From a virus (taxonomy: Duplodnaviria > Heunggongvirae > Uroviricota > Caudoviricetes), in IMG/VR virus record IMGVR_UViG_3300038379_000173, positions 64,001-128,000 of that record: a stretch of DNA of 64,000 bases. One strand, given 5' to 3'. Position 1 is the stretch's first letter, and the number at the start of each line of letters is the position of its first letter. The translations under genes and the position numbers were made by a program. This document shows positions 1-64,000 of this stretch, piece after piece. The notes beneath the pieces are model-generated. The model worked only from the letters and a program-made list of their open reading frames with translations. It had not been told where the DNA came from and did no database searches.

Positions 1-537
1 AAAATGCACATCCCTATTCGTATCCACCCAGATGTTGACCTTCCGAAATTTACAATGGATGTCGTAACCAGGACCGAAGTGAATGGCCGAGCCTTCTAGG
101 AAGCCATCTAGGGTGTTCTCAGATATTGGGCGGTAGTGGTAAGGGTCTCTAAAATGATTGGCCGAAGTCCAATGCGGACATACCATATAGAATTGAGAAC
201 CATTACAACCAACACGCGCTATCTCATTCAGAATACCGATGAAGTGCTCGCCTTCCCTGATATGTTCCATGATATGCTGCGCCTGTAATCTTCCGCAGAA
301 TGTATTATCAGCAATAGGCCAGGGAGTCTGGGTTATGTCATGTTGTATAGTTTGCCCATATTGAAACATATCAATGGTAACGGAGTCTTTCAACCAGTGT
401 TCTGGACGGTCACCACAGCCAACATCTAGATTTGGTAATGAGTATTGAAGAAAATATTGCGGGTTGCGATTTTTAAAATACTCCAATTTCTCCAAATAAG
501 TAGGAGGCGACAAGTTTTCCATTCTGTTAGATAACAT
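1..537 (-). CDS. Class I SAM-dependent methyltransferase (type 11-like), 3' end runs off the window
   Basis: Not in the ORF track because no stop lies in the window. Manual translation from ATG at 537: MLSNRMENL...NLDVGCGDRP...HDITQTPWPIADNTF...QHIMEHI...VCPHWTS...RDPYHYRPISENT. Contains the DxGCG SAM-binding motif; GAGGT RBS upstream. Confidence 0.75.
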   Translation of the reverse strand, partial: MLSNRMENLSPPTYLEKLEYFKNRNPQYFLQYSLPNLDVGCGDRPEHWLKDSVTIDMFQYGQTIQHDITQTPWPIADNTFCGRLQAQHIMEHIREGEHFIGILNEIARVGCNGSQFYMVCPHWTSANHFRDPYHYRPISENTLDGFLEGSAIHFGPGYDIHCKFRKVNIWVDTNRDVHF

Positions 538-566
538 GCAACTCAAAATACCTCTATAGGTTAGCA

Positions 567-1352
567 TTAATATTGCCCCCTACTCTCTCCGCGTACCATG
601 TGATACGATATAGCATCCCCAGCTATGAAAGAAGGAAAACCCGCCCGCTCATACCTGTCGTGAATGATAACATCGCCCGTGAAGCCTCTTTCAAGGGCTG
701 GCATTGGTCCAAAACGCTTAAACAACTCTTTGGATTGTAGCCAACTTACAGAATCACCACGATAGTGCGGGAATCCAAGTGAAGAATTAAACGCCCCCGG
801 CTTACCTTCCCATCTTTCCATCGCTTCCTTAATGGTGAAAAGCCGCGGCTCCTTTATACTATCACAGAATGATATAAATTCGCCCTCTTTGTAAGTAGCC
901 GCAGTTGTTCCAAAGTCTCGGACATAATGACGTGAGCCGTTGGCTAGTGGACTTTCAATACAATTGAAATTAACAATGCATTCGCGACCTACTACTTTGT
1001 AATGTTCAAGTGCACGTGCAAATGAGCCGGGATAGAATGTCTGGTCACTACCGCCGCGGATTGTGAGTGGCGCTGTGCCCATCAATTGCACACGGTTCCA
1101 AGCATTATAGAGACGCACCAAGAAAGATTGCCGCGGGTCCTCATAAACACATTCATATTCTATGCGATTTAACTTGGCTATCTCTACTAATTTGTCGGTA
1201 ATAGCACGAGGAATGGTCTCGTTGTAGTAAATATAAACATTGAACCTCCAACGTTCACGGTCTATCCCGGCGTTCCTCTGTACGTTGTCGATATGAAACG
1301 CAAAAAGTTCGGGGTCGCGCCCAATGATTGTATTGTAATCAAATTCAGTCAT
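567..1352 (-). CDS. Divergent GT-A fold glycosyltransferase-like protein
   Basis: Pattern resembles GT2: RLYNAWN...IRGGSDQ (DxD-like), W..SKELF.RFG, TGDVIIHDR, YHMVRGE; sits in a GT cluster. Confidence 0.5.
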   Translation of the reverse strand: MTEFDYNTIIGRDPELFAFHIDNVQRNAGIDRERWRFNVYIYYNETIPRAITDKLVEIAKLNRIEYECVYEDPRQSFLVRLYNAWNRVQLMGTAPLTIRGGSDQTFYPGSFARALEHYKVVGRECIVNFNCIESPLANGSRHYVRDFGTTAATYKEGEFISFCDSIKEPRLFTIKEAMERWEGKPGAFNSSLGFPHYRGDSVSWLQSKELFKRFGPMPALERGFTGDVIIHDRYERAGFPSFIAGDAISYHMVRGESRGQY

Positions 1353-2157
1353 AAGACTTCACGCGTCCTTCTTTGATTTCAGAGCGCAACTTTTCAATAC
1401 GACGATTGGCGACTCCAACATTGTGTGTTGTGTGCCACACTCCGGTTAATCTTTCGTGGTCTTGATGTACTACGAAATAGTCACAAGCGCAAATAAACTT
1501 CGCATTCACGACCTGGAGTTTTTGAACAAATTCATCATCTTCCCCAGCCCCAGCTTTATAATCCAACCCGTAGATATCTAATTTATCCAAACAATTCTTT
1601 GAAAAAGCACTTACCTATGGATAATAGTTTTGATTATGGTCTATGTGCCAGGCGTCTTTTTGTACCGCAAAAACTTCGTGCAATTGTAGTAAGGCGGCCC
1701 GCTGTTGTGTTATACGACAAAGATTACTGAACACATATCTATTTATATCACAAAGGGCGGCTATCATCTCCAGATGACGTGAACTACCCCAAAGCATATC
1801 CGCACCAGACTTTATTACATAGTTATATTTCAGATACTCAAAACCTTTGTTATAAGCCCTAGAGCTATTAAGAATGTTATCAAGTGTAGCTCCAGTTGAG
1901 ACTATAGAGACATCTAACCATTTGGGAACAGGCGCTATGTCAAGAAACATTCGGACATTATCTAAATTGTCATTTCCACCATCGTCAACTATAATGAGGT
2001 GAACTGGAATGTCAGCGGCGTTTTCCTGGGCGGCTATCGACCAAAGTGCGCGCAATGCGTTATCTACACGCTTGCAGACCGGCATAATGATATCAAAGCC
2101 AGTAGGGCGCAATTGACCTGGAGGACGTTCTAGACATGTGATGTGGCTAATATGCAT
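1345..2157 (-). pseudogene. GT2-family glycosyltransferase interrupted by one in-frame TAG (1615-1617)
   Basis: ORFs 1615..2157 (IIMPV, IIVDDGG, NKG, GAD) and 1345..1590 (GLDYKAGAGEDDEFVQKL...HQDH) share a frame. The 24 nt between them read openly: YYP*VSAFSKNCLDKLDIYGLD. Confidence 0.75.
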
Positions 2158-3243
2158 CTAAGAATATTTGCCCCAAGCTTTCTGCGCATTACCCAATAAG
2201 ATAGCAACTATTTTGGAAGCAACCTCACGATTGTATGGCGAAGTATCTCCGCTGTGCGAATAATCCGTTGATAATAAGAATTTAGCCGCAGTCACTATAT
2301 CATCATTAACATCAACGAGTATAGTTGAGCGATTTTGAAGAAGTTCAACTCGTTCTGTTTTTTCACGAATTTGTAAACAAGGCACACCAAGCGTATAACA
2401 TTCTTCGGGAACTGTGCCGCTATCAGAAATAACTAAGGCAGCACTATTCATTAGGTTTAGGAATGACAGATATGGTTGTGGTTCTATAATAGTTAGGCGT
2501 CCATATCCATCTTTGGCGGCTTCGCGCAACTTCGGCATTTCGATAATAACAACTGGTATTGCCAAAGATTCACGTAGCTCATTCAATTGTTTCAATATAG
2601 AATTGAGTCGCACCGTGTTTGTAACATTCTCGGCACGATGACATGTAACTAGCACATATTCTTTATGAAGTAATGAGTATGGCAAGATGCTATTTTGTAT
2701 GCGCCATTTATTGCTGAATGTTACATCCACTATGGGATTGCCTACCACCCAGATAGACCGCGAGTCAATATTTTCGCGCAGGAGATTAGCACGATGCTCC
2801 TCTGTATAGCAAAAATGAATGGCCGCCAAGTGGTCCACAACGGTGCGATTTTTTTCTTCTGGCATCTTCCAATTGAAAGAGCGGCCCCCACTTTCGATAT
2901 GAACGATTGGGATGTTGAGATTGGCCGCGACTAACGCTGTGGCCAAACTACTATTGTTGTCGCCCAAAATAACAACAAAGGCCGGCTGCTCGTCCTTCAG
3001 CACCCTTTCAAACTCTACCATTATCCGGCCGATTTGTTCTACTTGAGTGGCCGCCTTAGTCTCCAATCGATAGTTTGGTTCGCGCACACCCAACTGTTCA
3101 TACATTACTTTGTTTAAGTTGTAGTCGTAGTGCTGTCCAGTGTCAACCGTAATATTATTGAACCATTTGTCTAACTCGGCTGTAATGAGGCTAAGTCTAA
3201 TAATGTCTGGTCTGCATCCTATAACGGTGACTATTTTTATCAT
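2158..3243 (-). CDS. UDP-N-acetylhexosamine 2-epimerase (non-hydrolysing; FnlC/WbjD/CapG-like)
   Basis: Motifs VIGCRPDIIRL, TGQHYDY, VILGD, HIESGGRS, MPEEKNR, VVGNP, TCHRAENV, ISDSGTVPEE. Confidence 0.9.
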   Translation of the reverse strand: MIKIVTVIGCRPDIIRLSLITAELDKWFNNITVDTGQHYDYNLNKVMYEQLGVREPNYRLETKAATQVEQIGRIMVEFERVLKDEQPAFVVILGDNNSSLATALVAANLNIPIVHIESGGRSFNWKMPEEKNRTVVDHLAAIHFCYTEEHRANLLRENIDSRSIWVVGNPIVDVTFSNKWRIQNSILPYSLLHKEYVLVTCHRAENVTNTVRLNSILKQLNELRESLAIPVVIIEMPKLREAAKDGYGRLTIIEPQPYLSFLNLMNSAALVISDSGTVPEECYTLGVPCLQIREKTERVELLQNRSTILVDVNDDIVTAAKFLLSTDYSHSGDTSPYNREVASKIVAILLGNAQKAWGKYS

Positions 3244-4097
3244 ACTACTTCCTCGAGTGGGATTTGGTGTCTATCAGAAGCCGCTCTTAATGTTTTCCTA
3301 AACAAATATCTATAACATTGGGGTTTTTGTAGATAATCTAATAATCGGATTACCTGTTTACCACCATATTGCAAACTATACGTGCCATTTGTTGGTCGAA
3401 TTGCAACTCTACCAAGTCCACAAGTTTCTTCTAAGACTGTACGTAAGTCGTGCAAAAAAGATTCAGTACTAGCAATTTCTACTCGTAAAACAACGCCAGA
3501 ACTCGTTCTTTCAAATTTTAAACATCCATTACCATCGTAATAGCCACGAATAAAATGTCGTAAGTTATCCTTATCAAGGATTTTAGTAGGGAAAATACCT
3601 ATTTTTGTTTTGTTCGGCAATATATTGAAATTATTAACTAAATCGCATTTAATCTGTGCATAAGAACAAGAAAAGCGACAAGTCGCCTTATCGGCGTTTA
3701 TTATTGGTTTTACATCTAACTGTATATCTTCCAAAAATTGTTCGAGATGCATGATGTCTTTAACTGATATATCAAGTGTCAAACAGTTACTATCATTATC
3801 AAGACTGCCGTCTGCACTAAGATATCCAGCCCAATAACACGACAATGAATTAAAATGAGAAAAAAAGTTTTCATTAAGCGGACACTTACTAAATTTATAA
3901 CGCATTAAGTTGGCTTCAGAACGAGACCTAATTGGAACTTTTTCTTCTTTCAAAATAATCTTTATCGGAACAATTGAAACGCCAAAATGTAAAGCTATTT
4001 TATCAATTGATAAACCGCTATTATACAAATCACAAACTTCCCGACGAGATTCTTCTGTAAGGAAAAGACGCTTCTGGCGAGCCACATTAAATCTCAA
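3240..4097 (-). mobile_element. Free-standing LAGLIDADG homing endonuclease with N-terminal HTH
   Basis: Two LAGLIDADG-type helices (YWAGYLSADGS; HFIRGYYDGNG), N-terminal HTH (LYNSGLSIDKIALHFGVS), C-terminal YLFRK. True start may be GTG at about 4085. Confidence 0.8.
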
Positions 4098-4124
4098 CTT
4101 TCAGTCTTGTTACAATTTTCCGCT

Positions 4125-4946
4125 TCACTTCCCCATCCATCCTTTAAGGTCAACAAGCATTTCATTGAAACCCTTTGGGGCTAAAGTTGTATTTAATGGA
4201 TGAATGGTCCGCAGTCGCCTATCTATAGGATGAGGCGCAACCACTTCTTTTAGTGAAGCATCAACTGTAAAAAGCTTCAAAATCTTCGATACCATGGAAT
4301 ACTTACTAATATCTTCGGAAAAGATATGCCGTGTGCCAACGACCCAGAGGTTATCTACCATGATATCTCTAATGCACCGTGCCAACTCTAAGGTGGTCAA
4401 TCCATTCCATAGGTGATTATTAAATCCATTGATGTCCTTGCCGCCCTGACTCAATACCCACTCAAAAAATGATGATTTTCTGCCGCGGATTTCTGGCCCA
4501 ATGATACTGGTGCGCAAATTCATACAGTCGGTCGGCTCACCAAGCGCCTTTGATTGTCCGTAGATGTCAGTGGCATCCGCTGGACAGAGTTCCGTATAAA
4601 ACATTGAAGACCCAGAATAGGCGCAATCGCTCGTCACATGGATAAGTTTAGCCCCCAACATACCACAGAGGCGGCTTAAAATCCATGGAAAGACTGCATT
4701 GGTATAAATACACTCTGGCTCATTGCCCGCCTTGAAGACTGGCTTAATAGCCCCAATACAATTGATAACATAGTCAGTATTTCTATCTATATGTCGCGCG
4801 AGCCGCGCCTCTAAAAATGTTGCGCCCGGCCGCACGTCAATGACATCGCGCCCCAACCCTACGACTTCAAAGCGCGCGTCCTTGCGCAAGTAATCCTGGA
4901 CCATATGGCCCAGCATTCCAGTATTGCCCAACACCACCACTTTCAT
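4125..4946 (-). CDS. RmlD-like (dTDP-4-dehydrorhamnose reductase family) SDR
   Basis: GNTGMLG, VINCIG, IHVTSDCAYSG, YGQSKALGE, RTSIIGPE, WNGLTT. Confidence 0.85.
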   Translation of the reverse strand: MKVVVLGNTGMLGHMVQDYLRKDARFEVVGLGRDVIDVRPGATFLEARLARHIDRNTDYVINCIGAIKPVFKAGNEPECIYTNAVFPWILSRLCGMLGAKLIHVTSDCAYSGSSMFYTELCPADATDIYGQSKALGEPTDCMNLRTSIIGPEIRGRKSSFFEWVLSQGGKDINGFNNHLWNGLTTLELARCIRDIMVDNLWVVGTRHIFSEDISKYSMVSKILKLFTVDASLKEVVAPHPIDRRLRTIHPLNTTLAPKGFNEMLVDLKGWMGK

Positions 4947-5428
4947 CGCGGCACCACATTGAAGAAATGAAGGTCAGTATCAGTAAATGGCAACCTAACA
5001 TCGTCTCCGAGAGCTTTCACACTACTCATTGATAGTGTAGAGAAAACCACCAGGATTGTATCGCTAGACAATGACATAGCTCCATTGTACCAACCAGGCG
5101 GCACCCAATAAATGGAAGGTTTGCAAGCTGCCAAAGTAGTTGAAACAACTTCATCTGCGCAGGCCGCCCTGTCTTTTAGGATAGGCTTACACACTATTTT
5201 GGTCGCACCACTCACAACGTGCAGACCAGTCCAAGCGTGAGTGTGACCGTGAAACGCACGAATATAGCCAACCTGCCAGTTGCGCACAACATAGCTTCGT
5301 GTTATAGTCGGTACCGCAATATATTCCTCTCCAACCTTATAAGTCAATGCATCCATCTCATCGATGATGCCGTGAACAACCCCGCGGTCATCCACAAACT
5401 GCGGAAGTTCAATTAGGAACGGTTTCAT
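4943..5428 (-). CDS. Cupin, RmlC/FdtA-like nucleotide-sugar epimerase/isomerase
   Basis: Start refined to ATG 5428 (MKPFLIELPQFVDDRG). Motifs DDRG, IRAFHGH, YWVPPGWYNG. Confidence 0.75.
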   Translation of the reverse strand: MKPFLIELPQFVDDRGVVHGIIDEMDALTYKVGEEYIAVPTITRSYVVRNWQVGYIRAFHGHTHAWTGLHVVSGATKIVCKPILKDRAACADEVVSTTLAACKPSIYWVPPGWYNGAMSLSSDTILVVFSTLSMSSVKALGDDVRLPFTDTDLHFFNVVPR

Positions 5429-6392
5429 ATCTATCCTTGATGTAAAGAGCATTATGATATACTTTATCCCAAAGGTCGGCCACACTTCCACTACGTGCCT
5501 TGGCAGCTAACTCCAAGATACCTTCTTTGAGTGTCTTCATTGGAATGAATCCTGCTGCGGCAGCCTTCTCTGTGCTAACCCTGTAATTTCTAAGGTCTTC
5601 GAACTTATTCTCGGTAATTTCCATGGCTGTAGAGGGGTCTAGATTTAAAGTGTCAATGATAGTCTGGGCTATTTCAAGTACCGTAAAATTGCCACAAGCT
5701 AAATTGTATGTGCCAACACGCGGCCTTATATACCAGCTACTACACCTGACCATTGCATATGCAGCATCTTGAACGTGTAAAAGTGGACGCCATTGCTGGC
5801 CGCCAAAGATTGTTAATTTCTGCCCCTCTACTGCTTTGAAGGTTAGAATATTGGTTACAAGGTCACAACGAAGTCGTCCGAATTCAGCACTGCGACCAAA
5901 AAGCGTACCGAGACGAAAAATATAATGGTTGGGGACTTGACGCACATATTCTTCAGCAGCTAATTTTGTGCCGGCATATAGACTAAGAGGATTAGTTGGA
6001 CTATTTTCATCTATTAATGAGTCGGCCGCGCCATACACGCTACAGGTTGATGCAAAGATAAGCCGCGCCCCTAAACTAGCACATATTTCAGCAATGTTTT
6101 TAGTAGCTACCTCATTAACTGCAACTGTTAGGGTTGGATTAACTGCGCAAGCCCCATCTCCAACAATGGCCGCAAGATGTATGACTTCTTTAACATCATG
6201 TGAGATAAAAAGTTCCTTGAGTTGCTTTGTGTCCCTAACGTCTGCGCGCTTAAAAATCAGGTTGGGATGTTCGCGGTCATACCTCCCACCGTAAAGCAAA
6301 TTGTCTATGGCTAATACCTTATAGTTACATCCTAATGCTAATTTTACTGCACAGTCGCCTAAATACCCAGCCGCGCCTAAAATCGCAATCAT
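5409..6392 (-). CDS. NAD-dependent nucleotide-sugar epimerase/dehydratase
   Basis: Start refined to ATG 6392 (RBS GAGGTTAGGG). GAAGYLG, HLAAIVG, FASTCSVYG, YAGTK, RLGTLFG, WRPLLHVQD. Confidence 0.9.
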   Translation of the reverse strand: MIAILGAAGYLGDCAVKLALGCNYKVLAIDNLLYGGRYDREHPNLIFKRADVRDTKQLKELFISHDVKEVIHLAAIVGDGACAVNPTLTVAVNEVATKNIAEICASLGARLIFASTCSVYGAADSLIDENSPTNPLSLYAGTKLAAEEYVRQVPNHYIFRLGTLFGRSAEFGRLRCDLVTNILTFKAVEGQKLTIFGGQQWRPLLHVQDAAYAMVRCSSWYIRPRVGTYNLACGNFTVLEIAQTIIDTLNLDPSTAMEITENKFEDLRNYRVSTEKAAAAGFIPMKTLKEGILELAAKARSGSVADLWDKVYHNALYIKDRYETVPN

Positions 6393-6574
6393 TTCCCTAA
6401 CCTCTTTAGATGCCACAAGTGTGCCTTTTCTATGTAGGCCGCCAAAATTCCCGCCGTTATTTTCTGCTCTAATAAAATGACAGGGCCGCCGCAAAAACAT
6501 ACAGTAATATACTCTGGGCCAAGTTGGCCGCACCGTAGACACTTACGTATACGCACGCGCACACCATATTGCAA
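6389..6574 (-). CDS. Small putative zinc-ribbon protein
   Basis: CLRCG...CFCGG pattern. Fills an otherwise empty gap, and its TGA overlaps the epimerase ATG (ATGA coupling). Confidence 0.45.
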   Translation of the reverse strand: MQYGVRVRIRKCLRCGQLGPEYITVCFCGGPVILLEQKITAGILAAYIEKAHLWHLKRLGK

Positions 6575-7403
6575 GTATCATAAGGATGAGGCATTGTGCT
6601 ACGACTTTACACAATTCCCTCAGCCACACAATATCATCAGCAGACAACCAAGAATCATCTGGTGGAGATAACATCCCAAGGAGATTTTTGGCCGCCATCT
6701 CCTGTTCTATAGTATCCATTGGAACAAACATTGACATCGAAAATATAGGAAGACGTAATTGTAATTGACCAACCGACAGTACAAATTCATCATCTCCCTT
6801 CGGAACAATTACACGAAATTGGCCCACGGCGTTAAATGCCTCAACTCTTACTAAAACTCCATAAACTTCCTTAGTTGAAGAATCAAAAACACCGCCTCCG
6901 CTATTGCCAAAAACTGCATGACAAACTGTGCGTCCTAATCCTGGTATTGATTCACCTATTACTCCAGGAGAAACCAAAAGTGGTTTACCAAGCGGTGCTC
7001 CGGCGATATGAACTTCTGTGCCAATTTTAGGAATAACTTTAGCGCACATAATGGTGCTTTTAAAATCAATATTAATAGGTTCTATGAATGCAAAGTCGCT
7101 ACGTTCTGAAACATATGCGACTCGTCCATTATACACCCTACGTATATCTCCAAAAAATTCAATTGAAACAACCCTGTCATTCTCTTCTTCTATTTCGCCA
7201 ACAACATGAGCGGCAGTCAGTACGTAGCCGGAAGCTAATAAAACCCCACTCCCAGTCCTATTTTCTTTGCGCACCAAACAAGAAGCATTAACAGTCTCAC
7301 GTTTGGCCGCCACCACTCTACTATATTCAGGCGGCTGGTTTAGATAGATAACAAGAAGGGCTCCAAGCACAGCAGATAATAAAACACTAATGACTTTTTT
7401 CAT
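6543..7403 (-). CDS. Membrane-anchored trypsin-like serine protease
   Basis: Catalytic triad motifs VLTAAHV, SDFAFI, GNSGGGVF; hydrophobic N-terminal and C-terminal helices. Confidence 0.85.
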   Translation of the reverse strand: MKKVISVLLSAVLGALLVIYLNQPPEYSRVVAAKRETVNASCLVRKENRTGSGVLLASGYVLTAAHVVGEIEEENDRVVSIEFFGDIRRVYNGRVAYVSERSDFAFIEPINIDFKSTIMCAKVIPKIGTEVHIAGAPLGKPLLVSPGVIGESIPGLGRTVCHAVFGNSGGGVFDSSTKEVYGVLVRVEAFNAVGQFRVIVPKGDDEFVLSVGQLQLRLPIFSMSMFVPMDTIEQEMAAKNLLGMLSPPDDSWLSADDIVWLRELCKVVAQCLILMILAIWCARAYT

Positions 7404-8139
7404 ATGTAGCCTTCAGTTTCGTAAGTGGCGTTCCAAATATTTCATTGGGCGAAATAGCCGGAATAACGTCGTAAATCCATTCGGGTTGCGTTGCAAGGAC
7501 ACGTAGTGTTGATTCGTCTATGAGACGGTCTAGTGCCCATCCATGCTGGCCATGTGAACGATACAAAAAATACTTACGTAATATGGCTTCTGTTGAAGCA
7601 AAACCCCAATGGATGATTTTAATATCAGACATACGCTCATTATCCGTGGCGCCAATTGGATAGTTAGTACGATGTAGACCACGACCAGGAGCGAATCTCA
7701 AACCGCCCGGAGGTACCACCCATAGCTTGTTAAAAATTCCGCGCCCCCAATCGCCATCAACTCTGTAGAAGGCAGAATGGCGCCAAAGATTGATAAAATG
7801 AAAGGCATAGTTATAAGGACGTTGCGCAAGGTCTCGTAGAAATAAATGTTGACCACTCTCTATTGTTTCATCCGCATCTTGAAACCAAATGCGTGTTGCA
7901 CCTTCTTCAATGGCTCTATCTACCAATAGTTGCTTGTGTGCTGTTTCGTTGGCGAAATCATTCTTAATGCCCCACGTTACCTTGCACCCACATTTCTTAT
8001 ATAGGTCATCTGGAACATCCGTACTACCATCATCATAGATATATATATCATCCACGAAGGTACGCATTGAAGCGAGGGCGCGAACTAAATTACCATTGCC
8101 AACTTCATTGTAAACCTGCATGATGGCGGCTAACTTCAT
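7387..8139 (-). CDS. GT2-like glycosyltransferase (paralog 1)
   Basis: QVYNE, YIYDDGSTD, FQDADE, GLH..NYP, IHWGF. Confidence 0.8.
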   Translation of the reverse strand: MKLAAIMQVYNEVGNGNLVRALASMRTFVDDIYIYDDGSTDVPDDLYKKCGCKVTWGIKNDFANETAHKQLLVDRAIEEGATRIWFQDADETIESGQHLFLRDLAQRPYNYAFHFINLWRHSAFYRVDGDWGRGIFNKLWVVPPGGLRFAPGRGLHRTNYPIGATDNERMSDIKIIHWGFASTEAILRKYFLYRSHGQHGWALDRLIDESTLRVLATQPEWIYDVIPAISPNEIFGTPLTKLKATYEKSH

Positions 8140-8918
8140 ACTTTTTTCACCAGCGGAGTATTAAAAACTTCGCGACCTGGCCCATAAACATAACGCAAAC
8201 AGCTTGGAGAGACTTTTAATGTGCTTTCATCTATCAATCGAGTCAATGCCGCGCCGCTTTGACCATGAGCCTTATACATACGATACTTACGTAAAATAGA
8301 ATCATCAGAAGCGAACCCGTAGTGAGTCACACGAACGCTACTATCTAGTACGCGGTCAATCCCGAATGGATAAAGGCGCTGATGTAATCCACGGCCGACT
8401 TGAAAATTCTTACATGAACTTGCTTTCCAAACTCGACAAAATTGTCCTTGTGCCCACAAACCATCAACCCGTTTAAACCTATCAGTTCTCCACAAATTAT
8501 CTTCATACATAACTAGACCGTCTAAATTCTCATCCCACATACGACGAATTTCGCTATAAAGCGGTCCCAAGTCATTAATGCACTCGTCAATATCCAGCCA
8601 CAAAATAACATCAGGATTGATTGATAAACACTTCTCTAAAGCGCGCTGTTTGTGAGCTAGTTCGTTCTTAAAATCGTTATGCTCCCCACGAATAATAAGA
8701 ATATCACGCAATTGACCCTCGTCACGAACCACCCAAGGAATCCATTTGTCTTCAACGTATTGGACAGAACTATCCGTGCTAGCATCGTCATAGAGAACAA
8801 GAGCGTCGCAATAAGTAGATATATTGCGCATGAAACGCTCTAGGTTGGTTAAACCGTCATGCCCCCTGTAAGTATTTTCGTTAAAACATTGCGCCATACA
8901 CACTATACGCATTGTCAT
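8136..8918 (-). CDS. GT2-like glycosyltransferase (paralog 2)
   Basis: Start refined to ATG 8918. LYDDASTD, WLDIDE, GLHQRLYP, THYGF. Confidence 0.8.
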   Translation of the reverse strand: MTMRIVCMAQCFNENTYRGHDGLTNLERFMRNISTYCDALVLYDDASTDSSVQYVEDKWIPWVVRDEGQLRDILIIRGEHNDFKNELAHKQRALEKCLSINPDVILWLDIDECINDLGPLYSEIRRMWDENLDGLVMYEDNLWRTDRFKRVDGLWAQGQFCRVWKASSCKNFQVGRGLHQRLYPFGIDRVLDSSVRVTHYGFASDDSILRKYRMYKAHGQSGAALTRLIDESTLKVSPSCLRYVYGPGREVFNTPLVKKV

Positions 8919-9793
8919 AGACGAGTAGCAACCTCCACTATCTGGCGCGCACATTGCTCATACGAAAGAGCATTAACAATCTCACGGCCGATTTTCTTCG
9001 AACTAACCATACCTTCGAGAAGTGTCGCCAAATCCTCCACTGACCCTGTCTTGAAAAAATCCACAAGGTCCCTACCATATGTTAATTCATATACCCAACC
9101 CACGTCTGGGGCAATAACCCTGATACCTTTGGCAAGGGCCTCAAGGAAACTAATAGGGCCGCCCTCCCATTTTGAGGGGATTAAGACGTAGTCAACTAGG
9201 TCATACACGATGTTATATTCTGTCGGATATGAGATTTCACTGTCCTTATAGTATAAGCATTCGATGTCGTTAGCGTGGGCTTTATCTATCACCCCCTCCC
9301 AGTCATTCCCAATAAAATGCCAACGAAAATCCCGCGCAACTTCAAAATCAAAAAGTCGCAGCATGAAATCATAGCCCTTACCTTCATACTTGCCGCGCTG
9401 AAAAATTCCAATGCGAGGCTTACGAAACACAAGTGCATCAGGTGTTTCCCATGGACGCATTATGGACATTTTGGAAAGAGGATAAAACTTCGATTCCGCA
9501 AATAAAAATTGATAGCGCTCGGCCATGTGGAAAATGTGGTCAAGGGAAGCTACAACGGGCCGCACCGTTTGTATGTCATCAGCATGCACGTGCGTAAAGA
9601 GTCCTATATCTTTAGTAGACGTTTTGCCCCAGTAACAATTTGAAATATCGCAATAGAAATTTACATCTTCGCGACCAGGTCCATGGGTAAGAGTAAACTG
9701 ACCTAATCCAGCCGCATTGCCGGCATCTACAATGCGACGTGCGATTTGCTGGAGAATCCAGCCACTCTGAACTGTTACAACATTAACTTTCAC
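8915..9793 (-). CDS. GT4-like (GT-B) glycosyltransferase
   Basis: KGYD, DYVLIPSKWEGGPISFLEALAKG...PDVG. Confidence 0.8.
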   Translation of the reverse strand: MKVNVVTVQSGWILQQIARRIVDAGNAAGLGQFTLTHGPGREDVNFYCDISNCYWGKTSTKDIGLFTHVHADDIQTVRPVVASLDHIFHMAERYQFLFAESKFYPLSKMSIMRPWETPDALVFRKPRIGIFQRGKYEGKGYDFMLRLFDFEVARDFRWHFIGNDWEGVIDKAHANDIECLYYKDSEISYPTEYNIVYDLVDYVLIPSKWEGGPISFLEALAKGIRVIAPDVGWVYELTYGRDLVDFFKTGSVEDLATLLEGMVSSKKIGREIVNALSYEQCARQIVEVATRL

Positions 9794-10512
9794 TTGTCAC
9801 CATAGAGTTTGCGAGCTAACTCCTTACACTCATAAGCCGCAGCTTTTTCTTCTGCTTGACGATGGCCACTTATTTGTTTTGGATGAACACGGAAGGCGGC
9901 GAGCACGGCGTTAATCAATCCGAAAGAAGTATACTGGGCGGCCCTAACAACCCATTCGTAATCTTCGCAAATCCTATGCCAGTAGGGGCCAGCTTGCAAC
10001 CACAGCACACGCGTATACATAAAGGACATGCCAATGTCGTAACCCTCAACAAGGTCCTTACCCCTCTGTGGTTGTTGGTGGATAACATCGCGAATTTTCT
10101 TGCCATCCTCAGTCATGAAAGCAAAGTCGCTATAGACTAATTGTATGTTGGCGCCGGCTGCTTTAGCTTGCTCCAACCCGCAATAAAGAACCTCAAGGAA
10201 CTGAGGGAAATAGACGTTATCAGCACTACACCACGTAATGTATTCGCCACGAGCATTTTCGTGTCCGAGATTGAGGGCTGAGCCCGTTCCTCCATTAAGC
10301 TTTTTAAACGTCCTAATGCGTCTATCGAACAAAAACTGATTAATAATCCCTTGTGTGTTGTCGGTCGAGCCATCGTCTACAATTAGAATTTCAAAAGCCC
10401 CAAAGGTTTGTTTGAGTAAACAATCGAGAGTCTGTGCGAGATACTTCTCGCCATTATAGACTGGCACAACAATAGAAACACGAGGATTGTCCTCTAAAAT
10501 AATTTCGCGCAT
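9790..10512 (-). CDS. GT2 glycosyltransferase
   Basis: VSIVVPVYNGEKYL, IVDDGSTD, NGGTGSALNLG, WCSADN, EDYEW. Confidence 0.92.
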   Translation of the reverse strand: MREIILEDNPRVSIVVPVYNGEKYLAQTLDCLLKQTFGAFEILIVDDGSTDNTQGIINQFLFDRRIRTFKKLNGGTGSALNLGHENARGEYITWCSADNVYFPQFLEVLYCGLEQAKAAGANIQLVYSDFAFMTEDGKKIRDVIHQQPQRGKDLVEGYDIGMSFMYTRVLWLQAGPYWHRICEDYEWVVRAAQYTSFGLINAVLAAFRVHPKQISGHRQAEEKAAAYECKELARKLYGDK

Positions 10513-10518
10513 AACGTC

Positions 10519-11775
10519 TTAAAAACTCTTTTCTGTGCTATTCTCAAGAGCACCGAGAGAAGTTTGAGGATTAAGTGTCTGACGCACTGCGTCAAAATAC
10601 CCAGTGCCGACAAACCCCTGATGTTTGTAAGCTCTATAGCCCATAGAGGTTAACATCTTCTCGTTTTGTTGTAGTCGCGAATAACCCAACATGCCATCGT
10701 TTGCAAAATCGTGGGCTAGTGCAAACATATCTTTATTGAGTGAATGGAAACCAGCAAGAGTAACGAAACGAAATTTATAGCCCAGGGTGTTTAGACGCTT
10801 ATCATACTCGACAAGGTCGGCCGGAGTCATTTCTGTCCATTCTTTGAATGACGGGCTCATGTTATAGGCTAGCCACTTCCCAGGAAATCTCTCGTGGATA
10901 GCATTGGCAAATTTCTCTGCGTCTTCCAAGGATGGATTAGAAGTCTCGCACCAAACAACATCGACATATTGGGCAAAAGCTAAAGCTCGCTCAATAGCCC
11001 ACTGGAAACCACCGCGTATTTTGATGAATCCATCGTCGGTTTGTTTTGCGACAGAAAAATGCGTATCGACTTCCTGATACTCAATAAACCTTACATCTGT
11101 TCCGTCTGGAATACAACGAGTAAGAAGACCAGCAGCTTCTGCATCAGTGCGCCCAATAATCACAAGAGGCACATCGCAAATGTCGGCCATTAACCGGGCC
11201 GCTTTTAATTTTTCAATGAATTCCTCAACTGGCACCAACACCTTGCCACCCAAATGTCCACATTTCTTTTCACTACTCAGTTGGTCCTCAAAATGGACAC
11301 CAGCCGCCCCAGCCTTTATCATCCACTTGGTAAGCTCAAAGGCATTCAAAGCGCCGCCAAAACCGGCCTCACAATCAGCAACAAGCGGAATGACGTAAGG
11401 ACGCAATTCGCCATTAATAGAAGTGATTTGTTCTTGACGAACAAGTGCATTGATAATTCCTTCGACCAAACGTGGACAACGGTCGGCAGGATATAAGCTT
11501 TGGTCTGGGTACATATCACCATTAACATCCGCGGCAACTTGCCATCCAGACACATAGCCGGCCTTGAGGCCGCCATCTACCATTTGGACGGCCTGGGCCG
11601 GCGTAGATATTCCAAGGGCACTCACGCCATCTTTTGATGCTAACAGTGAACGTAAAGTCCTAGCGTTGTGACTAGTAAAGGAATAATCATGGCGCATAAA
11701 ACCCCTAAGGCGGTCAACGTCCTTTGAAGACCACGAGCGCTCAGCGTTGCATGTCCACCAATCGTTATCTGACAT
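10519..11775 (-). CDS. aceA: Isocitrate lyase
   Basis: YVSGWQVAAD, MYPDQSLYP, PLVADCEAGFGG, GVHFEDQ, catalytic KKCGH, IIGRTDA, WCET, AYNMSPSF, KHQGFVGTGYFD. Confidence 0.97.
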   Translation of the reverse strand: MSDNDWWTCNAERSWSSKDVDRLRGFMRHDYSFTSHNARTLRSLLASKDGVSALGISTPAQAVQMVDGGLKAGYVSGWQVAADVNGDMYPDQSLYPADRCPRLVEGIINALVRQEQITSINGELRPYVIPLVADCEAGFGGALNAFELTKWMIKAGAAGVHFEDQLSSEKKCGHLGGKVLVPVEEFIEKLKAARLMADICDVPLVIIGRTDAEAAGLLTRCIPDGTDVRFIEYQEVDTHFSVAKQTDDGFIKIRGGFQWAIERALAFAQYVDVVWCETSNPSLEDAEKFANAIHERFPGKWLAYNMSPSFKEWTEMTPADLVEYDKRLNTLGYKFRFVTLAGFHSLNKDMFALAHDFANDGMLGYSRLQQNEKMLTSMGYRAYKHQGFVGTGYFDAVRQTLNPQTSLGALENSTEKSF

Positions 11776-11778
11776 AGT

Positions 11779-13221
11779 TCACCTAGGATTGAATGTCCCA
11801 TTTGTAATAGACTCAAGGGTTATTTTGGCCGCTTCTTTTGCCAACGGAGCATTATCACAGGAATCTAATATTTCTTCTACAGCAGACCCAACGTCGTATT
11901 CACTGTGAACCTTTTGCGCCAAGCGTTGGCCAACCATCAGACGATTGATACGGTCAGTAGCCAAATCTTCCATGTATCCGTCAATCAAAGAAGCTCCGCG
12001 TCCTTCCAATACACCTTGGCGATATAAAATAGAAGTACGCAAAGCCGCCTTTGTTCCTTCAATAGTTACTGGCAAGTGTTCGCGCTCAGGAAAAGCTTTA
12101 AGGTCAGGTCGCAGCCACTCTTCACCTGGTCGCACTTTTAGTTGATTTTTCCTTCTGAAGCATTTAACCGCAATAGCATTTTGGTCAGGATGTCCAGTCC
12201 ACGCCCCGTCCATACCGCAATCAAATTCGTTTTGCTTGTCCGCTTTCAGTCTATCTAGAGCTAGAGTATTAAGCGCTGAATCCTTCCGGGACGGAAATAA
12301 GGCGGTCATGCCGCCAATAGCCAATAGACCATGTGAATGACAGAACTGAACAAGTTGCTTCCGATGATGCTGAAAGAACGTTACGTTGTGCGGAATGGCA
12401 TTACGGTCGGGAAAAATCCAATCGGGCCGCTTGAATGTAAAATGTATGATGGACGCCATGAGGTCCCAGCGCCCAAGGGCAAGTCCAACCAAATAATTCT
12501 TGAGAACCTCACCAAATTTTTCTAGGTGATACGGAAGCGGCATTGATTCTACTAGAGCCATACACTTAATGGTCCCAAGCGGCCATTTCTTTGCTCTCTC
12601 GATGGCTACAAAAGCATCTCGCCACCATTGGCCGTCAAATGTACTCTCGCATTTAGGAATCATTATACATGGGGCGTGAGGTAGTGATTCAAGTGTCATG
12701 TCTCCGAAAATCTCACAGAGGTCATAGAGAGACGCGGGTATTTGTATGTCAACCTTGGCCGCCGTATTGATATATTGGGAGAGGTGTAGACCGCGCGGCC
12801 GAAACCAGACTACGGTACCATTTCCAATTTTAAGTTCACTACTTAAAACCTTCTTTATGTTCTCATGGCCGGCAGTAATCGCACCCCATGTGTTAGCCAC
12901 AGAATCCTCTAGGTCTAACATAACACCAGGGGAACCAGACATAAGAAGTTTGGCGGCCAAATCTAGATTATCGGCCGGCCCAGTCATTTGGTTGCGTTGG
13001 TCTAAAAGCCAGGAGGGCAACGATACCTTCCATTGAGACGGTTCTTCTGCCACTGGATAATCAGGGAGAACATTACGCCAACCTAACAAAAGTTGTTTTG
13101 TGCGAAGGTCATTCAGATGACGCCAACGCCGCCACAGCGCTGTTTTGTCGCGGAGATAAACCCAAAGTCTGGCCGCCCCGCCTTTTATTTGTTCGCTGCG
13201 TGGCATATAATTTGGTTGCAC
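11779..13221 (-). CDS. aceB: Malate synthase (A-type-like)
   Basis: QMTGP, MLDLEDS, RPRGLHL (catalytic Arg), IPKCES, LVES, GRWD, IGGM, KADKQNE, DGAWTGHP, MEDLAT (catalytic Asp). Confidence 0.93.
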   Translation of the reverse strand: MQPNYMPRSEQIKGGAARLWVYLRDKTALWRRWRHLNDLRTKQLLLGWRNVLPDYPVAEEPSQWKVSLPSWLLDQRNQMTGPADNLDLAAKLLMSGSPGVMLDLEDSVANTWGAITAGHENIKKVLSSELKIGNGTVVWFRPRGLHLSQYINTAAKVDIQIPASLYDLCEIFGDMTLESLPHAPCIMIPKCESTFDGQWWRDAFVAIERAKKWPLGTIKCMALVESMPLPYHLEKFGEVLKNYLVGLALGRWDLMASIIHFTFKRPDWIFPDRNAIPHNVTFFQHHRKQLVQFCHSHGLLAIGGMTALFPSRKDSALNTLALDRLKADKQNEFDCGMDGAWTGHPDQNAIAVKCFRRKNQLKVRPGEEWLRPDLKAFPEREHLPVTIEGTKAALRTSILYRQGVLEGRGASLIDGYMEDLATDRINRLMVGQRLAQKVHSEYDVGSAVEEILDSCDNAPLAKEAAKITLESITNGTFNPR

Positions 13222-13222
13222 A

Positions 13223-14233
13223 TTACACCCTTAGAACATTATAGAATGGATGGACAGTTTTCCATGGCCCCAACATCATGAGTGGGATGACTGGAAGGTC
13301 ATGGCCGCCATATACATAGTTACTCGTCCATTGCGCAAAAGTTTTATTAATGTAAGTCTCTTCGTGTTGTTCATACAATGGATGTGTAGTCATTACAGTA
13401 GGATGTTGCCAATTAAACTCCAATATAGTATTTGGGTGCTCCTTATGTTCCACAAACTCAATATATTTTTCGTCAAACTTCTGCGAAGCATTCATCCCAT
13501 CGGATAGAGCAAATTTACGCAACTCGCTCTGATAAAATTCCCTCTTCATCGTATGAAATGCCTTACCCTTGGCATGTCCATAATGGTATACATATAGAGA
13601 TGGGATGAAAAATCGTTTGGTTTGATAATGATTGCTGAAATACGTACAGTGCCCATCTGAGTCGGTTGCGACTGGATGTGTATGGTAACGTAATCCTGGC
13701 CGCCAGCGTAATATTCTTTGATGCCACAAATTCCATTCTGGATGTGGCGCTTTAATATGCCAGAAATCTCTGTAGAAATGTAGGAAGGTGGGAATAAATT
13801 CACTCGCGAGTGGCTGTATTTCTATAGCGCGCCGCAATCTTTCAATAGAACCTTCCATGTAGAATTCATCTACATCACAGATTATATTCCAATCGCCAGG
13901 CCGCCCAACATCCAAGAAAATTTGCTTGCCCTCCTCTAGGGATTTAAAGTGCCGCCGCAGTGTATAGAGTTCAATTTTATTGTGTGGGTCAGGAAAATTC
14001 CGAATGATGTCTAAGGTCCCATCGGTCGAATGACCGTCAGGTGTAGAATGTGGGCGACCCTCAACAGCACCCTCAACTACACGGATGATATCAAATTCAT
14101 CATAGCAATTCCTTAGGTTATATTCTATCCAGTCAGCCTCGTTGTGCGCGGCCACACATTTGACCAACCGTGGGCGCGGCCCATTATAGTTGACACTATC
14201 TATTATATCAGCGACTTGCTTCCTAGGCTGCAT
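13223..14233 (-). CDS. GT2-like glycosyltransferase
   Basis: AAHNEADWI, STDGT, ICDVDE, YHYGH. Confidence 0.8.
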   Translation of the reverse strand: MQPRKQVADIIDSVNYNGPRPRLVKCVAAHNEADWIEYNLRNCYDEFDIIRVVEGAVEGRPHSTPDGHSTDGTLDIIRNFPDPHNKIELYTLRRHFKSLEEGKQIFLDVGRPGDWNIICDVDEFYMEGSIERLRRAIEIQPLASEFIPTFLHFYRDFWHIKAPHPEWNLWHQRILRWRPGLRYHTHPVATDSDGHCTYFSNHYQTKRFFIPSLYVYHYGHAKGKAFHTMKREFYQSELRKFALSDGMNASQKFDEKYIEFVEHKEHPNTILEFNWQHPTVMTTHPLYEQHEETYINKTFAQWTSNYVYGGHDLPVIPLMMLGPWKTVHPFYNVLRV

Positions 14234-15320
14234 GTAGAGCCTCTGTTATTTTAGCAGCTGTGTTAGCCCAAGTAAACTGGCTGGCTGTCTCTCTAGCATT
14301 ATTTACAAGAGTCTCACGTTCTACTACCTTCATCCCATGTGCGCGTTTCATAGCTTCTGCTAATTCCAAAGTTGAGAATGAACACCAAGCACCTTGACCA
14401 TGAAACCATATACCATCATGGGCCGCAACCATTCCAGTAGGTTTAACAAGAATGGTATTAGACTCGCCCATATATTGTGTATGCCCCGAATAGTCCGTCG
14501 CGATACAAGGTTTGCCACACGCCATCATTTCAAGAGGTTCTAGATTCCAGCCCTCGGCATGAGAGGGGAAAATACCCCAGTCAACCTGATTGAACAACAC
14601 GCGTAATTCGCCATGAGTATTAACTCGCGGCAAAATCTTTATATTCTGACCATTCTTACTCGAGATGTATTTAATAGCCCACTGTTCATTGCCAAGGTTG
14701 GCCTTTAGGAATGGATTATCATTGACCATCCACAATTCTACTGGGTCGTTAGGTTCAAATGCGATATTAAATGCATCTAAAAGCTCTTGGTGTCCCTTAC
14801 GCACTTCCCACTTACCAACATTAAGGAAGATAGTTTTATTGCGAGTATGATATGGTCGCGCTTTGGCCGCGACTTCATCTTTATAGAATGTTGTTGTGTC
14901 GACTCCTAGTGGAATAACACTAGTGGGCACATTAATATGGTTAGCGCGCACCACATCTTTTGCCCAATCACTACAGACAAATAGACCATCTACACTTCCA
15001 AGATGATGAAGTTCACGCTCGTCGAACTTGTCCAATTCAAAGATGGGCCAACCAATACGCTTGCCCTTCCCCGGAAACATAGCTAGTTCATTTTGATGCC
15101 AAATACGGATAGACGGGGCGTCTGGAGTATAAAACGCTGCATTTTGTATGCATTTTTGAACAAGCTCAATAGTAGAGCGATTTTTCTCAACTTCAACATT
15201 CCCAATCGGGAAAAGGCTTACTGTATGTCCTTGCTCTACTAGAGCCTTTAGAACGTTTAGTCCAACTACTCCATAGCCCAATTGATTTATTGGCGCAACT
15301 AGGTTTAAGAACATTTCCAA
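14223..15320 (-). CDS. GT4 glycosyltransferase
   Basis: GYGVVG, PLGVD, VGKWEVRKG, FPSHAEGWNLEPLEMMACGKP.IATDYSGH. Confidence 0.9.
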   Translation of the reverse strand: MEMFLNLVAPINQLGYGVVGLNVLKALVEQGHTVSLFPIGNVEVEKNRSTIELVQKCIQNAAFYTPDAPSIRIWHQNELAMFPGKGKRIGWPIFELDKFDERELHHLGSVDGLFVCSDWAKDVVRANHINVPTSVIPLGVDTTTFYKDEVAAKARPYHTRNKTIFLNVGKWEVRKGHQELLDAFNIAFEPNDPVELWMVNDNPFLKANLGNEQWAIKYISSKNGQNIKILPRVNTHGELRVLFNQVDWGIFPSHAEGWNLEPLEMMACGKPCIATDYSGHTQYMGESNTILVKPTGMVAAHDGIWFHGQGAWCSFSTLELAEAMKRAHGMKVVERETLVNNARETASQFTWANTAAKITEALHAA

Positions 15321-16444
15321 AGCTCCCAGTGTTTCTCGATAACATTTAAAAGTTGTAGTCCAACGTGTTGTGGGCTAAATTTAGCTGCACGTCCCTTGCA
15401 AATCGCTTCAAATCTGTTCCAGTCCGATACTTCGCGTGTTTCCCACATAGTATATGCATCGCGCATGCAGGCACGCAAACTATTACAATCTGGCTCAATC
15501 CAGTTTTCATCACCAGTATAAAGATAATCTAGTGGGTGTGGCATATCAAAGACTGGAGATGCCGAACCATCACAAACCCAACCAGCAAATGGTCTAATAA
15601 ATTCACTAGGTCCAGTGCCGTCTACAGCAATAGCTGGGCGACCAAATCCCAGAGCATCAAAATGCGGAACACCCCAACCCTCTCCCCTAGATGGGAGCAC
15701 ATAACAATCGGTACTCTTATATAGAGAGTCTATTTCTTGTGAAGTTGAAACTCCATGGATGATATGAATGGGGGCATATGACTTACGTCGCATAGCAGTC
15801 TTCATCGTCTGAACTAATTGGATGACCTTCTGTTGATGTTCAGGTGTATCGTGTGGGGTAAGGTAGGTTTTAACAACGAGTAGAACATTATCATCCGCAG
15901 AAAATTCAGACAGATAGGCTTTTAGGAGTGCGTCAAATCCCTTCTTTTTGCTAAATTGAAAGATACTAAGAAATTTGAATGCATCATTATGCGAAGGAAA
16001 GAAAATCTTTGGGGCCTGACTGTCAAACCGACCAACTACGTAAGTGTATGGAACAATTTCTACTGGAACTGTTACCCCACTTATTTTGCAAGCTTGCCAA
16101 TTTGCCTTGGTGGGCACAATAACAAGCTGCATGCGATTTAATTCATTGACCCATTGGAGCGGCAACCTATCTGTTTCCCAACAAAACAATCCTACATTAA
16201 AAGCGCCTTCTTTGGCTTCCATCTCATTGGGCGTAGTGTGCTGCAAAATCACATCCACGTCATCTGACGGATAAGCACTAAAACGGTCTAACTGCGCACT
16301 TTGATGGTTACCACCATCATAAAGTAAACACCGAGCCGCCAAAGCACCATCTTCAATGTAGAGGCTCAAAGCATTCAAATAACCGCGCGCAACACTAGCA
16401 TACCCGCTAAAATCCCTGAATGGCGCTATATAGAGAATTTTCAT
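15305..16444 (-). CDS. GT4 glycosyltransferase
   Basis: SGYASVAR, WETD, KKGFDALLKAY, VLPSRGEGWGVPHFDALGFG. Confidence 0.9.
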   Translation of the reverse strand: MKILYIAPFRDFSGYASVARGYLNALSLYIEDGALAARCLLYDGGNHQSAQLDRFSAYPSDDVDVILQHTTPNEMEAKEGAFNVGLFCWETDRLPLQWVNELNRMQLVIVPTKANWQACKISGVTVPVEIVPYTYVVGRFDSQAPKIFFPSHNDAFKFLSIFQFSKKKGFDALLKAYLSEFSADDNVLLVVKTYLTPHDTPEHQQKVIQLVQTMKTAMRRKSYAPIHIIHGVSTSQEIDSLYKSTDCYVLPSRGEGWGVPHFDALGFGRPAIAVDGTGPSEFIRPFAGWVCDGSASPVFDMPHPLDYLYTGDENWIEPDCNSLRACMRDAYTMWETREVSDWNRFEAICKGRAAKFSPQHVGLQLLNVIEKHWELWKCS

Positions 16445-18147
16445 AGTGTCACTGCCCCAATGTTACTGGTCGCCATAGGGGCAAAATCTGCGACTTCAAC
16501 TTCTCCACGTAACCTACAAGAATGACGCCAGCGCACTTCCTCGAAGGTATTTTGTGTGATGATTTGCTCGCGGAAATATTGCTCAACACCGTCACGAGCG
16601 CCACCATTTTGAAGGGTTTTTAACCAATCCTGTAGCCCTTTATTATCAGGGGTGCGGCCTAGTATATTAAAGTAGCACCAAGCCACGAAATCAATATCAC
16701 TGAGTCCTTCTGGGGGATGGCGGGTAGTTAGATGTGACAACGTCGGCGGCTTATCCCAAGTTGTGGTACGGTCATAACATTTCAAATTATCTACAATATA
16801 CATTAATTTGTCAGCAGTTTCTTGCCATGTGTGTTTAGATATAGCAACCGTACGTGCTTCTTTGCCTAGCGTAGCACGTAGTGAATCGTTAAGCGCCAAC
16901 TTTGCCATTTTTGCGGTTAAATCATCAATATCTGGCAGAGAGCGAATAGAAGCTGTCTCCGCTTCGTGGTAGAGACGCTGCACGCGAATTGGTAGCCCAC
17001 CGCCATTCGCTATATGGTCCTCCATAGCAGAATAAGCTTGATACAAGCCTGGGACACCACAAGCCTTAGACTCTGTAATAGGAACCCCCCAACCTTCACA
17101 GATGGCCGGCTGGATATAAACATCAAAAAGATTATAGACCTTACCCATCATCTCAGTAGAGATACCTGCGTGTGTAGATGGCATGTGGGCTGCTATTTCA
17201 CCGCATTCGCGACACTGACGTATTCCCCTCGAATCGCAAGGAGCAAACCAGTCTGCAAATACTTTCTTGCACGCATCACAAGTGTAGGTAAAGATAACAT
17301 GACGTTGGAGTTGAAAGCGCCGCAAATAATCTGGAAGGTCCCAGCCCAAATCAGGCCAACTAGTATGACAATAGAGAACACTATGGTCAATACGCAGCGC
17401 TTCTTTCTCAGAAGCAGAAAGACTCTGGCCGGCCTTAGCCTTCCCTTTAGCTCTCTCTACTACTTGACGAACTGCATACTTGTCACGCAAACGACGGTAA
17501 GCATCAAAAAGGTCAGGGAAGAGTTTGCGCCGCTGATTTCTCATCACTGTACCAAAAACAAATAGAGTTTGTGTGATGTGGAATTCGTCGCGAACGGCAA
17601 CTTTATCCATTGGGCGGAAAACTTCTAAGTCCACCCCCGGAGAGAGAACAGCTTCAACTGGAATACCATCTGCTTCCAAGGTACGTTTGCCGAATAGGCT
17701 GTATGTACACACTACATCAGTTTTCTTATAGATATTTTCTATCCAGTCGCGACGCTGCGGGGCCGAATCTACAGTGGAGCACCAAATGTATTTGAAATTG
17801 TTCCTAAACCTTGAATTGACAACATGTTGTTCCATCCAAGGGTCTCTAAATCCTATCACATGGTCTGGTTGCCAATCTGCAAGTACCGCATCTATTTTAT
17901 ACGCACCGAAATGGTTAGCCTCATTTCCCTTATAAATTTTAGCTTCCTGCTCATTTACTGGGAGATTACCATAGAATTTCCATGGGAGTGCCTTAGACTC
18001 CTTGCAGACTGAAGCCCATGAACCAAATTCGGCCACCTCATACTTTCCAGTAGCATGAAGCGCGCGGAGCATTTCGCGCTGAAAAACACTGAAGCCTGTT
18101 GCTAAAAATGAAGCCTCGCCGCTAAATAGTAATCTTTTCTTTTTCAT
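16441..18147 (-). CDS. GT4 glycosyltransferase with Cys-rich insertion and C-terminal DUF4214-like domain
   Basis: TGFS, PGVD, RNQRRK, QPAICEGWGVP.TESKACG; CxxC...CxxC insertion; C-terminal FVAWCYFNILGRTPDNKGLQDW resembles DUF4214. Confidence 0.85.
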   Translation of the reverse strand: MKKKRLLFSGEASFLATGFSVFQREMLRALHATGKYEVAEFGSWASVCKESKALPWKFYGNLPVNEQEAKIYKGNEANHFGAYKIDAVLADWQPDHVIGFRDPWMEQHVVNSRFRNNFKYIWCSTVDSAPQRRDWIENIYKKTDVVCTYSLFGKRTLEADGIPVEAVLSPGVDLEVFRPMDKVAVRDEFHITQTLFVFGTVMRNQRRKLFPDLFDAYRRLRDKYAVRQVVERAKGKAKAGQSLSASEKEALRIDHSVLYCHTSWPDLGWDLPDYLRRFQLQRHVIFTYTCDACKKVFADWFAPCDSRGIRQCRECGEIAAHMPSTHAGISTEMMGKVYNLFDVYIQPAICEGWGVPITESKACGVPGLYQAYSAMEDHIANGGGLPIRVQRLYHEAETASIRSLPDIDDLTAKMAKLALNDSLRATLGKEARTVAISKHTWQETADKLMYIVDNLKCYDRTTTWDKPPTLSHLTTRHPPEGLSDIDFVAWCYFNILGRTPDNKGLQDWLKTLQNGGARDGVEQYFREQIITQNTFEEVRWRHSCRLRGEVEVADFAPMATSNIGAVTL

Positions 18148-18376
18148 TCCGCCATGCTTCTAATAATTGTTGCTTGGTCAACCGCATTGGAAATGCGAGT
18201 TGAGCCAGTAGCTCTAACACTTCGTGGCGCGCACATTTATACAAGTAGCCAGGGGCGTTGTTTGTCGCGCGCCCCTGGCCCTTCAGGATGCCGATGTAAG
18301 ATGCCTGCACAGCGTCTGCTTTAAGCCGTGCAGGCACATTACGTGTGGCCGCCCTAATAATAGGGTCAAAATCCAT
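18122..18376 (-). CDS. Small protein resembling sigma-70 region 2
   Basis: DAVQASYIGILK...GYLYKCARHEVLELL resembles the D..Q..GL....Y....R pattern of region 2; only 84 aa long. Confidence 0.4.
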   Translation of the reverse strand: MDFDPIIRAATRNVPARLKADAVQASYIGILKGQGRATNNAPGYLYKCARHEVLELLAQLAFPMRLTKQQLLEAWRNEKEKITI

Positions 18377-18384
18377 TGGGCCCT

Positions 18385-18801
18385 TTAAAAGGGAGCTTCT
18401 TCCTCTTCTTCCTCCGAAGGAGGCACTGTTTGTTTGGCCGCCTTCCCGCCCTTTGCGTCTTTGGATGACTTTGCCGCCTTATCCACAGGGTCTAGAAGTT
18501 GCCATTCATTTAGGATGATTTGGATACGTTCAACCCTAGTGCCATCGTCTTTTTCGTAATTGTCGGGGGCAAGACGCCCAGTAACAAGCACCTTAGCACC
18601 TTTAGTTACCTTCTCCAAAACAGAACTAGCACGGTCTCCAAACATAACACAGTCAAAGAAAAGCGACTCCTCAATCCAGTCGTCACCTTGTTTTCTAGCA
18701 CGATTATTCACAAAGCGGAACTTTGCGCCCTTTGCACCAGCCGAACGGGGTTCAGCTACAACACGACCAGCCAACGTCACCACATTCAAATCTTGAGCCA
18801 T
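18385..18801 (-). CDS. ssb: Single-stranded DNA-binding protein
   Basis: LNVVTLAGRVVAEP, FFDCVMFG, KGAKVLVTGRL, acidic tail EEEEEAPF; start refined to ATG 18801 (GGAGG RBS). Confidence 0.92.
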   Translation of the reverse strand: MAQDLNVVTLAGRVVAEPRSAGAKGAKFRFVNNRARKQGDDWIEESLFFDCVMFGDRASSVLEKVTKGAKVLVTGRLAPDNYEKDDGTRVERIQIILNEWQLLDPVDKAAKSSKDAKGGKAAKQTVPPSEEEEEEAPF

Positions 18802-18844
18802 AAATCCTCCTGACAATAATATAGGGAATTAAAATCCCTGCCGA

Positions 18845-21241
18845 TTAAAGATGTGTGATATCATATGCAACAAAGCTGCCTTTGTTTTTTTTGCCAGTAA
18901 TCAAAACTGGCCGACCTTCCTCAATAATCCATCCAATGGTGAGATAGCGTGATGCAAACACAACCACGTTATCACACATATAGGTATCATCGGATACGCT
19001 CAAGAAGGCCATCCATTGGCCGCGCTTATCCTTAATAGTCCGCACTTTTTCTATCACTACGCCCATCGCGCCGCTCGTACCTTCTTTCAATTTAGGTAGG
19101 TTGGCACACTTTATATTCACACGGTCATTATGATAAAGGTCTACTAGACTTCCAGATAGTGGAACGCCCAAATAGTGCTTTTCCCACGCTATAGCAGTAC
19201 GCTTAGGCGAGCCGCCGGTTAGTTTCTCGATGGTGGCACGCGCCTCAATCAAGCGAGGCTTGCGCGCCTTATTCGGTATCTTAGAATTTATTAATGTATT
19301 AAACGCACCATCAACAGTCGCTTGTTGCCCTAAGAGTGGCCGCACAAAGTCCAACTCACGTGGTGTTAATTCGCTCAGTGTGGCATAATCCCTATAGAGC
19401 TGAAGACGTTGGCGGCCAAGATAATCAACAGTGCCAGATTTAATCAACCCAACCACCACGTCCTTGCGCACCTTATTTTCAAAACACTTTAACAAAAACT
19501 CGTTCGGGTCTTTGACTGTCCGTAGTGTATCAATTTGTTTATGTGCACTTTCTCCGACACCCTTGATGTGTCCAAGTCCAAAAACAATAGTTTTTGAGTC
19601 GAGTTTAGCAAAATCCATGTTGCCCAAAGAGAGATGGGGCGGCTTAATATTCAGACCAAAAAACCGCGCCTCGAAGACTAGCTCTTGGATTTCTTCTAAA
19701 GAATCCTGCTTAGACTCCGAAAAAGTCAACATACTTTTGAAAAACTCTAATGGGTAGTTAGCTTTGGCGTAAGCTGTCCTATATGATATTAGAGCGTAAC
19801 TAACGCCATGTGAGTTAGACACAACAAAGTCGTTAGCAACCCAATTGTGTTCTGGCGTATCCATCTCAACATCATATGTGTCTTCAACTCCAGCACTCTC
19901 TATAGAGATGATAGTAGACGTAGAAGATTTATGTCCTTTATCCCATTGTTTGGCCCGACCCATTTTGTAATCTTCTTTTTTGTGACACGACACGCAAAGT
20001 TTTAGTAGATTTTCTCGAGTATTAACAGTCCTGTCACCATTAACATGATGCCACTCAAGACACTTCGGTTTAACTCCACAAATTTCACAAGTGTTGATAC
20101 CTTTATATTCCTCTTGTATTGAAGACAAAGCAGCAAAATTCTCGTGGATAAACCCGCCATTACGTCTACCAATAGTATCTACTAGCCCGAGTGGATTACC
20201 TCGCTCTGTTGTATCGTGGACGTTGTAAGATTGCTTAACCTCTTCGTCATACTCATCAATATGTGTTATGACAACGCCACCTACGCCAATCTGTCCAATC
20301 TGAACCATACCATTTGGCGTTAGAAATTTATGGTCAAGAGTACACTTTATTGCACGTCCACAGTCATCTCTAATCCAAAAAACTTCTTTCTGGCCATTAT
20401 AATGAATGGTTTTTATAGGAGCAGGCCGCACTCGTCCATCTGAATGTAAAGCTAGACACTTACCATACCCTTCTCGAAGAAGTTTTTTACGCATAGGTTG
20501 TTGTTTATGTTTTAATGCATACTTAGAGTCATTCATAAGTCGATACAAGTGACCAACTCTTTGTATGTTTCCATGTTCGTTACCAGATGGCCTAATTAGG
20601 ACGGTTTCACCAGAAACACACCTATTAAACGAATAGCCTGAAAACTTCTCCATCCAATCCCAAATAGATTCAGCCAACTTTCTATCATTACCTTTCTTGA
20701 CGGCTCCTTCTATAAATTTACCTTTGATTTCTGCCATCAAAGCAGGTAACTTTTTACCAGTCGCTTTTCTGTATGAGTCTGCCTCTTTTAATGAGAAACC
20801 AGCAAAGTCCGCACAAATTCTCATCAGTTGTTCTTGATAAACAGGCACGGAAAACGTTTCGCCTAAAATGGGTTCCAGACACTCATGAACATATTCTGGC
20901 TCCCACTCGCCATTTTTTACTTTAATGTAAGTATTGGTGATGGAGCTAAACTCTCCCGGCTTATCAGGTTTTTCTCTAAACTCTGCCTCAATACAACCTG
21001 GCCTAATTAATGATAGAACATCACTTAGCTCCGCAATACTACGCGGCTTAATCTCCTGACAATAACGCTTACCTAGCTGCTTTTCAAGCTGAAAGACGCC
21101 TTTGGTAAACCCAGACGAGAGAAGGTCCCAAGTTTTTTTATCATCCAATGGAATGACATTGAAATTAAGCTTCCGCTTGCGCTTCTCGATAGCATCGATA
21201 GCGTTAGCACGAACGGTTGCGGTGGTAGACAAATCAGTCAT
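18845..21241 (-). CDS. dnaE: DNA polymerase III alpha subunit, C-terminal half (fingers/HhH/OB), contains an intein
   Basis: IPLDDKKTWDLL, GVFQLE, LIRPG, VYQEQLM, GYSFN..SH, YPLEF, FGLGHIKGVG, OB fold with MAFLSVSD. Confidence 0.92.
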   Translation of the reverse strand: MTDLSTTATVRANAIDAIEKRKRKLNFNVIPLDDKKTWDLLSSGFTKGVFQLEKQLGKRYCQEIKPRSIAELSDVLSLIRPGCIEAEFREKPDKPGEFSSITNTYIKVKNGEWEPEYVHECLEPILGETFSVPVYQEQLMRICADFAGFSLKEADSYRKATGKKLPALMAEIKGKFIEGAVKKGNDRKLAESIWDWMEKFSGYSFNRCVSGETVLIRPSGNEHGNIQRVGHLYRLMNDSKYALKHKQQPMRKKLLREGYGKCLALHSDGRVRPAPIKTIHYNGQKEVFWIRDDCGRAIKCTLDHKFLTPNGMVQIGQIGVGGVVITHIDEYDEEVKQSYNVHDTTERGNPLGLVDTIGRRNGGFIHENFAALSSIQEEYKGINTCEICGVKPKCLEWHHVNGDRTVNTRENLLKLCVSCHKKEDYKMGRAKQWDKGHKSSTSTIISIESAGVEDTYDVEMDTPEHNWVANDFVVSNSHGVSYALISYRTAYAKANYPLEFFKSMLTFSESKQDSLEEIQELVFEARFFGLNIKPPHLSLGNMDFAKLDSKTIVFGLGHIKGVGESAHKQIDTLRTVKDPNEFLLKCFENKVRKDVVVGLIKSGTVDYLGRQRLQLYRDYATLSELTPRELDFVRPLLGQQATVDGAFNTLINSKIPNKARKPRLIEARATIEKLTGGSPKRTAIAWEKHYLGVPLSGSLVDLYHNDRVNIKCANLPKLKEGTSGAMGVVIEKVRTIKDKRGQWMAFLSVSDDTYMCDNVVVFASRYLTIGWIIEEGRPVLITGKKNKGSFVAYDITHL
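19814..20620 (-). mobile_element. Cis-splicing intein (269 aa) with HNH endonuclease domain in dnaE-C
   Basis: Starts CVSGET, block B CTLDHKF, HNH CEICG...WHHVNGDRTVNTRENLLKLCVSCH, block F TYDVEM, ends FVVSN followed by Ser+1. Extein junction GYSFNR|SHGVSY matches the conserved FNK-SH site. Confidence 0.92.
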
Positions 21242-21561
21242 TGGCCGCCTTTGTCAAACTTTACACCGTGCTGTTTCTCTAATTCTTTTTTCATAACTTC
21301 CGTGTTACGTTGCTGCTCAGCTTTTTCTTCGTCCTTCTCACCAATCTCGTGTCCGTAGGTTTTCTTGAACCAATCGCCCGCTCGAACCTTCGGAATGCCG
21401 AAGGAAAATGTTGTTAAACATGGACGCCGCATCATAGTGCCTAAACAATGTTGACATAGATAAGTTTTATCTAACTCCTCCGTGGAAAATCCTTGTACCC
21501 AGCGACTTTCTTGATAATTGCACGTGTCGCATCTATAGATGTGATTAGGCATTGTTGGCAC
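21238..21561 (-). CDS. FmdB-like zinc-ribbon protein
   Basis: MPNHIYRCDTC...CQHC pattern. Confidence 0.7.
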   Translation of the reverse strand: MPTMPNHIYRCDTCNYQESRWVQGFSTEELDKTYLCQHCLGTMMRRPCLTTFSFGIPKVRAGDWFKKTYGHEIGEKDEEKAEQQRNTEVMKKELEKQHGVKFDKGGQ

Positions 21562-22012
21562 TCAAAAAGAAAGATTTGTGTGGCGCTGAAGCTATGATGT
21601 CCTTGATAGACACGATAGCAAGAGTGAAACGTTTGCCGTCCCCGCCATTTTTGATTTTAACACACTTTGATGTGTCAAGGAATGAACGAAGGGCCGCGGT
21701 TTCAAATGCAAAAATAAGACGTTGTGTCCCTTCACACGGCACCACGTAATAGACCCAGGTGGCCCCAGTAGTTGTGATACCAGTGGCGCCCTTATTATTA
21801 GCCAATTCAAAACACAGATTGCCGGTGCGCTTAGCCATTATGTCATATTTAACTTCAACGTAAACATCCCCATCGGGGCGCTCTAATTTAATGTCGCCCA
21901 ACTGCTGAGTGGCCTTATCACACTCCACCACTACCTCGCCTTGGTCGGCAAAGAAATCCATTAGGAGTCCTACGGCCTCTTTAGAGGCGGCCATGTCTTT
22001 TACAAAGCCCAC
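21545..22012 (-). CDS. PD-(D/E)XK-like nuclease fold protein
   Basis: GDI...YVEVKYD...TGNLCFE. Confidence 0.6.
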   Translation of the reverse strand: MGFVKDMAASKEAVGLLMDFFADQGEVVVECDKATQQLGDIKLERPDGDVYVEVKYDIMAKRTGNLCFELANNKGATGITTTGATWVYYVVPCEGTQRLIFAFETAALRSFLDTSKCVKIKNGGDGKRFTLAIVSIKDIIASAPHKSFFLSANNA

Positions 22013-22552
22013 TTAGGAAACCTTAGCTTTCTTGGTCCCACGCCTTGTACGCATAACTGCTCTACTAGGAACTAAAACTGTGGCGGCAGACTTCTTAGTC
22101 TCTAGTATAATATCGTTGATGGGCTTCACTGCTTTCCTAATAGACATATGAGCAATAGGTTCACCAGGCGAAACAATCACTGGCACGTCATTGTTGTTTG
22201 TTAATACGACTGTAACTGGACCATTTAAACCTTGTTTTATAACTGGAATCATCATAATGCCGAGAGTTGCCAAATCATCCAACCCTTGGATGAGAACCTC
22301 ATAAGGTGATGATAAAGTAATACTGAAACCCAAGTTTATTTCTTTAGAACTACGCGGCCCTATTACCCAATCAGCCGGCTGAGCTTCTGTCCATTTTGCT
22401 GTAAACACCGGCCTGTCTTTTAAATGACGAACGAGAACGCCCATTGTGACATCAGAAGGTTTAGGGCAAAATCCACTATAAACCCAAAAGCCAGATTTGG
22501 TTTTTGTCGGTTGACTAGCATCTTCATGTAATAATTCTATTGAAACTTTCAT
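22013..22552 (-). CDS. Degenerate dUTPase-fold protein
   Basis: Collinear with the neighbouring dut (LLHEDASQPT; LGFSI; VVLTN; PGEPIAH) but lacks the RSG, GTID and GFGSTG motifs. Confidence 0.7.
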   Translation of the reverse strand: MKVSIELLHEDASQPTKTKSGFWVYSGFCPKPSDVTMGVLVRHLKDRPVFTAKWTEAQPADWVIGPRSSKEINLGFSITLSSPYEVLIQGLDDLATLGIMMIPVIKQGLNGPVTVVLTNNNDVPVIVSPGEPIAHMSIRKAVKPINDIILETKKSAATVLVPSRAVMRTRRGTKKAKVS

Positions 22553-22563
22553 TATCTGCCTTC

Positions 22564-23112
22564 CTATCTTGTTCCTGTTGAGCCAAAGCCGCCTTGGCCG
22601 CGCTCTGTCTTAGGAAGCTCGTCCACAAGTTCCAAGACGATTTTAGGTGCACGCTTAATACAAATCTGTGCTATTTTGTCTCCTGGACGTATAATGATGT
22701 TTCTATCATTTAAATTAGTTAGAAGTGCGCACATTTCCCCAGTAAAACCGCTGTCAATTGTTCCAAGACCATTTGCAACCATTATATTTTTGGCGGCCAA
22801 CCCACTCCTACAGCGCAATTGTACTTCCCAACCTGGAGGTGTAGCAATACTGAACCCTAATGAAACTTTGGCAGGAGTCATTGGTTGAAGTAGCCATCCA
22901 CCTACTGGAATAGGTTCTAAATGCCATAGGACAGAGACTTTGTTGACATTAACTTCCGGCAAAAAGGCACCTATCATTAACTCCCGTTCTTTATTTGGAT
23001 TCACTGATGCATAAACGTCCATACATGAATCATCATCGTGCGCATAAGTTGGCAACTGCGCATCTGGATGTAAAAGTTTAATAGGTAAGCCCACTAATTC
23101 CCGCTCTGACAT
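22564..23112 (-). CDS. dut: Trimeric dUTPase
   Basis: All five motifs: MDVYA, RSGLA, GTIDSGFTG, GDKIAQ, ERGQGGFGSTG. Confidence 0.95.
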   Translation of the reverse strand: MSERELVGLPIKLLHPDAQLPTYAHDDDSCMDVYASVNPNKERELMIGAFLPEVNVNKVSVLWHLEPIPVGGWLLQPMTPAKVSLGFSIATPPGWEVQLRCRSGLAAKNIMVANGLGTIDSGFTGEMCALLTNLNDRNIIIRPGDKIAQICIKRAPKIVLELVDELPKTERGQGGFGSTGTR

Positions 23113-23415
23113 TTAATCCTCACAATCTTCTTCGGTATCTTCTTCAATATAAGCTATACTAGGATATCTCTCTACGATAAGAGAAGCAATGCTATCTGGC
23201 ACATTGTGAAGAACACTCCAATGTGTATCACCATCTGCTGTGATGTCATGTCCAGCTACAATAGAAGCAATTTGCTGTAGTTGTTTAGCAGCCTCAGCCA
23301 ACTCCGACCCCCAATTTTCTAGAGCAACAAAAACTTGTGCATTTGGCGCTTTTGCTAAATGATGCGCAAAATCGTCACCATTTTTCCAATAAGGAAAGAT
23401 TCTAATAGATTTCAT
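23113..23415 (-). CDS. Hypothetical protein
   Basis: Coupled ORF with no gaps to its neighbours; acidic C-terminus. Confidence 0.6.
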   Translation of the reverse strand: MKSIRIFPYWKNGDDFAHHLAKAPNAQVFVALENWGSELAEAAKQLQQIASIVAGHDITADGDTHWSVLHNVPDSIASLIVERYPSIAYIEEDTEEDCED

Positions 23416-25289
23416 TATTCCACTCCATTAACCTGCTTCTCAATGTCGTCCAACACATCCAGGGTTTTAAGCCCCAGTACGTCCACTTTAAGGTAGCCCA
23501 AAGAATCCAGGGTGTCCATGTCCCACTCGGTCATCATGGTCTCCTCGCGTGTATTCCACGAGAGAGGGAAGCCATTTTCAAAGGGCTCATCAGAAATAAC
23601 CACGCCGGCCGCGTGTGTCCCGCGATTTTTGGGGCACCCTTCCAATTTCTGTGCGATGCGGAAGAGGCGCGGATATTTTTCGGCATATTCCTTGATTTTA
23701 TCCGACTCCTCAAGAGCCTCTTTTAATGAGACGGCTTGGCCGTGCTTGAGTGGCACATAGCGGGTCATTACATTGGCATCGTCATAATCCATGCCGCCCT
23801 GACTACCTAGTATCTTAGCCGTATCCTTTAAGACAGCCTTGGAGCCTAGAGTGTTGAATGTAACAATCTGGGCAACCCTGTTGGTGCCAAAACGCTCCTT
23901 GATATAGTCCACGACGCGCTTACGGTCCTTCTGTGAAAAGTCAAGGTCGATATCAGCAAGGGAGCCTTTACGGCCTGCGTTGTAAAAACGTTCCCACAAT
24001 AGCCCGTATTGTAGAGGCTCCACGCCGGTAATACCAATGCAGTAGGAGACCATGGACCCCGCACTCGAGCCGCGCCCGGTACCTGTCGCAATTCCTTGCG
24101 CACGCGCCCACGTAACTATATCCCAGATGATTAGAAAATAGTCGGCAAGGCCGGCATCTTTGATGTCTCTAAGCTCCCTAGAGAGACGCTCGCGATGTTC
24201 ATCTGTGCGGTCAAACCAACTGCACTGATATCTTTGTTCATATCCTTTCATTACTAACTCACAGAGATAATTGAAAGCACCCATGTCCTTAGGCTCACTC
24301 TGAATATCAATGCACTCTTTGGCCGCCGAACATCCAGTTTGGTCGTGGTCAGGTAGGAATTCATAGCGCGGCAGATGTAATTTTTTTTCAATAACAACAT
24401 CTCCGATGCGGTCAGCAATAGCCGCACTCTCTTCAATTTCACTTTGAAAGAGCGAGGTAGCTCTCTGCACGCCATCTTCGGTTGTAAGTGGTTCATACAA
24501 CATGTGATGGGCATCTTTCAACCAATACTCGCGAGTAGAGTAGTATGGACGATATTTTTGTCCTTCTACGTTATCCTGCGGGCCGCCTTTAATCGGGTCA
24601 TCAAATGTGTTGTAGGTACGAATAGCCCAGATACCCTCATGTGCCTCAACATCATCCCTATCGACATAATGGGCGTCCTGACACCCAACTACTTTAACCC
24701 CCAATTGGGAGGCAAAGCGCCGCATTACTTCGTTAACCTTCGGTTGAATGTTCAGGCCGCCATCTTGGACCTCAAGATAAAAACGGTCTCCAAAAATTCC
24801 ATGGAGTGTTTTAGCGTGCTCAAAGGCATCATCATATTTCTCTTCGGCAATGTTATATGGCACAATACCCTTCAGGCATGCTGTCAGACAAATCAATCCA
24901 TTCGAATGTTCGCGCAAGTCCTTATAGTCAATACGTGGGGCATAATAGAATTTTTCATTAGCCTTAGTGGTCAGCTTTTTGATGTTAGTCCAACCTTCTT
25001 GGTCCATCGCCATAAGGATTAGATGATGGTTCTTACGATTCTTCTCTTCCTTAGCCTTAGCGGCATCTGCTTGGAAATAAAACTCTTGCGCCAAAATTGG
25101 CTTTATCTTCGCCTTTCGACATTCGTTGTAGAACTCTGGTGTTCCAGCACAAGTCCCATGGTCTGTGAGAGCAATGGCAGGGTGGGAGTATTCTACTGCA
25201 CGTTTAACGATATCCGGTATTTTACTAACCGCGTCCAATGCGGAATACGTGCTGTGGAGATGGAGATGAACCATATTAACTTTTGCCAT
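23415..25289 (-). CDS. dnaE: DNA polymerase III alpha subunit, N-terminal half (PHP + palm/thumb)
   Basis: HLHLHS, TDHG, QEFY, TAC, QDAHY (complete PHP metal ligands), GRGSSAGS, DIDLDF, HAAGVV, KVDVLGL; start refined to ATG 25289. Confidence 0.95.
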   Translation of the reverse strand: MAKVNMVHLHLHSTYSALDAVSKIPDIVKRAVEYSHPAIALTDHGTCAGTPEFYNECRKAKIKPILAQEFYFQADAAKAKEEKNRKNHHLILMAMDQEGWTNIKKLTTKANEKFYYAPRIDYKDLREHSNGLICLTACLKGIVPYNIAEEKYDDAFEHAKTLHGIFGDRFYLEVQDGGLNIQPKVNEVMRRFASQLGVKVVGCQDAHYVDRDDVEAHEGIWAIRTYNTFDDPIKGGPQDNVEGQKYRPYYSTREYWLKDAHHMLYEPLTTEDGVQRATSLFQSEIEESAAIADRIGDVVIEKKLHLPRYEFLPDHDQTGCSAAKECIDIQSEPKDMGAFNYLCELVMKGYEQRYQCSWFDRTDEHRERLSRELRDIKDAGLADYFLIIWDIVTWARAQGIATGTGRGSSAGSMVSYCIGITGVEPLQYGLLWERFYNAGRKGSLADIDLDFSQKDRKRVVDYIKERFGTNRVAQIVTFNTLGSKAVLKDTAKILGSQGGMDYDDANVMTRYVPLKHGQAVSLKEALEESDKIKEYAEKYPRLFRIAQKLEGCPKNRGTHAAGVVISDEPFENGFPLSWNTREETMMTEWDMDTLDSLGYLKVDVLGLKTLDVLDDIEKQVNGVE

Positions 25290-25497
25290 ACAAACCGCCC
25301 CTGTGACAAACAAAATACACTTCTATGGCATCCTTATGAATGAATGCAGAAGACTCCAATAAACCAATCAACCTATCGTCCTGCCTAAGCCACTTAGGTT
25401 CCTTCAGCACAAAATTCTCGCCCCTCATCCTAAAATCATTCGCGTAAATCTTCGTCTTGTCCGCTAATTGGAGTATTATTGGCCGCTTCTTCGACAT
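25276..25497 (-). CDS. Hypothetical protein
   Basis: MSKKRPIILQL...; RBS-like GGGGG upstream; overlaps both neighbours. Confidence 0.5.
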   Translation of the reverse strand: MSKKRPIILQLADKTKIYANDFRMRGENFVLKEPKWLRQDDRLIGLLESSAFIHKDAIEVYFVCHRGGLYGKS

Positions 25498-26557
25498 AAC
25501 CCCCACCTTTAAAAATCTCAGCATGGCCGCCACAGGCATATAGGATGGATTTAATATTTTTTGGATTTATTGATTGGCCGACAACTGCATATATAGAGCC
25601 CCAACATGGGCCGCCCTGACCACTATACGAGCACGTAATGGTCGGCAGAACGAACTTTCCGCGCTTCTTGAATTCCTTGTGAATTTCGGTACAATCGTCC
25701 CACCCTATACAATAGCGGCACAACCAAATTGGTTTGCGCTCTGGATTATCATTATTATCTATTCGATTAAATGCTCCATGTAATGCACGTAACGTTACAC
25801 CATCATCTTTCTCGTCAAACGCACATGTGACTGGTTTGGTTTTTAAGTAGTGGAGTGTAACCATGATGTATTTATACTGTGGCCACATTTGGCGGGCCAC
25901 CGCTGCATAAATACGCACCTGTGGGTCTTTGCAAGCCGCGTCATAACTCATAGCCTTGCCGGTCTTATAGTCTATTACTTCTAAGGTATTAGGATTATTC
26001 TCTATAACCAAATCCATGTAACCTTTAACCGGCACACCGCCTAGAGACGTTATGAATTCCTGCTCGACACCTAAAACCTTGGCCACCAAAGCACCGTTGG
26101 CGTCTAACTTAAATGGATTATAGTCAGTGCGCTGCAAAGTTTTTTCTACTAACGCCAAATCCTCTAGAAAGTTAGGCCGCGGGCATCCTTCAACATTTGA
26201 GATAAGCACATTTGCAGGCTCACACCGTCCGTCTTTTGTTGCTAATGGACAACTCTCGCACGACTTAGCCACCGGATGAGTGTGACCCTTATCTGGTGCA
26301 CGATTATCCAAAGTCCACAAGGAGGTTTGCGCGTAGTAATCTAGAAGAACCTGCCGGTAATCTGCCGAAGCATTCTCGGTGCGCCCTAGTTTTGCATTAG
26401 TCCATTTTTCTAGTGCAACGTGGACAGCATTGCCTTTCTCGGCCCAAATATTACCAACCTTGAGTGGTGGGTATTGGAGATGATAGTTCAAAAAGTACTT
26501 AAATTGACATTGTTCGTATTCTTTGATGCGCGAAGCTGTAGCATAAGGTATATGCAT
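25436..26557 (-). CDS. Cas4/AddB-like PD-(D/E)XK exonuclease with Fe-S staple
   Basis: YEQCQFKY, GNAVH, GYMDL, IDYKTG, QVRIY, CRYC...C. Confidence 0.85.
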   Translation of the reverse strand: MHIPYATASRIKEYEQCQFKYFLNYHLQYPPLKVGNIWAEKGNAVHVALEKWTNAKLGRTENASADYRQVLLDYYAQTSLWTLDNRAPDKGHTHPVAKSCESCPLATKDGRCEPANVLISNVEGCPRPNFLEDLALVEKTLQRTDYNPFKLDANGALVAKVLGVEQEFITSLGGVPVKGYMDLVIENNPNTLEVIDYKTGKAMSYDAACKDPQVRIYAAVARQMWPQYKYIMVTLHYLKTKPVTCAFDEKDDGVTLRALHGAFNRIDNNDNPERKPIWLCRYCIGWDDCTEIHKEFKKRGKFVLPTITCSYSGQGGPCWGSIYAVVGQSINPKNIKSILYACGGHAEIFKGGGYVEEAANNTPISGQDEDLRE

Positions 26558-27559
26558 CTATAAAATCCATTCCCAGTCTATTGAAAGTCCAAGGGCGGCC
26601 AATTTAGCCTCGCACTCTTGTCGTTCACGGTTAGTTTTGAGCACCCCTTTAGAATTACGTTCCAGCCAACCCCAACCCTGAGCAGCTTGCTTCGCCTCTA
26701 CTTGTTTACCACCAACAATCGCCTTGAGAACGACTTTCTCGCGCGCTGAAAACACCACTGCATTACGCATCGGATGATAATCGTTAAAGGCGGCCCAAGT
26801 AATGGGCGTCCAACGCGCCACGATTTCATTTCCTATTACATTGGCATAGGAGCGGATTTCCTCTTGGGCATGAGCATCCATCCGGAGTGCTAGAAAATGA
26901 AGGAGATTGTGAAGGTCTATTTTCCAGTATGCTTCAGTATAGGTACTAAGTGGAAGGTCTTTGCGAGCCTGTTCGCGAGCGACTCCAAATTTTAATCTCT
27001 CTTCATATACATTTCTAGATATTTTTTGCAAATTAGATTCACACTCTGACAAATGCTCCCCAACTAATAAAGCGTGGTTCTCTTCTGAACCAACTAGAAA
27101 ATCTGAGCCGATAATACTAGGTTCTTCTTGAGGCATCCAACCAGTAATATATCCTGCACTGCCCTGTTTATTGTTTGTTGCTTGCAACCGCCACTTGTCT
27201 TGTGGAGTTTTTTGACACGAGTCAATAGCTTCCGAATAGCGGGTGCTATATTCATTCGTTGAGCTTTGCCTGTGGCGTATCCATTGACGCCACGTATCCA
27301 TAGGTACACGGACATGTAATTTTATCTCGCACATTTCAAATGGAGTGGTGTGTTTATGGCGCATTAAATAACGAATCAATCCTTCGTCGTCCGAAACTTT
27401 TTTAGTACCGCGACCATAGCTACAACGCGCCGCTTGTACTATCGACTCGTCCCCGCCCATGTAATCCACGACATAAACAAATCCATCGTCCAACACCTGG
27501 AACTTGCGCCCCAAGATTTCATCTAGTGCCGGTACGACCACACGACCAAACTCACTCAC
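26558..27559 (-). CDS. thyX: FAD-dependent thymidylate synthase
   Basis: AARCSY, HTTPFE, RQWIRHR...NEYSTRY, AREQAR..LP, NLLHFLALR, AQEEIR. Confidence 0.96.
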   Translation of the reverse strand: MSEFGRVVVPALDEILGRKFQVLDDGFVYVVDYMGGDESIVQAARCSYGRGTKKVSDDEGLIRYLMRHKHTTPFEMCEIKLHVRVPMDTWRQWIRHRQSSTNEYSTRYSEAIDSCQKTPQDKWRLQATNNKQGSAGYITGWMPQEEPSIIGSDFLVGSEENHALLVGEHLSECESNLQKISRNVYEERLKFGVAREQARKDLPLSTYTEAYWKIDLHNLLHFLALRMDAHAQEEIRSYANVIGNEIVARWTPITWAAFNDYHPMRNAVVFSAREKVVLKAIVGGKQVEAKQAAQGWGWLERNSKGVLKTNRERQECEAKLAALGLSIDWEWIL

Positions 27560-27599
27560 GTGTCACCTCAAACGCCAATCTATCGCTAGTAGAGTCATA

Positions 27600-27941
27600 C
27601 TAAATTCTCTTACCACCATGTCGCCACGGCCGCGTTTTGTTGTAGGCATTCTTCTGCGCCACAGCATCTTCTAAGTCAATACCAAAGGACTCTGCTGTGT
27701 CCAATACTCTGATAAAAATATCAGCTAATTCAGTCGGAAAACCCTGCAACTTACCATTCTCGTCCTTCCAGACCTTGGTAGGCGAAAAGTCACTCTTGCG
27801 GGCCAACTCCCATGCCTCGCTAACCTCTCCATGAATATTACCGAGATACTTGTAGATATCATCCTCACGGGGAAGGTTTTCATGCCAGCCACGACTTTTT
27901 GCGGTAGCCCAGACTTCCTTCTGCCATTCCTTGATAGTCAT
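27600..27941 (-). CDS. MazG-like NTP pyrophosphohydrolase
   Basis: IHGEVSEAWE...ELADIFIR...KNAYNKTRPWRHGGK. Confidence 0.85.
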   Translation of the reverse strand: MTIKEWQKEVWATAKSRGWHENLPREDDIYKYLGNIHGEVSEAWELARKSDFSPTKVWKDENGKLQGFPTELADIFIRVLDTAESFGIDLEDAVAQKNAYNKTRPWRHGGKRI

Positions 27942-28147
27942 ACTGTTCCGCCCATCCTTACCGGATAAATGTCAATAATATTACCATATCCATCAAAATA
28001 AAACTTGGCGGCCTGACCTACAACAACTTTATGTTCATTAGCGCCAAACCGCTCACACCAATGGTTGTCATTCAAGAAAAGCTCATTCGAGTGCTTGGAG
28101 AAATTTGCATTAGTAAGTATTTGTTGGAGACATTCTAAGTCAGTCAT
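27938..28147 (-). CDS. Hypothetical protein
   Basis: Coupled ORF (ATGA overlap). Confidence 0.55.
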   Translation of the reverse strand: MTDLECLQQILTNANFSKHSNELFLNDNHWCERFGANEHKVVVGQAAKFYFDGYGNIIDIYPVRMGGTV

Positions 28148-28170
28148 CTATTGCCTTTCAAAAAGTCAAT

Positions 28171-29347
28171 TTACAGCTTTTGATAAATAAATGCACACCG
28201 TGCTCTGTGGTTTGTCGAACTTGTAATCATTATGTCAGCTATCCTTTTAAAGGATAATTTACTATACATCGGCAACACTTGGTCGAGCCAAATCAAAAAT
28301 CCGCCACGCTTCAAAAGCTGCGCACATTGTTTTACAACAGCTTCGCGTTTTATCATAGGATAACCGTATTTAAGAGCATCGGATTCAGCATAAGGCGCAT
28401 CTGCAATTATAATTCCAAATTGTTTATTAGGAAAATATGTCAAAAGTTGTGTCGCATCTCCAACAACATCTGGATTAAGTTCCTTATTGATGTCAAACGT
28501 TATACCTGGAAATTCTCCAATATATGCAGCATTCCTTGGTATAGAAAGAGAACCACTAAACAAATGTAACACATCGTCCTTTTTGTATTCAGGAAAAAGT
28601 GTTCTTATTCTAGAGAGATATTTATAAGGATACGCTCCATGATAACCAGAGCCCTTATAACAGGCTCCGATACACCAATTACCTACAATCCAGCCATTGC
28701 TATAAGTCATAGATGGGTATTCTGGAAAAGTATTGTTATACAACGCAACTCTATCAGCCAACGACAGAGTATCATGTGCAACAAATGTTTTTGCGAACGT
28801 AACTATATTCTTAGCATGCTCAAGAAATTCAGTCTCAGATAGCTTACCTTTCATTCTATTACAAGTCCAACAACACGGAACACAATTCTCGTATACATAA
28901 TGTTCATTACAATCTAATCTATCAATACCATTTTTGGTATGTAATGCTGACATTTTTTGTGCGGGTGTAGCATTACAATAATAACAATTGGAAGTTATTA
29001 AACAAGCAAATTCTTCTAAAGAAAGAAGATTCTCAACGGAGCCTTCGTGATGCCTTTGAATGTTAAGTTCAAAATTCTTAAACGCAGATTGTATTGCTTC
29101 TTCTTGAGAAGAACAAACCGCTTCTTTCCACGCGTCACTTTTGACGTTTAAATCTCTCTCATCTCTTTTTCTTTTTTCTTCACTACATTTATATCTACAA
29201 CTTTTAGAGCAATGCCTCTTATTAGCAATTTTACGTAAAAAAAACTTTGCCGCAAGTATCACAAGCAACCTCAACAACCTTGAAAAACTTCGGACAATCT
29301 GTTTTGTGGACACTAGCACTTTTACATATCTTACATCTATTAGCCAC
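28171..29347 (-). CDS. Zn-finger/HNH endonuclease fused to a DNA amino-methyltransferase-like domain; frameshifted at a T8 tract (29237-29244)
   Basis: GTG 29347 with GGAG RBS gives MANRCKIC...CDTCGKVFFT* (stop 29231-29233). Shifting +1 at the T8 run continues LRKIANKRHCSKSC. HNH: CYYC..GIDRLD..NCVPCCWTCNRMK. MTase: LHLFSG, DINKELNPDVVGDA, IIIADAPY. Confidence 0.8.
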
Positions 29348-29359
29348 GCTTGACTTCTC

Positions 29360-29824
29360 CTATCTCAACCTTTTTTGGCCCTCTAACTCAGCCTTTTGTG
29401 CTTTAAGTCGCGCTATTTTCATATCTAACTTTTTAACTGCCTCGGCGTCCCAGGCTGCTTTAAGTGCCGGCCACTCTTTGCTATGGCGCTCCCACAGCAC
29501 CATATTTTCAGTCCATTTTTTTAAGTCTTCTTTATAGTATGACAAGGCGTTTTTGTGAAATGGATTTTCAACCGTAACATGATAAATAGCACCAATAGTG
29601 CGAAGTCCACCACAATCACACTCGTCACTCATATCTAATTTAACGTCGTCAGCGTGAACAGACAAAGCTGCTTTTAGTTCACCGACAGTAGTACATTTAA
29701 ATATATCTATAGGTTGTGATTGTTCTTGTTGAATCAAGAGTTGCGGTTCAACTGGCTTCTCAGGTTTTAGAGGTGGAGCGCCCGGCCGAAACCATTTAGG
29801 AAATTTGGCCACCGTCCACTCCAT
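29360..29824 (-). CDS. Hypothetical protein (paralog B)
   Basis: Shares KFPKWFR...SKEWPALKA with the upstream gene. Confidence 0.65.
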   Translation of the reverse strand: MEWTVAKFPKWFRPGAPPLKPEKPVEPQLLIQQEQSQPIDIFKCTTVGELKAALSVHADDVKLDMSDECDCGGLRTIGAIYHVTVENPFHKNALSYYKEDLKKWTENMVLWERHSKEWPALKAAWDAEAVKKLDMKIARLKAQKAELEGQKRLR

Positions 29825-30254
29825 TAGCTTTCTTGGCCTGACGTATCGCCGCACGTTCTTTTTTCTTTGCCGCTTTTTCTACATCAAAGATGGCTTTAAG
29901 CGCCGGCCATTCTTTTGATTGGCGCTCATACTCTTTCAACTTCTCTTCATACTTAAGTAGTGCTTTTTCGTATTTTCTCATCAAGTACCCATATTCTTTC
30001 TCAGAAAGTTCTTCTAGTCCATATACGACCAACGATACATCAACACTAGAACAACAACTACAGCCACCATCGGATTCGACTTCAACGGTAGAATCTTTGT
30101 GAAACTTACTTAATTCTTCCATTAAGTTGCCAACGCTGCAACATGTCGGTAAAAAATCTTTTTTTTGACTTTGTTTAAACTTAGACGGAGGTAAAGGTTT
30201 ACCTGGTGGATACGGTTTGCTAGAAGCGCGAAACCACTTTGGATATTTACTCAC
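29796..30254 (-). CDS. Hypothetical protein (paralog A)
   Basis: KYPKWFR...SKEWPALKA; GTG start with GAGGAG RBS. Confidence 0.65.
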   Translation of the reverse strand: MSKYPKWFRASSKPYPPGKPLPPSKFKQSQKKDFLPTCCSVGNLMEELSKFHKDSTVEVESDGGCSCCSSVDVSLVVYGLEELSEKEYGYLMRKYEKALLKYEEKLKEYERQSKEWPALKAIFDVEKAAKKKERAAIRQAKKANGVDGGQIS

Positions 30255-30514
30255 TTCAACTTCTCCTCTAAAGCACGTATTGCGTCTTGATGCCACTCGA
30301 TGACAGAGATGATTTTGTCACGGTAGACAGCACCTCGCGCTGCCCTTTCTTCATCGCTCTCCGGTACGCTCTCGTCGAAGTATAGTGTACCTTCATCTAA
30401 TTCAACTGTAATGGGATGAGTAGACAGTGTCTCCACGTGTCCAATTACTTGCTTGAACTTCTCAAGCGGAATTAACTTACAACCAACTTTATAACTAAAA
30501 AGTGTTTTTTTCAT
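30251..30514 (-). CDS. Hypothetical protein
   Basis: Coupled ORF. Confidence 0.55.
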   Translation of the reverse strand: MKKTLFSYKVGCKLIPLEKFKQVIGHVETLSTHPITVELDEGTLYFDESVPESDEERAARGAVYRDKIISVIEWHQDAIRALEEKLK

Positions 30515-30527
30515 CTCGTATAACCTA

Positions 30528-30722
30528 TCACCAATCGTAGGTCCCAATCAAACACAACAGGCATTCGTTGGAATCTGGTAAAACCAGCCCGTGCGTAGCG
30601 CATCTAGTATTGAGAATTAGTTCAATGTCGCCAATAATGTCTTCTGGAGAAATGGTAAAACCAACCCCGAGGTCTTCCCTACATTCATACAAGAGTCGAC
30701 GAATTTCATCCAACTTTGTCAT
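30528..30722 (-). CDS. Hypothetical protein with C-terminal Cys/His cluster
   Basis: CATHG...CLLC. Confidence 0.5.
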   Translation of the reverse strand: MTKLDEIRRLLYECREDLGVGFTISPEDIIGDIELILNTRCATHGLVLPDSNECLLCLIGTYDW

Positions 30723-31128
30723 TGGCCGCCAATCTCTCTTTTACATATTCGGCCGCAGAAATATTAAATATCACCGCGGCGGCGTGGTCTTCATCTTCTT
30801 CGCCTTCCAACCATTGTACAAAATGTCTGAACGCACTTTCTTGAAAACGCTCCAACTCCTCTTGCGAATTGGCCTTCATCCAATTGTTTTTACCATACTT
30901 GACTTTCCCACGCGTCATCAAGCCGGCCCAACGCTTTAGCATCGGGAGATGACAGAGAGTAAAGTCCAACTTTCCATCTGCGGTATCTCGACGCATACCA
31001 GAGGCAAATTCGGCGCGTTTACCACTATCTTTGGTAACCCAACCATCTGGAGTTGAGATTTCTATTTGTTTAGGTTCGCTTGTGGGTTGTGTTTGTGCCA
31101 CAAAATTTGTAACATCTAAAGATGACAC
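30706..31128 (-). CDS. dATP/dGTP diphosphohydrolase-like (DUF5664-type)
   Basis: TKDSGKRAEFASGMRRD..GK.DF, G..KYG.NNW.K, SAFRH, EDHAAAV.FN. Confidence 0.8.
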   Translation of the reverse strand: MSSLDVTNFVAQTQPTSEPKQIEISTPDGWVTKDSGKRAEFASGMRRDTADGKLDFTLCHLPMLKRWAGLMTRGKVKYGKNNWMKANSQEELERFQESAFRHFVQWLEGEEDEDHAAAVIFNISAAEYVKERLAANDKVG

Positions 31129-31712
31129 AGCGGCCTCCCTATTAATTGTGCTTCTTTGTCCAGAAATTCAGCCCAAGACTTCACGCGTATGAGCCAAGTG
31201 TCGTCTAAAAAACGGTTTACTTTTGAATCCATACAATATATCGTGGCGCGAGTATTAATAGCTAGGTCAGTCAATACGGATGGTGAATCATCAATGATAG
31301 CATCGCAACTCAATTCATTTACAATTGGAGACTTAGAGTCCTCTACTACCCTTAGTTGTTTATGGAATGGCAGATTTAGATTTTCTAAAGCGAACTTTGT
31401 GTCTTCCTTTGTGTATGAGGGACGTTTTGTTACGTACCAAAGGTCGTAACCATTCGCTGCCAATGTCCAAAGAGCCTTAACTGAACCGTCAAAAGGTTTC
31501 AGATTACGATACCCGCCGGCACGGCCAAAATTCTCAAAGGTACGCCAAAACATCTCCTCAGATAACCCCGGCACACTTTTAAACCACAAATAATCTGTTA
31601 TGTCTTCTTCTTTAATAGACAAATTCAAGGAACTATTCATATAGTCTAAAAACGCACTAAACCAATCTAGAACAGTTCCGTCCAAGTCAACCATAAGTCT
31701 ACGTCCGCCCAT
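31116..31712 (-). CDS. HAD-family 5'(3')-deoxyribonucleotidase-like
   Basis: VDLDGTV (HAD motif I), YVTKR, K, IIDDS. Confidence 0.8.
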   Translation of the reverse strand: MGGRRLMVDLDGTVLDWFSAFLDYMNSSLNLSIKEEDITDYLWFKSVPGLSEEMFWRTFENFGRAGGYRNLKPFDGSVKALWTLAANGYDLWYVTKRPSYTKEDTKFALENLNLPFHKQLRVVEDSKSPIVNELSCDAIIDDSPSVLTDLAINTRATIYCMDSKVNRFLDDTWLIRVKSWAEFLDKEAQLIGRPLCHL

Positions 31713-32706
31713 AGACCAACTCTCTCAATGCTTCTGCTGGCATTTCGCCTAAATCCTTATATTCTTTTGGAATTTGAAGTTCAGACACGGTAAACAAACA
31801 TCGCGCCATTTTAATTGCCGCACTTTGTCCCATCCTACCGGCAGTATCATTATCTAGTGCGAAAATTAATTTTGTAGCGCCCATGGACATTAAAACTGTC
31901 ATCTGTTCATTATAAAGCTGGCGACCCATTACGGCCACTCCATTGTGGACCCCAGCTTGCTCCAATCTCAATACGTCAAAAGCTCCCTCGCAAATAATGG
32001 CCGTTTCAGTTTTCTGAATATGTTCTGCGGCAAAATTAGCATTAAATACATTCCGACACATCCAAGTGCCATTACGAGAATGAAGCCATTTCGGAATACC
32101 TTTAGTTTTCCAATCAGGGTCTAACGTCCGCCCTGAAAAGCCGACAATTTCTCCGGCGGCATTTACTACTGGAACAACAAGACGGCCCCACATAAATTTC
32201 CCAGGCGTGAAACACGCACCGATTTGATAGCGTTGTACCAATTCAACCGGATATCCGCGTTCCTTCACCATATAATCATGCCACGACAAACGCTTCAAGC
32301 ATTCCTGCGGATATGTTATTTGTGCAGCGTTTCGTCGTTTAAAATCAAAAATGAATTCGCGGTTAGCTTTTCTGTCTTTTAGTAATTTAATTTTTTCAGG
32401 AGTGATTTCCTCACCAATGAATTCACGAACCCACTTAACTGCCTCTTTGAACTCTATTTGTCTAATGCCGGCAACCAAACCAAATATACTACTCCCGTAT
32501 GTTTTATCACAACCCCGACTCCAACATTTCCAAAAGCCACGGTCAATATGCCACGAGAAGGCATTAGCGTTATCACCCATGTGAACAGGACAACTGCCTA
32601 CCAACGAATGATATCGCTCCTTATACGGAATATCCAGAATTTCGAATATATCACGGATGCGTTCGTTTGCCATCTCACGCAGCCCGATATACTGGTCGCC
32701 CATCAA
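31699..32706 (-). CDS. dnaG: DNA primase (zinc-binding + TOPRIM)
   Basis: CPVH...CWSRGC, RLVVP, GFSGR, ICEGAFDV, DNDTAG. Confidence 0.9.
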   Translation of the reverse strand: MMGDQYIGLREMANERIRDIFEILDIPYKERYHSLVGSCPVHMGDNANAFSWHIDRGFWKCWSRGCDKTYGSSIFGLVAGIRQIEFKEAVKWVREFIGEEITPEKIKLLKDRKANREFIFDFKRRNAAQITYPQECLKRLSWHDYMVKERGYPVELVQRYQIGACFTPGKFMWGRLVVPVVNAAGEIVGFSGRTLDPDWKTKGIPKWLHSRNGTWMCRNVFNANFAAEHIQKTETAIICEGAFDVLRLEQAGVHNGVAVMGRQLYNEQMTVLMSMGATKLIFALDNDTAGRMGQSAAIKMARCLFTVSELQIPKEYKDLGEMPAEALRELVYGRT

Positions 32707-34136
32707 TCCTCCCGAACTGTACCAAATTGTGCTATGTCGTCATCACTTAGATTGTGTTGTTGTTGAAGCGTACTTATTATTTCAGATTGCCGATGACCCT
32801 CCCTAAATTGTCCTGAGGACTTATTAAAGTGCACATTTAGACATTCATTATAACCATGCCCAGGCCCCTTGCGAGCCAACACCGTCTTAAAAATATGCGT
32901 GCCCATAGCTTCGCCGTCTAAACCAATCTCCTCTGCGTTTTTTGGTCTAAAAAGAGTCAAAGAGTCCAAATTGTGTGTGATACGGTCGGAGCCACTAACT
33001 GTGGCCTCGTTATCTAATTTAAGTCCATCTCTATTAAGTTGTCCAAGGGCCAATATTGGAATATTAAGTTGTGCCGCTATGTCGTGTATAGCCGACATTA
33101 AAAACCCAAGCACTTGATATTCTTGGGCGTGCTTAAGGTCGTTCATATCCATCAACTTAATATAATCATACACCACTAAACACTTAGGTTTCTCACCAAC
33201 AGATTCGCCAACATACTGGTGGACAAATTTACGAATAATTGGTATGACATATTTGTATGACTTACCGGCGATATTCTTATAGTAAAGAGGTGCTCCCTTT
33301 ACTTTTTTAAAGGCCGCTTTAACTTTATGCATCTCTTCGTCATTGTTTTTCCACGCGCCAGTTTCAATGCGCGAAAATGATACACCTGACAAAATCCCAC
33401 AAAGACGCATTTGCTGGTCCCTTGCTTGCAGTTCAGTATCTAGATATAAGCTAGGTAGTCGTTGTTCAATAGCTGCTTGTGCTACAGCATACGCACTAAA
33501 TTGTGACTTACCAACTTTAGCTCGAGCAAAAACACCAGTAACTGTTCCATTACGTAATCCGCCACAATCACGCTGCCATCTTGGGAACCCCAAATCTATA
33601 CCTAACTCTGCATTATAGTTTGCATACTGTTCAATCGTTTCCTCAAAATCATTTGATAAACAAACGATATCTTCATCAACCTTATCCACCATCCGCATAG
33701 TGTTAAGGATTTTTTCTTCGACTAGATTCCTAAGGTCAATAGCATGACCATTAAATTCTTCTACTTCGTCCTTTAAAGAATCCAGAGTTTCGATAGTCAC
33801 ACGTTTTATAGCGGCCTTTTTAACAGCCGCGACATGTTTCCCTAAGGTGTCAGGATTAACACTAGTTTGTTCTAAAACATGAAGAAGCTCGCCGCCCTGG
33901 GTTAACTCAAGAAATTCCTTTACACCTTTTTCTTCTGCATGAGAAATAAGCGTTGTGTAATCTACACACGCATGACGGTCAGTTATGAGTAGGTCATGTA
34001 GAATGGAAAATATGATACGCGTGCCTGTGTTTGTAAAATCATTCTCTACTATGACATCATCAATCTCAAACAATTTCCCTGGATGCTTTAACAAAATAGA
34101 AAGAAGTGCGCGCTCAGCCCCGATTGCTTCCAACAT
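32703..34136 (-). CDS. dnaB: Replicative DnaB-like helicase
   Basis: AERALLS, Walker A ARAKVGKS, YLDTEL, VYDYIKL, LGQLNR, GSDRI; start refined to ATG 34136. Confidence 0.9.
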   Translation of the reverse strand: MLEAIGAERALLSILLKHPGKLFEIDDVIVENDFTNTGTRIIFSILHDLLITDRHACVDYTTLISHAEEKGVKEFLELTQGGELLHVLEQTSVNPDTLGKHVAAVKKAAIKRVTIETLDSLKDEVEEFNGHAIDLRNLVEEKILNTMRMVDKVDEDIVCLSNDFEETIEQYANYNAELGIDLGFPRWQRDCGGLRNGTVTGVFARAKVGKSQFSAYAVAQAAIEQRLPSLYLDTELQARDQQMRLCGILSGVSFSRIETGAWKNNDEEMHKVKAAFKKVKGAPLYYKNIAGKSYKYVIPIIRKFVHQYVGESVGEKPKCLVVYDYIKLMDMNDLKHAQEYQVLGFLMSAIHDIAAQLNIPILALGQLNRDGLKLDNEATVSGSDRITHNLDSLTLFRPKNAEEIGLDGEAMGTHIFKTVLARKGPGHGYNECLNVHFNKSSGQFREGHRQSEIISTLQQQHNLSDDDIAQFGTVRED

Positions 34137-34491
34137 GGAGTCCTCTCGATTTACAGTAATAGATTGTCTTAAAAGCATCTAATTTGTGACGAACAGCGTC
34201 ATGAACCGGCTTGATAATACTCAACTTAATCCTCTCTAACCGCGCACGCTCATCGTCAGCTTGTTCAAAATACTTTACGCGAGCATACAATGTGCCCATT
34301 TCTTTGGCCAAATAAACCAAATAATTTGCCAGCGTCACAACTACTTCATCCAATGAAGTTAATTCCATCGAGCGGATTTCTCCTCCGCTTAAATTCATAG
34401 CACGCTCGATATCTTGATTAACTGGGAGACGAATATAACCCAAGCACGTATCATCAAGCCATTTGGAGATAGATTCTTTTATCTCACTCAT
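34114..34491 (-). CDS. Hypothetical coiled-coil protein
   Basis: Coupled ORF between the nuclease and helicase genes. Confidence 0.6.
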   Translation of the reverse strand: MSEIKESISKWLDDTCLGYIRLPVNQDIERAMNLSGGEIRSMELTSLDEVVVTLANYLVYLAKEMGTLYARVKYFEQADDERARLERIKLSIIKPVHDAVRHKLDAFKTIYYCKSRGLHVGSNRG

Positions 34492-34892
34492 CCTGCCGCC
34501 AAACACCGTTTTATCGTTGTTACATCTAAAGTATACTGGATAGTGACTAGGTGTAATTTGTTAGTCGCACACCACTCCGCCTTGCGCTCATCTCTAGCGC
34601 GTTGAGCAAGAAAAGTCGCCTTGTCAGTATGATAGAATGGATTAAAAGTATCGTGTTGTTGACCCTGAGCCTCGACCACTAATTTCTTGCGTGGCAAGAA
34701 GAAATCTACATAGAGATGTTCTCCTAAACAAGGAAACTCTTCTAGAATGATTTCTGTTGGATAGAGTTCACTCAAAACTTCACCAACTAACCATTGAAAG
34801 TGACTCCGGGCACTTTCTTTATCCTTGCGCGGCCAGGCTGAAGGACGTATATCAATAGAATGCGCGCGCCCTTTTAGGTCCAAAAAGTGCAT
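34488..34892 (-). CDS. DUF559/Vsr-like endonuclease
   Basis: LYVDFFLP..KLVVEAQGQQH...RD..K..WC. Confidence 0.75.
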   Translation of the reverse strand: MHFLDLKGRAHSIDIRPSAWPRKDKESARSHFQWLVGEVLSELYPTEIILEEFPCLGEHLYVDFFLPRKKLVVEAQGQQHDTFNPFYHTDKATFLAQRARDERKAEWCATNKLHLVTIQYTLDVTTIKRCLAAG

Positions 34893-35860
34893 TAGATTAC
34901 AGTCGCAAGTTTCTGAGCAACTCTAGTGCGTAGCCCAACATCGTTTGTGAGAGCTTCAAGCATATCACTTTCTTGACGTTTAACGTCCTCAAATGTATAC
35001 CAGCCGCCGCCTTTCGTATACTCAATAACACCAAGTTCCTTAGCAAATTGTAGGAGGTCCAAGATACGGTCAATGCCGCGACCGAAAATAATTGGAAATT
35101 CTACTTCTCGACACGGTGGCCCTTGATTATTCTTGATGACCTTACAAGATGTCATCTGGCCATATACATTACCTTTTTTATCTTTTAGATACGAAGATTC
35201 TGTTTTTTTCAGGCGAACACGCTGGGCGGCAATATCCTTTACTGCCTTCCCACCCTTAGTCAGGTCCCCTGACTGGTATGGATTCATCTTGGCAGTTATG
35301 TGGGAGATAAACAACACCATACATTTATTACGTTCAGTAGGCCCATTTATTTTACGAATCATCTTGGCAGCTAATTTTGCCACAGCACCCATTTGTTGTT
35401 TCTCGGCATCTTCTGAATCCTCGACCTCAGGAAGCATTGCAGTAAGAGAGTCGAAAATAATTACACAGCCCGGTGAATTATTCAGACATTCAAGTACTTT
35501 GTTAACTGCTTCCTCACCATTATCAGGCCGAATACGGATGAAGAGAGAGAGATTAAGCCCTTTGACCATCTGGACTTGCGAACGAACCAACTTGCGCTCA
35601 AGGTCAAAGTAATAAACTTGCTTACCCATCTGGGTAGCGTTGGCGCAAACTTCGAGCGCCAGCGTGGTTTTACCACACCCCTCCTCACTGTAAATCTCAT
35701 TAATTGAGCCTTCCACAAAGGGATTAACAAGAGCCCAGTCAAGCCTTACGCTTCCCGTTGAAATAGGCTTTGGGTCTTCCAAGAGAATATCTTGGCCGGC
35801 AACAGCCTGCTTGCCCCATTCCTTTAAAAGGCTTTCGGAAAATCCAGCTAATTCTGCCAT
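34892..35860 (-). CDS. recA: RecA/UvsX-like recombinase
   Basis: ISTGS, Walker A EEGCGKTT, FDLE, IIFDS, GGKAVK, KVIKN, FGRGID, GGWY. Confidence 0.92.
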   Translation of the reverse strand: MAELAGFSESLLKEWGKQAVAGQDILLEDPKPISTGSVRLDWALVNPFVEGSINEIYSEEGCGKTTLALEVCANATQMGKQVYYFDLERKLVRSQVQMVKGLNLSLFIRIRPDNGEEAVNKVLECLNNSPGCVIIFDSLTAMLPEVEDSEDAEKQQMGAVAKLAAKMIRKINGPTERNKCMVLFISHITAKMNPYQSGDLTKGGKAVKDIAAQRVRLKKTESSYLKDKKGNVYGQMTSCKVIKNNQGPPCREVEFPIIFGRGIDRILDLLQFAKELGVIEYTKGGGWYTFEDVKRQESDMLEALTNDVGLRTRVAQKLATVI

Positions 35861-35883
35861 ATATCCTCCAGTACTAATATAGG
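35861..35883 (-). promoter_or_regulatory. CCTATATTA...GGAGGAT element upstream of recA (near-identical one upstream of ssb at 18802-18825)
   Basis: recA: CCTATATTA-GTACT-GGAGGATAT-ATG; ssb: CCTATATTA-TTGTCA-GGAGGATTT-ATG. Confidence 0.5.
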
Positions 35884-35908
35884 AGGAGAAAACACCAGTA
35901 TATTTTCC

Positions 35909-36223
35909 TTAACCCTTCAAACGTCCTTGAGCACGACCAAAGCCGCCAACGGAATGTTGAGAAGTCCTGTAACCCCAATAGTTTATCAGTCTAGATGTCG
36001 AGGATGTGACTAATCCTGAACTGCTTACTTCGACAGGAGTACCTTGTGATACATCTTGGATAAGTAGAGCGGTAGAAACAACGACTGGTGTTCCTTGTGG
36101 GATACTAGGCTGCAAAAGTGTAGTTCTGATTAAAACAGGGGCGCCAAAGTAAGATGTGTAGACAGCCTCATATGAGGCGCTATCCCAAACTGGGAACCCT
36201 AATTTAAAATCAGTTTCGGCCAT
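35909..36223 (-). CDS. Hypothetical protein with internal QGTPV.VS duplication
   Basis: LLQPSIPQGTPVVVS / LLIQDVSQGTPVEVS. Confidence 0.55.
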   Translation of the reverse strand: MAETDFKLGFPVWDSASYEAVYTSYFGAPVLIRTTLLQPSIPQGTPVVVSTALLIQDVSQGTPVEVSSSGLVTSSTSRLINYWGYRTSQHSVGGFGRAQGRLKG

Positions 36224-36226
36224 AGA

Positions 36227-37660
36227 CTAACTCGTATAAAAAACTTCACCGACTGCTAGTGGCATTGAATCGCTAACCAATCCATCTTGCGCTGCTTCCC
36301 ACGTCATAGTATAGAGCACATCCGCATTTTTCACTGTTAAACCCACCACATAATTACCAGACAACGAGCCGTGTGACGTAGCGGATAGCGTAGCCAATCT
36401 CTCTAATGGGTCGCCATCTAGCGCATAACGCAATCCAACAGCAACACCTGTAGTGTCTTGCGGCCCATTTAAGTGATAATTTACATTTATCATGTCGCCA
36501 ACAACGGCTGACGACACATAAGTCCAACTAAGTTCGCCCGTTACTAACATTGTGCGATGGCCGCCACCGTATTGGTCTTGTGGTAATGAAAACAAGAATG
36601 GGTCAGCCGCAGCGCCTAAGAATGTAACACGCGTATCTGGGCCATTCCATCTGTAGAAAGAAACTTCTACACCCGAACTTGTTGCATTTGCGGCATAAGC
36701 CAATATTCTAGTTGTATCGCCAGGTATACTTTCTGTGTCAGTTACAACCCACCATTTGTCGGCGGTAGAAGCGGCTGAAGTAGTAAATGGTAGAACAGTA
36801 GAAGCGATGTTGGTTCCACCTGCAATTGTACCGTCTGTATTGAATGTAACACGCCATACACCAACCGCAGTAGAAGTGGCACCAACGCCAAAATAATAGA
36901 TGTGTCCATCTTCAGTAAAAGCAATGGGTTTATGATTCAAGCCGGGGTTAGCTGTCGCACCAAATGTACCTAATGAATTAACCATCGGACCTTCGACTGC
37001 ACTAACCCTAAAAGCAGTGCCAGCCGTATTATGACCAATCAAATACAAATTGCCACTTTGAGTGACTAGTGAACCGCAAGCCTGTCTATGATGATTCGCA
37101 CTTATATCATTTGATAGCGTAATAGCATCCGTTTCAGGATTAAGATTCAAAATATGAACAACGCCGCCATTAGTAATACTTTGCCAATAGAGTCTATTAT
37201 TAAACACCAATGGGGTTTTAAATCCTAACAAGCTGTGGTCTATATTTGTATCTATTGTAGATAGAAACACATTAGTATCATCAGGTTTAATAATAAGTGG
37301 ACGAATAATATCATTCGTAGTAGTTGCATAAACTGTCGCAAGAACATGTTGACCACCCCGTACAAGCGGATAAAGTCCAAGAGCACCAGCATTAGCCCCA
37401 AGGCCAGGGGATAACAAAGAAACTATTTTACCCCAACTATTACCACTAGCCGCTGACAATTTGTAAATACCATCTTCGGATGCCATCGCATAAACGCCAC
37501 TCTGCCATTGTACAACACAATTCTCATAAGTCATTTCATCGTCCGGATTGTTATGCGAAAATCCAAACGTATTACCGATTTTGGTTAGAAAACCATCGAC
37601 TAAACTATAAACAGAATTAGTCCCGACAACCCTATTTCGCATTACAAGTAATGGACGCAT
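36227..37660 (-). CDS. Beta-rich putative virion/tail-associated protein (paralog of 37662..39284)
   Basis: G/S/T-rich, propeller-like repeats; shares LGLYP, PQD..GGG.R and SHG..N motifs with its neighbour. Confidence 0.55.
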   Translation of the reverse strand: MRPLLVMRNRVVGTNSVYSLVDGFLTKIGNTFGFSHNNPDDEMTYENCVVQWQSGVYAMASEDGIYKLSAASGNSWGKIVSLLSPGLGANAGALGLYPLVRGGQHVLATVYATTTNDIIRPLIIKPDDTNVFLSTIDTNIDHSLLGFKTPLVFNNRLYWQSITNGGVVHILNLNPETDAITLSNDISANHHRQACGSLVTQSGNLYLIGHNTAGTAFRVSAVEGPMVNSLGTFGATANPGLNHKPIAFTEDGHIYYFGVGATSTAVGVWRVTFNTDGTIAGGTNIASTVLPFTTSAASTADKWWVVTDTESIPGDTTRILAYAANATSSGVEVSFYRWNGPDTRVTFLGAAADPFLFSLPQDQYGGGHRTMLVTGELSWTYVSSAVVGDMINVNYHLNGPQDTTGVAVGLRYALDGDPLERLATLSATSHGSLSGNYVVGLTVKNADVLYTMTWEAAQDGLVSDSMPLAVGEVFYTS

Positions 37661-37661
37661 A

Positions 37662-39284
37662 TTAGCCTCCCGAAATGGCTACAAAGCCACAAAGCGTAGT
37701 CACTTGGTCTTGGCGCACACCATTAACTTGGGCACGCCAATCAACTGAATAGAGAGTACCGCTTAACATTGGAACATCAACCATAGTGTTATTTTGTATT
37801 GTCCCATGTGATGGGTTTGCCAACGCACAGAGTTTTGTTGGCATCTGTTGGTCGGTATCAAAAAACCACTGAATGTTAACTAACGACCCAGCATCGTAAT
37901 TAATCCCACTAGCTGGAATGAGTTCAAAGAAAATCTTAACATTCCCACGAGTTTCGCTTCGCGTTCTACCCCTGTAAACAATATCCATTATTGGGATAGA
38001 TGAAGTAAAAAGAGGCGCATGTGGTGTAACTTGTGGAGTGAACCTGGTGCCGCCGCCAAGTTTATCCTGCGGGTATGCCATATGCCACTGCCAATTAAAA
38101 CTCTCTCCAGCAGCAAATATATATTGTGGGCCGCGCCAACGGTACCCTTTATAGTCCCCATGGTCACCAGCCCCAGTTTCACGGAAAATCATAGTAAATT
38201 CAGGTGCTACATCCTGGTGAAATAAGCTACCATGGTCACAGATAAATCTCCACAAAGAGTCAGCTTCAACGTTAGCTGTCGCATTACCTGCGCGATGTGC
38301 AGCAGTCATAAATCCATCTTCTACACGCGCAACAGCAGCAATTCTATCGCCACTACCCTCAATTTGCCATACACCCCAGCCATCAAATCCCATTGTTGGA
38401 TTACAGAAATACCACGCATACATTTTTGGCACGCCAGTAACGCCATGAGTGGTAGAAGTAAAGACGTTATCTGTGAATAAACATGGGCGCCCTTCAGTTG
38501 AAGATGGGCCGGCTGTCTCTTGTGTACCAGAAGTAGAAGGTAGTGTTATTATAGGATAGACGCCATTAGTAGTAACCTGCGATACCATCACAGCAGTACG
38601 AGTACTATTACTATGGAGTGCATACAAACTGCCACTATAGATAGCAAAATCAAGCGGGAGTCCTAGCGTCGTTCCATGTGTTATAGCGCCAAACGTTTGA
38701 AAATGTGGGTTATAAACGCCCATAGAGGTTGTAGAATCGCCTTGAAAATAAACCTTCCCGCCGTATAAGATTTCTGCATGCACACCATTGGCGCCTATTG
38801 CGTGAGAAACGCCCAGAACACCACTTTCTACCGCTCCAGTTATAGTATTGATTCTAATTGATTCCCAAGTTGATGTAGCTCCGCGCTGATAGGCCGTAAC
38901 TACATATGGGACACCAGTAATAGAAACAGGATATAGACCTAAACACCTGTTCCAGGAGCGTGGCGCAACAGTAAACCGCGCAGCCTCAACCCATTGGTTA
39001 CCTCCATGGTCAAAACGAAAAATACTACTGGAGACCAATGCGTATATTTCATTGCGCACTATCAATACACGATTACTTGCAGTATTGTTTAGGGTATTAG
39101 GTTCAGCGTCTGAAAATGCCGGCAGTCCAGTAGTAGGGTATGTAACTCCTGTTGTAATATTTCCAGTAACATCCTGACGACTTACAATAAGTCCAGTCGG
39201 GCCTGGTGCGCGTCCTGGATTGCCCGGAGGCTGCTGAACATTCTCTGCTTTGTGTCTTACAACTAAACGATGATTGGTTGCCAT
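37662..39284 (-). CDS. Beta-rich putative virion/tail-associated protein
   Basis: Same composition and shared motifs as 36227..37660. Confidence 0.55.
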   Translation of the reverse strand: MATNHRLVVRHKAENVQQPPGNPGRAPGPTGLIVSRQDVTGNITTGVTYPTTGLPAFSDAEPNTLNNTASNRVLIVRNEIYALVSSSIFRFDHGGNQWVEAARFTVAPRSWNRCLGLYPVSITGVPYVVTAYQRGATSTWESIRINTITGAVESGVLGVSHAIGANGVHAEILYGGKVYFQGDSTTSMGVYNPHFQTFGAITHGTTLGLPLDFAIYSGSLYALHSNSTRTAVMVSQVTTNGVYPIITLPSTSGTQETAGPSSTEGRPCLFTDNVFTSTTHGVTGVPKMYAWYFCNPTMGFDGWGVWQIEGSGDRIAAVARVEDGFMTAAHRAGNATANVEADSLWRFICDHGSLFHQDVAPEFTMIFRETGAGDHGDYKGYRWRGPQYIFAAGESFNWQWHMAYPQDKLGGGTRFTPQVTPHAPLFTSSIPIMDIVYRGRTRSETRGNVKIFFELIPASGINYDAGSLVNIQWFFDTDQQMPTKLCALANPSHGTIQNNTMVDVPMLSGTLYSVDWRAQVNGVRQDQVTTLCGFVAISGG

Positions 39285-39676
39285 TAGATAACTGCACTAC
39301 GTATCTCATCCACTTTGAGTTTGCGGAAAGCAGGAGTTGCACCGTGAAGTTGGAAATTGTAGGCTTCACCTAGTGACATAGAGTGAGTAAATGTGTATGG
39401 TGCACCACTAACCAGCACAACGCCTTCATTTGGGAATGCCTGATAAGTCGTAGTCCCATCGTAGATGGAAATAACAAATGTAGCCGCTCCGCTCGACGTA
39501 ACGGTCATTCGCATAGCTGACCAACCAACAGTCGGAACTATACCACTACTTGCTAGAACATTAACACCAGAACCTACGTATTGATTACGTATATCTACGA
39601 GAGTAGAGATATCTGGCTGCGTTGTAGTTGGAAGCGCAACGGCAGCAGAAATACCCGGACTGTAAAGTGCGCTCAT
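39284..39676 (-). CDS. Small beta-rich hypothetical protein
   Basis: Strong GGGAGG RBS; coupled to the downstream gene. Confidence 0.6.
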   Translation of the reverse strand: MSALYSPGISAAVALPTTTQPDISTLVDIRNQYVGSGVNVLASSGIVPTVGWSAMRMTVTSSGAATFVISIYDGTTTYQAFPNEGVVLVSGAPYTFTHSMSLGEAYNFQLHGATPAFRKLKVDEIRSAVI

Positions 39677-39727
39677 ATAACCTCCCGCTCTCTATTATAT
39701 ACACAGAAGGTTTATGACAGAAAATAT

Positions 39728-40141
39728 TTATTCTATGGCAGCTAATGTAGTCCAGATATCTTTTTGAGCACTCCAATTACCAATCCCATTTTTTATTTTT
39801 TCTTTGTTTTCAATATGAGTGACTTTGGGTGCGGCCCTAAATCTTCCGCGCTCAATCTCTTTTTGTAATAGAGCTTCTACTTCTGCATAATTAGCCCAGG
39901 AAGTTAAGGTGCGAGTTTGCGCAACATGACATACTAATTTAATACCATGCGCTTTAATAAACTTCTTTACGGCTCTAAGTTCGTTTGTAAAAATCCACTT
40001 ATATTGTGTGAGCCGCCAAAAATACTTAGGAAGACGCTTGCCATGTTTACGTTGCATGATAAGCTCAACCAGAAAAGCATCAATAGCATGCGTTGCTTCT
40101 GGTGTTGAAAATGACTTATAGCGTGGTTTTCGTGTAGACAT
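39728..40141 (-). CDS. Hypothetical basic protein
   Basis: MSTRKPRYKS...; first gene after a sigma70-type promoter. Confidence 0.65.
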   Translation of the reverse strand: MSTRKPRYKSFSTPEATHAIDAFLVELIMQRKHGKRLPKYFWRLTQYKWIFTNELRAVKKFIKAHGIKLVCHVAQTRTLTSWANYAEVEALLQKEIERGRFRAAPKVTHIENKEKIKNGIGNWSAQKDIWTTLAAIE

Positions 40142-40257
40142 AGTTACCCTTCGCTGACCGCTTTTCACTTCCCGTTTCGTTCTCTTACCGAGCGGTCAGA
40201 AGAAATCCAGAACCCCTATAGCGCCCCAACTCCGTTGGGTCGCTTAAATCCCCTTCT

Positions 40258-40286
40258 ATGATAGTTGCGGTAAAATATCTTGTCAA
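40258..40286 (-). promoter_or_regulatory. Sigma70-type promoter
   Basis: TTGACA (40286-40281), 17-nt spacer, TATCAT (40263-40258), in the largest intergenic gap, with an AT-rich upstream region. Confidence 0.8.
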
Positions 40287-40461
40287 CCAACAAAATTTAT
40301 TTTTTACCAAGATTTTACATTTCACATTTTCCGTGCAAAGACAACCGTTTAAAATTCTATAAAAGCCAGCTAAAATCACACGTTTTGTACCTCTATACTT
40401 ACGAATTTTAAGAACGCAACCAACTTGGCCGGTTATCCCAATAAATATATCACCTTACTCA

Positions 40462-42252
40462 TTATGAATGCCCTAGTGGCGGGCTCGGAGCCGTTGGGTC
40501 AAAGAATGTGGTGTCGCCCAGAACGCCTTCACCTTCGCTCGTTCCGGCGTGTGTGAAGGCACAACTAGCGACCAAAGTATCGTCAGGACCGCATGGATTT
40601 TCGATATGTATGTTAAGCTCGGCACCTGTATCAATCTGATATTGTGCGAATGAATCAATAGTACACTCTGGTGGCGTTTCACCCGGACAACCCATCTGGT
40701 CTGGATTAATAGGGATAGTTGAAAGTGTAGGTGGTGCGATTTGAGGAATTATTATTTCGCATTCTGTGCAGGCTTCTATCTGTCCAACTAAATTGATTAT
40801 AAGTGCATTAACACTTGATGTTAGTGCGGCCAAAGCAGCATTTGTACTTGTCATTATAGAATTCACGACTGGTTGAAGTTCGCGTTTGAGCCAAGGCGCA
40901 GAAGAATAGTTTAATCTCCAAACTGCATTGTATGCATTTTTCGCCGCCCACTCTATGTGGTTTGCGATACAAGCAGTATATTCTTCATTCCATGAGCAAA
41001 TCAAATCTTGAAGTTCGAACACTCCATCATTTATAATGTTTTCTGAGTTCTCAAATAATGTTGCCATATGAAGAGTATATCCAGCATCGTCACATAAAAA
41101 TAGTGGCGTTTGACGCGGTGGGACGTGCATAACTGGATGCCATTTACCATCTGAACCCATAAGCATGTCGCCAACATAGATATCGTCTATATCGAGAGTG
41201 GTAGCATTAACTGGAGAAGATGAAATATCGAACGGCCCCATAGAGTTAAATGCTATTGGGCCAACTAATGCTAAGCTAAATTGAAAATTAGCACTTGTAC
41301 GAATATCTAAAGTTGGACTAGTAGAAACTTTGGTAAATTCCGCCCCACATATTACGGTATCATTACCCCTGTTGATTATGAAAACATCGCTAAGTGGAGC
41401 CGCTCCGCCACCACCTTGGTCAAATAATTTGTGTTGTAGGTGCGTGCAAATCTCGCCGGTTTGGTCATCATCGTTGTCGCGACCTGTCGCGGCATTATGA
41501 TTGGTTTTCCGTACCCACCAGACATCTCCGAGACGGCCCCGCAAAAATGGATAGCCAAGTGTAGCATCTGGATTAGTGGCAAAAACCCACGTGCCAACGC
41601 CATTAGAATAGGTGTCGGCTATAAGGTCATTCCAGGCGCGCCACACACCCCGTTTAGTATCCCAACGAATATCGAGTGGCCCCGTCTTCCATGTTTCGCG
41701 CGCCAATTTATGCTCAGCATCATTAGCTCGCTGGTCTGAAGGATTGGGGTCTGTTGGGCGCATTGTAATGGTATGACCCCATCCCACCATATGCGCAGGC
41801 GCGCGCAAGCCTATTGAGCGAACTTCTGCTGTGTCTCCAAATTGAGCCCCTGCACGCGCTGCCGTTACTGTATTCCTTGAAATAACGTAGTGGATTTGTT
41901 GTTGTGAGGCCGCCCTGTCATACAAATTGAGATTGGCCGCGGTTGGAGTTGCCTGGAAAATACCAGCGAAGTTGTTATTTGCAGCATCAATTGATATTTG
42001 AAGGTCACTACCCCTCAGGAGATTTAGAAAAGCATCGTATGATGCTCCGTAGGTTTGAACCCAAGACTCGTCATCTAGGGCAAAAGACCCTGGTGGCTGA
42101 GCACTAATAATAATGGGGGCGCTGTCGGTCGGCCGCTTACCCCTCACTGCTGGCTTGGAACTGCCACACTGACCGCCAGACACACCATAGGATTGCTTGG
42201 GATAATTGACCTGGTGGATACGGTCACGATTATCAGGGTCTTTTCTAGTCAA
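40462..42252 (-). CDS. Putative tail-tip/fibre-associated protein with Cys-rich C-terminal region
   Basis: Last gene of the tail module; TTG 42252 with GGAGG RBS; ALRAP..VGWG-like motif GLRAPAHMVGWG; GPLDIRWD. Confidence 0.55.
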   Translation of the reverse strand: MTRKDPDNRDRIHQVNYPKQSYGVSGGQCGSSKPAVRGKRPTDSAPIIISAQPPGSFALDDESWVQTYGASYDAFLNLLRGSDLQISIDAANNNFAGIFQATPTAANLNLYDRAASQQQIHYVISRNTVTAARAGAQFGDTAEVRSIGLRAPAHMVGWGHTITMRPTDPNPSDQRANDAEHKLARETWKTGPLDIRWDTKRGVWRAWNDLIADTYSNGVGTWVFATNPDATLGYPFLRGRLGDVWWVRKTNHNAATGRDNDDDQTGEICTHLQHKLFDQGGGGAAPLSDVFIINRGNDTVICGAEFTKVSTSPTLDIRTSANFQFSLALVGPIAFNSMGPFDISSSPVNATTLDIDDIYVGDMLMGSDGKWHPVMHVPPRQTPLFLCDDAGYTLHMATLFENSENIINDGVFELQDLICSWNEEYTACIANHIEWAAKNAYNAVWRLNYSSAPWLKRELQPVVNSIMTSTNAALAALTSSVNALIINLVGQIEACTECEIIIPQIAPPTLSTIPINPDQMGCPGETPPECTIDSFAQYQIDTGAELNIHIENPCGPDDTLVASCAFTHAGTSEGEGVLGDTTFFDPTAPSPPLGHS

Positions 42253-44554
42253 TTGATGTTGCCCCTCCGGCTGTCCCGTAGGTACTTGCCGCACCACGCC
42301 CTGCAAATTGTCTTGAGATAACCGGGCGATATTGTTGTATAAAGGCCACTATATCTTGTGGTAGCGTACGCGCGCCACTTCTACGTGCGAATAAACTCAA
42401 TGTGGCCAATTCTTGCTTGGACAACTCTCCGAACTTGCGCAAGAAACTCCTTAGTTCGTATGTAGTTGTTACTCCACCAATACCAAAGTTAACACCGATT
42501 GAGTTGATATTAGAATTGAAGCCAAGAGCAGCACCAATAGAAAAGGCTGGGTAGCCCTCTACCGTAATATTAGCTGTCTCTACTTGTTTGACATTTGAAG
42601 CTTCGTTGTCCACTTTAAATTGCATGGCGTCCAACATTAGCGAGGCACTACCAAACTCCCAAGGGGCAAAGCCGTCATCTTGTTCTATATTAAGCCGCCC
42701 TTGGGCATCTGCCAGGGTGGTTGAAAAAACTGGGCCATACCGAGTATACTTTGAGCGAACTGGCAGATAACAGTAGCGCGGCTGATAGCATTTCGCATGC
42801 ACCTTGCCAAACGCTGGATATTCTCCATGAATGTGCATTAGGATAAGTTGGGCACGTTTTGCCTTTGACGATGTCGTGCCATCCGCATTTACGTCCTCTA
42901 CTACTGGTCTCAATTGCTTAACAGCCTCTAAAACTTCATCGGTTGAAGGATTAGCAAATATCACCGGGGTGTCGATACGAACGATACCGCCTTCTTCTAT
43001 TGTGGCTGCTATAAAAAGACTGTCTTCGCGGATAATCCAGTCAGCCTTATCACTCTCGACCAATGCATCTACTTTGTTGAATGAATTACGTAATTCCATA
43101 GAGAGGGCTTGCGCGGCATTCGCACCCTTGCCTAGTGCAAACTGCCCGGCAAAGCCCAATACGCCTTGTTGAGGGTTAGCTACCAATGAGTCTGTTGGAG
43201 TAAACTCAACATAACAACGGGTGCGCCCTTGTTCATTCCTAAAATATTCATTAGGGTCGTTATTACCAGCAATGACATCGGCTGTCCAAGCCGCATCTGC
43301 TATATCTACATCAAATGGGCGCGCATACAGGAAGCGCTTGCCGTATGAAGCTTCGGCATGTCCCCTCAGGCGCTCATAAATGATTCCGAAGGCCACGTCC
43401 TCAGATTCAGTTGAAACTAATGTCCTATTTGGATTTATGGCCGTTTGACGTAGAATATCTGAGAAGTCAGTTGGGGTGATAATCGGCGCGGCTGTAGCCT
43501 GTTGTATACCACCAACACTATAGCGGTCCAAACCTCCATTAAGTGATATCCAAAGTCGCCATGATTCCTTGGACCCCATTATCCATCTCATCTCTTCTTC
43601 TGTCATAAAATAGGCACTAGAGCCGCCAGCGTCACTAAGGTCGATTGGATTGTTGGCTAACCCTAGTATGTTGACGCGCGAAATCTGTTCAACTTGAGCA
43701 CCTAATAGCACACTACAAGCCACATCATTTCGCAACTCATACCCGCGCGTTGCCTCAGAAACGCGTCCAGAATGGGCCGCCAAGAATGTGTCTAGGTCTA
43801 AATCAACGTTGTCAGTTGAGCGGTCAATGACGTGGACAACAACATCAATGTAGTTATCTACTTCATTGCGTGACGAAGTCACCCTCCAGTCTAGCGAATG
43901 TCTAGTGGCCACCTCTTGGATGAAATCTGCGACTGATATTAAATTACTATTGATTCTAAAGGAAGGGTCTACATATGCCGACAGATTATCCAACAAGAAC
44001 CTATACGTTTCTCCAAATGCATTAGCTACTTGACCCTCTACGTTCATGTAGATACCAGTGGCGGCTTGGATTACGCCGCCGCGCATAGCCCAAGCTATCT
44101 TGTAGTATTCCATACCGGCTTGATTCCAACCAGATAGATTTATTCCAGTAGTTTCGTAGTCGTCATAAGCCCCAAAAGCATCTATGACAGAACATTCAGT
44201 ACCTGCAATGCCCGCCACTACATTGCGAAAACCAGGAGCCAGAATTATAGGCACCCCTCGCATTATTTCACGCGGGTCAGCCAAATTGACTCTGATTTGT
44301 CTGCCGCCGATATTAGCAATATCGCGTGTCCATGAAGTAACGACTCCATCAAAACGAAAATTACTACCTAATTCAACGGTCTGGTATGAGCCAACTTCAG
44401 GCTCAGTAAAAACAACACCGTTAGAAGTGTCCTCTACCACTGTTACATTGCACGTCGAAGGCGCCTGTTCTAACCCTAATTGATTTTGGAGAGCAGTTAT
44501 ATACGCACCAAGAAAACGCGGTGGCTGCCCAGCTAAATTAACACTTGTAATCAC
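42245..44554 (-). CDS. Tail-tip/hub-like protein
   Basis: Position after the tape measure gene; N-terminal hub-like FLGAYI...CNVTVVED...FRFDGVV; start refined to GTG 44554. Confidence 0.55.
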   Translation of the reverse strand: MITSVNLAGQPPRFLGAYITALQNQLGLEQAPSTCNVTVVEDTSNGVVFTEPEVGSYQTVELGSNFRFDGVVTSWTRDIANIGGRQIRVNLADPREIMRGVPIILAPGFRNVVAGIAGTECSVIDAFGAYDDYETTGINLSGWNQAGMEYYKIAWAMRGGVIQAATGIYMNVEGQVANAFGETYRFLLDNLSAYVDPSFRINSNLISVADFIQEVATRHSLDWRVTSSRNEVDNYIDVVVHVIDRSTDNVDLDLDTFLAAHSGRVSEATRGYELRNDVACSVLLGAQVEQISRVNILGLANNPIDLSDAGGSSAYFMTEEEMRWIMGSKESWRLWISLNGGLDRYSVGGIQQATAAPIITPTDFSDILRQTAINPNRTLVSTESEDVAFGIIYERLRGHAEASYGKRFLYARPFDVDIADAAWTADVIAGNNDPNEYFRNEQGRTRCYVEFTPTDSLVANPQQGVLGFAGQFALGKGANAAQALSMELRNSFNKVDALVESDKADWIIREDSLFIAATIEEGGIVRIDTPVIFANPSTDEVLEAVKQLRPVVEDVNADGTTSSKAKRAQLILMHIHGEYPAFGKVHAKCYQPRYCYLPVRSKYTRYGPVFSTTLADAQGRLNIEQDDGFAPWEFGSASLMLDAMQFKVDNEASNVKQVETANITVEGYPAFSIGAALGFNSNINSIGVNFGIGGVTTTYELRSFLRKFGELSKQELATLSLFARRSGARTLPQDIVAFIQQYRPVISRQFAGRGAASTYGTAGGATSID

Positions 44555-46524
44555 TACACATACTTCCAGGTAACATTTCGTGTAAATTGCCACGTTTGAC
44601 GATTAAATGATACTGTATCTTCGGTTTTGAACGCCGCGGCGGTAGGTTTTTCACCGCGCGCATTTTGTGCTGATGTATTTTCAACTAATGTGTCAGACTC
44701 GGCCAATGCGATAGAAATAGCTTCATCACTCCCAACGTTTGTATTGCCACATGGTCCATCGTTCACCATCACATAGGTGACAGTTAGTTGCTTAGAGAGT
44801 CCAGTGTAAGTCTCTTGGTCTTGTAATATAGGTCCAGAAAGTTTGCCTGGTATTGCGATTTCTGCAATAACCCTGCCGGCTCGCTGGAATGACACTTCTA
44901 TATTTTCACTCTTTATAGCACTATTAGTATTTTTCAACCTACTCTCAAAGGACTGAGAGTAAGTGATAGTGCCGGCTAGAGGATTTATACCGAAGGTTTT
45001 AGTAATCGGCTCAGCTGTATACACACAAGTATCGGCTGGTATAACTTGTGAGATACGCCCAACGATTAATGGCTCTACTGTTGAGAAATAAGCACCAGAG
45101 GCGTTAGCAAAACGAACTATGCTTTTAGTTGAAGTTTCAACACCAAGACCCTGTACTGTACCTTGGATAGTAATGTTTGTTGCCGCAGTTTCAGCACCTT
45201 GAGTCCTATCTATGTTATATTGTTCTGTCCACAGCGGTGTTGTTTGGTCCGTGAAGACCTTTGTGAGACTAAAAGAACGCGCCAATTCATCACGCTGGGT
45301 ACTAACGCTCAACAAGTTTCCAGAAAGAGAAGCTGAGAAGATTGGTTCGGCCGAACTAATTGGATAGTTCTGCTCGAAACAAAATGCTATGGCGTCTTGT
45401 ATAACTCCGCTACTACCCGCTCGTAGTGCGCACGATGTTGTAACTGTCTGTACAACAGAACCGTCGTCCTGGCGTTCAAAAGAACGATTTATCGTCCTGT
45501 TTGTTAATTGTTCAGCAGCCCCAGAAGGAACAACACTTATGCTATAAGAAACAGTACCAGCTAGTCTATTAAGACTCTTTGATTTAGAAGCTAAACCCGA
45601 TGTGGCATTGAAATTAATCTGTGGCGCAACAAAGTTGTCAAAGCCAGCCTGAGCATTTATGTAGCGGTCAAATGTAGTATCGCCATAGCCCTGCACAGTC
45701 CCATTTATATTGATTGTTTGGACTAAGGTGTTGGTTTCATCCAACTCGTGGGTTACTTCAATAGTGCGGTCGTCTAAGAATGCGCCGCTCGACATTACCC
45801 AAGTTTCACTAACACTATAACTACCGGCTGTTACGTCGGATGTTTCTTGGACAACATGGTTGTATGCTGCGAGCCCCGCTATATCAACAAGAGAGGCAAC
45901 AAATGGCGAGCGTAACGCAAGACTTTCTGCAACGTCTGGTCCACCTATGCGTGGAAGAACCCAAAGGCGTGCATTTTGGATTGCCGTGCGGCTTGGGGCA
46001 AATTGTGGGATACCAACTGCTGAAATTTGATGGGAGACAGCTATAGTATCGTTGTCTTGTTGCGAAAAATCCCACGATTCGGTATATTCGCGCACATTTC
46101 CGGTGCCGGCCGGAGTTTCATATTCGAAGGTGACGCTGTAAGGACTTTGGAAAACTAATCTTTCCTCATCAAAAGATATGGCGGTTACGAGCGGTTGGAC
46201 TGCAACGATAGGATAGCCAGAAACATCAACAATTAGAAGGTTACCCCTGTCCTCACTTAACGCGTCTTTTAATTGGTCACGCTTTCTATCCAATAAACTA
46301 ATACATGTTGATTCGTCTGGTACTCCAGAAAGTGCTGGGAGAGTAGGGAGTAATGTACCATTGAATGTTAACTGTGTGATGACACCAAGTCGTTGGTCCC
46401 CAGCGCCCGTACGCAATATCTCTTGGGATTCCGCCAAAAGTGGAACTGGCGTGAAACAGTATGTGCGGCCATCACTTGGCCGCGTATAATACATAGAGCA
46501 ATTACCATTTAGTAATGCGGCCAT
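44554..46524 (-). CDS. Distal tail/baseplate-like protein with repeated beta modules
   Basis: Repeated (S/T)E(S/T)W/Y...ISINGTVQG modules; synteny with the tail module. Confidence 0.5.
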   Translation of the reverse strand: MAALLNGNCSMYYTRPSDGRTYCFTPVPLLAESQEILRTGAGDQRLGVITQLTFNGTLLPTLPALSGVPDESTCISLLDRKRDQLKDALSEDRGNLLIVDVSGYPIVAVQPLVTAISFDEERLVFQSPYSVTFEYETPAGTGNVREYTESWDFSQQDNDTIAVSHQISAVGIPQFAPSRTAIQNARLWVLPRIGGPDVAESLALRSPFVASLVDIAGLAAYNHVVQETSDVTAGSYSVSETWVMSSGAFLDDRTIEVTHELDETNTLVQTININGTVQGYGDTTFDRYINAQAGFDNFVAPQINFNATSGLASKSKSLNRLAGTVSYSISVVPSGAAEQLTNRTINRSFERQDDGSVVQTVTTSCALRAGSSGVIQDAIAFCFEQNYPISSAEPIFSASLSGNLLSVSTQRDELARSFSLTKVFTDQTTPLWTEQYNIDRTQGAETAATNITIQGTVQGLGVETSTKSIVRFANASGAYFSTVEPLIVGRISQVIPADTCVYTAEPITKTFGINPLAGTITYSQSFESRLKNTNSAIKSENIEVSFQRAGRVIAEIAIPGKLSGPILQDQETYTGLSKQLTVTYVMVNDGPCGNTNVGSDEAISIALAESDTLVENTSAQNARGEKPTAAAFKTEDTVSFNRQTWQFTRNVTWKYV

Positions 46525-46530
46525 GACAAC

Positions 46531-49500
46531 CTACTGGTAGAAATTACCTGTTGGGATAGTAAATGAAGGAAGGGCTGATAATGGGAAATCGCATGCATCT
46601 GGGTCATCAAATCCTATGACGTGTGAATAAATCACACCGTCTTCCATTACATGAGCTTGCATGTAACAATTTATAGCTCCGCTTATGGTTCCAGAAATGC
46701 CCATCAAGTAAGCATTAATAGTGCTGACTTGGTGACCAACACCGCTTATCCAAGCATTAATAACCCCAGTAGACACAGCCGCGCCATACATATATGCCAT
46801 GATGCCGCTGGAAACGCCACAAGATAGGTATGCATTAATATTTGAATCTTGGCCACGATTCAATAAATAGCCATTAATACTTCCGCTTGGCTGGCCGCTA
46901 CACAATACATATCCGTAGATACTCTGCTGGTAACCCTTGGCTTCCAGATACGCATTGATAGTCGTATTGCCAGTGCCGGGACCACTCACATAACCATTGA
47001 TGACACTAATCTCGGGAGTTATCAAATAGCCATTAATGGCTGACATAGCACCAGATGGTGCCAACAAATATGCATTGATACTTTCGCTTATCGTTGTGCC
47101 TATGTAGGAAAATATTGAGCTTATGGCGCCCGAGGAGAACATGTAGGCATTAATAGCCCCACTACTGTTTACTCCGCCTTCGATAAAGGCGGCAATATTG
47201 TCGGCAATCTTACCTTCAATGTAACTATTTATACTTCCTGTGGCGGTAGGAATGCTGAGTAAATAAGCATTGATACTACTTGTTGGGTCTGACGAGCCGC
47301 CACCTCCTGCTAAACTCCCACTCATCCAACCAAACACCGGAGTATCTAGGTTGTCAATAATGACGCCCATGTAGCCCCAGATACCACTTGGGCCAGTGGT
47401 GTCGGATGAATTAGGTGCTCGACCTTCCAAGTACGCAAAAATACTTGGGCAGTAAACTAATCTTAAGCCGGCAACATTATCTAGCCACACATGACCTTCG
47501 TCGTCAAACACGCCGGGTGACGTGTTAAATCCTCTCTGATAAATCCACTGGAGGACGCTTTGGCCAGTTGGTATTACCGTACGGTATCTAAACCAATCGC
47601 AGAACGAAGTGTCACAGTATTCGTCTATTTCTTGTGCAAATCTACCCGGATAATAAACACTAGAAGTTCCAGTAGGAGTAATTGTCCTGAATATTACTTG
47701 GTCATCCCCTGAGTTGTTTTCGTCTAACGTTAATCCGCTCGCAATAAGGTCATATCTCATATCAAATGAGACAGTGCGGCCAGCGCTACCATCATAGGCT
47801 ATCTCATCGGCATTGACATTAATAGTTATTTCTAGTGTGCCAGACTGACCGACTGGGACTCCTCCGACCGGAGTGCGCGCGGCAAATCCATCTCCGCGGC
47901 CATTTGATAGACCTTGGAAGATATTGAAATCATTTACTATTCCATCTTGTGTACTTGTTCCACTAGTGCGAACAAACCAATCAAAATCGCCCGTGTTACG
48001 CCAATTAACAGGAATATTACCTTCTGTTGTTGTATTAAAGGTTTCTGGTTGAGATAATGGTGCCTTCGGCGGCTCTACAAACGTCTCAGAAAAGCGTCCG
48101 TTGTCCCAAAACCCAGCAGTACTCTGAACGCCATAGAAACGAACGGCTCGCAAATCGGGGTTATAAGCCGGCTCAGTTGTATTGAGAGTCCATCTTATAT
48201 AACGAGCAACAAATGGAGTGAGGTCGTGGACGGGGTTTGTAGATGTTGTGTAATTAGAAATACGCGCGTCAGTTTCTGAAGTTGCTTTGATAAGAATGAG
48301 GCCCCCTGAGTTGGGGTCTGCATTATTCCCATAGATAGTCTGTGTGTTATACCACATAGAGTTATCTAGTGAAGCCTCAAGAGTAAAATAAAATCTAAAG
48401 ACACCGTTGGGTGGACTACCGCTGTGTGCTACTTCGACCCTGTTAAAAATATAGCGTTGACCAAAATCTACTGTAAAACCATCACCTTCAGCTAACAAAA
48501 CTCCACTTGATAAATCATGGTCTAATATGGCCTCGGCTTCCCATGTAGTCATACCTCCACTCGCAGCTATTACTAATCCAGTGCGCGCTGCGACATAAGT
48601 CGGTAATTTCATGTGCGCTGAAGCATCAATAGATGAATCGTAATTCCATGTAACTAATCTATATAGACCATCGAGGCCCGAGCCGGCAGTCACAACAATC
48701 TCGTGTTTGGGCACCCCAAGATGTTGGAAGACCGGATGGCGGAGAGCCTTAAAATTGTGCCAGACTGCCCATAGGCCGCTTCCACCGACATATTCCATGC
48801 CGGCCGGAGCCCATGAGTGTAGACCGCTTAGTGCATGTGTTGTGTCGGAAAGAGTTACCAACATACGTTGTGGCGGATAAAAAGTTGTGCCGGCAAAGCC
48901 GCCCCACCAATCTCCGCGCACATCACACAACATCCGCGAGATAACTTGTTCTCCATTGGTGTCGTATGTCAAAAAGTAAAAGTGAAGTTGTTGTGGTTGA
49001 TTTCTCCACGAAATATCAACAAGTGCACCGCTTGGTTGATAGTACGATAAAACATTTTCAGGCAGCCTATCTTCGAACGTAATACCATTCGGACAGCGTG
49101 CTAATAGGCCAACCTCAGGTAGTGAACCAACTCCGAAGGCGGGACTTGGGTTAGCATAAAAGCCGCTCGAATCGACATTACCAAACCAAGTCCCATATTC
49201 TGGTGTAGCGGTATCTAAAACTATTTCTTTTGATGCGCCTAGCAGGGCGAAGTTTGTGCGATGATTACCAGTTTGACTGACCAAAAAGAGATGGAGCGGC
49301 AGGCCGGTTGGAGTGGTACCTGAAGCATTCAATACGGCCGTAGAATGCGAGCGCGCCATAGTGGGACTAAATGCCAGATGGGTAACATAACCCTCCTCAT
49401 CTGGCGTTCCAGGCGTATATACAATATCTTTGGCGGGTATCTGGATTGTTTTCCAGTCTGTACCGGCTGAGGACTGAGCACGCGAATGTAAAAACCCTGT

Positions 49501-50220
49501 GCCGTCCACCAAGAATGTAACCGCAGCGGCTAGATACTTCCTATTATTGCCCGTAATGGCATTACTTCCAGCGTCAGTATAGACTGGATAGCCGCCCTCG
49601 CGACCGGCGTTTAAATAGAGAGTGTTGTCCGTTCCAGTAAATACGTTATTAAAGAGCGTGTCTTCAACTGGATAATTCTCAAACGGAGTACCCAGGTAGA
49701 ATAGGCGTACGAAATTATTGGCGTCCTTGGCCAGTAAACGCACGCACGGGAACGCTTGACCAAAGAAATTAGCATAGTCAGGTTGCGACGGGCCTAGTAG
49801 TGGAAGGTCATAAATTTCAATTGAGCCATTAAGTCCTTTAGCTAATCCGCTGTCACCAGCAGTAATAAAGCCGCGGGTTTCTCCAGACGGTGCCCATTGT
49901 CCCGTATCAGAATTTTTGTTCAAGATTGTATAGCACCCAGAGGATTGCCAGCGATGTATACAGTGGACCTTGCCCGTCCTATCCATTGCTGTATCAAAGT
50001 TGTTATGAATACTATAGTCATCAACACTGAATGCAAAAGTTGGCGCACTCCATGTCTCGCCTGACGTAGAACTCACAACGTAATTAACTTCGTTGGCTCC
50101 AGAGGCATAGAGAAGAATAAGTCTACCGTCGTTAGGGTCTTGCCAGAAAGAGCGACCCCAGGTTGGCAAACCAAACAGGGCATAGCCACTAACTGCCACC
50201 ACCGAATGATGCTGAGACAT
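46531..50220 (-). CDS. Large tail-associated protein with F5/8-type C (discoidin)-like domain and C-terminal repeats
   Basis: FTVDFGQRYIFNRVEV...LEASLDNSMWY...ARYIRW (F5/8C-like); immediately downstream of the tape measure gene. Confidence 0.6.
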   Translation of the reverse strand: MSQHHSVVAVSGYALFGLPTWGRSFWQDPNDGRLILLYASGANEVNYVVSSTSGETWSAPTFAFSVDDYSIHNNFDTAMDRTGKVHCIHRWQSSGCYTILNKNSDTGQWAPSGETRGFITAGDSGLAKGLNGSIEIYDLPLLGPSQPDYANFFGQAFPCVRLLAKDANNFVRLFYLGTPFENYPVEDTLFNNVFTGTDNTLYLNAGREGGYPVYTDAGSNAITGNNRKYLAAAVTFLVDGTGFLHSRAQSSAGTDWKTIQIPAKDIVYTPGTPDEEGYVTHLAFSPTMARSHSTAVLNASGTTPTGLPLHLFLVSQTGNHRTNFALLGASKEIVLDTATPEYGTWFGNVDSSGFYANPSPAFGVGSLPEVGLLARCPNGITFEDRLPENVLSYYQPSGALVDISWRNQPQQLHFYFLTYDTNGEQVISRMLCDVRGDWWGGFAGTTFYPPQRMLVTLSDTTHALSGLHSWAPAGMEYVGGSGLWAVWHNFKALRHPVFQHLGVPKHEIVVTAGSGLDGLYRLVTWNYDSSIDASAHMKLPTYVAARTGLVIAASGGMTTWEAEAILDHDLSSGVLLAEGDGFTVDFGQRYIFNRVEVAHSGSPPNGVFRFYFTLEASLDNSMWYNTQTIYGNNADPNSGGLILIKATSETDARISNYTTSTNPVHDLTPFVARYIRWTLNTTEPAYNPDLRAVRFYGVQSTAGFWDNGRFSETFVEPPKAPLSQPETFNTTTEGNIPVNWRNTGDFDWFVRTSGTSTQDGIVNDFNIFQGLSNGRGDGFAARTPVGGVPVGQSGTLEITINVNADEIAYDGSAGRTVSFDMRYDLIASGLTLDENNSGDDQVIFRTITPTGTSSVYYPGRFAQEIDEYCDTSFCDWFRYRTVIPTGQSVLQWIYQRGFNTSPGVFDDEGHVWLDNVAGLRLVYCPSIFAYLEGRAPNSSDTTGPSGIWGYMGVIIDNLDTPVFGWMSGSLAGGGGSSDPTSSINAYLLSIPTATGSINSYIEGKIADNIAAFIEGGVNSSGAINAYMFSSGAISSIFSYIGTTISESINAYLLAPSGAMSAINGYLITPEISVINGYVSGPGTGNTTINAYLEAKGYQQSIYGYVLCSGQPSGSINGYLLNRGQDSNINAYLSCGVSSGIMAYMYGAAVSTGVINAWISGVGHQVSTINAYLMGISGTISGAINCYMQAHVMEDGVIYSHVIGFDDPDACDFPLSALPSFTIPTGNFYQ
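46612..47277 (-). repeat. About 17 degenerate 12-15 aa protein repeats, consensus (S/A/T)INAY(L/M/I)xG
   Basis: SINAY, SINSY, NIAAF, AINAY, SIFSY, SINAY, AINGY, VINGY, TINAY, SIYGY, SINGY, NINAY, GIMAY, VINAW, TINAY, AINCY, VIYSH. Confidence 0.85.
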
Positions 50221-53200
50221 TATTTACTCCCAGGGCCGCCGGTTAAAGCATCAGCACTAGGCGGGAAAGCAGTGCCGCGTGGACGCTCAATCTTTATTAA
50301 TACCGCTATGTTCTCAATAAGAGCTTGAAGCTGCGGCTTAGAAATATTCGGGAAGATTTTCTCAAGCGCCGCAACAAATTGTTGGTCAACTTGCACAGTT
50401 TGTTTGAGGTTTGCTTCTAATTGAACCTTTACGGCGTCTTGGAACGAAACCTTGAGGTCCTGAAGACTCTTTATGGCATCTGCAACCTGGCGACCACGTT
50501 CTATTTCGGCTTGACCCAATTGCTCGACTAATTGTTGGCCAACAGCCGAAGTGACTTCTTTAAAGACAGCCTGATTGATATTTGTAATGGCATCTTGGGC
50601 TGCTTGTTTGAACAATTCTGCACGCTCACGTTCTTGGCGAGCCTGAGCTTCTTTGAAGGCTTCGCCTTCGCGCTGTGGAGCGATTTGACCTAGTTTCTCC
50701 AAGAAACTCTTTGAGTTTTGATTTAACGTTGCTTTTAGTTCTTCGGCCAATAACTTAAGTAGAGTTTCTGTTTCAGCCTTGCCAAATCTACCACCAGATT
50801 TCTCTAGGGACTCTGACAACCTCAAAATTTGAGTAGCTAAACGTGCTGCTTGGTCTTGTGAAGTAATGCCACCAGCCACCCCACCTAGACCAACATCCTT
50901 GAGTAAATCTTGGAATTTCCGAACATCCAACTCGCGTTGACGCCTGCCGCTGACAAGCGTGCCGCCCTTTTCTAAATCTGTAAGGTTACGAAGTGTTTGA
51001 ATGAAAGGTGTTTTACCGGAAAGTAATTCAGTGAAGCCACTCTCAATGCCGCGGCGGCGCAATGGGTCCTCAAGCAGGGCGCGCGCACCACGGCCGGGTG
51101 CAAAAACTCTACCTAAATCACGGTCTTGTCGCTTAAGACGTTCTAATTCGCGACGTTGTGGAGTTGTGGCACGTCCACCTTGTGCTTCAATGGCGCGTTG
51201 AATGACATTCTGTTCTTCTTGGCGCGAAAATCTGAATCCTCCACTTGATGTCAACTGAATGTTACGTGTGAAGTCGCTTAGAGCGCGCGCAAATTCATCG
51301 GTGCGTTTTAGGCCAGGAAGGTCAACTAATGACCCAGGTTGTCCTGGAGTACGTCCGCGCACCACTTGACGAAGTGGAGCGCCACGAGGTTGTAGATTGG
51401 GCGGCAAAAGTCCAAAGTCACTTATTTCTAACTCACTCAAACCTTTAAATTGCTCACGAATCCGCGGCGCTGTTTTTAATTGACCAAAAAGCTCTTTATT
51501 AATAGCATCTATTTCAGCTTTATACTTACTCAAGATAGCTTGCTGTGCTTCTTGAATAGCTTCCGCTGATAACTCTTTTAGACGTTTACGTTCATTAATT
51601 AACACTTCGTCGCGCTGTTTTGACAATGCACTGAGTTCTTTAAAGATAGCTTGTGCCGCTGGAGAGAAGCCTTGACCGGCAAATCCTGGAGTCTCCTTAA
51701 AAGAAAAGGCAAGTCCTTTACCCGCTGGAGTTGGGCCACGCCCTTGAATGGTTTCTTTAAGTGCAGCGCGTAAAGACCCAATTCGCTTGTCTAACTTAAG
51801 AAAATTGGCCAGTCCTTCAGCCTCTACTTTTTCACGCTCACTTTGTAAACGCAATCTTTCATTAGCAGCTTCTTCATGTATTGCCTGTAGGCGACCTTGC
51901 AATTGTTCACGTCGCGTACTGCCTGCTTCTGGTGTTGAAGTTGGTGCAGCACGTAGCGTCTCTTTGGCTATAGCACCAAGCGGCAGCTTTGTAACAGCAT
52001 TAACTGCCGCAATAGAAGCTTGTTCAACTAATGCGCCAGAAGATATACCAGTGTTAGCCGCAGAAACAGGGATAGGAGGAGTAACACCGCCTTGGAGTTT
52101 AATACCAGTGGTTATGAACCTATCAAGAATTCTGCGAATTTCCTCAAGTTCGTTAAGACGCCTAGCGGCACTTGTTATAAGCGCATTGCGCTGTAAAGCA
52201 GCAGATTGCAAGGACGCAGCATTAAGACCCGCCTCTGCTTTTTGTAGTTGAATTTGTTGGAGTGCAATTTGACGCAATTCTTCTTGGCGCCTCGAGATTT
52301 CCTTTTGGACTGCCAACTGTCTTCCTTGGTCTTCCTGCTGCCGTTGGAGTTGGAAGAAAACATCTTCGGCTTTCGTGCCACCGGGCAATCCACTAGTGGC
52401 GAGTTGTTCAACGATACGCAGAGCTTCTTCGTTAGATACGCCGCCTAAAACGCGAGGCGCACCAGTTCGCACAGCATTTTGTAATCCGCTTTGAATGGCG
52501 CGGAGTGTTTCAAATTGTCCAGTATTACGCAACGTTACAATGCGCCGCTCAATATTACGGAGGGACTCTAGGTCTACCTTACCCAACCCCTTGAAGAAAT
52601 CTTTGGCCAATGTAAATTGTTGGATTACCTTATTAAACTCTTCTGGACCTTGTAACAACAAGCGGCCAAATTCTCTCTGTTGCTCTACTCGTAAATCTCT
52701 TAGCTGGCGCTCAGCACGTAGACGCTCCTGTAAAATACCTATTTCCTGCTGCGCGATATTTTGACGGAGAGCTAATTCCTGGCGCGTTTGTTGTAGGCGA
52801 AGCGTAAATTCCTGCTTGGCAATCTTAGCCCTCTCTTGAGCAAAGAATAGGTCTTTATCAAATTGACCAGTCACTTGCTCAAAGATTTTCCCAGTAGCAC
52901 GCTTTGCAAATGTATTTAATGCATCGCTAACATCCCCTAGCGCGCTATTTATATCATCCAACCCAGTGAAAGCACTTACGCCAGTTTGCCTGAGTGATTC
53001 TTCAGCCGCCTGCCTATTCAGTGATACTTGTGCCAATTCTCTGTTGGTTTGAGACAACAAAATATTGAGTCTGACCCCGACTTCTTGGCCGCTAGCGCCA
53101 ATCGCTTCAAGGAAATCCTTTCCTCTCTCAGCAAGAGTGCGGGAAGCTAGGTCTCCCGCTTGAATGATTGTATCGGCAATACGCGATTGAGCCTGGAATA

Positions 53201-56200
53201 GACCTTCAATTGAGCGCGCAAACTCTTCGTTGGCCCCCTCAAGTTTGTTTAGCTGTTCGGTAAAGAGGTTTGCTTGGCGGTCTTGAAGTTGCTTGCGCAA
53301 TTGTATTTCTTCGATAGCCTGGCGGAATTCCAACTGACGGGCCTGACTGCGCAAATCTGCGACCCGTTGCTCGCTCTCAACAAACGCTCGCTGGTCAATA
53401 CGTAGCTCGACGGTTTTTTGCTTTTCAAGCTCAACTTGAATTTGCTCAGCGATAGAAGTAATTTGGGCGGCTATTTTGTTACGCTCGAAAACTATACGTA
53501 GCGGCACACTTATTTCTTCGGCAACGTTAGTTGTAATGCGCGCAATAGTAAGGTCTGTTTGTGCTAATATCTCCTGCTCCTGCCGCCTGATGTCATTGAG
53601 ACGGCTAGCAAATAGAATTTGCCGCGCTTGAATATCCAACTTTTGCTTTTCTAGTTTAGTCGTGGCCTCAACAAGTTGCTTTTGTAGTTCCCCCAGCCGC
53701 ACTATTTGTGCAATCTGCTCAGCCTCACTTGTCCCTTCCTTTTGTAGTTGCTGACGTTGTATCTCACTTTGGAGATTCAACACTCGCGTTTCTTCCTTCA
53801 ACCTGTCCTTACTAAACTCGGCAATCCGCTTCTCTTGGGCTTCTATAACAGCGAGTTGTGTGGCGCGTGCTTCATCCGCAACACGATTTGCCTTATCTAC
53901 AATTTCTTTTTCCTTGTTTATCCTCTCTGTTTCTTGTTTAATACCACGCGAGCGACCAATAGCTAGTGCTATACCGCCACCGACTAATCCGCCAATGGCT
54001 GTCCCAAGTGGTCCTCCGATTGAACCAGCTAGTGCACCACCTTTAGCACCTAGTGCAGCGCCAGCTATGCCTCCCAATATACCAAACGTAACACCCTTTT
54101 CTACGCCAGCCGCAGCGGCTCGTTCTCCTTTGTCCCGTAGAGTTGTTGCAATCTCTGAACCAATCGCTGTGAAAAGTAAGCCACCAAGCGCACCGGCTGT
54201 AGCCAGTGCAGTATTGTTTTGTAGGAGACTTTGGCGTTGTTTATCAAGTAAAGCAACTGTATTGGCGCGTAGCAGATTTTCACGAGCAATTGCAGCATTA
54301 GTTTTTAATTGCGCTGTAGCTCGCTGTTCTTCTAAACGAAGAATTTTGGCAGAATCTGGAATTTGGCGCGCTTTTTCAATAGCAATTTTATTTTCGATTG
54401 AACTTAATCTATTAGCCGTAACCAAAATACGTTGTTCTGCTGCCGCTGCTTCTTGGCGGAACTTGTTTGCTTGCTGAGCAGTTAAAAATCCTTCGTTCTG
54501 AGCACGATTAACTGCTTGTAAACCAGTTTCGGAACTTTTCAGTAGCCCTTTAATTTCCGCCTTGGAGCTTACGCCAGTGAAGGTATCCTTTAATCCAGCG
54601 CCCAGGCCAACAAAGGCCGAGAGGATTTTGGGTAGGAACTTAGCAGTTAGGAAGGCCAGTAGAGCATTAAAAGCCGGCTCGGCTTGCTTAATATTTTGGA
54701 TGAGGCTTGTGACGCCACCAACAATGCCGCGCAAGCCATCAATTGCACCAGTAAAAGCACTGCTTGATAAGAACGTCGCTGTAAGTTTCGCAAACTCTGC
54801 GTCAAGCGCGTTGAGTTTGCCGCGCAGCGAATCTGCGATGGCGGCATTACCAAGGAAAGCGTTGCGCGCAGCCGTCCCTGCAATCGCTACCTGGGATTGT
54901 GTACTAGACAAATTCCCAAATTCCTTTTCGAGGGCGGCAACACCGATAGCAAGCTGCTTGACTTCATTCACATTTCGTTGGTCGGTACCAAGAGAGGCCA
55001 AAAGACGCGATTGTTGTGATGAAGCCTTTGATAGACGGTTAACTTCCCTTAGGAAGCTCAAAATACCTTCAAAGGTGGCTTGATTTGTCTTAGGGTCAAT
55101 TATTTGGATATTGAAGCCTTGGCGCAACCTTTCTGCATTACGCACAACTTGTGTTGTGAGTTGGCGAAACGTTGTGGCTAGCCGACCAACTTCAGCCCCA
55201 GTGATTTTAGCTGCTGTCGCAATAGTTTCTATAATACCAGGTATACTTGTCCCTTGAATTTGGTTAAATGATGTACCAAGGCGTGCCACTGCATTGCTTA
55301 GTTCGTCCACACTAAAGGATGTGCGGGCGGCGGCTGAGACCAAAAGGTCACCAATGTTGGCCGCAGCCAATTGTGCTTGTTGGTCTGTGAGTCCCAAGGT
55401 ATCAATCAATTGCGCCTGAATAGCGCGAAGTCGCGTTGTTGCCTTTTCCGCAGAAATTGCCCCAGCTTCTAGATTAACCATTTGAAGGACCGTGCTGGCA
55501 AAGCCGCGAGTTAGTTCACCCGTACTGGAATTAGCTGACTTTATGACATTGTCGAGGTTAACGCCAATGCGGGCTGTCGTGAGTAAAGCTTCCGCCACAT
55601 CTTTCATCGCAATACCAGTACGCGACGAAATATTGAAGAATGCCTGGAGATTATCGGCCGATTGATTGATTAATGTTGAGAATGACTTAATATCTCTGTT
55701 GGTGTTGTCGATAGGCAAGCCTGCTTTTTCGAAGAACGCCAAACGGCGTGCAGCACGGTCTAGTTCAATGACCTCGTCGGTAGCTTGGCGCAACCTACTA
55801 ATGGTACTAAAAATAAATGTGGCTGGCGTTGCCCATTCTAAGAAACGACGTGCAGTCTGTGATATCCTAACACCAAAATCAAAGGCGGCTTGATTCGCTC
55901 CGGTAAATCTATTACGTAGGCTCTCTACTGCCGACTCACCTTTCCGCATGTCGGCCAAGAATGTTTTGAGCGAGCGGCCGGTAAGGTTGGCTGCATCAGA
56001 TGTGCCGCGTAATGCTTTGATAAACCCATCTAGTTGGTCAGGAGAGAGAGATGAAGCGAAGCGTTGTATATCGCCTGCTCCACGGAAAGTTACAGTGTTG
56101 CCGGCTTGGCCGCCTCCGCCACTTGAGGAGCGAAATTGATTGACGCGGCGACGTAAAACATCATTAATACTTTGACCTAGGCGATTTGCTTCTTGTGTTA

Positions 56201-56882
56201 TACCGAATGCTTTGAGGGCCTCATTCAGTTCGCCTGAACGCGCTGAATTTTGGCGCCCAAGTATTTCTGCGCGCCTGCCTAACTCAGCAGTAACTCTCTG
56301 GTGTATCTCCAAATCTTTCTTAGCAAAATCACTGAGACGTTTTTCTCTTGAGGCCAATTCCGCGACCACACGCTCGCGAATACCCTTATCTTCTTGCTCC
56401 CGTTGAGCCGCTATAAGTTTTGCGGACGCCGCACGTTCACGTGAGATTTCTTCGGCTAATTGCCTATTACGCTGTTTTTGTAGTTTTTCTCGCGCATCAA
56501 GTTCCTTAAGGATTTGGGCCGCCAATGCATTTTCTTCTGCATCGCGCCGTGCAATCCTATCTTCAACACTATCAACACTTTTTTTCTCTAAGGCAGCGCG
56601 TTTCTCAAGTGTTTTTAATACCCTTTTATTGATTTCCGCAGTTTCCTGCTCAAGATTACGAATGGTTCCCAGTGAAACATTTATTTCCTGACGTAGTCCA
56701 ACTTCGATTAAAGAAGCTTTTATAGCCTTCCCAATAGCAACGGCAATTCTACCTTCAGCCGCAGCATCTGCTCCTCTTGGAGGTAATGTAAGCTCGCCAA
56801 CAACGCGCCCAAGCTCTTGCTGGAGTCGTCGTAATGATGACTGTTCAACTTTCAGACCAACTTCTAAGTTGACATCTGCCAT
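50220..56882 (-). CDS. Tail tape measure protein (2220 aa)
   Basis: Very long Ala/Leu/Gln/Glu-rich helical protein; begins MADVNLEVGL; tape-measure-like segment (TGIAMKDVAEALLTTARIG; TSFSVDELSNAVARLG); Gly-rich hydrophobic stretch; follows chaperone-like genes. Confidence 0.9.
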   Translation of the reverse strand: MADVNLEVGLKVEQSSLRRLQQELGRVVGELTLPPRGADAAAEGRIAVAIGKAIKASLIEVGLRQEINVSLGTIRNLEQETAEINKRVLKTLEKRAALEKKSVDSVEDRIARRDAEENALAAQILKELDAREKLQKQRNRQLAEEISRERAASAKLIAAQREQEDKGIRERVVAELASREKRLSDFAKKDLEIHQRVTAELGRRAEILGRQNSARSGELNEALKAFGITQEANRLGQSINDVLRRRVNQFRSSSGGGGQAGNTVTFRGAGDIQRFASSLSPDQLDGFIKALRGTSDAANLTGRSLKTFLADMRKGESAVESLRNRFTGANQAAFDFGVRISQTARRFLEWATPATFIFSTISRLRQATDEVIELDRAARRLAFFEKAGLPIDNTNRDIKSFSTLINQSADNLQAFFNISSRTGIAMKDVAEALLTTARIGVNLDNVIKSANSSTGELTRGFASTVLQMVNLEAGAISAEKATTRLRAIQAQLIDTLGLTDQQAQLAAANIGDLLVSAAARTSFSVDELSNAVARLGTSFNQIQGTSIPGIIETIATAAKITGAEVGRLATTFRQLTTQVVRNAERLRQGFNIQIIDPKTNQATFEGILSFLREVNRLSKASSQQSRLLASLGTDQRNVNEVKQLAIGVAALEKEFGNLSSTQSQVAIAGTAARNAFLGNAAIADSLRGKLNALDAEFAKLTATFLSSSAFTGAIDGLRGIVGGVTSLIQNIKQAEPAFNALLAFLTAKFLPKILSAFVGLGAGLKDTFTGVSSKAEIKGLLKSSETGLQAVNRAQNEGFLTAQQANKFRQEAAAAEQRILVTANRLSSIENKIAIEKARQIPDSAKILRLEEQRATAQLKTNAAIARENLLRANTVALLDKQRQSLLQNNTALATAGALGGLLFTAIGSEIATTLRDKGERAAAAGVEKGVTFGILGGIAGAALGAKGGALAGSIGGPLGTAIGGLVGGGIALAIGRSRGIKQETERINKEKEIVDKANRVADEARATQLAVIEAQEKRIAEFSKDRLKEETRVLNLQSEIQRQQLQKEGTSEAEQIAQIVRLGELQKQLVEATTKLEKQKLDIQARQILFASRLNDIRRQEQEILAQTDLTIARITTNVAEEISVPLRIVFERNKIAAQITSIAEQIQVELEKQKTVELRIDQRAFVESEQRVADLRSQARQLEFRQAIEEIQLRKQLQDRQANLFTEQLNKLEGANEEFARSIEGLFQAQSRIADTIIQAGDLASRTLAERGKDFLEAIGASGQEVGVRLNILLSQTNRELAQVSLNRQAAEESLRQTGVSAFTGLDDINSALGDVSDALNTFAKRATGKIFEQVTGQFDKDLFFAQERAKIAKQEFTLRLQQTRQELALRQNIAQQEIGILQERLRAERQLRDLRVEQQREFGRLLLQGPEEFNKVIQQFTLAKDFFKGLGKVDLESLRNIERRIVTLRNTGQFETLRAIQSGLQNAVRTGAPRVLGGVSNEEALRIVEQLATSGLPGGTKAEDVFFQLQRQQEDQGRQLAVQKEISRRQEELRQIALQQIQLQKAEAGLNAASLQSAALQRNALITSAARRLNELEEIRRILDRFITTGIKLQGGVTPPIPVSAANTGISSGALVEQASIAAVNAVTKLPLGAIAKETLRAAPTSTPEAGSTRREQLQGRLQAIHEEAANERLRLQSEREKVEAEGLANFLKLDKRIGSLRAALKETIQGRGPTPAGKGLAFSFKETPGFAGQGFSPAAQAIFKELSALSKQRDEVLINERKRLKELSAEAIQEAQQAILSKYKAEIDAINKELFGQLKTAPRIREQFKGLSELEISDFGLLPPNLQPRGAPLRQVVRGRTPGQPGSLVDLPGLKRTDEFARALSDFTRNIQLTSSGGFRFSRQEEQNVIQRAIEAQGGRATTPQRRELERLKRQDRDLGRVFAPGRGARALLEDPLRRRGIESGFTELLSGKTPFIQTLRNLTDLEKGGTLVSGRRQRELDVRKFQDLLKDVGLGGVAGGITSQDQAARLATQILRLSESLEKSGGRFGKAETETLLKLLAEELKATLNQNSKSFLEKLGQIAPQREGEAFKEAQARQERERAELFKQAAQDAITNINQAVFKEVTSAVGQQLVEQLGQAEIERGRQVADAIKSLQDLKVSFQDAVKVQLEANLKQTVQVDQQFVAALEKIFPNISKPQLQALIENIAVLIKIERPRGTAFPPSADALTGGPGSK

Positions 56883-56892
56883 GTCACACTCC

Positions 56893-56940
56893 TAAAACGC
56901 AAAGGGCTACGCGCTTGCGCATAGCAAACACGTAGCCCCT
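56893..56940 (-). terminator. Rho-independent terminator-like hairpin upstream of the tape measure gene
   Basis: GGGCUACG-UG-UUUGC-loop-GCAAG-CG-CGUAGCCC followed by UUUGCGUUUU, then the AGGAG RBS. Confidence 0.7.
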
Positions 56941-56960
56941 AAGCTTAGTCCAACGAGAAT

Positions 56961-57659
56961 TTAGCCAGATTTTTTCTTGGCTCGCTTCCCGCTATCACTT
57001 AATACACCCTGGGCGTCCTCAGTTGACTCATTCTGGGTCACCTTGACCTTTTCCCGCTCAGCCCGCCATTTATTCTCAGGATATTCATCTGCCAAATTTG
57101 AAGGCAGTGCGCGGCCCACAGCAACCTCAAGTGTGGCCACAACTGTTTCGCGAAAAGCATCTACGGTCAGTTGTTCGTTAGCCTTATTCCGCAAATCTTC
57201 AACATCCTTAAAAACCTTCGCGCCAGTCTTGTTATCCACGACACATTCCACACACAACAGTTGGTTGCGTTCCTCGGCAGCCATAGTTTCACATGTGTTG
57301 TCCATAGCGTTTTGATAGACCGAATTGTGAGTGAGGAGTTTAAAACGCAATTCGTCGATTTTTTTGCAGATTACTTCGCCCTCCTCATTTGAAAGACCGG
57401 CCGTCAGTTGTTCGGCTAACTTATCAGTCTCATCACGCAAAGCCGCGGCTTGCTGACGCTTTTCGTCATCCCAAAGCCCGCGCTCCAATAAACTCTTTTC
57501 TACTTCCGCATTCGTCAGGATGTCCATACGGAATGCCCGAGAAAACGCGCTGCGTTGCGCCAATTCAGCCTTAGCCAATTGAGCTTGCGTTGGGCGCTTA
57601 AACCTTAACACAACCTCATTGCCTTCAGTGTCCTTAGTCTTAAAAATCCTGTCCTGCAT
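56961..57659 (-). CDS. Tail assembly chaperone-like protein (short paralog)
   Basis: Directly upstream of the tape measure gene; collinear similarity to the N-terminal part of 58038..59168. Confidence 0.55.
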   Translation of the reverse strand: MQDRIFKTKDTEGNEVVLRFKRPTQAQLAKAELAQRSAFSRAFRMDILTNAEVEKSLLERGLWDDEKRQQAAALRDETDKLAEQLTAGLSNEEGEVICKKIDELRFKLLTHNSVYQNAMDNTCETMAAEERNQLLCVECVVDNKTGAKVFKDVEDLRNKANEQLTVDAFRETVVATLEVAVGRALPSNLADEYPENKWRAEREKVKVTQNESTEDAQGVLSDSGKRAKKKSG

Positions 57660-57660
57660 G

Positions 57661-58035
57661 CTATCCTTCCTGTTCATTTAGAGGCCAGCCATCATCTTTA
57701 AGTGGCTTAACTTGCATTTTGATATGATAATTCACCGACTCAACATTATAACGTTCGTCCAATTCACTTTCAATGAACCTTACTTGGTCATTACCTAAGT
57801 TGAGAATGCGGGAACGAAGGCGGCTAAAAGTCTCCTTCGACAAAGTGCCCGCCTCACACTCATCTTCCATGTCTTGTAATATACCTATGAAAATTCGTTT
57901 CATCTTATGGCGCACACTTGCCTTCAATTTCTTCTTACTCCCCACGCTCCACGAATCAGTCTTAAGAGTAATATGGTCAGAGAGCTTATCTCGACGCTTA
58001 CGCACATATACTTTAGATTTGTCAATCCCATCCAT
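57661..58035 (-). CDS. Hypothetical helical protein
   Basis: Coupled ORF; SRLRSRILNLGNDQVR motif. Confidence 0.6.
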   Translation of the reverse strand: MDGIDKSKVYVRKRRDKLSDHITLKTDSWSVGSKKKLKASVRHKMKRIFIGILQDMEDECEAGTLSKETFSRLRSRILNLGNDQVRFIESELDERYNVESVNYHIKMQVKPLKDDGWPLNEQEG

Positions 58036-58037
58036 TC

Positions 58038-59168
58038 CTACAAAGTTCCTCCTGGTAGTCTCTTCTTGTCTCTACCCCTACCTTGCCCACTAAAATTATT
58101 TCGTTGAATGATAGCATCACTAGACCCGATAAGTTTACGTGCTATTTTATTTTTACGGTCGCGTAATTCAGTCTCACGAATAGAACCCGCCTTGTGTATT
58201 TTTTCACGCTCAGTGGCCTTGAATTTCTTTACAACTGAATCATTTAGGTTTTCAATGTCTTGGATTGGCGGGGCGGCTGGATTTATTGCAGGATTGGCCA
58301 CAATAAAAATCTCGCCATGTCGGCCAACTCGTTGTGATACACCGAGTGCGTTATTTTTACTACCCTTCGCAACCTGCTCGACCTTTCTCTTTCTGTCCTG
58401 ATTTTCGAACCATTCATCTAGCCGCGCATCGTCATTAATAATTGAGTCATCCGGCCGCTCCATCGACTCATAGACATTATCATATACCTGAGACCAATAG
58501 AGGAGAGCTTGTTGTTCTGGGGATAGCTCAATGATTGGCCGGCCGAAAAGTTCACCAATGTTTTTGGCCGCATTCCATTGGAAACGCCAATGTGGTGAGC
58601 GAGCAATGGTGCGCAATTCTTTAGTGGAAACATTAACTACATTGTGCAGGGCCGCGGCTACATTTGAAATGAAAGTTCCATCTATTTCAGATTCAAAAGC
58701 TGCCCATGTGGGCCACCACTTAGTACCATTTTCCCTATAGGTACTACCATAAACCACGGCATTACTACGCGCAACCTCTGCGTGTTTTTCGGCCGATGCC
58801 TGAAAAAGTTCATACTTACGCCTCAGAAGGGCGTCCAATTCCTTTTCAATTGTACCTATAATGAAGGCGGCAATACGACTTTGTGAGGTTTTTTGCTCGG
58901 CTAATTGAACACGAAGCGCCTCAATGCGTTTATCATCCTGCTCAGTCCAAAGATTCTTAGCGCGATAAATAACGGATAATTCTATGAATGTAAAGATACC
59001 ATCTTCTTTAGCTTTTCGTAAAGCCTCTTCATACACGAAGGAGATTAACTGGCGGTCTTGGAGGGATGGAGCGCGTAGTACAACAATATGGGCGGCCCCT
59101 AGCGCATCTTCAATACGCGCAAAGGTTCCGCCCAATGTGATGGTGTTGATAGTATTTTCAATGTCCAT
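58038..59168 (-). CDS. Tail assembly chaperone-like protein (long paralog)
   Basis: Follows the major tail gene; N-terminal region similar to 56961..57659, plus a LLYWSQVYDNVYES..P.D..I.DD..LD.WF extension. Confidence 0.55.
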   Translation of the reverse strand: MDIENTINTITLGGTFARIEDALGAAHIVVLRAPSLQDRQLISFVYEEALRKAKEDGIFTFIELSVIYRAKNLWTEQDDKRIEALRVQLAEQKTSQSRIAAFIIGTIEKELDALLRRKYELFQASAEKHAEVARSNAVVYGSTYRENGTKWWPTWAAFESEIDGTFISNVAAALHNVVNVSTKELRTIARSPHWRFQWNAAKNIGELFGRPIIELSPEQQALLYWSQVYDNVYESMERPDDSIINDDARLDEWFENQDRKRKVEQVAKGSKNNALGVSQRVGRHGEIFIVANPAINPAAPPIQDIENLNDSVVKKFKATEREKIHKAGSIRETELRDRKNKIARKLIGSSDAIIQRNNFSGQGRGRDKKRLPGGTL

Positions 59169-59216
59169 GGAAAACCCACAAAAGAGAACCCAGTCGCTAT
59201 AAAGACGATGCGACTA

Positions 59217-60380
59217 CTATGTATACGTTGCGTGAGTTATAGTCAAATCGTTGAAGTTTGTATAATTGTACGTAACTGTCATATTATCGCCACCAGCCTC
59301 ACCTCCACCAAGGTCGATAGACTGCAAGCGATTCTTCACGCCAAGGTCAATACGGAGACCATCGCAAATATCCAAGATAATAGCTTGGTTACTTGTATTC
59401 TGAACGCGTGAACATTGGTCAGGTTCTCGACTGATTGCGTCAATGAGGTCGCCTTGAGAGGTAATAACTTCAATGGCGCAAGTTACTTCCACTGGGAATG
59501 TGACGAATTTGAAGAATGGACGCTTACGACCAAGTTCAAAGATATCCTCGCGGCCAAGGTCAGTCGAGACCGTGATTGTTTGAATGTGCTCAACGATATT
59601 CTCAAGGGTGCCAGAGCTACTCACCCCAGGAATTTCAGTTGGTAGAATAGATTGGTCAAGACGGAAAGATTCGCGCCGTTGGACGCCACTGCCAATTACA
59701 GTTGCATCCTCACCGCCCGAAGTGGTAAACGCACCAATACCACCAGGAGATGGTAGGTATAAACCGCTCGGGAAACCAATTTGAGTTTGAGTACTACCAT
59801 TATCGCCAACACCAGATACACGGGCAAGTGTTGTAGGATATGGGTCTCCAGCTAATTCAAAGTCACTCCAAATCTTGTCGTTCCCAACAAGTGTGACGGA
59901 TTCGGTAAAGTTACCGTCCACTGGCATTGTAACTGTGTAGGAACTAAGAAACATACCTGAACCTAGGCACATTGAAACAGGTAAGCCGGTCGCGCGAGTT
60001 TGCGTGTCAGAATAGATTGGTACAGCAACGTCAACTTTATAGTTAGCAGTACGAGTTAGAAGGGCAGCTGCAGAACCACGCGGCCCAGTACACATAAACC
60101 ACAGGGGTTTAGTGCCGTCCAAAACGCGCTCAATTGTGAATTCTACTTCGGGTTCAAGCTCGACGAACTCATAAACTTCGATTTGGCCCAGTTGGAACAC
60201 TTGTTCGAAGTTAAATGTTGTGGTCATCCCAACTGATTGGGCACCTCTAACTACTTCCCAGCGGCCAGACGGGGCAACATCTACACCCGCTATGATTGGG
60301 ACAACTTCGTTGGTGGGAGTGGTGCCGTTTTCTTTGATAGCAACAGAGTGAGTCGCGTATATCGTGCGGTTATTAGGCAT
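59217..60380 (-). CDS. Major tail (tube) protein
   Basis: GAQSVGMTTTFNFEQVFQLGQIEVYE, duplicated IQTITVSTDLGREDIFELG; synteny; strong RBS. Confidence 0.75.
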   Translation of the reverse strand: MPNNRTIYATHSVAIKENGTTPTNEVVPIIAGVDVAPSGRWEVVRGAQSVGMTTTFNFEQVFQLGQIEVYEFVELEPEVEFTIERVLDGTKPLWFMCTGPRGSAAALLTRTANYKVDVAVPIYSDTQTRATGLPVSMCLGSGMFLSSYTVTMPVDGNFTESVTLVGNDKIWSDFELAGDPYPTTLARVSGVGDNGSTQTQIGFPSGLYLPSPGGIGAFTTSGGEDATVIGSGVQRRESFRLDQSILPTEIPGVSSSGTLENIVEHIQTITVSTDLGREDIFELGRKRPFFKFVTFPVEVTCAIEVITSQGDLIDAISREPDQCSRVQNTSNQAIILDICDGLRIDLGVKNRLQSIDLGGGEAGGDNMTVTYNYTNFNDLTITHATYT

Positions 60381-60483
60381 TTGACTTAACTCCTTGTCCT
60401 ACAAGGGCTCTAACTTATTTTACCACTGCGCGGCCTACAAACAAGTTTCCCATCAGACCTATTGGATAATACACCGATAGTGG

Positions 60484-61392
60484 CTAAAAGTTGGGATATA
60501 TCCTCACGCGCATGTGCGCCTGGCTTCTCTGTATATTAAACAATCCCGCTACCTTTTTAATCTCGACTTCTTCGAGGTAAATGCGCCGCCAGAAATAACC
60601 ACTATATAGAGATGCTAATGTAGAATAACCCGTGAAAGTTAAGTCTCTCTCGCCAAAAGCCCCCAGGGGGAATGGCGCTGTAGAGAAATTAATCCCCAGG
60701 ATGGTTTCATGGTGAAAATTAGCCAGAAAGTCTTCCAGTCGGTCTTGATAAAGTGGGTTTCTATTGTAGAGATGACAAACAACAAAATAATCTTTCACTG
60801 AATTGCGCGTGCCCAACTCATATGGAGAGTTTTTACGGTCACGCACATCAATGAAAATGGCAGGTAGTGTACGGTTCGCTGCACTTGGATAAGTGGCGAC
60901 TCCAGTTTGTGCTGGATTGTCCTTATAGAACGATTCTAATAGTACAGGTTGGTTTTCGTTGTCCAATTCATCGGCCATGCGCACAGAAACTAATTGGTAT
61001 GAGAAAGCTCCTTGAACGACTGGGCTGCCTGCTATCACATTGTCGAAAATAACCCTGCCATTCTCAAAGTCTAATTGGTGTGCATATATACCGGTGGCGG
61101 CCTCACTATAAAAAGTCCCATCGACAACTACTCCGCTTGCCACAAAAGGCGCTGCAACACCAGAGAAGGCCGCAGGAATACCACTAGCATACACCCAATT
61201 TTTAAATGCACTTTGCCACACTCGCCCATCAATAAAGTCTGGGTCATCGGTTATAGGGATAAAGCGACTTATGTCGTGACCGTAAAAATTGGTCTCTCCG
61301 ACCGTAACGTTGTCATACCATCCAGCCCTAACCAGTTTATCCTCCATCCAATAATGCAAATTGGATTTAATGAGGGGCTTTTCGGAAAGCAT
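60484..61392 (-). CDS. Tail terminator/completion-like protein
   Basis: Position between neck genes and the major tail gene; TLPAIFID motif. Confidence 0.55.
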   Translation of the reverse strand: MLSEKPLIKSNLHYWMEDKLVRAGWYDNVTVGETNFYGHDISRFIPITDDPDFIDGRVWQSAFKNWVYASGIPAAFSGVAAPFVASGVVVDGTFYSEAATGIYAHQLDFENGRVIFDNVIAGSPVVQGAFSYQLVSVRMADELDNENQPVLLESFYKDNPAQTGVATYPSAANRTLPAIFIDVRDRKNSPYELGTRNSVKDYFVVCHLYNRNPLYQDRLEDFLANFHHETILGINFSTAPFPLGAFGERDLTFTGYSTLASLYSGYFWRRIYLEEVEIKKVAGLFNIQRSQAHMRVRIYPNF

Positions 61393-62036
61393 TAGCGCAC
61401 AATCTCCCCGATATCTTTGGCCACACCAATTTTCAGGCTCAACTCTATCGTGCTACTTAATACTCCAAAAGCAAAGGGGCGTCGTGGCTCTTGACTCCAC
61501 ACTCCACCTTTAACCATAACGCCGCCACCAGTGCGCGATGTTGGGATGAATGGTTTATCAAAAAACCTATATTGGAGGGTAGGCGAACCGTTAATAAGCC
61601 AATCCATCCATGGTATATTTGAAATTTTGTCCGAGTCTGGTGTCGGTATATTGGATTCTGGCGCAGCTAACGCTGCAGCCTCGTCTATGTTAACCTTGAT
61701 GGTATAGAGAGAACGAAAACCGCCCGACTTGATTATTTCTACAGTAGTAGCCTTGTGTTGACTATCAGTACGTAAAACCCTATAAGCACCATTAATCCTA
61801 TCGAAATCAACACTGCCACCCTCACCAATGCCCAACTCAATAGCCTCTTGGTAAGTCGGTGTAAATGAATCTTTTGACGCTTCGACTCCTTTGTTAACTG
61901 CCTCCTCGGCCGCTTCTTTTATTTTAGCAATAGCCGCCGGCTCAGTGAAGAGTTCCTTGGCGCGACGCAAAATAGAGCGCGCTAACCCACTCGTTTCTAT
62001 TTTTGAAGCCTTGAGCGACAATGTAACTTTAGCCAT
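61392..62036 (-). CDS. Neck/tail component protein
   Basis: Synteny; IPWMDWLI...SRTGGGVM motif. Confidence 0.5.
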   Translation of the reverse strand: MAKVTLSLKASKIETSGLARSILRRAKELFTEPAAIAKIKEAAEEAVNKGVEASKDSFTPTYQEAIELGIGEGGSVDFDRINGAYRVLRTDSQHKATTVEIIKSGGFRSLYTIKVNIDEAAALAAPESNIPTPDSDKISNIPWMDWLINGSPTLQYRFFDKPFIPTSRTGGGVMVKGGVWSQEPRRPFAFGVLSSTIELSLKIGVAKDIGEIVR

Positions 62037-62553
62037 CTGTCAGGTTAACTCTCTCCCACCAGGCTATTACGTAGTATAATTGGTCACCCAATCCTGTTTT
62101 GCGCGGCTCCCTATAAAGTTTAACTTTTGAGCTATCAATAGTGGCGCCTAGACTCTCTTGTATGTGAGAGAAGGACTCTATGACGGTTTTTGTGCGAACA
62201 AAGTTTCCATAAATGCGACCGGCTGGCGTATCTTTGCCGCCTGTCTCGTTTTGGTCAAGCGGTTCGTTTGTCCAACGTCTATTACATGCATAAGTGGTTT
62301 GCCGTTGTTCATATAAAAAACCAGCGCCCTTGCACTCTTGACATAACTCGCCTGTGGAGCCCATATAAACTTTGTAAGTCCCATTGTATCTACAACCACC
62401 TGGACATACAGAACGAGTAGGCGGCAAATCCAATGTGATAGAGCCGCCGCCACTAAGTAAACTGTCCATTGCGCGCTTAAAGGCTGGCTGTACGGCAGCA
62501 AATAAACCAGGAAGAGAGGGATTTAAGTTCTGATTGTTAGGTACTATAGCCAT
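62029..62553 (-). CDS. Head-closure-like protein with Cys-rich (Zn) insertion
   Basis: CPGGC...CQECKGAG; synteny; start refined to ATG 62553. Confidence 0.5.
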   Translation of the reverse strand: MAIVPNNQNLNPSLPGLFAAVQPAFKRAMDSLLSGGGSITLDLPPTRSVCPGGCRYNGTYKVYMGSTGELCQECKGAGFLYEQRQTTYACNRRWTNEPLDQNETGGKDTPAGRIYGNFVRTKTVIESFSHIQESLGATIDSSKVKLYREPRKTGLGDQLYYVIAWWERVNLTDG

Positions 62554-62554
62554 A

Positions 62555-62992
62555 TTACCATACCAATATACCGTCGTCACCAGCCCGGTTCATTTTTTCA
62601 ATTAGTATAGCTTCTTTCAACTCGGCGCATGGACCATGTGGAGAATCTAAGAAAGAAGCGCGGGCGCCAACGCGTTGACGTGTATCTATTGTTTGCTCGC
62701 CATCAACAAAATATATACCGCCGCCGCCAGTTGAAGAAAGGTCCGCCTGTGCATCACGAGTGACTATCATACATTCAGCTTGCAATAACACTAGGTCTTG
62801 AAGGTCTGGATTGGCAGGAGTTATTTCTCCGCTAGCATCTACTGAAATTTCTTCGTCTGTTCCGATTAGATAAATCGCACGATTAATTCGCCGCGCGGCC
62901 TTACCTAATATAGTAATGAGTTGGGAGTCTGAATATCGGAGAGTACCACTATCATCTGCGATATCAACGCGTAAATCATTTAAAAGGGTCAT
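62555..62992 (-). CDS. Head-tail adaptor/connector-like protein
   Basis: LRVDIADD...YSDSQL..IL..AA..IN pattern; GGAGG RBS. Confidence 0.6.
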   Translation of the reverse strand: MTLLNDLRVDIADDSGTLRYSDSQLITILGKAARRINRAIYLIGTDEEISVDASGEITPANPDLQDLVLLQAECMIVTRDAQADLSSTGGGGIYFVDGEQTIDTRQRVGARASFLDSPHGPCAELKEAILIEKMNRAGDDGILVW

Positions 62993-63066
62993 GGGCAGCC
63001 TCCGGGACTCTCAATATTAAATACCCCGTGGCTCGAAGACTCGCCATGTTTGCTTGAAGCAAACCC

Positions 63067-63426
63067 TTATAGAACCATTTTAAGTCTATCCTTCAACTGC
63101 ATCATTTTGTGGCGGACCCGCTCAGGCGGCCAGTCATCTTCAAAGTGATATGGCACACCTAAAGCGTCGGCTAACTGGAGTGCTAATGCATCTGAAAGTT
63201 TAGAACATTCGGAAGCTTTGAAAGTAACGTCTGGGATGTTTAAATTGAGTAGTTTGGCGGCCAATTTCTTTGTGACGTAAACTTCCTCTAGGATATCCTT
63301 GTGCTCCAACCATTCCTTATATGTTAAACGTACTGGGCCCAATCTGCCGTAGTTGTAGCAACGACCATGAACCTCTTTATTTCCAATTGTGCGGCGGCCC
63401 ATCGGTTCTTTGAGATAAACAAACAC
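63067..63426 (-). CDS. Hypothetical protein
   Basis: Open ORF with plausible RBS. Confidence 0.55.
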   Translation of the reverse strand: MFVYLKEPMGRRTIGNKEVHGRCYNYGRLGPVRLTYKEWLEHKDILEEVYVTKKLAAKLLNLNIPDVTFKASECSKLSDALALQLADALGVPYHFEDDWPPERVRHKMMQLKDRLKMVL

Positions 63427-63428
63427 GC

Positions 63429-64000
63429 CTAGACCTCCTGCGGTATAAGTCCAAGGTCTGTTAATTGTTTTTTGTATTTCCTTGGGTGTAATATAACGTA
63501 AGGTAGATTATTAGCCTTATAGTAAAGAATTTTCTCATTCCCTGCGTCATAATTAAGTTCTTCGCGATGTTCACACCTTTGAACACCAAGTCCATCGACC
63601 TCTATATATATTTCACCAACTTTAAAATCTGCGCGCCACTTTCTATCTGGTGTAACTCTTACCTCATTCTCATACTTAATGTTATGTTCTAGTAGAAAAT
63701 TCGCAACTTTAGCTTCCAGTTTACTGCGATATTTAAAACCATCTAATCCAACAGTTGGTACTCCATATAGTTTACAATTGTCCAGCATATCTATCCTCCA
63801 AGAGCGATTATTTTTCAATGCGACACTCTCTCTTGGTATTCCTAATTCTTTCGCAACAGCATCGTAATCTCGTAATTTTTCAAGTAACGCCTTACCTTTA
63901 CATGACAACTCCGGCGTCCACCTGTGAATTGGAATACGCCATTCGCTTAAGTTTTTGTTTTCAATAGTAAATCGTTTTAATCCAAAAAGTTTCCCGGTTT
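63429..64000 (-). CDS. PD-(D/E)XK (DUF559-like) endonuclease, probably homing-type; 5' end off the window
   Basis: YRSKLEAKVANFL...KWRADFKV...IEVDG. The frame stays open from 63908 to 64000 (TGKLFGLKRFTIEN...), so the gene starts outside the window. Confidence 0.65.
   Translation of the reverse strand, partial: TGKLFGLKRFTIENKNLSEWRIPIHRWTPELSCKGKALLEKLRDYDAVAKELGIPRESVALKNNRSWRIDMLDNCKLYGVPTVGLDGFKYRSKLEAKVANFLLEHNIKYENEVRVTPDRKWRADFKVGEIYIEVDGLGVQRCEHREELNYDAGNEKILYYKANNLPYVILHPRKYKKQLTDLGLIPQEV

What the first reader, a model, noticed from the sequence alone, without database searches (positions are those of the whole stretch)
1..18147. At least 18 kb phage glycan-building island: about 10 glycosyltransferases, sugar pathway, methyltransferase
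Seen: four GT4/GT-B and about six GT2/GT-A genes, four nucleotide-sugar enzymes and a SAM methyltransferase in one coupled run directly after ssb. It continues past the window edge. No flippase, polymerase or chain-length gene is recognisable here. Known: phage GTs modify DNA, host O-antigen (serotype conversion) or virion proteins; such large sets are typical of giant-virus fibril glycosylation. Inference: the number of GTs and the lack of export genes fit cytoplasmic assembly of a complex, possibly methylated glycan on virion proteins (a 'glycan-cloaked' phage) or on DNA.
Basis: partly seen in the sequence, partly recalled or inferred. Interest (0 to 1): 0.8.

Follow-up and report, generated by a model that had tools for sequence, protein, structure and literature searches.

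The report
Phage glycan-assembly island, target unknown
An uncultured 167-kb freshwater phage gives about 26 kb to ten or eleven soluble sugar-transferring enzymes, its own activated-sugar pathways and methyltransferases but no export machinery, so it probably builds a complex sugar coat on proteins inside the infected cell; islands of this kind are already known in aquatic phages, and what receives the sugars is still unproven.

Summary
Window 1-18147 is one tightly coupled minus-strand run directly after ssb. It holds 4 GT-B and 6 GT-A glycosyltransferases, a four-gene sugar block (SDR, RmlC-like cupin, RmlD-like reductase, WecB-type 2-epimerase) and a class I SAM methyltransferase.

The island runs 7.7 kb past the left edge, to a GDP-mannose 4,6-dehydratase. 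In total it is about 25.8 kb and 32 genes, 15% of a 167-kb IMG/VR phage contig.

The finding left out some content: isocitrate lyase plus malate synthase, a membrane-anchored trypsin-like peptidase and a LAGLIDADG endonuclease.

Five related phage contigs (26-177 kb) carry the island at the same place. A core is as conserved as the DNA polymerase; the middle varies (APS kinase and sulfotransferase in one relative).

Neither this genome nor a complete relative encodes a polytopic membrane protein or an initiating phosphoglycosyltransferase. No ThyA-type hydroxymethylase or C5-cytosine methyltransferase was found, and GATC is absent (0 against 442 expected), so DNA glycosylation is unlikely.

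Two conserved paralogous GT-A enzymes are closest to GmaR, the Listeria flagellin O-GlcNAc transferase. That is a lead towards a protein acceptor.

Best reading: cytoplasmic protein glycosylation, probably of virions; unproven. This scan already noted similar islands on other DNA and this island's left half.

The parts
1..567 (-). Class I SAM-dependent methyltransferase, 195 aa; its stop lies 20 nt left of the window
   Evidence: An LDVGCG motif I is present. PHROG methyltransferase hit, E 7e-5. In the 30-sequence alignment of the query and its homologues, 26 members hit Methyltransf_11. The profile hits PDB methyltransferases, including a D-glucose O-methyltransferase.
567..1352 (-). GT-A fold glycosyltransferase-like protein, 261 aa
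   Evidence: No Pfam hit. The Atlas model (pTM 0.85) matches viral GT2 clusters at TM 0.74-0.79. Conserved at 40-51% identity in three relatives.
1345..1590 (-). Small ORF of 81 aa, function unknown
   Evidence: No family hit.
1615..2157 (-). Short GT2 glycosyltransferase, 180 aa, possibly degenerate
   Evidence: PF00535, 32 bits, covering only the first 108 of 168 profile positions. No homologue in the relatives.
2158..3243 (-). WecB-type non-hydrolysing UDP-GlcNAc 2-epimerase
   Evidence: PF02350, 295 bits. TIGR00236, 247 bits against a cut-off of 210.
3240..4097 (-). LAGLIDADG homing-endonuclease-like ORF; an insertion, not a glycan gene
   Evidence: PF14528, 25.6 bits. GC 0.34 and GC3 0.24, against a genome GC3 of 0.42. 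Absent at this site in G001 and present there in G002.
4125..4946 (-). RmlD-like NDP-4-keto-6-deoxyhexose reductase
   Evidence: PF04321, 53 bits. TIGR01214, 47 bits, below its cut-off.
4943..5422 (-). RmlC-like cupin (NDP-sugar 3,5-epimerase or ketoisomerase type)
   Evidence: A profile of three phage copies hits the dTDP-4-dehydrorhamnose 3,5-epimerase 7pvi at E 1.2e-9, followed by QdtA and FdtA.
5409..6542 (-). Extended SDR nucleotide-sugar epimerase-type enzyme; the likely start is near 6392
   Evidence: PF01370, 132 bits. No NCBIfam equivalog reaches its cut-off. The active-site stretch reads STCSVYG with YAGTK, without the D-E pair of RmlB-type dehydratases. The Pfam match starts at residue 52, and homologues are 320-333 aa.
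6543..7403 (-). Membrane-anchored trypsin-like serine peptidase
   Evidence: PF13365, 54.5 bits. N-terminal and C-terminal hydrophobic segments are present. TAAHV and GNSGG motifs are present. Weakly conserved at this position in the relatives.
7387..8139 (-). GmaR-like GT-A glycosyltransferase, paralogue 1 (250 aa)
   Evidence: DDGSTD and DAD motifs. PHROG beta-1,4-glycosyltransferase hit, E 8e-5. The family profile hits the GmaR GT domain at E 4.4e-11 and SunS at E 2e-3.
8136..8954 (-). GmaR-like GT-A glycosyltransferase, paralogue 2 (272 aa; the likely start is near 8912)
   Evidence: 38% identical to paralogue 1 and covered by the same profile result.
8915..9793 (-). Short GT-B glycosyltransferase, 292 aa
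   Evidence: PF13692, 30.8 bits against a cut-off of 27. Conserved at 44-45% identity in the relatives.
9790..10512 (-). Canonical GT2 glycosyltransferase, 240 aa
   Evidence: PF00535, 105 bits. Its PDB hits are polysaccharide-type GT2 enzymes such as chondroitin synthase, GalT1 and SpsA.
10519..11775 (-). Isocitrate lyase; a variable insert, not part of the conserved core
   Evidence: TIGR01346, 406 bits against a cut-off of 276. A KKCGH motif is at residue 170, and GC3 equals the genome mean. Absent from G001, G002 and G003.
11779..13221 (-). Malate synthase A-like enzyme; a variable insert
   Evidence: PF01274, 145 bits. TIGR01344, 206 bits, below its cut-off of 594. The Arg, Glu, Asp and Asp positions that I take to be catalytic or Mg-binding are invariant in 13 homologues; that assignment is from memory of E. 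coli malate synthase, not tested. A malate synthase sits at the same site in L006/L010.
13223..14233 (-). Probable GT-A glycosyltransferase, 336 aa; conserved core gene
   Evidence: Only weak Pfam hits. A conserved D-x-D-E motif is present. 56-62% identical in all relatives. The fold model failed, with pLDDT 43.
14223..15320 (-). GT4 glycosyltransferase, 365 aa; conserved core gene
   Evidence: PF00534, 57.7 bits. Homologues at 43-60% identity lie on 11 IMG/VR contigs.
15305..16444 (-). GT4 glycosyltransferase, 379 aa; conserved core gene
   Evidence: PF00534, 49.5 bits. 43-51% identical in the relatives.
16441..18147 (-). GT4 glycosyltransferase with a conserved four-Cys insert and a C-terminal DUF4214 domain, 568 aa; conserved core gene
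   Evidence: PF00534 and PF13946 hits. Invariant C290, C293, C312 and C315. The model has pLDDT 75, and Foldseek finds PimB', chlorovirus NY-2A B736L, MshA and BshA at E 1e-11 to 1e-13.
18122..18376 (-). Small conserved ORF between ssb and the island, function unknown
   Evidence: No family hit. Homologues sit at the same position in the relatives.
18385..18816 (-). Single-stranded DNA-binding protein; right border of the island
   Evidence: phrog_44, E 4.8e-23.

Best explanation
The island is a self-contained, cytoplasmic glycan assembly line of a lytic-type large phage.

Shown:
- About 32 co-oriented, overlap-coupled genes encode 10-11 soluble glycosyltransferases.
- There are enzymes for several activated sugars. 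One is a GDP-mannose 4,6-dehydratase branch with a candidate phosphomutase and nucleotidyltransferase. Another is an SDR, RmlC-like, RmlD-like and WecB-like block. There is also a short NDP-sugar dehydrogenase.
- Two methyltransferase-like genes are present.
- No initiating phosphoglycosyltransferase, flippase, polymerase or exporter is encoded anywhere in the phage.

Inferred:
- The enzymes build a branched heteroglycan that contains 6-deoxyhexose and HexNAc-type residues and is O-methylated.
- Four or five GTs next to ssb make a conserved inner part. Lineage-specific genes make a variable outer part, which is sulfated in one relative.
- The first sugar is put directly on Ser or Thr of a protein by the two GmaR-like GT-A paralogues.
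- The most likely acceptors are the phage's own virion proteins, as in chloroviruses, mimiviruses and mycobacteriophages.
- The isocitrate lyase and malate synthase pair is a separate metabolic add-on that landed in the variable zone. It probably works as a glyoxylate shunt, and it could feed gluconeogenic carbon into sugar nucleotides.
For: - Gene content and coupling.
- All GT-family matches of the genome lie inside the island.
- No protein with more than three hydrophobic segments exists in the 167-kb contig, and none with more than two in the complete DTR-bounded relative G001.
- No PF02397 match.
- Synteny: the island sits at the same place, between ssb and the polymerase on one side and an HTH/HD block on the other, in G001, G002, G003, L010 and L011 (L009 is a further copy close to G001). 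The core GTs are 43-62% identical; the polymerase is 57-63%.
- The variable middle carries tailoring genes in G001: APS kinase, sulfotransferase and Methyltransf_23.
- The profile of the 250/272-aa paralogues hits GmaR at E 4.4e-11 and SunS/ThuS-type peptide GTs next. It hits no generic GT2 structure better than E 0.04. The neighbouring 240-aa GT2 shows the opposite pattern.
- GmaR is a flagellar glycosyltransferase; the paper read here (PMC3150276) cites Shen et al. 2006 for its O-GlcNAc transferase activity.
- Virus-encoded soluble GTs and methyltransferases build virion glycans in giant viruses (PMC9614988).
- Glycans on capsid and tail-tube proteins of mycobacteriophages are reported, as described in PMC12619734.
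Against: - No acceptor is identified.
- No mucin-like Ser/Thr tract was found in any protein. The S/T-richer cassette at window 35909-39676 is not conserved in G001.
- Soluble GT4 and GT2 enzymes equally serve lipid-linked pathways. The 568-aa GT has weak similarity to lipid-acceptor GT4s.
- The GmaR-like pair was not detected by BLAST in G003. In bacteria it occurs mostly fused to other GT and methyltransferase domains, without a protein-binding module.
- The island adjoins replication genes, not structural genes.
- A conserved extracytoplasmic peptidase inside the island hints at envelope-directed functions.
- The contig is 91% complete.
Confidence: 0.45

Rival explanations
1. Host-envelope remodelling. 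The phage's soluble GTs extend a host undecaprenyl-linked primer, and the host's own flippase, ABC transporter and ligase export the altered O-antigen, capsule or wall glycan. The new surface would block superinfection, or stop progeny adsorbing to debris.
For: - GT4 and GT2 enzymes, WecB, Gmd and Rml-type enzymes are the standard content of O-antigen and capsule loci.
- The 240-aa GT2 resembles polysaccharide GT2 enzymes.
- A conserved membrane-anchored exported peptidase sits in the island.
- A conserved core with a variable middle resembles surface-polysaccharide loci.
- Cyanophage islands of this kind are usually read this way (PMC12801897).
Against: - No initiating transferase, flippase, polymerase, ligase or GtrA-like protein is encoded in this genome or in a complete relative.
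- No WecG/TagA-type user of UDP-ManNAc was seen among the island ORFs scanned with Pfam.
- The core GTs are conserved like essential genes across phages that are 40-60% diverged.
Confidence: 0.25
2. Host-protein glycosylation. The GmaR-like enzymes and their partners glycosylate host surface proteins, such as flagellin, pilin or S-layer protein, in the cytoplasm before export. This would mask receptors.
For: The closest solved relative of two conserved island GTs is a flagellin O-glycosyltransferase.
Against: A receptor mask would not need ten GTs and several sugar pathways. No host is known, so no target can be named. The lead is the same one used for the virion reading and does not discriminate between them.
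Confidence: 0.1
3. DNA hypermodification. The GTs attach sugars to hydroxymethylated bases of the phage genome.
For: The island adjoins ssb and the DNA polymerase. Phage GTs related to LPS and teichoic-acid enzymes are known to glycosylate 5hmC (10.1101/2023.12.21.572611).
Against: - No ThyA-family hydroxymethylase and no C5-cytosine methyltransferase.
- No Tet/JBP hit, although the control for that search was silent.
- A normal ThyX is present.
- GATC is absent, 0 against 442 expected, in this genome and also in G001. That is what site avoidance looks like, not base masking.
- Known DNA glycans have one to three sugars.
Confidence: 0.03
4. A non-surface product, such as a cytoplasmic glycolipid, a glycosylated small molecule or a free oligosaccharide. 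One example is a GlcNAc-malate-type thiol precursor that uses malate made by the inserted shunt enzymes.
For: The GT4 folds resemble MshA, BshA and PimA/B, which act on small molecules or lipids. Malate synthase is adjacent to the GT core.
Against: These resemblances are generic to GT4. The isocitrate lyase and malate synthase genes are absent from most relatives that keep the GTs. Ten GTs argue for a polymer or a large oligosaccharide.
Confidence: 0.07

Closest known systems
Virion glycosylation machinery of chloroviruses and Mimiviridae (for example PBCV-1 A064R and A061L; the 38-kb CroV glycogene cluster; PMC9614988, PMC10117803)
   Same: Virus-encoded soluble GT-A and GT-B enzymes, the virus's own nucleotide-sugar pathways for 6-deoxy and N-acetyl sugars, sugar methyltransferases and no export genes. 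Gene sets are clade-specific. The 568-aa GT folds like chlorovirus NY-2A B736L.
   Different: This is a tailed phage of bacteria. There is no sequence kinship beyond the family level. A glycan on virions is not shown here.
Mycobacteriophage virion O-glycosylation (Freeman et al. 2023, as summarised in PMC12619734)
   Same: Phage-encoded cytoplasmic GTs modify capsid and tail-tube proteins without export machinery.
   Different: As I recall, those phages carry only a few GTs and no large sugar-nucleotide module; I could not read the primary paper. The only actinophage similarity found is about 27% identity to Streptomyces and Rhodococcus phage GTs. Here there are 10-11 GTs and at least nine sugar enzymes.
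Cell-wall/LPS-like auxiliary gene islands of cyanomyoviruses (P-SSM2, S-SCSM1, S-SCSM2R; PMC12801897)
   Same: Large sets of GTs (13 in S-SCSM2R) and NDP-sugar enzymes in an aquatic lytic phage, with the target unproven.
   Different: This is a different phage lineage, with a DnaE-type split polymerase and no T4-like hits. The island GTs have no cyanophage homologues apart from one Microcystis record. The core-plus-variable architecture is documented here across a lineage.
GmaR (Listeria flagellin O-GlcNAc transferase) and SunS/ThuS peptide S-glycosyltransferases
   Same: The 250-aa and 272-aa GT-A paralogues align to the GmaR GT domain over their conserved N-terminal ~190 of 252 profile positions, including the nucleotide-binding and DxD motifs.
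   Different: There is no TPR or anti-repressor domain. The acceptor is untested. Bacterial homologues are mostly fused to GT4, GT2 or methyltransferase domains.
Methyltransferase and 5mYOX-dependent DNA glycan gene clusters of phages (10.1101/2023.12.21.572611)
   Same: Phage GTs repurposed from envelope-glycan enzymes.
   Different: The defining cytosine methyltransferase and dioxygenase were not found. There are far more GTs here.
Serotype-converting gtrABC or wzx/wzy modules of temperate phages
   Same: Phage GTs that change a glycan.
   Different: The membrane components that define them are absent.

Membership tests
Autonomous viral (virion) glycosylation systems | Several virus-encoded soluble glycosyltransferases | tested here: met
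   Ten GTs lie in the window, none with a hydrophobic segment.
Autonomous viral (virion) glycosylation systems | Virus-encoded nucleotide-sugar synthesis and glycan tailoring (methylation) | tested here: met
   WecB, an RmlC-like cupin, an RmlD-like reductase, SDRs, Gmd, a nucleotidyltransferase and an NDP-sugar dehydrogenase. One methyltransferase is supported through its family; a second has only weak evidence.
Autonomous viral (virion) glycosylation systems | Glycan physically present on virion proteins | not testable with these tools
   This needs virions. No sequence signature of an acceptor was found.
Wzx/Wzy-, ABC- or gtrABC-type surface polysaccharide modules | Polytopic membrane components: flippase, polymerase, GtrA, permease | tested here: not met
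   At most three hydrophobic segments per protein (reached by one 100-aa protein) in this genome, and at most two in the complete relative G001.
Wzx/Wzy-, ABC- or gtrABC-type surface polysaccharide modules | Initiating polyprenyl-phosphate glycosyl-1-phosphate transferase | tested here: not met
   PF02397 finds nothing in the genome, while the controls respond. No polytopic WecA-like protein either.
Phage DNA glycosylation | A route to 5-hydroxymethyl pyrimidines: a ThyA-family hydroxymethylase, or a C5-methyltransferase plus a TET-like dioxygenase | tested here: not met
   PF00303 and PF00145 are absent while their controls respond. PF12851 is absent, but its control was silent, so that part is inconclusive. 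ThyX is present.
GmaR/SunS-type protein-directed GT2 enzymes | Closer in sequence to GmaR or SunS than to polysaccharide GT2 enzymes | tested here: met
   The profile hits GmaR at E 4.4e-11 and SunS at E 2e-3. The best generic GT2 is E 0.04. The 240-aa GT2 gives the contrasting pattern.
GmaR/SunS-type protein-directed GT2 enzymes | Transfer of the first sugar to a polypeptide | not testable with these tools
   This needs an enzyme assay.
Cyanomyovirus LPS/cell-wall auxiliary islands | Homology of the island genes or of the phage backbone to T4-like cyanophages | tested here: not met
   There is no megablast match. The polymerase is DnaE-type, with its best hits at 35% identity to unrelated phages. 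The GT568 and GT336 proteins have no phage hits.
Glyoxylate shunt (AceA and AceB) | Isocitrate lyase signature and equivalog score | tested here: met
   TIGR01346, 406 bits against 276. A KKCGH motif is present.
Glyoxylate shunt (AceA and AceB) | Malate synthase equivalog score and catalytic residues | tested here: inconclusive
   TIGR01344 scores 206 bits, below its cut-off of 594. The TIM-barrel domain scores 145 bits. The Arg, Glu, Asp and Asp positions that I take from memory to be catalytic are invariant among 13 homologues at 49-73% identity.

The most novel reading that the evidence does not exclude
A lineage of roughly 120-180-kb freshwater tailed phages runs a giant-virus-style autonomous protein glycosylation system. 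GmaR-like O-glycosyltransferases start a glycan on virion proteins. A conserved four- or five-GT core extends it. A fast-changing outer set decorates it with methyl or sulfate groups, which gives each phage its own sugar coat. In this phage a captured glyoxylate shunt supplies carbon for the sugars.
Probability: 0.3. Interest if true: 0.8.

Novelty: new member of a known kind. Interest (0 to 1): 0.45.

Why it matters
If the glycan sits on virions, tailed phages outside the actinophages would be shown to build complex, strain-specific sugar coats with their own enzymes. That would bear on adsorption, stability, grazing and recognition in freshwater.

The conserved-core and variable-edge design gives a natural set of variants to compare.

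The two GmaR-like enzymes make the question directly testable by co-expression with phage structural proteins.

Even without a known target, the island is a source of soluble GTs and rare-sugar enzymes. It also gives a documented case of central-carbon genes (isocitrate lyase, malate synthase) lodged inside a phage glycan locus.

Tried and rejected
The 99-kb contig that holds the closest isocitrate lyase and malate synthase pair (78% and 73% identity) could therefore not be read.
- Megablast of the island against cultured phages found nothing.
- A single-sequence locus search with malate synthase found nothing; the alignment-based search worked.
- Promoter and terminator scans were at chance level.
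- No tRNA lies in the window.
- The search for mucin-like Ser/Thr tracts as acceptor candidates found none. The S/T-richer 477/540-aa cassette is not conserved in G001, so I dropped it as a conserved substrate.
- The AlphaFold model of the 336-aa core GT had pLDDT 43 and was not used. Its profile finds no solved structure.
- The 195-aa methyltransferase alone finds nothing in PDB or Pfam. It was confirmed only through its family.
- I first put a non-homologous G002 ORF into the cupin alignment and then removed it.
- The idea that BshA-like GT4 enzymes use shunt-made malate was rejected as the main reading, because most relatives lack isocitrate lyase and malate synthase.
- The moraphage lineage, which has four core GT groups (PMC12619734), was considered. 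It was set aside because those genomes reach up to 307 kb, are called jumbo phages by their authors, and were not shown to be related to this phage.
- The Freeman et al. 2023 paper is not held.

Full report
**Where the window lies.** The window is bases 64001-128000 of a 167,041-bp IMG/VR virus record rated 91% complete. The record has a plus-strand block of small genes at 0-50 kb. A long minus-strand block from about 144 kb down to 50.5 kb holds virion, replication and glycan genes. Phage identity rests on three things:
- ssb, a DnaB-like helicase, an exonuclease and a split DnaE-type polymerase;
- related contigs, one of which (G001, 177,375 bp) has direct terminal repeats and is rated complete;
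- no close cultured relative.

**Checking the observation.** Every ORF from 1 to 18147 is on the minus strand, and neighbours overlap or lie within 28 nt. Pfam and NCBIfam give the following assignments.

GT-B enzymes:
- 16441-18147, which also carries DUF4214;
- 15305-16444;
- 14223-15320;
- 8915-9793.

GT2 enzymes:
- 9790-10512 (strong);
- 1615-2157 (short);
- 13223-14233 (weak).

Sugar enzymes:
- WecB at 2158-3243, above its equivalog cut-off;
- an RmlD-like reductase at 4125-4946;
- an SDR at 5409-6542.

Four ORFs without Pfam hits were resolved in other ways.
- 4943-5422 is an RmlC-like cupin (profile against 7pvi, E 1.2e-9).
- 567-1352 has a GT-A fold (Atlas TM 0.79 to viral GT2 clusters).
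- 7387-8139 and 8136-8954 are paralogous GT-A enzymes with DDxSTD and DxD motifs.
- 1-567 belongs to a class I methyltransferase family: 26 of the 30 aligned family members hit Methyltransf_11.

All PF00535 and PF00534 matches of the genome lie in this stretch.

The finding did not list four further genes:
- isocitrate lyase at 10519-11775 (TIGR01346, 406 bits against 276; KKCGH motif);
- malate synthase at 11779-13221;
- a trypsin-like peptidase at 6543-7403 with N- and C-terminal membrane anchors;
- a low-GC LAGLIDADG ORF at 3240-4097.

**Extent of the island.** The island continues for 7.7 kb to the left of the window. In order, the genes there are:
- Hsp20;
- a short NDP-sugar dehydrogenase;
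- an SDR;
- a second methyltransferase-like ORF (weak evidence only);
- a nucleotidyltransferase;
- a weaker GT-A-like ORF;
- a beta-phosphoglucomutase-family HAD enzyme;
- a weak PMI-type cupin;
- a GDP-mannose 4,6-dehydratase scoring 379 bits.

The whole island spans genome 56333-82147. That is about 25.8 kb and 32 genes, 15% of the contig.

**Relatives.** A search with the 365-aa GT4 found 11 IMG/VR loci. Six of them show the same order: polymerase, ssb, small ORF, four GTs, GT2, further GTs, peptidase, SDR, cupin, RmlD-like, WecB-like. They are G001 with a second copy close to it (L009), G002, G003 and two short contigs. The island ends at Gmd in G001, G002 and G003, the three contigs long enough to show it.
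- The core GTs are 43-62% identical; the polymerase is 57-63%.
- The middle differs between phages. G001 has APS kinase, a sulfotransferase, a Methyltransf_23 enzyme and a glutamine-synthetase-like gene.
- G002 and G003 carry other inserts.
- Isocitrate lyase and malate synthase occur only here, in a closer relative I could not read, and (malate synthase) in L010.
- The shunt genes have genome-typical GC3, so they are old residents. They are still accessory, not core.
- More distant phages keep only the GT4, next to a GT47-like enzyme, a TylF-type methyltransferase and a CAP59-like protein.

**Tests that bear on the target.** Export was tested first.
- A hydrophobicity scan of all ORFs finds no protein with more than three candidate membrane segments here (one 100-aa protein reaches three), and none with more than two in the complete G001.
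- PF02397 is absent.
- The phage therefore encodes no flippase, polymerase, GtrA, permease or initiating transferase.

DNA as the acceptor was tested next.
- No ThyA-family hydroxymethylase and no C5-cytosine methyltransferase were found. The Tet/JBP search was uninformative because its control was silent. ThyX is present.
- GATC occurs 0 times against 442 expected here, and 0 times in G001. That fits site avoidance rather than base masking.
- Known DNA glycan clusters depend on a methyltransferase and a dioxygenase and add one to three sugars (10.1101/2023.12.21.572611).

A protein acceptor has one positive lead.
- The profile of the 250/272-aa paralogues hits the GT domain of GmaR at E 4.4e-11, then the peptide S-glycosyltransferases SunS and ThuS-like, and hardly any generic GT2.
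- The neighbouring 240-aa GT2 does the reverse.
- GmaR is the Listeria flagellar glycosyltransferase; the paper read here (PMC3150276) cites Shen et al. 2006 for its O-GlcNAc transferase activity.
- This is a lead, not proof. Bacterial homologues of the pair are mostly domains of large GT-GT-methyltransferase fusion proteins, and BLAST did not detect the pair in G003.

The 568-aa GT is an ordinary retaining-type GT4 fold (PimB', chlorovirus B736L, MshA, BshA). It carries a conserved four-Cys insert and a DUF4214 tail. This does not reveal its acceptor.

**Most likely mechanism.** Sugar nucleotides are made in the cytoplasm from host hexose phosphates.
- One branch starts from GDP-mannose through Gmd.
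- The second branch uses the SDR, RmlC-like, RmlD-like and WecB-like block. The SDR lacks the D-E pair of RmlB-type dehydratases, so it is more likely an epimerase. The cupin and the reductase may then act on the Gmd product. This assignment is inference.
- Soluble GTs then assemble a heteroglycan, methyltransferases cap it, and nothing exports it.

I put 0.45 on a protein acceptor that is mainly virion protein. The other readings get:
- 0.25 for extension of a host lipid-linked glycan exported by host machinery;
- 0.10 for host surface proteins;
- 0.07 for a non-surface product;
- 0.03 for DNA.

The shunt pair most likely acts as a true glyoxylate shunt. Feeding sugar synthesis from it is a reasonable but untested link.

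**Comparison with what is known.** Large phage glycan islands are published for cyanomyoviruses: 13 GTs and 22 cell-wall-type genes in S-SCSM2R (PMC12801897). Autonomous virion glycosylation is established for giant viruses (PMC9614988) and reported for mycobacteriophages (as described in PMC12619734).
- This island works like those systems, but it is unrelated to them in sequence and sits in a different phage lineage.
- Earlier notes of this scan describe the left half of this same island (e1-1697946) and very similar islands in other genomes (e1-5934047, e1-6005137). The thing has therefore been found before on other DNA.
- I file it as a new member of a known kind. The added value is a lineage-wide core and variable architecture, whole-genome evidence against export and DNA routes, and the GmaR-like lead.

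Noticed in passing
whole genome (G000) and relative G001: The tetranucleotide GATC is completely absent: 0 found against 442 expected in 167 kb, and 0 in the 177-kb relative. GTAC and CATG are mildly depleted. This suggests strong selection by a GATC-specific host nuclease.
   Followed up: partly
window 3240-4097: A low-GC LAGLIDADG endonuclease-like ORF sits between the WecB-like and RmlD-like genes. A 33%-identical ORF occupies the same junction in G002, and G001 has none. In L006 a GIY-YIG-like ORF follows malate synthase. The island looks like a hotspot for mobile endonucleases.
   Followed up: partly
window 18845-21241 and 23415-25313: The DnaE-type DNA polymerase is split into two ORFs about 2 kb apart, with four small ORFs between them. 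The C-terminal part (798 aa) carries an HNH-like insert that the 528-537-aa versions in relatives lack.
   Followed up: no
window 16441-18147 (residues 290-315): A conserved four-cysteine insert (C290, C293, C312, C315), probably a zinc ribbon, lies inside the C-terminal Rossmann half of the GT4 that also carries DUF4214.
   Followed up: partly
L022:13875-14864 and L023:1725-3121 (relative G001): At the same place, the related complete phage carries a glutamine-synthetase-like gene, an APS kinase fused to DUF2061, and a sulfotransferase-like gene (27.4 bits against a cut-off of 27). This implies a sulfated glycan in that phage.
   Followed up: partly
window 6543-7403: A trypsin-like serine peptidase has an N-terminal signal or anchor and a C-terminal membrane segment. 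It is translationally coupled to a GmaR-like GT and kept at this position in the relatives at only 24-33% identity.
   Followed up: partly
window 6393-6542: If the SDR starts at its internal Met, a non-coding gap of about 150 nt lies upstream of it. A gap of similar size is at the same place in G001. It may be an internal regulatory region of the island.
   Followed up: no
L004:14995-16236 (Phage C48C1, OQ984149.1): A Kyanoviridae phage carries an isocitrate lyase homologue, 44% identical, annotated as a hypothetical protein. There is no adjacent malate synthase.
   Followed up: no
L007 (IMGVR_UViG_3300030385_002649, 370,804-bp contig): Malate synthase and isocitrate lyase homologues (47-48% identity) sit side by side on a 371-kb viral contig. 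The shunt pair therefore recurs in unrelated large viral records.
   Followed up: no
proteins P0391-P0510: Bacterial homologues of the GmaR-like GT-A domain are mostly parts of 500-1300-aa fusion proteins with GT4, further GT2, Glyco_transf_7C and methyltransferase domains, for example in Desulfosporosinus and candidate-phyla bacteria. They look like single-chain glycan assembly lines.
   Followed up: no

Follow-up and report, generated by a model that had tools for sequence, protein, structure and literature searches.

The 64,000 nucleotides of phage DNA analysed here (the window, positions 1..64000) do not contain a single GATC, and this absence spans the entire 167,041-bp IMG/VR virus record to which they belong (linear, 91% complete). 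We consider it likely that the phage encodes its own GATC-cutting endonuclease without a methylase, and that erasure of the site from its genome serves as self-protection. The candidate for such a GATC-specific enzyme is an orphan PD-(D/E)XK nuclease of 155 amino acids, encoded with a GTG start on the minus strand at 21545..22012, to which gene-content contrast, alignment, fold, and co-occurrence point. All evidence connecting this gene to GATC is correlative, and both the cutting activity of the protein and GATC as its exact site are inferred.

An exact count gave zero GATC in the window, for which base composition predicts about 242 and a maximal-order Markov model 171, and zero in the whole record against 442 expected. 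This agrees with the earlier note, which had reported GATC as missing from the 64 kb and had expected 240-250 sites from composition; the comparison of k-mer counts with the Markov model, which it had proposed as a check, places GATC lowest of all 4-mers by far. Other palindromes occur freely, as it had also claimed. GGCC (251), GCGC (311), TCGA (126), CCGG (118), and CTAG (155) are close to expectation, with CTAG, like CATG and GTAC, slightly depleted (0.6-0.76). Genome-wide, several longer sites, on which the earlier note was silent, are nearly absent too (observed/expected: GACGTC 1/20, GAGCTC 0/14, AGGCCT 0/12, GAAGAGC 0/11, CAGCTG 4/15, CTGCAG 6/17, GTCGAC 7/19). The near-zero hexamers probably form a separate layer that reflects ordinary avoidance of host restriction. 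GATC is zero clade-wide, including independently assembled relatives, and the other words differ from lineage to lineage.

GATC is avoided synonymously in all three reading frames. Aspartate codons preceding a codon that starts with C are GAC in 276 cases and GAT in none, with GAT being the majority codon elsewhere; isoleucine is never encoded by ATC after a G (0/277), and a codon ending in GA is never followed by TCn (0/165). Shuffling of synonymous codons yields 306 +/- 15 GATC. The genes that the earlier note had regarded as recently acquirable are indeed present and free of GATC, namely the host-type genes aceA and aceB (10519..13221, minus strand; Pfam PF00463, PF01274), a LAGLIDADG-like mobile endonuclease gene (3240..4097, minus strand; PF14528), and an intein. 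A sequencing or assembly failure at methylated GATC is refuted by this synonymous pattern, which extends to every frame. Independent assemblies of relatives as well as cultured phages show the same zero, and no point favours such an artefact, whose probability is negligible.

The nuclease gene was found by an unbiased contrast of gene content between GATC-free and GATC-keeping relatives. It is located among replication and nucleotide-metabolism genes, and its neighbours lie on the same strand. The block is bounded upstream by the N-terminal half of dnaE with the PHP and NTPase domains (23415..25313; Pfam PF02811, PF07733). Two dUTPase-family genes, which provide the nucleotide-metabolism context, are immediately upstream of the nuclease (22013..23112; Pfam PF00692), a small zinc-ribbon gene overlaps its stop (21238..21561; weak PF09723), and the C-terminal half of dnaE with finger and HhH domains contains the GATC-free intein-like insertion (18845..21241; PF17657, PF14579; PF14890 under the cut-off). 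None of these neighbours is a methylase, and profile searches for DpnI (PF06044), DpnII (PF04556), and Dam (PF02086) found none in the record. The phage's other methylases are encoded far from the nuclease and, motif scan included, are not common to the complete carrier G002. A gene at 28171..29319 (minus strand; phrog_3816, phrog_1035), which combines an HNH/endonuclease VII-like domain with a phage DNA methyltransferase domain, has homologues in G005, G006, and G007, in GATC-free and GATC-keeping relatives alike, and is therefore not the explanation. PF05869, MT-A70, and Mom-like genes do not follow the GATC state either. Encoding of Dam was rejected as the reason why relatives keep GATC, given that PF02086 is missing from another 33 records, complete sister genomes among them; the PF02086 matches in G005 are weak and below threshold.

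Residues D40, E53, and K55 of the nuclease are invariant in a 16-row alignment (A6), and TGN..FE and GGD motifs are present as well. A Pfam search up to E = 1 assigned the nuclease to no family, and it weakly matches phrog_13596, whose function is unknown. The AlphaFold2 model (pLDDT 93) consists of one 155-aa domain. The core fold and the Asp ... Glu-x-Lys residues of the PD-(D/E)XK superfamily are both found, and the best structural matches belong without exception to enzymes of this superfamily: I-Ssp6803I (Z 9.6, rmsd 3.4, 123 aligned), NhoI (Z 9.0, 4.0, 127), Hjc (Z 8.3), Eco15I (8.3), and MspI (7.4). DpnI scores just 5.8. According to the model the nuclease has a restriction-enzyme-like fold with intact catalytic residues. 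The fold scores are middling, the BisI-family members NhoI and Eco15I (Z 9.0 and 8.3) match at 9-13% identity with unrelated PD-(D/E)XK enzymes scoring level, and Holliday-junction resolvases and a homing endonuclease match too. The similarity to Hjc and I-Ssp6803I and the position among replication genes would also suit a replication or recombination nuclease, of resolvase or homing type, that has a side preference for GATC and does not attack foreign DNA. However, the nuclease is dispensable and patchy, is absent from complete sister genomes, and is encoded by a free-standing gene rather than within an intron or intein. Different subfamilies of it go with different palindromes, each of which the carrier lacks altogether, and a resolvase would need sites in its own genome to be present, not absent. 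Such a role is thus very improbable.

The distribution of the gene speaks for the phage's own enzyme. Each of the six GATC-free relatives with a record that spans the region has the gene, and it is missing from six sister-clade records and from G005, the single nested GATC-keeping relative, in which the region is fully covered. Three contigs (L045, L062, L067) were rejected as GATC-keeping relatives because they are fused to non-phage DNA; their phage part is GATC-free. The main-subfamily loci fetched from IMG/VR by the nuclease have no GATC in 38 of 38 cases (0 against 2114 expected over 701 kb, at a GC content of 30-55%), with 11 of them belonging to the phage's own clade and some being near-duplicates. 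When other markers were used to fetch records, the gene was found in 7/7 GATC-free records of at least 40 kb, three of these carriers lying outside the query alignment, and in 0/56 GATC-keeping records, seven of which are at least 90% complete. The p-value of the corresponding 2x2 test, 2e-9, overstates the case because the carriers are not phylogenetically independent. In a syntenic pair, the locus with the gene (L153) has no GATC and the one without it at that place (L152) has 52. The gene even splits phages of a single host species, P. ubique HTCC1062: HTVC019P (0/100 observed/expected) and HTVC011P (0/86) encode it, whereas HTVC010P (131/143), HTVC023P (133/130), and HTVC008M (12/67) do not. 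Other cultured carriers are HMO-2011 (0/109), CRP-143 (0/145), C75C1 (0/114), and XacN1 (0/85 in 20 kb). In a single-cell genome of Pelagibacteraceae, a nuclease-bearing prophage is without GATC over 18 kb, with 6 in 2 kb of host flank, and 15 kb around a homologue in Belliella calami are GATC-free too. A sister subfamily is instead associated with loss of GGCC (one site where 641 are expected, over 40 loci that mostly retain GATC), which is what sequence recognition by the protein itself would predict.

The GATC-purging enzyme therefore probably belongs to the phage and not to its host, because the absence of GATC follows the gene across unrelated phages and within one host species. The strong pressure of long standing that the earlier note had inferred is supported, as selection against an enzyme acting on GATC, by the clade-wide zero, the synonymous recoding, and a dipeptide footprint, but the host enzyme that it had in mind is probably not the cause. 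Classical avoidance of host GATC restriction (DpnII/MboI/Sau3AI type, DpnI type, or GATC phosphorothioation), with the nuclease as a mere passenger of the lineage, has precedents: no palindrome is under-represented in phages more often than GATC (PMC7320823), and about 1/10 of viral genomes have lost a site almost completely (PMC6286503). This phage group also clearly faces host restriction-modification, as GTAC, GCGC, and many hexamers are completely missing from relatives, whether these carry the gene or not. Such zeros occur where no member of the nuclease family was detected, and thus a zero alone needs no phage nuclease. Such avoidance would, however, leave unexplained that the gene separates phages of one host species, that a zero can be predicted from it in phage groups and hosts that are unrelated, that a sister subfamily tracks GGCC, and that GATC is fixed at zero clade-wide when other words vary by lineage. 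It is accordingly an improbable cause here. GATC-free genomes have been described for the Staphylococcus phages K, PYO, and fRuSau02 (PMC7958385, PMC5618024) and for HF1-group haloviruses (PMC7230728). In a search run without positive control, phage K and halovirus HF1 had no match to the family, which is thus not the cause of all GATC-free cases. Also against a phage-encoded GATC cutter, an intact-looking homologue with a variant ELK motif is found in the GATC-rich Caulobacteraceae contig L384 (182/165), and three homologue-bearing contigs of Bacteroidota MAGs are depleted without reaching zero (L387 2/39, L388 4/32, L389 19/58).

A phage-encoded GATC cutter would act as follows. The small sequence-specific endonuclease (21545-22012) would recognise GATC, and since no partner methylase is present, infection would expose every GATC of the phage's own DNA to attack. 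Consequently, the genome would be held at exact zero by silent substitutions, newly acquired genes included. The likely target would be host chromosomal DNA, for nucleotide supply or shut-off of host defence, and perhaps also the DNA of co-infecting phages. How the zero arose in the first place is a related question. Host restriction might have purged GATC before, with only purged genomes being able to accept the nuclease that now locks the zero; this is compatible with the phage enzyme as the present cause, differs in the first cause, and has a somewhat less than even chance. A methylase-less four-base cutter would presumably be lethal on arrival among hundreds of sites, the non-carrier HTVC008M is part-depleted, and sister lineages have purged other 4-mers without the nuclease gene. 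The predicted intermediate has not been seen, however, as the long GATC-free records found in this phage group all have the gene.

The enzyme might also be modification-dependent, DpnI- or BisI-like, cutting only host-methylated GATC, so that the phage would have dropped the site against self-cleavage after methylation by the host. NhoI and Eco15I, which rank among the four best fold matches, are methyl-directed and of similar size. A virus-encoded cutter of Gm6ATC, HhiV4I, exists as well (PMC11037411). Against this, there is no match to DpnI, and 155 residues leave no room for a winged-helix sensor. Furthermore, GANTC methylation has been reported for Pelagibacter MAGs (PMC9516812), yet the pelagiphage carriers are GATC-free. 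We regard methyl-directed cutting as unlikely.

G005 is nested within the GATC-free clade (an AU test rejects a GATC-free clade, p 7e-45). It retains that clade's deficit of Asp followed by Pro, His, or Gln (0.77, with the GATC-free genomes at 0.57-0.76 and the sister clade at 0.91-1.13); before this baseline was available the deficit seemed uninformative. The history of G005 thus looks like loss of the nuclease gene and subsequent regain of sites. Two methyltransferases of G005 that are absent from GATC-free relatives are a second possible reason for its sites.

The record derives from a freshwater metagenome, and no close cultured relative was found. MAG labels for the host look like misbinning, the aceA matches are uninformative on the host, no host flank was obtained for G006, which is labelled a provirus, and the phage genes use Shine-Dalgarno sites. 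The earlier note had expected the absence of GATC to help predict the host. The carriers, however, infect Pelagibacter, Puniceispirillum, a roseobacter, and Xanthomonas, and as the absence tracks the phage gene and not the host it is of no help here. Pelagibacterales MAGs have been described without identifiable restriction-modification system (PMC9516812).

The nuclease family comprises 4,367 clusters at 50% identity. With somewhat less assurance than for the single phage, we propose a large unnamed family of phage-encoded, methylase-less four-base cutters with GATC, GGCC, and perhaps CATG subfamilies. Its carriers would include jumbo-like freshwater phages, Xanthomonas phage XacN1, and abundant marine phages (HMO-2011, SAR11 T7-like), protected only by deletion of the site, and a sizeable share of GATC-free genomes would reflect the phage's own weapon, not host defence. 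If this is true, the textbook view of missing restriction sites would be reversed for many phages, which would be avoiding an offensive enzyme of their own and not escaping host defence; this would warn against host prediction from missing sites. A widespread hypothetical protein of cultured ocean phages would obtain a function, enzyme specificity could be read from genome composition, and candidates for very small four-base cutters would become available. In the incompletely covered literature, no paper was found that deals with this family or with phage nucleases that lack a methylase and have their sites erased for protection, which is weak evidence of novelty.

Site avoidance in virulent double-stranded DNA phages (Rusinov 2018, PMC6286503) resembles the present case in the total, clade-wide, and silent loss of GATC over more than 100 kb, but was credited to host enzymes, whereas here the absence follows a phage gene. 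With DpnII/MboI/Sau3AI and DpnI the nuclease shares the PD-(D/E)XK fold and presumably a four-base palindromic target. Unlike these it has just 155 residues, does not match PF04556 or PF06044, has no adjoining methylase, and is encoded by a phage. The minimal fold and the size are those of I-Ssp6803I, NhoI, Eco15I, and Hjc (PDB 2ost, 8q5n, 8q5m, 1gef; Z 8.3-9.6), but at 9-13% identity the fold reveals neither target nor methylation dependence. Virus-encoded nucleases that degrade host DNA are comparable in strategy. EndoII and EndoIV of T4 degrade host DNA while the phage is shielded by modified cytosine, and chloroviruses shield their own DNA from their restriction-modification systems by cognate methylases. 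As proposed here for the nuclease, these viruses cut host DNA and spare their own through a sequence or chemical difference; the nuclease carrier, in contrast, would be protected by having zero sites and would need neither modification nor a partner methylase.

GATC does not occur in the window, as the earlier note had claimed. An exact count gave zero, against 242 expected from base composition and 171 from a Markov model, and no other 4-mer is nearly as depleted. The whole 167,041-bp record likewise contains none against 442 expected. In all three frames the sites were lost through synonymous change: aspartate ahead of a codon starting with C is encoded 276 times by GAC and never by GAT, none of 277 isoleucines after G uses ATC, and TCn is preceded by a codon ending in GA in 0 of 165 cases, while 306 ± 15 sites would be expected from shuffled codons. 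Because the removal is synonymous in every frame, an artefact is ruled out. Counts close to zero were also obtained across the whole record for several hexamers and for GAAGAGC, and the same set is missing in a close relative (70-80% protein identity). In addition, CGCCG/CGGCG occurs at 0.58 of expectation and CAGCTC/GAGCTG six times against 28 expected.

The record (IMG/VR virus, 91% complete, freshwater metagenome) represents a large tailed phage with virion genes and replication genes of bacterial type (split dnaE, dnaB, dnaG, recA, thyX). The dnaE halves (18845-25313) are two genes with several ORFs between them. The split is kept in the relatives G002, G005, G006, and G007, and an intein-like insertion in the C-half is confined to this phage and the close relative L111. 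A glycan island includes aceA and aceB (10519-13221), a position common to two relatives (L110:8508-11305, with aceB apparently split over three ORFs, and L111:8546-11281). An HNH/endonuclease VII-like domain is fused in-frame to a phage DNA methyltransferase (phrog_3816; 28171-29319), which is unfused in relatives and whose amino-methylase motif is DAPY, not DPPY. Further modification genes encode a PF05869 adenine methylase, an MT-A70 methylase, and a Mom-family protein (L005:1148-1666; L007:18061-19752).

Across the relatives the GATC pattern is all-or-none. With the capsid protein as query, 58 loci were obtained, 51 of them lacking GATC, and the count is exactly zero in the whole records G002 (complete), G006, G007, G016, and others. 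In L045, L062, and L067, two of which belong to the seven capsid-fetched loci with GATC and one of which is a further locus, phage DNA is joined to non-phage DNA and the phage portion is GATC-free. GATC content pinpoints these junctions to within a gene and is useful for detecting chimeric assemblies in this family. The genuine GATC-keeping exceptions among the capsid-fetched relatives are G005 and one divergent group. The sister clade keeps GATC and has dropped GTAC, GCGC, or hexamers instead. G005 looks like a reversal because it falls within the GATC-free clade in a 15-gene tree and shares its Asp-Pro/His/Gln pair deficit, which the sister clade does not have. G005 lacks CCATGG and encodes a divergent D12-like methylase and a beta-class methylase (L083; 23054-23809, 35450-36157), both missing from the GATC-free relatives. 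The 177-kb genome of G002 (L073-L081) contains no GATC, no GTAC, none of at least 16 hexamers, and none of several 7-mers; it has 45 tRNA calls, a tmRNA, and, according to a motif scan, no methylase. The GCGC-free sister genome G014 has an ORF of 162 aa (L260:15369-15857) that carries the motif PD...EVK and is a possible orphan nuclease for another word.

Dam methylase does not separate GATC-free from GATC-keeping genomes. Their gene-content contrast yielded one nuclease-like candidate, a 155-aa orphan PD-(D/E)XK protein encoded between the dnaE halves and adjoining dUTPase genes (21545-22012, minus strand). Each of the six GATC-free records that span the region has the gene, which is missing from G005 and the sister clade. 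The protein has no Pfam family and only weakly matches one PHROG family of unassigned function. It belongs to a large family, and D40, E53, and K55 are invariant in a 16-row alignment. Its predicted structure is a confident model that resembles, with middling Z scores, small PD-(D/E)XK nucleases, which include many restriction enzymes.

When the nuclease alone served as query, the main subfamily yielded 38 loci (701 kb) that contain no GATC against 2114 expected. In the YDPMS sister subfamily (40 loci, L311-L371) GATC is mostly kept and GGCC occurs once against 641 expected, and two more nuclease loci (L305, L306) have no CATG, which suggests that recognition specificity changed within the family. 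Among whole records retrieved with other markers, seven of seven GATC-free records of at least 40 kb have the gene. Six shorter GATC-free fragments (20-33 kb) do not have it, nor does any of 56 GATC-keeping records, most of which were judged to keep GATC from loci of 10-21 kb. Of the phages of Pelagibacter HTCC1062, the carriers HTVC019P and HTVC011P have no GATC in the DNA fetched, whereas the non-carriers HTVC010P, HTVC023P, and HTVC008M have 131, 133, and 12. No R-M system was identifiable in Pelagibacterales MAGs according to PMC9516812. The cultured carriers HMO-2011, CRP-143, C75C1, and XacN1 are also at zero in the DNA fetched, as is a carrier prophage in a Pelagibacteraceae single-cell genome, whose host flank is not. 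Exceptions are one homologue on a GATC-rich Caulobacteraceae contig and three among cellular-looking genes on Saprospiraceae and Cytophagales (Bacteroidota) MAG contigs in which GATC is scarce without reaching zero (L387-L389); these three may be domesticated copies.

The best explanation, and quite a probable one, is a phage-encoded GATC endonuclease without a methylase. In the simplest account, the nuclease would recognise and cut GATC and, having no methylase partner, would be tolerated only by a genome without such sites; that it cuts, its exact specificity, any dependence on methylation, and its natural target are what we infer. The earlier note's reading of enzyme-driven avoidance is supported as regards selection, given the synonymous loss, but the enzyme is probably the phage's own and not the host's, because the absence tracks the phage gene. 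Host restriction may have made the first purge. It best explains the missing hexamers, which are absent too from the sister clade, where the nuclease gene is not present. In several unrelated phages homologues adjoin polymerase, dUTPase, exonuclease, or ribonucleotide reductase genes, a neighbourhood suggesting that the nuclease is made during replication and helps to break down host DNA. A role in excluding rival phages would be equally possible.

GATC-free phage genomes are already known (PMC7958385, PMC5618024, PMC7230728), GATC is the most commonly avoided palindrome (PMC7320823), and site avoidance has been interpreted as defence against host enzymes (PMC6286503). A literature search of incomplete coverage returned no publication on the nuclease family or on protection through site erasure. 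The virus nucleases of T4 and chloroviruses spare their own DNA via modification.

Follow-up and report, generated by a model that had tools for sequence, protein, structure and literature searches.

Genes at the locus

The window analyzed here, a stretch of 64,000 nucleotides, belongs to an IMG/VR virus record of 167,041 bp, which is a linear metagenomic contig estimated by CheckV to be approximately 91% complete. It carries adjacent genes for malate synthase (MS) and isocitrate lyase (ICL), the two enzymes of the glyoxylate shunt, inside an operon of glycan-biosynthesis genes. The features of the locus are as follows:

567..18147, minus strand: the surrounding glycan-biosynthesis operon, recognized by Pfam matches and by synteny with the related contigs L003, L005, L008, L098, and L100-L108
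9790..10512, minus strand: GT2 glycosyltransferase (Pfam Glycos_transf_2, 104.8 bits), the downstream border of a variable junction
10519..11775, minus strand: aceA isocitrate lyase, 418 aa, of the canonical bacterial type by TIGR01346 and motifs
11779..13221, minus strand: aceB-like malate synthase, 480 aa, an A-type enzyme of a divergent subfamily by Pfam MS_TIM-barrel, catalytic residues, and fold
13223..14233, minus strand: 336-aa GT2-like gene with a weak Glyco_tranf_2_4 match, bordering the same junction on its upstream side

According to Pfam, the operon includes GT4 and GT2 glycosyltransferases (about ten glycosyltransferases in all), a trypsin-like protease, RmlB-, RmlC-, and RmlD-like genes, and a UDP-GlcNAc 2-epimerase. 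It lies directly downstream of the phage replication genes for Ssb and a split DnaE polymerase, and sugar genes occupy approximately 26 kb of the genome. The MS start is ambiguous: the GTG at 13221 gives a protein of 480 aa, and an alternative ATG at 13206 gives one of 475 aa, matching the database gene call.

A previous reading of this DNA from the sequence alone (hereafter, the sequence-only reading) had placed the pair on the phage strand, 1, 3, and 6 nt from its neighbors. Both statements hold, since MS, ICL, and the flanking genes, which are glycosyltransferases by Pfam, are all encoded on the minus strand, and the gaps were read directly from the sequence: TAA-t-GTG between the glycosyltransferase and MS (1 nt), TGA-act-ATG between MS and ICL (3 nt), and TAA-gacgtt-ATG between ICL and the GT2 gene (6 nt). 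Because of these gaps, the pair is predicted to be almost certainly co-transcribed with the glycan operon. A scan for consensus promoters and terminators returned no more sites than were found in shuffled sequence. No IclR-type regulator adjoins the pair.

Identity of the two encoded enzymes

The ICL scores above the cut-offs of both Pfam ICL (PF00463; 266.6 bits, cut-off 26) and TIGR01346 (406.5, cut-off 275.9), and slightly under that of NF011645 (509, cut-off 562). Its alignment with solved ICLs covers the full length (E 1e-120), and it is approximately 50-57% identical to cellular and solved enzymes. The KKCGH catalytic loop, active-site Cys included, is present, as are all Mg/substrate motifs (SGWQ, D-x-E-AGFGG, HxEDQ, RTDA, WCET, NxSPSF, and TLAGFH), which are likewise kept in phage and cellular relatives. 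Scores with the prpB models are 81-99 bits, well below their cut-offs (about 353), which by profile argues against a methylisocitrate lyase.

The MS is well above the cut-off of PF01274 MS_TIM-barrel (145.4 bits, cut-off 26.4), but far below the trusted cut-off of the equivalog TIGR01344 (206.5 vs 594.5), because it belongs to a divergent subfamily; its identity to canonical malate synthase A (MSA) is approximately 30-35%. Its residues R143 (in RPRG), E225, D253, and D419 (in MED) align with those of E. coli MSA (3CUZ), where R166 and D447 are the catalytic Arg and Asp and E250 and D278 are the Mg-binding Glu and Asp, and these catalytic and Mg residues are conserved across the near clade of MS. 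The AlphaFold model (pLDDT 90.8, pTM 0.91) has the MSA fold over the whole chain, C-terminal plug domain included; in Foldseek it matches the MSA structures 3CV2, 3CUZ, and 3CUX with TM 0.80-0.84 over approximately 525 columns, and the MSG structures lower. The open reading frames, profiles, aligned residues, and fold all agree with the initial description of full-length MS and ICL with intact catalytic motifs. Judging by sequence, an altered substrate specificity of either enzyme is possible.

The score below the TIGR01344 cut-off, together with the small number of matches at 40-57% identity, had raised the suspicion of a phage-specific, possibly neofunctionalized MS clade. This candidate was rejected, since the subfamily is carried in ordinary aceBA operons by at least 573 bacterial species in GTDB; it is common in soil bacteria (Acidobacteriota, Eremiobacterota), where the gene mostly lies beside an ICL gene.

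As a separate observation, some phage relatives of the MS lack the catalytic Asp, namely P0131/L017, which reads MEG, and P0134.

Distribution and origin of the cassette

The arrangement of MS and ICL between the two glycosyltransferases was recovered independently from at least five samples or assemblies (L003/L004, L005/L006, L008, L098, and L010/L104), and the position of the cassette in the glycosyltransferase block is identical among relatives at 50-78% identity. Thus the pair is reproducibly flanked by phage genes on both sides. These replicated junctions rule out a chimeric assembly. More broadly, the probability that the linkage of bacterial aceBA with phage DNA is an artefact, whether of misassembly or of contamination from a host, is negligible. 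Although the record is a linear contig from a metagenome and one "viral" IMG/VR contig carrying this MS (L009) looks cellular, with high GC and 70% identity to the MS of Eremiobacterota (listed as Vulcanimicrobiota), the MS-ICL pair itself has phage-like GC content and no GATC site, it diverges in step with the flanking phage genes, and the phage sequences form clades of their own in the trees.

The absence of GATC extends over the whole 64 kb, where 191.5 sites were expected, and over aceBA and the entire loci of all family members, whereas cellular aceBA genes contain 13-37 sites. Among relatives, the divergence of aceBA parallels that of the flanking glycosyltransferases. Both results bear out the earlier argument that the GATC-free pair reflects long residence and not host contamination; aceBA is a long-term resident of an uncultured family of phages of approximately 165-180 kb. 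Selection is given as pN and pS, not as dN/dS, because synonymous sites are saturated: pN of aceBA is 0.15-0.19 with saturated pS (0.15 for ICL against its L003 ortholog), and the flanking genes are similar. Both genes are therefore under purifying selection, equal in strength to that on their neighbors.

The family is remote from described phages. The lead glycosyltransferase of the operon has no relative among 50,697 GenBank phage records, megablast of the region against the same records gave no match, and the matches of the DnaE polymerase to cultured phages are only about 35% identical. Relatives in IMG/VR were recovered by alignment-based scans, single-sequence scans having returned none.

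Phylogenies of both enzymes, which the sequence-only reading had proposed, were constructed. The phage MS proteins make up a single clade (SH-aLRT 95-96) inside the soil-bacterial subfamily, in which the MS of an unrelated 370-kb huge phage (L011) is sister to that of the phage family studied here. The ICLs of the family fall inside a clade with 99% support composed of metagenome sequences only. The phage proteins are 46-56% (MS) and 50-54% (ICL) identical to cellular genes of the Acidobacteriota/Eremiobacterota type, and the MS-then-ICL order is common to the phage and many Acidobacteriota. The two enzymes and their catalytic residues are shared with bacterial aceBA(K) operons such as E. coli AceB/AceA and the cellular aceBA of Acidobacteriota/Eremiobacterota type (L015, which has an IclR regulator). 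The phage cassette differs from these in lacking both IclR and AceK, and thus any branch-point control of the aceBAK type, in a spacer shrunk to 3 nt, in the purging of GATC, and in its embedding in a phage operon. Capture of both genes together, from a bacterium having such an Acidobacteriota/Eremiobacterota-type operon, is the probable origin of the aceBA pair.

In both trees, the lineage of the window and L003 has long stems, indicating accelerated evolution. These stems might mark a passenger that is decaying or neofunctionalized, i.e., one heading for loss, in which at least one of the two enzymes has ceased to catalyze its shunt reaction; the patchy distribution with repeated loss described below, the score of MS under its equivalog cut-off, and the missing catalytic Asp in some phage relatives agree with this. 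Such a passenger is nonetheless very unlikely, given that no catalytic or metal-binding residue is lost in the window or the near clade, the frames are open at full length, purifying selection is as strong as on the neighbors, and the model of MS has a confident MSA fold.

The junction that holds the cassette is a variable hotspot. The 336-aa GT2-like gene is present in every relative of the phage family, and orthologs of the GT2 gene at its other border are found in all near relatives. In eight of the nine informative nearest IMG/VR relatives, the glycan operon is present and both MS and ICL are absent from the equivalent junction, where the two border genes may adjoin directly (L100, L101, and L103); one relative has ICL without MS, and some hold other inserts. 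On the backbone tree, at least 3-4 gains or losses of the cassette are required, and in the synteny table no transferase co-varies with it. The cassette is thus accessory and patchy in distribution, an optional add-on to the glycan operon, and it combines cellular origin with residence among phage genes, as expected of an auxiliary metabolic gene (AMG).

Glyoxylate-shunt genes had been associated by the sequence-only reading mainly with eukaryotic giant viruses and not with tailed phages, and the locus was put forward as an undescribed system. The literature contradicts the former point: such genes were reported from viromes in 2013 (PMC4053976), an aceBA operon was found in the complete 179-kb marine viral genome TARA_ERS478052_N000008 (Nishimura et al., 2017; PMC5332604), and huge phages contain 98 ICL and 22 MS genes, adjacent where both occur, according to a preprint (bioRxiv 10.1101/2025.02.27.640493). 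With phage aceBA pairs already published, the claim of an undescribed system does not hold either. In IMG/VR, ICL is encoded on at least 427 contigs; of the 80 best ICL loci, 31 have an MS gene next to it, and none of the 80 shares the glycan operon of the window. Among GenBank phage records, the tblastn matches of MS were all bacterial or transduced fragments deposited under phage names, and those of ICL included a single genuine phage, C48C1, which has ICL and no MS. An MS-ICL fusion protein, encoded on the 212-kb contig L007, supports a functional linkage of the two enzymes.

The TARA phage is the closest counterpart. It resembles the phage studied here in size, in being tailed, in carrying MS followed by ICL on one strand, and in having sugar genes of LPS/capsule type, and its pair was read as a glyoxylate-shunt AMG (PMC5332604). 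The two differ in their MS, which is a malate synthase A of the canonical kind in the TARA phage (TIGR01344 E 2.7e-215) and of the soil-bacterial subfamily in the window (206 bits). They also differ in context: small hypothetical genes surround the TARA pair, which is not enclosed by a glycosyltransferase operon, glycosyltransferases being approximately 15 kb away. These differences suggest that the TARA phage belongs to another lineage, which acquired its pair independently. As regards the huge-phage collection, ICL is far commoner than MS and the genes are adjacent where both occur, in parallel with the adjacent pair and the ICL-only relative of the present family (bioRxiv 10.1101/2025.02.27.640493). 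At 167 kb, the phage studied here is under the 200-kb threshold of that collection, and placement at a hotspot in a glycan operon, as seen here, is not mentioned in the available text of the preprint.

Proposed role of the cassette and its link to the glycan operon

The locus most likely carries a functional, host-derived, accessory aceBA glyoxylate-shunt cassette, an AMG pair that is co-transcribed with the glycan genes and not required by them. Once expressed, ICL would convert isocitrate to succinate and glyoxylate, and MS would form malate from glyoxylate and acetyl-CoA. If both proteins are active, flux would bypass the two CO2-releasing steps of the TCA cycle, leaving more C4 compounds for biosynthesis (aspartate and pyrimidines, PEP, and gluconeogenesis), with a presumed benefit to phage fitness; every step downstream of malate would be left to the host. 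Neither PEPCK, FBPase-II, IDH, nor AceK was found in the 167-kb record, and hence there is no phage-encoded bridge from malate to hexose.

A closer tie to glycosylation would have the shunt expressed together with the glycosyltransferases, host acetyl-CoA passing through C4 compounds to hexose phosphates for nucleotide-sugar and glycan synthesis by the phage. Several features are consistent with this: the gaps of 1-6 nt with the co-transcription they make likely, the position in the glycosyltransferase block maintained at 50-78% identity, the large share of sugar genes in the genome, and the contexts in other phages, with MS-ICL of L011 amid GT2, DegT aminotransferase, and GT1 genes and the fusion of L007 beside a sugar nucleotidyltransferase. 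Judging from these sequences, a role of the pair in sugar-nucleotide supply is possible. On the other hand, eight of the nine informative nearest relatives have the operon and neither MS nor ICL, the junction serves as a hotspot for insertions in general, the four bridging enzymes sought are missing, and aceBA or ICL occur in unrelated contexts elsewhere (the TARA phage, L017, C48C1, and the best 80 IMG/VR ICL loci), so that we consider this reading rather unlikely.

The module of coupled carbon supply and glycan synthesis originally proposed does not hold as an obligatory one. Relatives that keep the operon without the cassette rule out obligatory coupling with the glycan pathway, and the ICL-only relative, the variable hotspot, and the lack of bridging enzymes tell against it as well. 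Since the glycan operon works without the cassette in most relatives, the link to glycosylation is positional, perhaps regulatory. Given the fixed position at identities down to 50-56% and the sugar-gene context in L011, the tie to glycan synthesis may still be more specific than an optional AMG pair implies. In one such version, which we hold to be unlikely, the shunt would be tuned to the operon, so that infected cells growing on C2 compounds or on carbon from lipids would retain a supply of hexose and hexosamine nucleotides for the phage-directed glycan. The operon would then be a unit of both supply and consumption, with presence or absence of the cassette tracking the carbon niche of the host.

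The products of the two enzymes could also serve as building blocks. BshA, a GT4 enzyme, glycosylates L-malate as acceptor, and by analogy glyoxylate, malate, or succinate supplied by ICL and MS might be attached to the glycan or used as acceptor by a neighboring transferase. The pair is physically embedded among GT4 and GT2 genes, and the ICL-only variant would fit if the ICL products alone are what is retained. We assign this reading very little probability, as both enzymes are absent from relatives with the same transferase set, no transferase co-varies with the cassette, both proteins keep the canonical active sites of central-metabolism orthologs, and the host is already rich in malate and succinate.

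Returning to the accessory shunt cassette, the locus reveals no new system; what is new is the soil-type MS, the variable junction in a glycan operon, the relatives devoid of the pair, and the absence of gluconeogenic bridging enzymes. Among the central-carbon enzymes of viruses, those of the glyoxylate shunt in phages are a comparatively clear case, to which the present locus adds a third kind of carrier, an uncultured family of phages of approximately 165-180 kb without cultured relatives, and a second donor lineage, the soil-bacterial type of malate synthase. It also offers a natural series at one fixed junction of a conserved operon, occupied by the pair, by ICL alone, or by neither, which is a ready comparative design for asking what the shunt gives a phage. 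The series lends support to a picture in which selection acts on ICL and MS is an optional partner.

Gene layout and phage residence

The window covers bases 64001-128000 of an IMG/VR virus record that is linear, 167,041 bp long and approximately 91% complete (CheckV), and every sizeable open reading frame (ORF) of the window lies on the minus strand. The two enzyme genes are present where the sequence-only reading had placed them, on the strand that it had named:

13223-14233, minus strand: 336-aa GT2-like gene, upstream border of the pair
11779-13221, minus strand: malate synthase (MS), 480 aa
10519-11775, minus strand: isocitrate lyase (ICL), 418 aa
9790-10512, minus strand: GT2 glycosyltransferase gene, downstream border of the pair

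The claimed spacing of 1, 3, and 6 nt was confirmed by direct reading of the junctions, which are TAA-t-GTG (336-aa gene/MS), TGA-act-ATG (MS/ICL), and TAA-gacgtt-ATG (ICL/GT2). The surrounding run comprises GT4 and GT2 genes, a trypsin-like protease, RmlB/RmlC/RmlD-like genes, and a UDP-GlcNAc 2-epimerase (Pfam), and the neighborhood also contains replication genes, namely a split DnaE-type polymerase, SSB, a DnaB-like helicase, and a UvsX-like recombinase. The order SSB, GT-DUF4214 (the lead gene of the operon), GT4, GT4, 336-aa gene, MS, ICL, GT2, continuing with the trypsin-like protease, Rml-like genes, and 2-epimerase, recurs in independent assemblies.

Related loci sharing the gene order of the window
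L003/L004, two Logan runs: ICL 78% identical to that of the window
L005/L006, ENA and Logan: 54% identical
L008: 56% identical
L098: 55% identical
L010/L104, IMG/VR contig: same order, contig end just past MS

The 64-kb window contains no GATC site versus 191.5 expected, as had been claimed for both pair and window, and the motif is absent from aceBA (MS and ICL together) and from the whole loci (15-21 kb each) of all four relatives tested (L003, L005, L008, and L098); cellular aceBA pairs have 13-37 sites. Relative to L003, pN is 0.19 for MS and 0.15 for ICL at saturated synonymous sites (pS 0.76-0.80), the pN and pS values of both genes match those of the flanking glycosyltransferases, and between relatives the identity of aceBA follows that of the flanking genes. 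Together, these features exclude chimeric assembly and recent contamination, bear out the proposed phage residence, and indicate that both genes are under purifying selection. GATC sites number 77 in the huge phage L011 and 205 in the phage contig L017.

Several minor features of the locus were observed. The polymerase gene is split into 23415-25313 and 18845-21241 (both minus strand), with three small ORFs in between; the second piece (798 aa) bears an HNH and intein-type insert, its homolog in L003 matches Pfam Intein_splicing, and that in L005 (539 aa) is free of the insert. A LAGLIDADG-like homing-endonuclease ORF (3240-4097, minus strand) lies between the 2-epimerase and RmlD-like genes and is missing from the corresponding spot in L003; GIY-YIG or HNH genes occupy other points of the operon in relatives, so mobile inserts are scattered through it. 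With its listed GTG start, the RmlB-like ORF (5409-6542, minus strand) has 377 aa, shares 83 nt with the next gene, and matches Pfam only from residue 52 onward; since its orthologs have only 317-331 aa, the true start is probably some 45 codons further in.

Identity and origin of the enzymes

The predicted 418-aa protein is a canonical ICL: it scores 406.5 against TIGR01346 (cut-off 275.9), aligns over its full length with ICLs of known structure (E 1e-120), shares 50-57% identity with thousands of cellular ICLs, and retains all catalytic, Mg-binding, and substrate motifs, including KKCGH. The only Pfam match of MS is the malate synthase TIM-barrel model, and its TIGR01344 equivalog score (206.5) is well under the cut-off (594.5). 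It nevertheless aligns with malate synthase A (MSA) of E. coli and B. anthracis, with the catalytic Arg (R143) and Asp (D419) and the Mg ligands (E225 and D253) in place, and its AlphaFold model (pLDDT 90.8, pTM 0.91) superposes whole-chain on MSA structures with TM 0.80-0.84, the fit to MSG being poorer. Both enzymes are thus full-length with intact catalytic residues, as the sequence-only reading had held.

The low score is explained by membership of a soil-bacterial subfamily within MSA, found in at least 573 GTDB species, mainly of Acidobacteriota, Eremiobacterota (listed as Vulcanimicrobiota), Eisenbacteria, Verrucomicrobiota, and Gemmatimonadota. Its members are 46-56% identical to the phage MS and usually adjoin an ICL 50-54% identical to the phage ICL, with an IclR regulator upstream in one locus. 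A phage invention was therefore rejected; by homology, the phage MS is an ordinary aceB of a less-studied type.

When canonical MSA is used to root the MS tree, the phage proteins (window, L003, L005, L008, L010, and the 370-kb huge phage L011) form a single clade (SH-aLRT 95-96) nested within this subfamily, with a long stem to the window and L003. The ICLs of the phage family fall into a clade with 99% support composed of metagenome sequences only, several of which, when looked up, belonged to the same phage family; this clade stands apart from the ICLs adjoining the soil-bacterial MS genes. The simplest reading is that an aceBA unit was captured from a bacterium long ago and has descended within phages since then.

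The pair and the glycan operon

We consider the pair likely to be an accessory glyoxylate-shunt AMG cassette. ICL would open a bypass at isocitrate and MS would use up the glyoxylate with acetyl-CoA, giving malate, a flux that would conserve carbon for biosynthesis during infection, to the presumed benefit of the phage; expression would ride on an early or middle operon that also encodes glycan machinery. The sequence-only reading had gone further, proposing a coupled module in which the shunt supplies carbon for glycan synthesis. Co-transcription with the glycosyltransferases is likely, the position of the pair is strictly conserved among carriers, and the pair or a fusion lies near sugar-nucleotide genes in two unrelated large contigs (L011 and L007), so the coupled module is kept as a minority alternative, which we regard as improbable on the following evidence.

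IMG/VR contains at least 572 relatives of GT-DUF4214. Among 80 loci fetched, ten are near relatives (at least 48% identity), and nine of these have enough downstream sequence to judge. Both MS and ICL are absent from eight of the nine (L100-L103 and L105-L108), which keep the order GT4, GT4, 336-aa, GT2, trypsin-like, Rml-like. The 336-aa gene directly adjoins GT2 in L100, L101, and L103, and in L105-L108 small unrelated genes (methyltransferase-like, PD-(D/E)XK nuclease, VWA-like, and unknowns) lie between the two; a 170.6-kb contig of the same phage family carries ICL without MS at this spot. Phages with aceBA are dispersed over a backbone tree built from three flanking proteins, L005 being sister to the aceBA-negative L102 (support 100/99), and at least 3-4 gains or losses are needed. 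Moreover, PEPCK, class II FBPase, IDH, and AceK are not encoded by the phage, so any malate-to-hexose route would be wholly the host's. These comparative data argue that the pair is not part of the glycan pathway.

Two neighboring genes of the operon (7387-8954, minus strand; 250 and 272 aa) are paralogs, with 33-42% identity in cross-matches through L003. Neither has a Pfam match in the window, but their counterparts in relatives match GT2 weakly, so the operon probably has two glycosyltransferase genes beyond those that Pfam detects.

Pairs in other phages

Further evidence against coupling comes from unrelated contexts. In a complete 179-kb marine phage genome (TARA_ERS478052_N000008), the pair has hypothetical neighbors, with glycosyltransferases approximately 15 kb off; in L017, it lies beside RNA-ligase, ClpP, and other genes; phage C48C1 has ICL without MS; and the window's glycan operon was found at none of the 80 best IMG/VR ICL loci.

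The view that giant eukaryotic viruses are the main carriers of glyoxylate-shunt genes is out of date, and the system is not undescribed. Both aceA and aceB were described from ocean viromes in 2013 (PMC4053976). The aceBA operon of the marine phage followed in 2017, in a paper that also mentions sugar-biosynthesis genes of that genome (PMC5332604), and a 2025 preprint on huge phages gives 98 ICL and 22 MS genes, with the two side by side in 20 genomes (bioRxiv 10.1101/2025.02.27.640493). At least 427 IMG/VR contigs encode an ICL relative, and in 31 of the best 80 a canonical MSA gene adjoins it, again with MS ahead of ICL. The marine phage MS is likewise canonical MSA (TIGR01344, E 2.7e-215), whereas that of the window belongs to the soil-bacterial subfamily, which indicates independent acquisitions. 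Modestly new are the carrier, an uncultured phage family of approximately 165-180 kb; the MS type, from a soil-bacterial subfamily instead of canonical MSA; and the location of the cassette, always at the same variable junction within a conserved glycan operon, which provides a natural series of states (pair, ICL-only, and empty). No counterpart of the lead glycosyltransferase occurs among 50,697 GenBank phage records, and the phage matches of the polymerase are only ~35% identical.

Independent support for the two enzymes acting together comes from an 887-aa MS-ICL fusion (L007, 10001-12664) on a 212.8-kb contig, adjoining a sugar nucleotidyltransferase; its MS half is 45% identical to the window MS, and its ICL half, from another ICL subfamily, is 29% identical.

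In L017 (10001-12795; 71-kb phage contig), an intact-looking ICL lies beside the MS relative P0131, which has Gly in place of the catalytic Asp ("MEG"); P0134 lacks this Asp and also the GRWD metal motif, and both proteins may be inactive or of different function. The MS of L009 (IMGVR_UViG_3300047163_000092) shares 70% identity with one from Eremiobacterota (listed as Vulcanimicrobiota); this "viral" contig shows the numerous overlapping ORFs that are typical of high-GC DNA, has no phage-like neighbors in 11 kb, and probably represents cellular DNA or the flank of a prophage. In L070, an Eremiobacterota MAG, a single open frame of 1193 aa (~4669-7401, by ORF extension) spans the ICL and MS matches and could be a cellular ICL-MS fusion or a read-through artifact of high-GC DNA.
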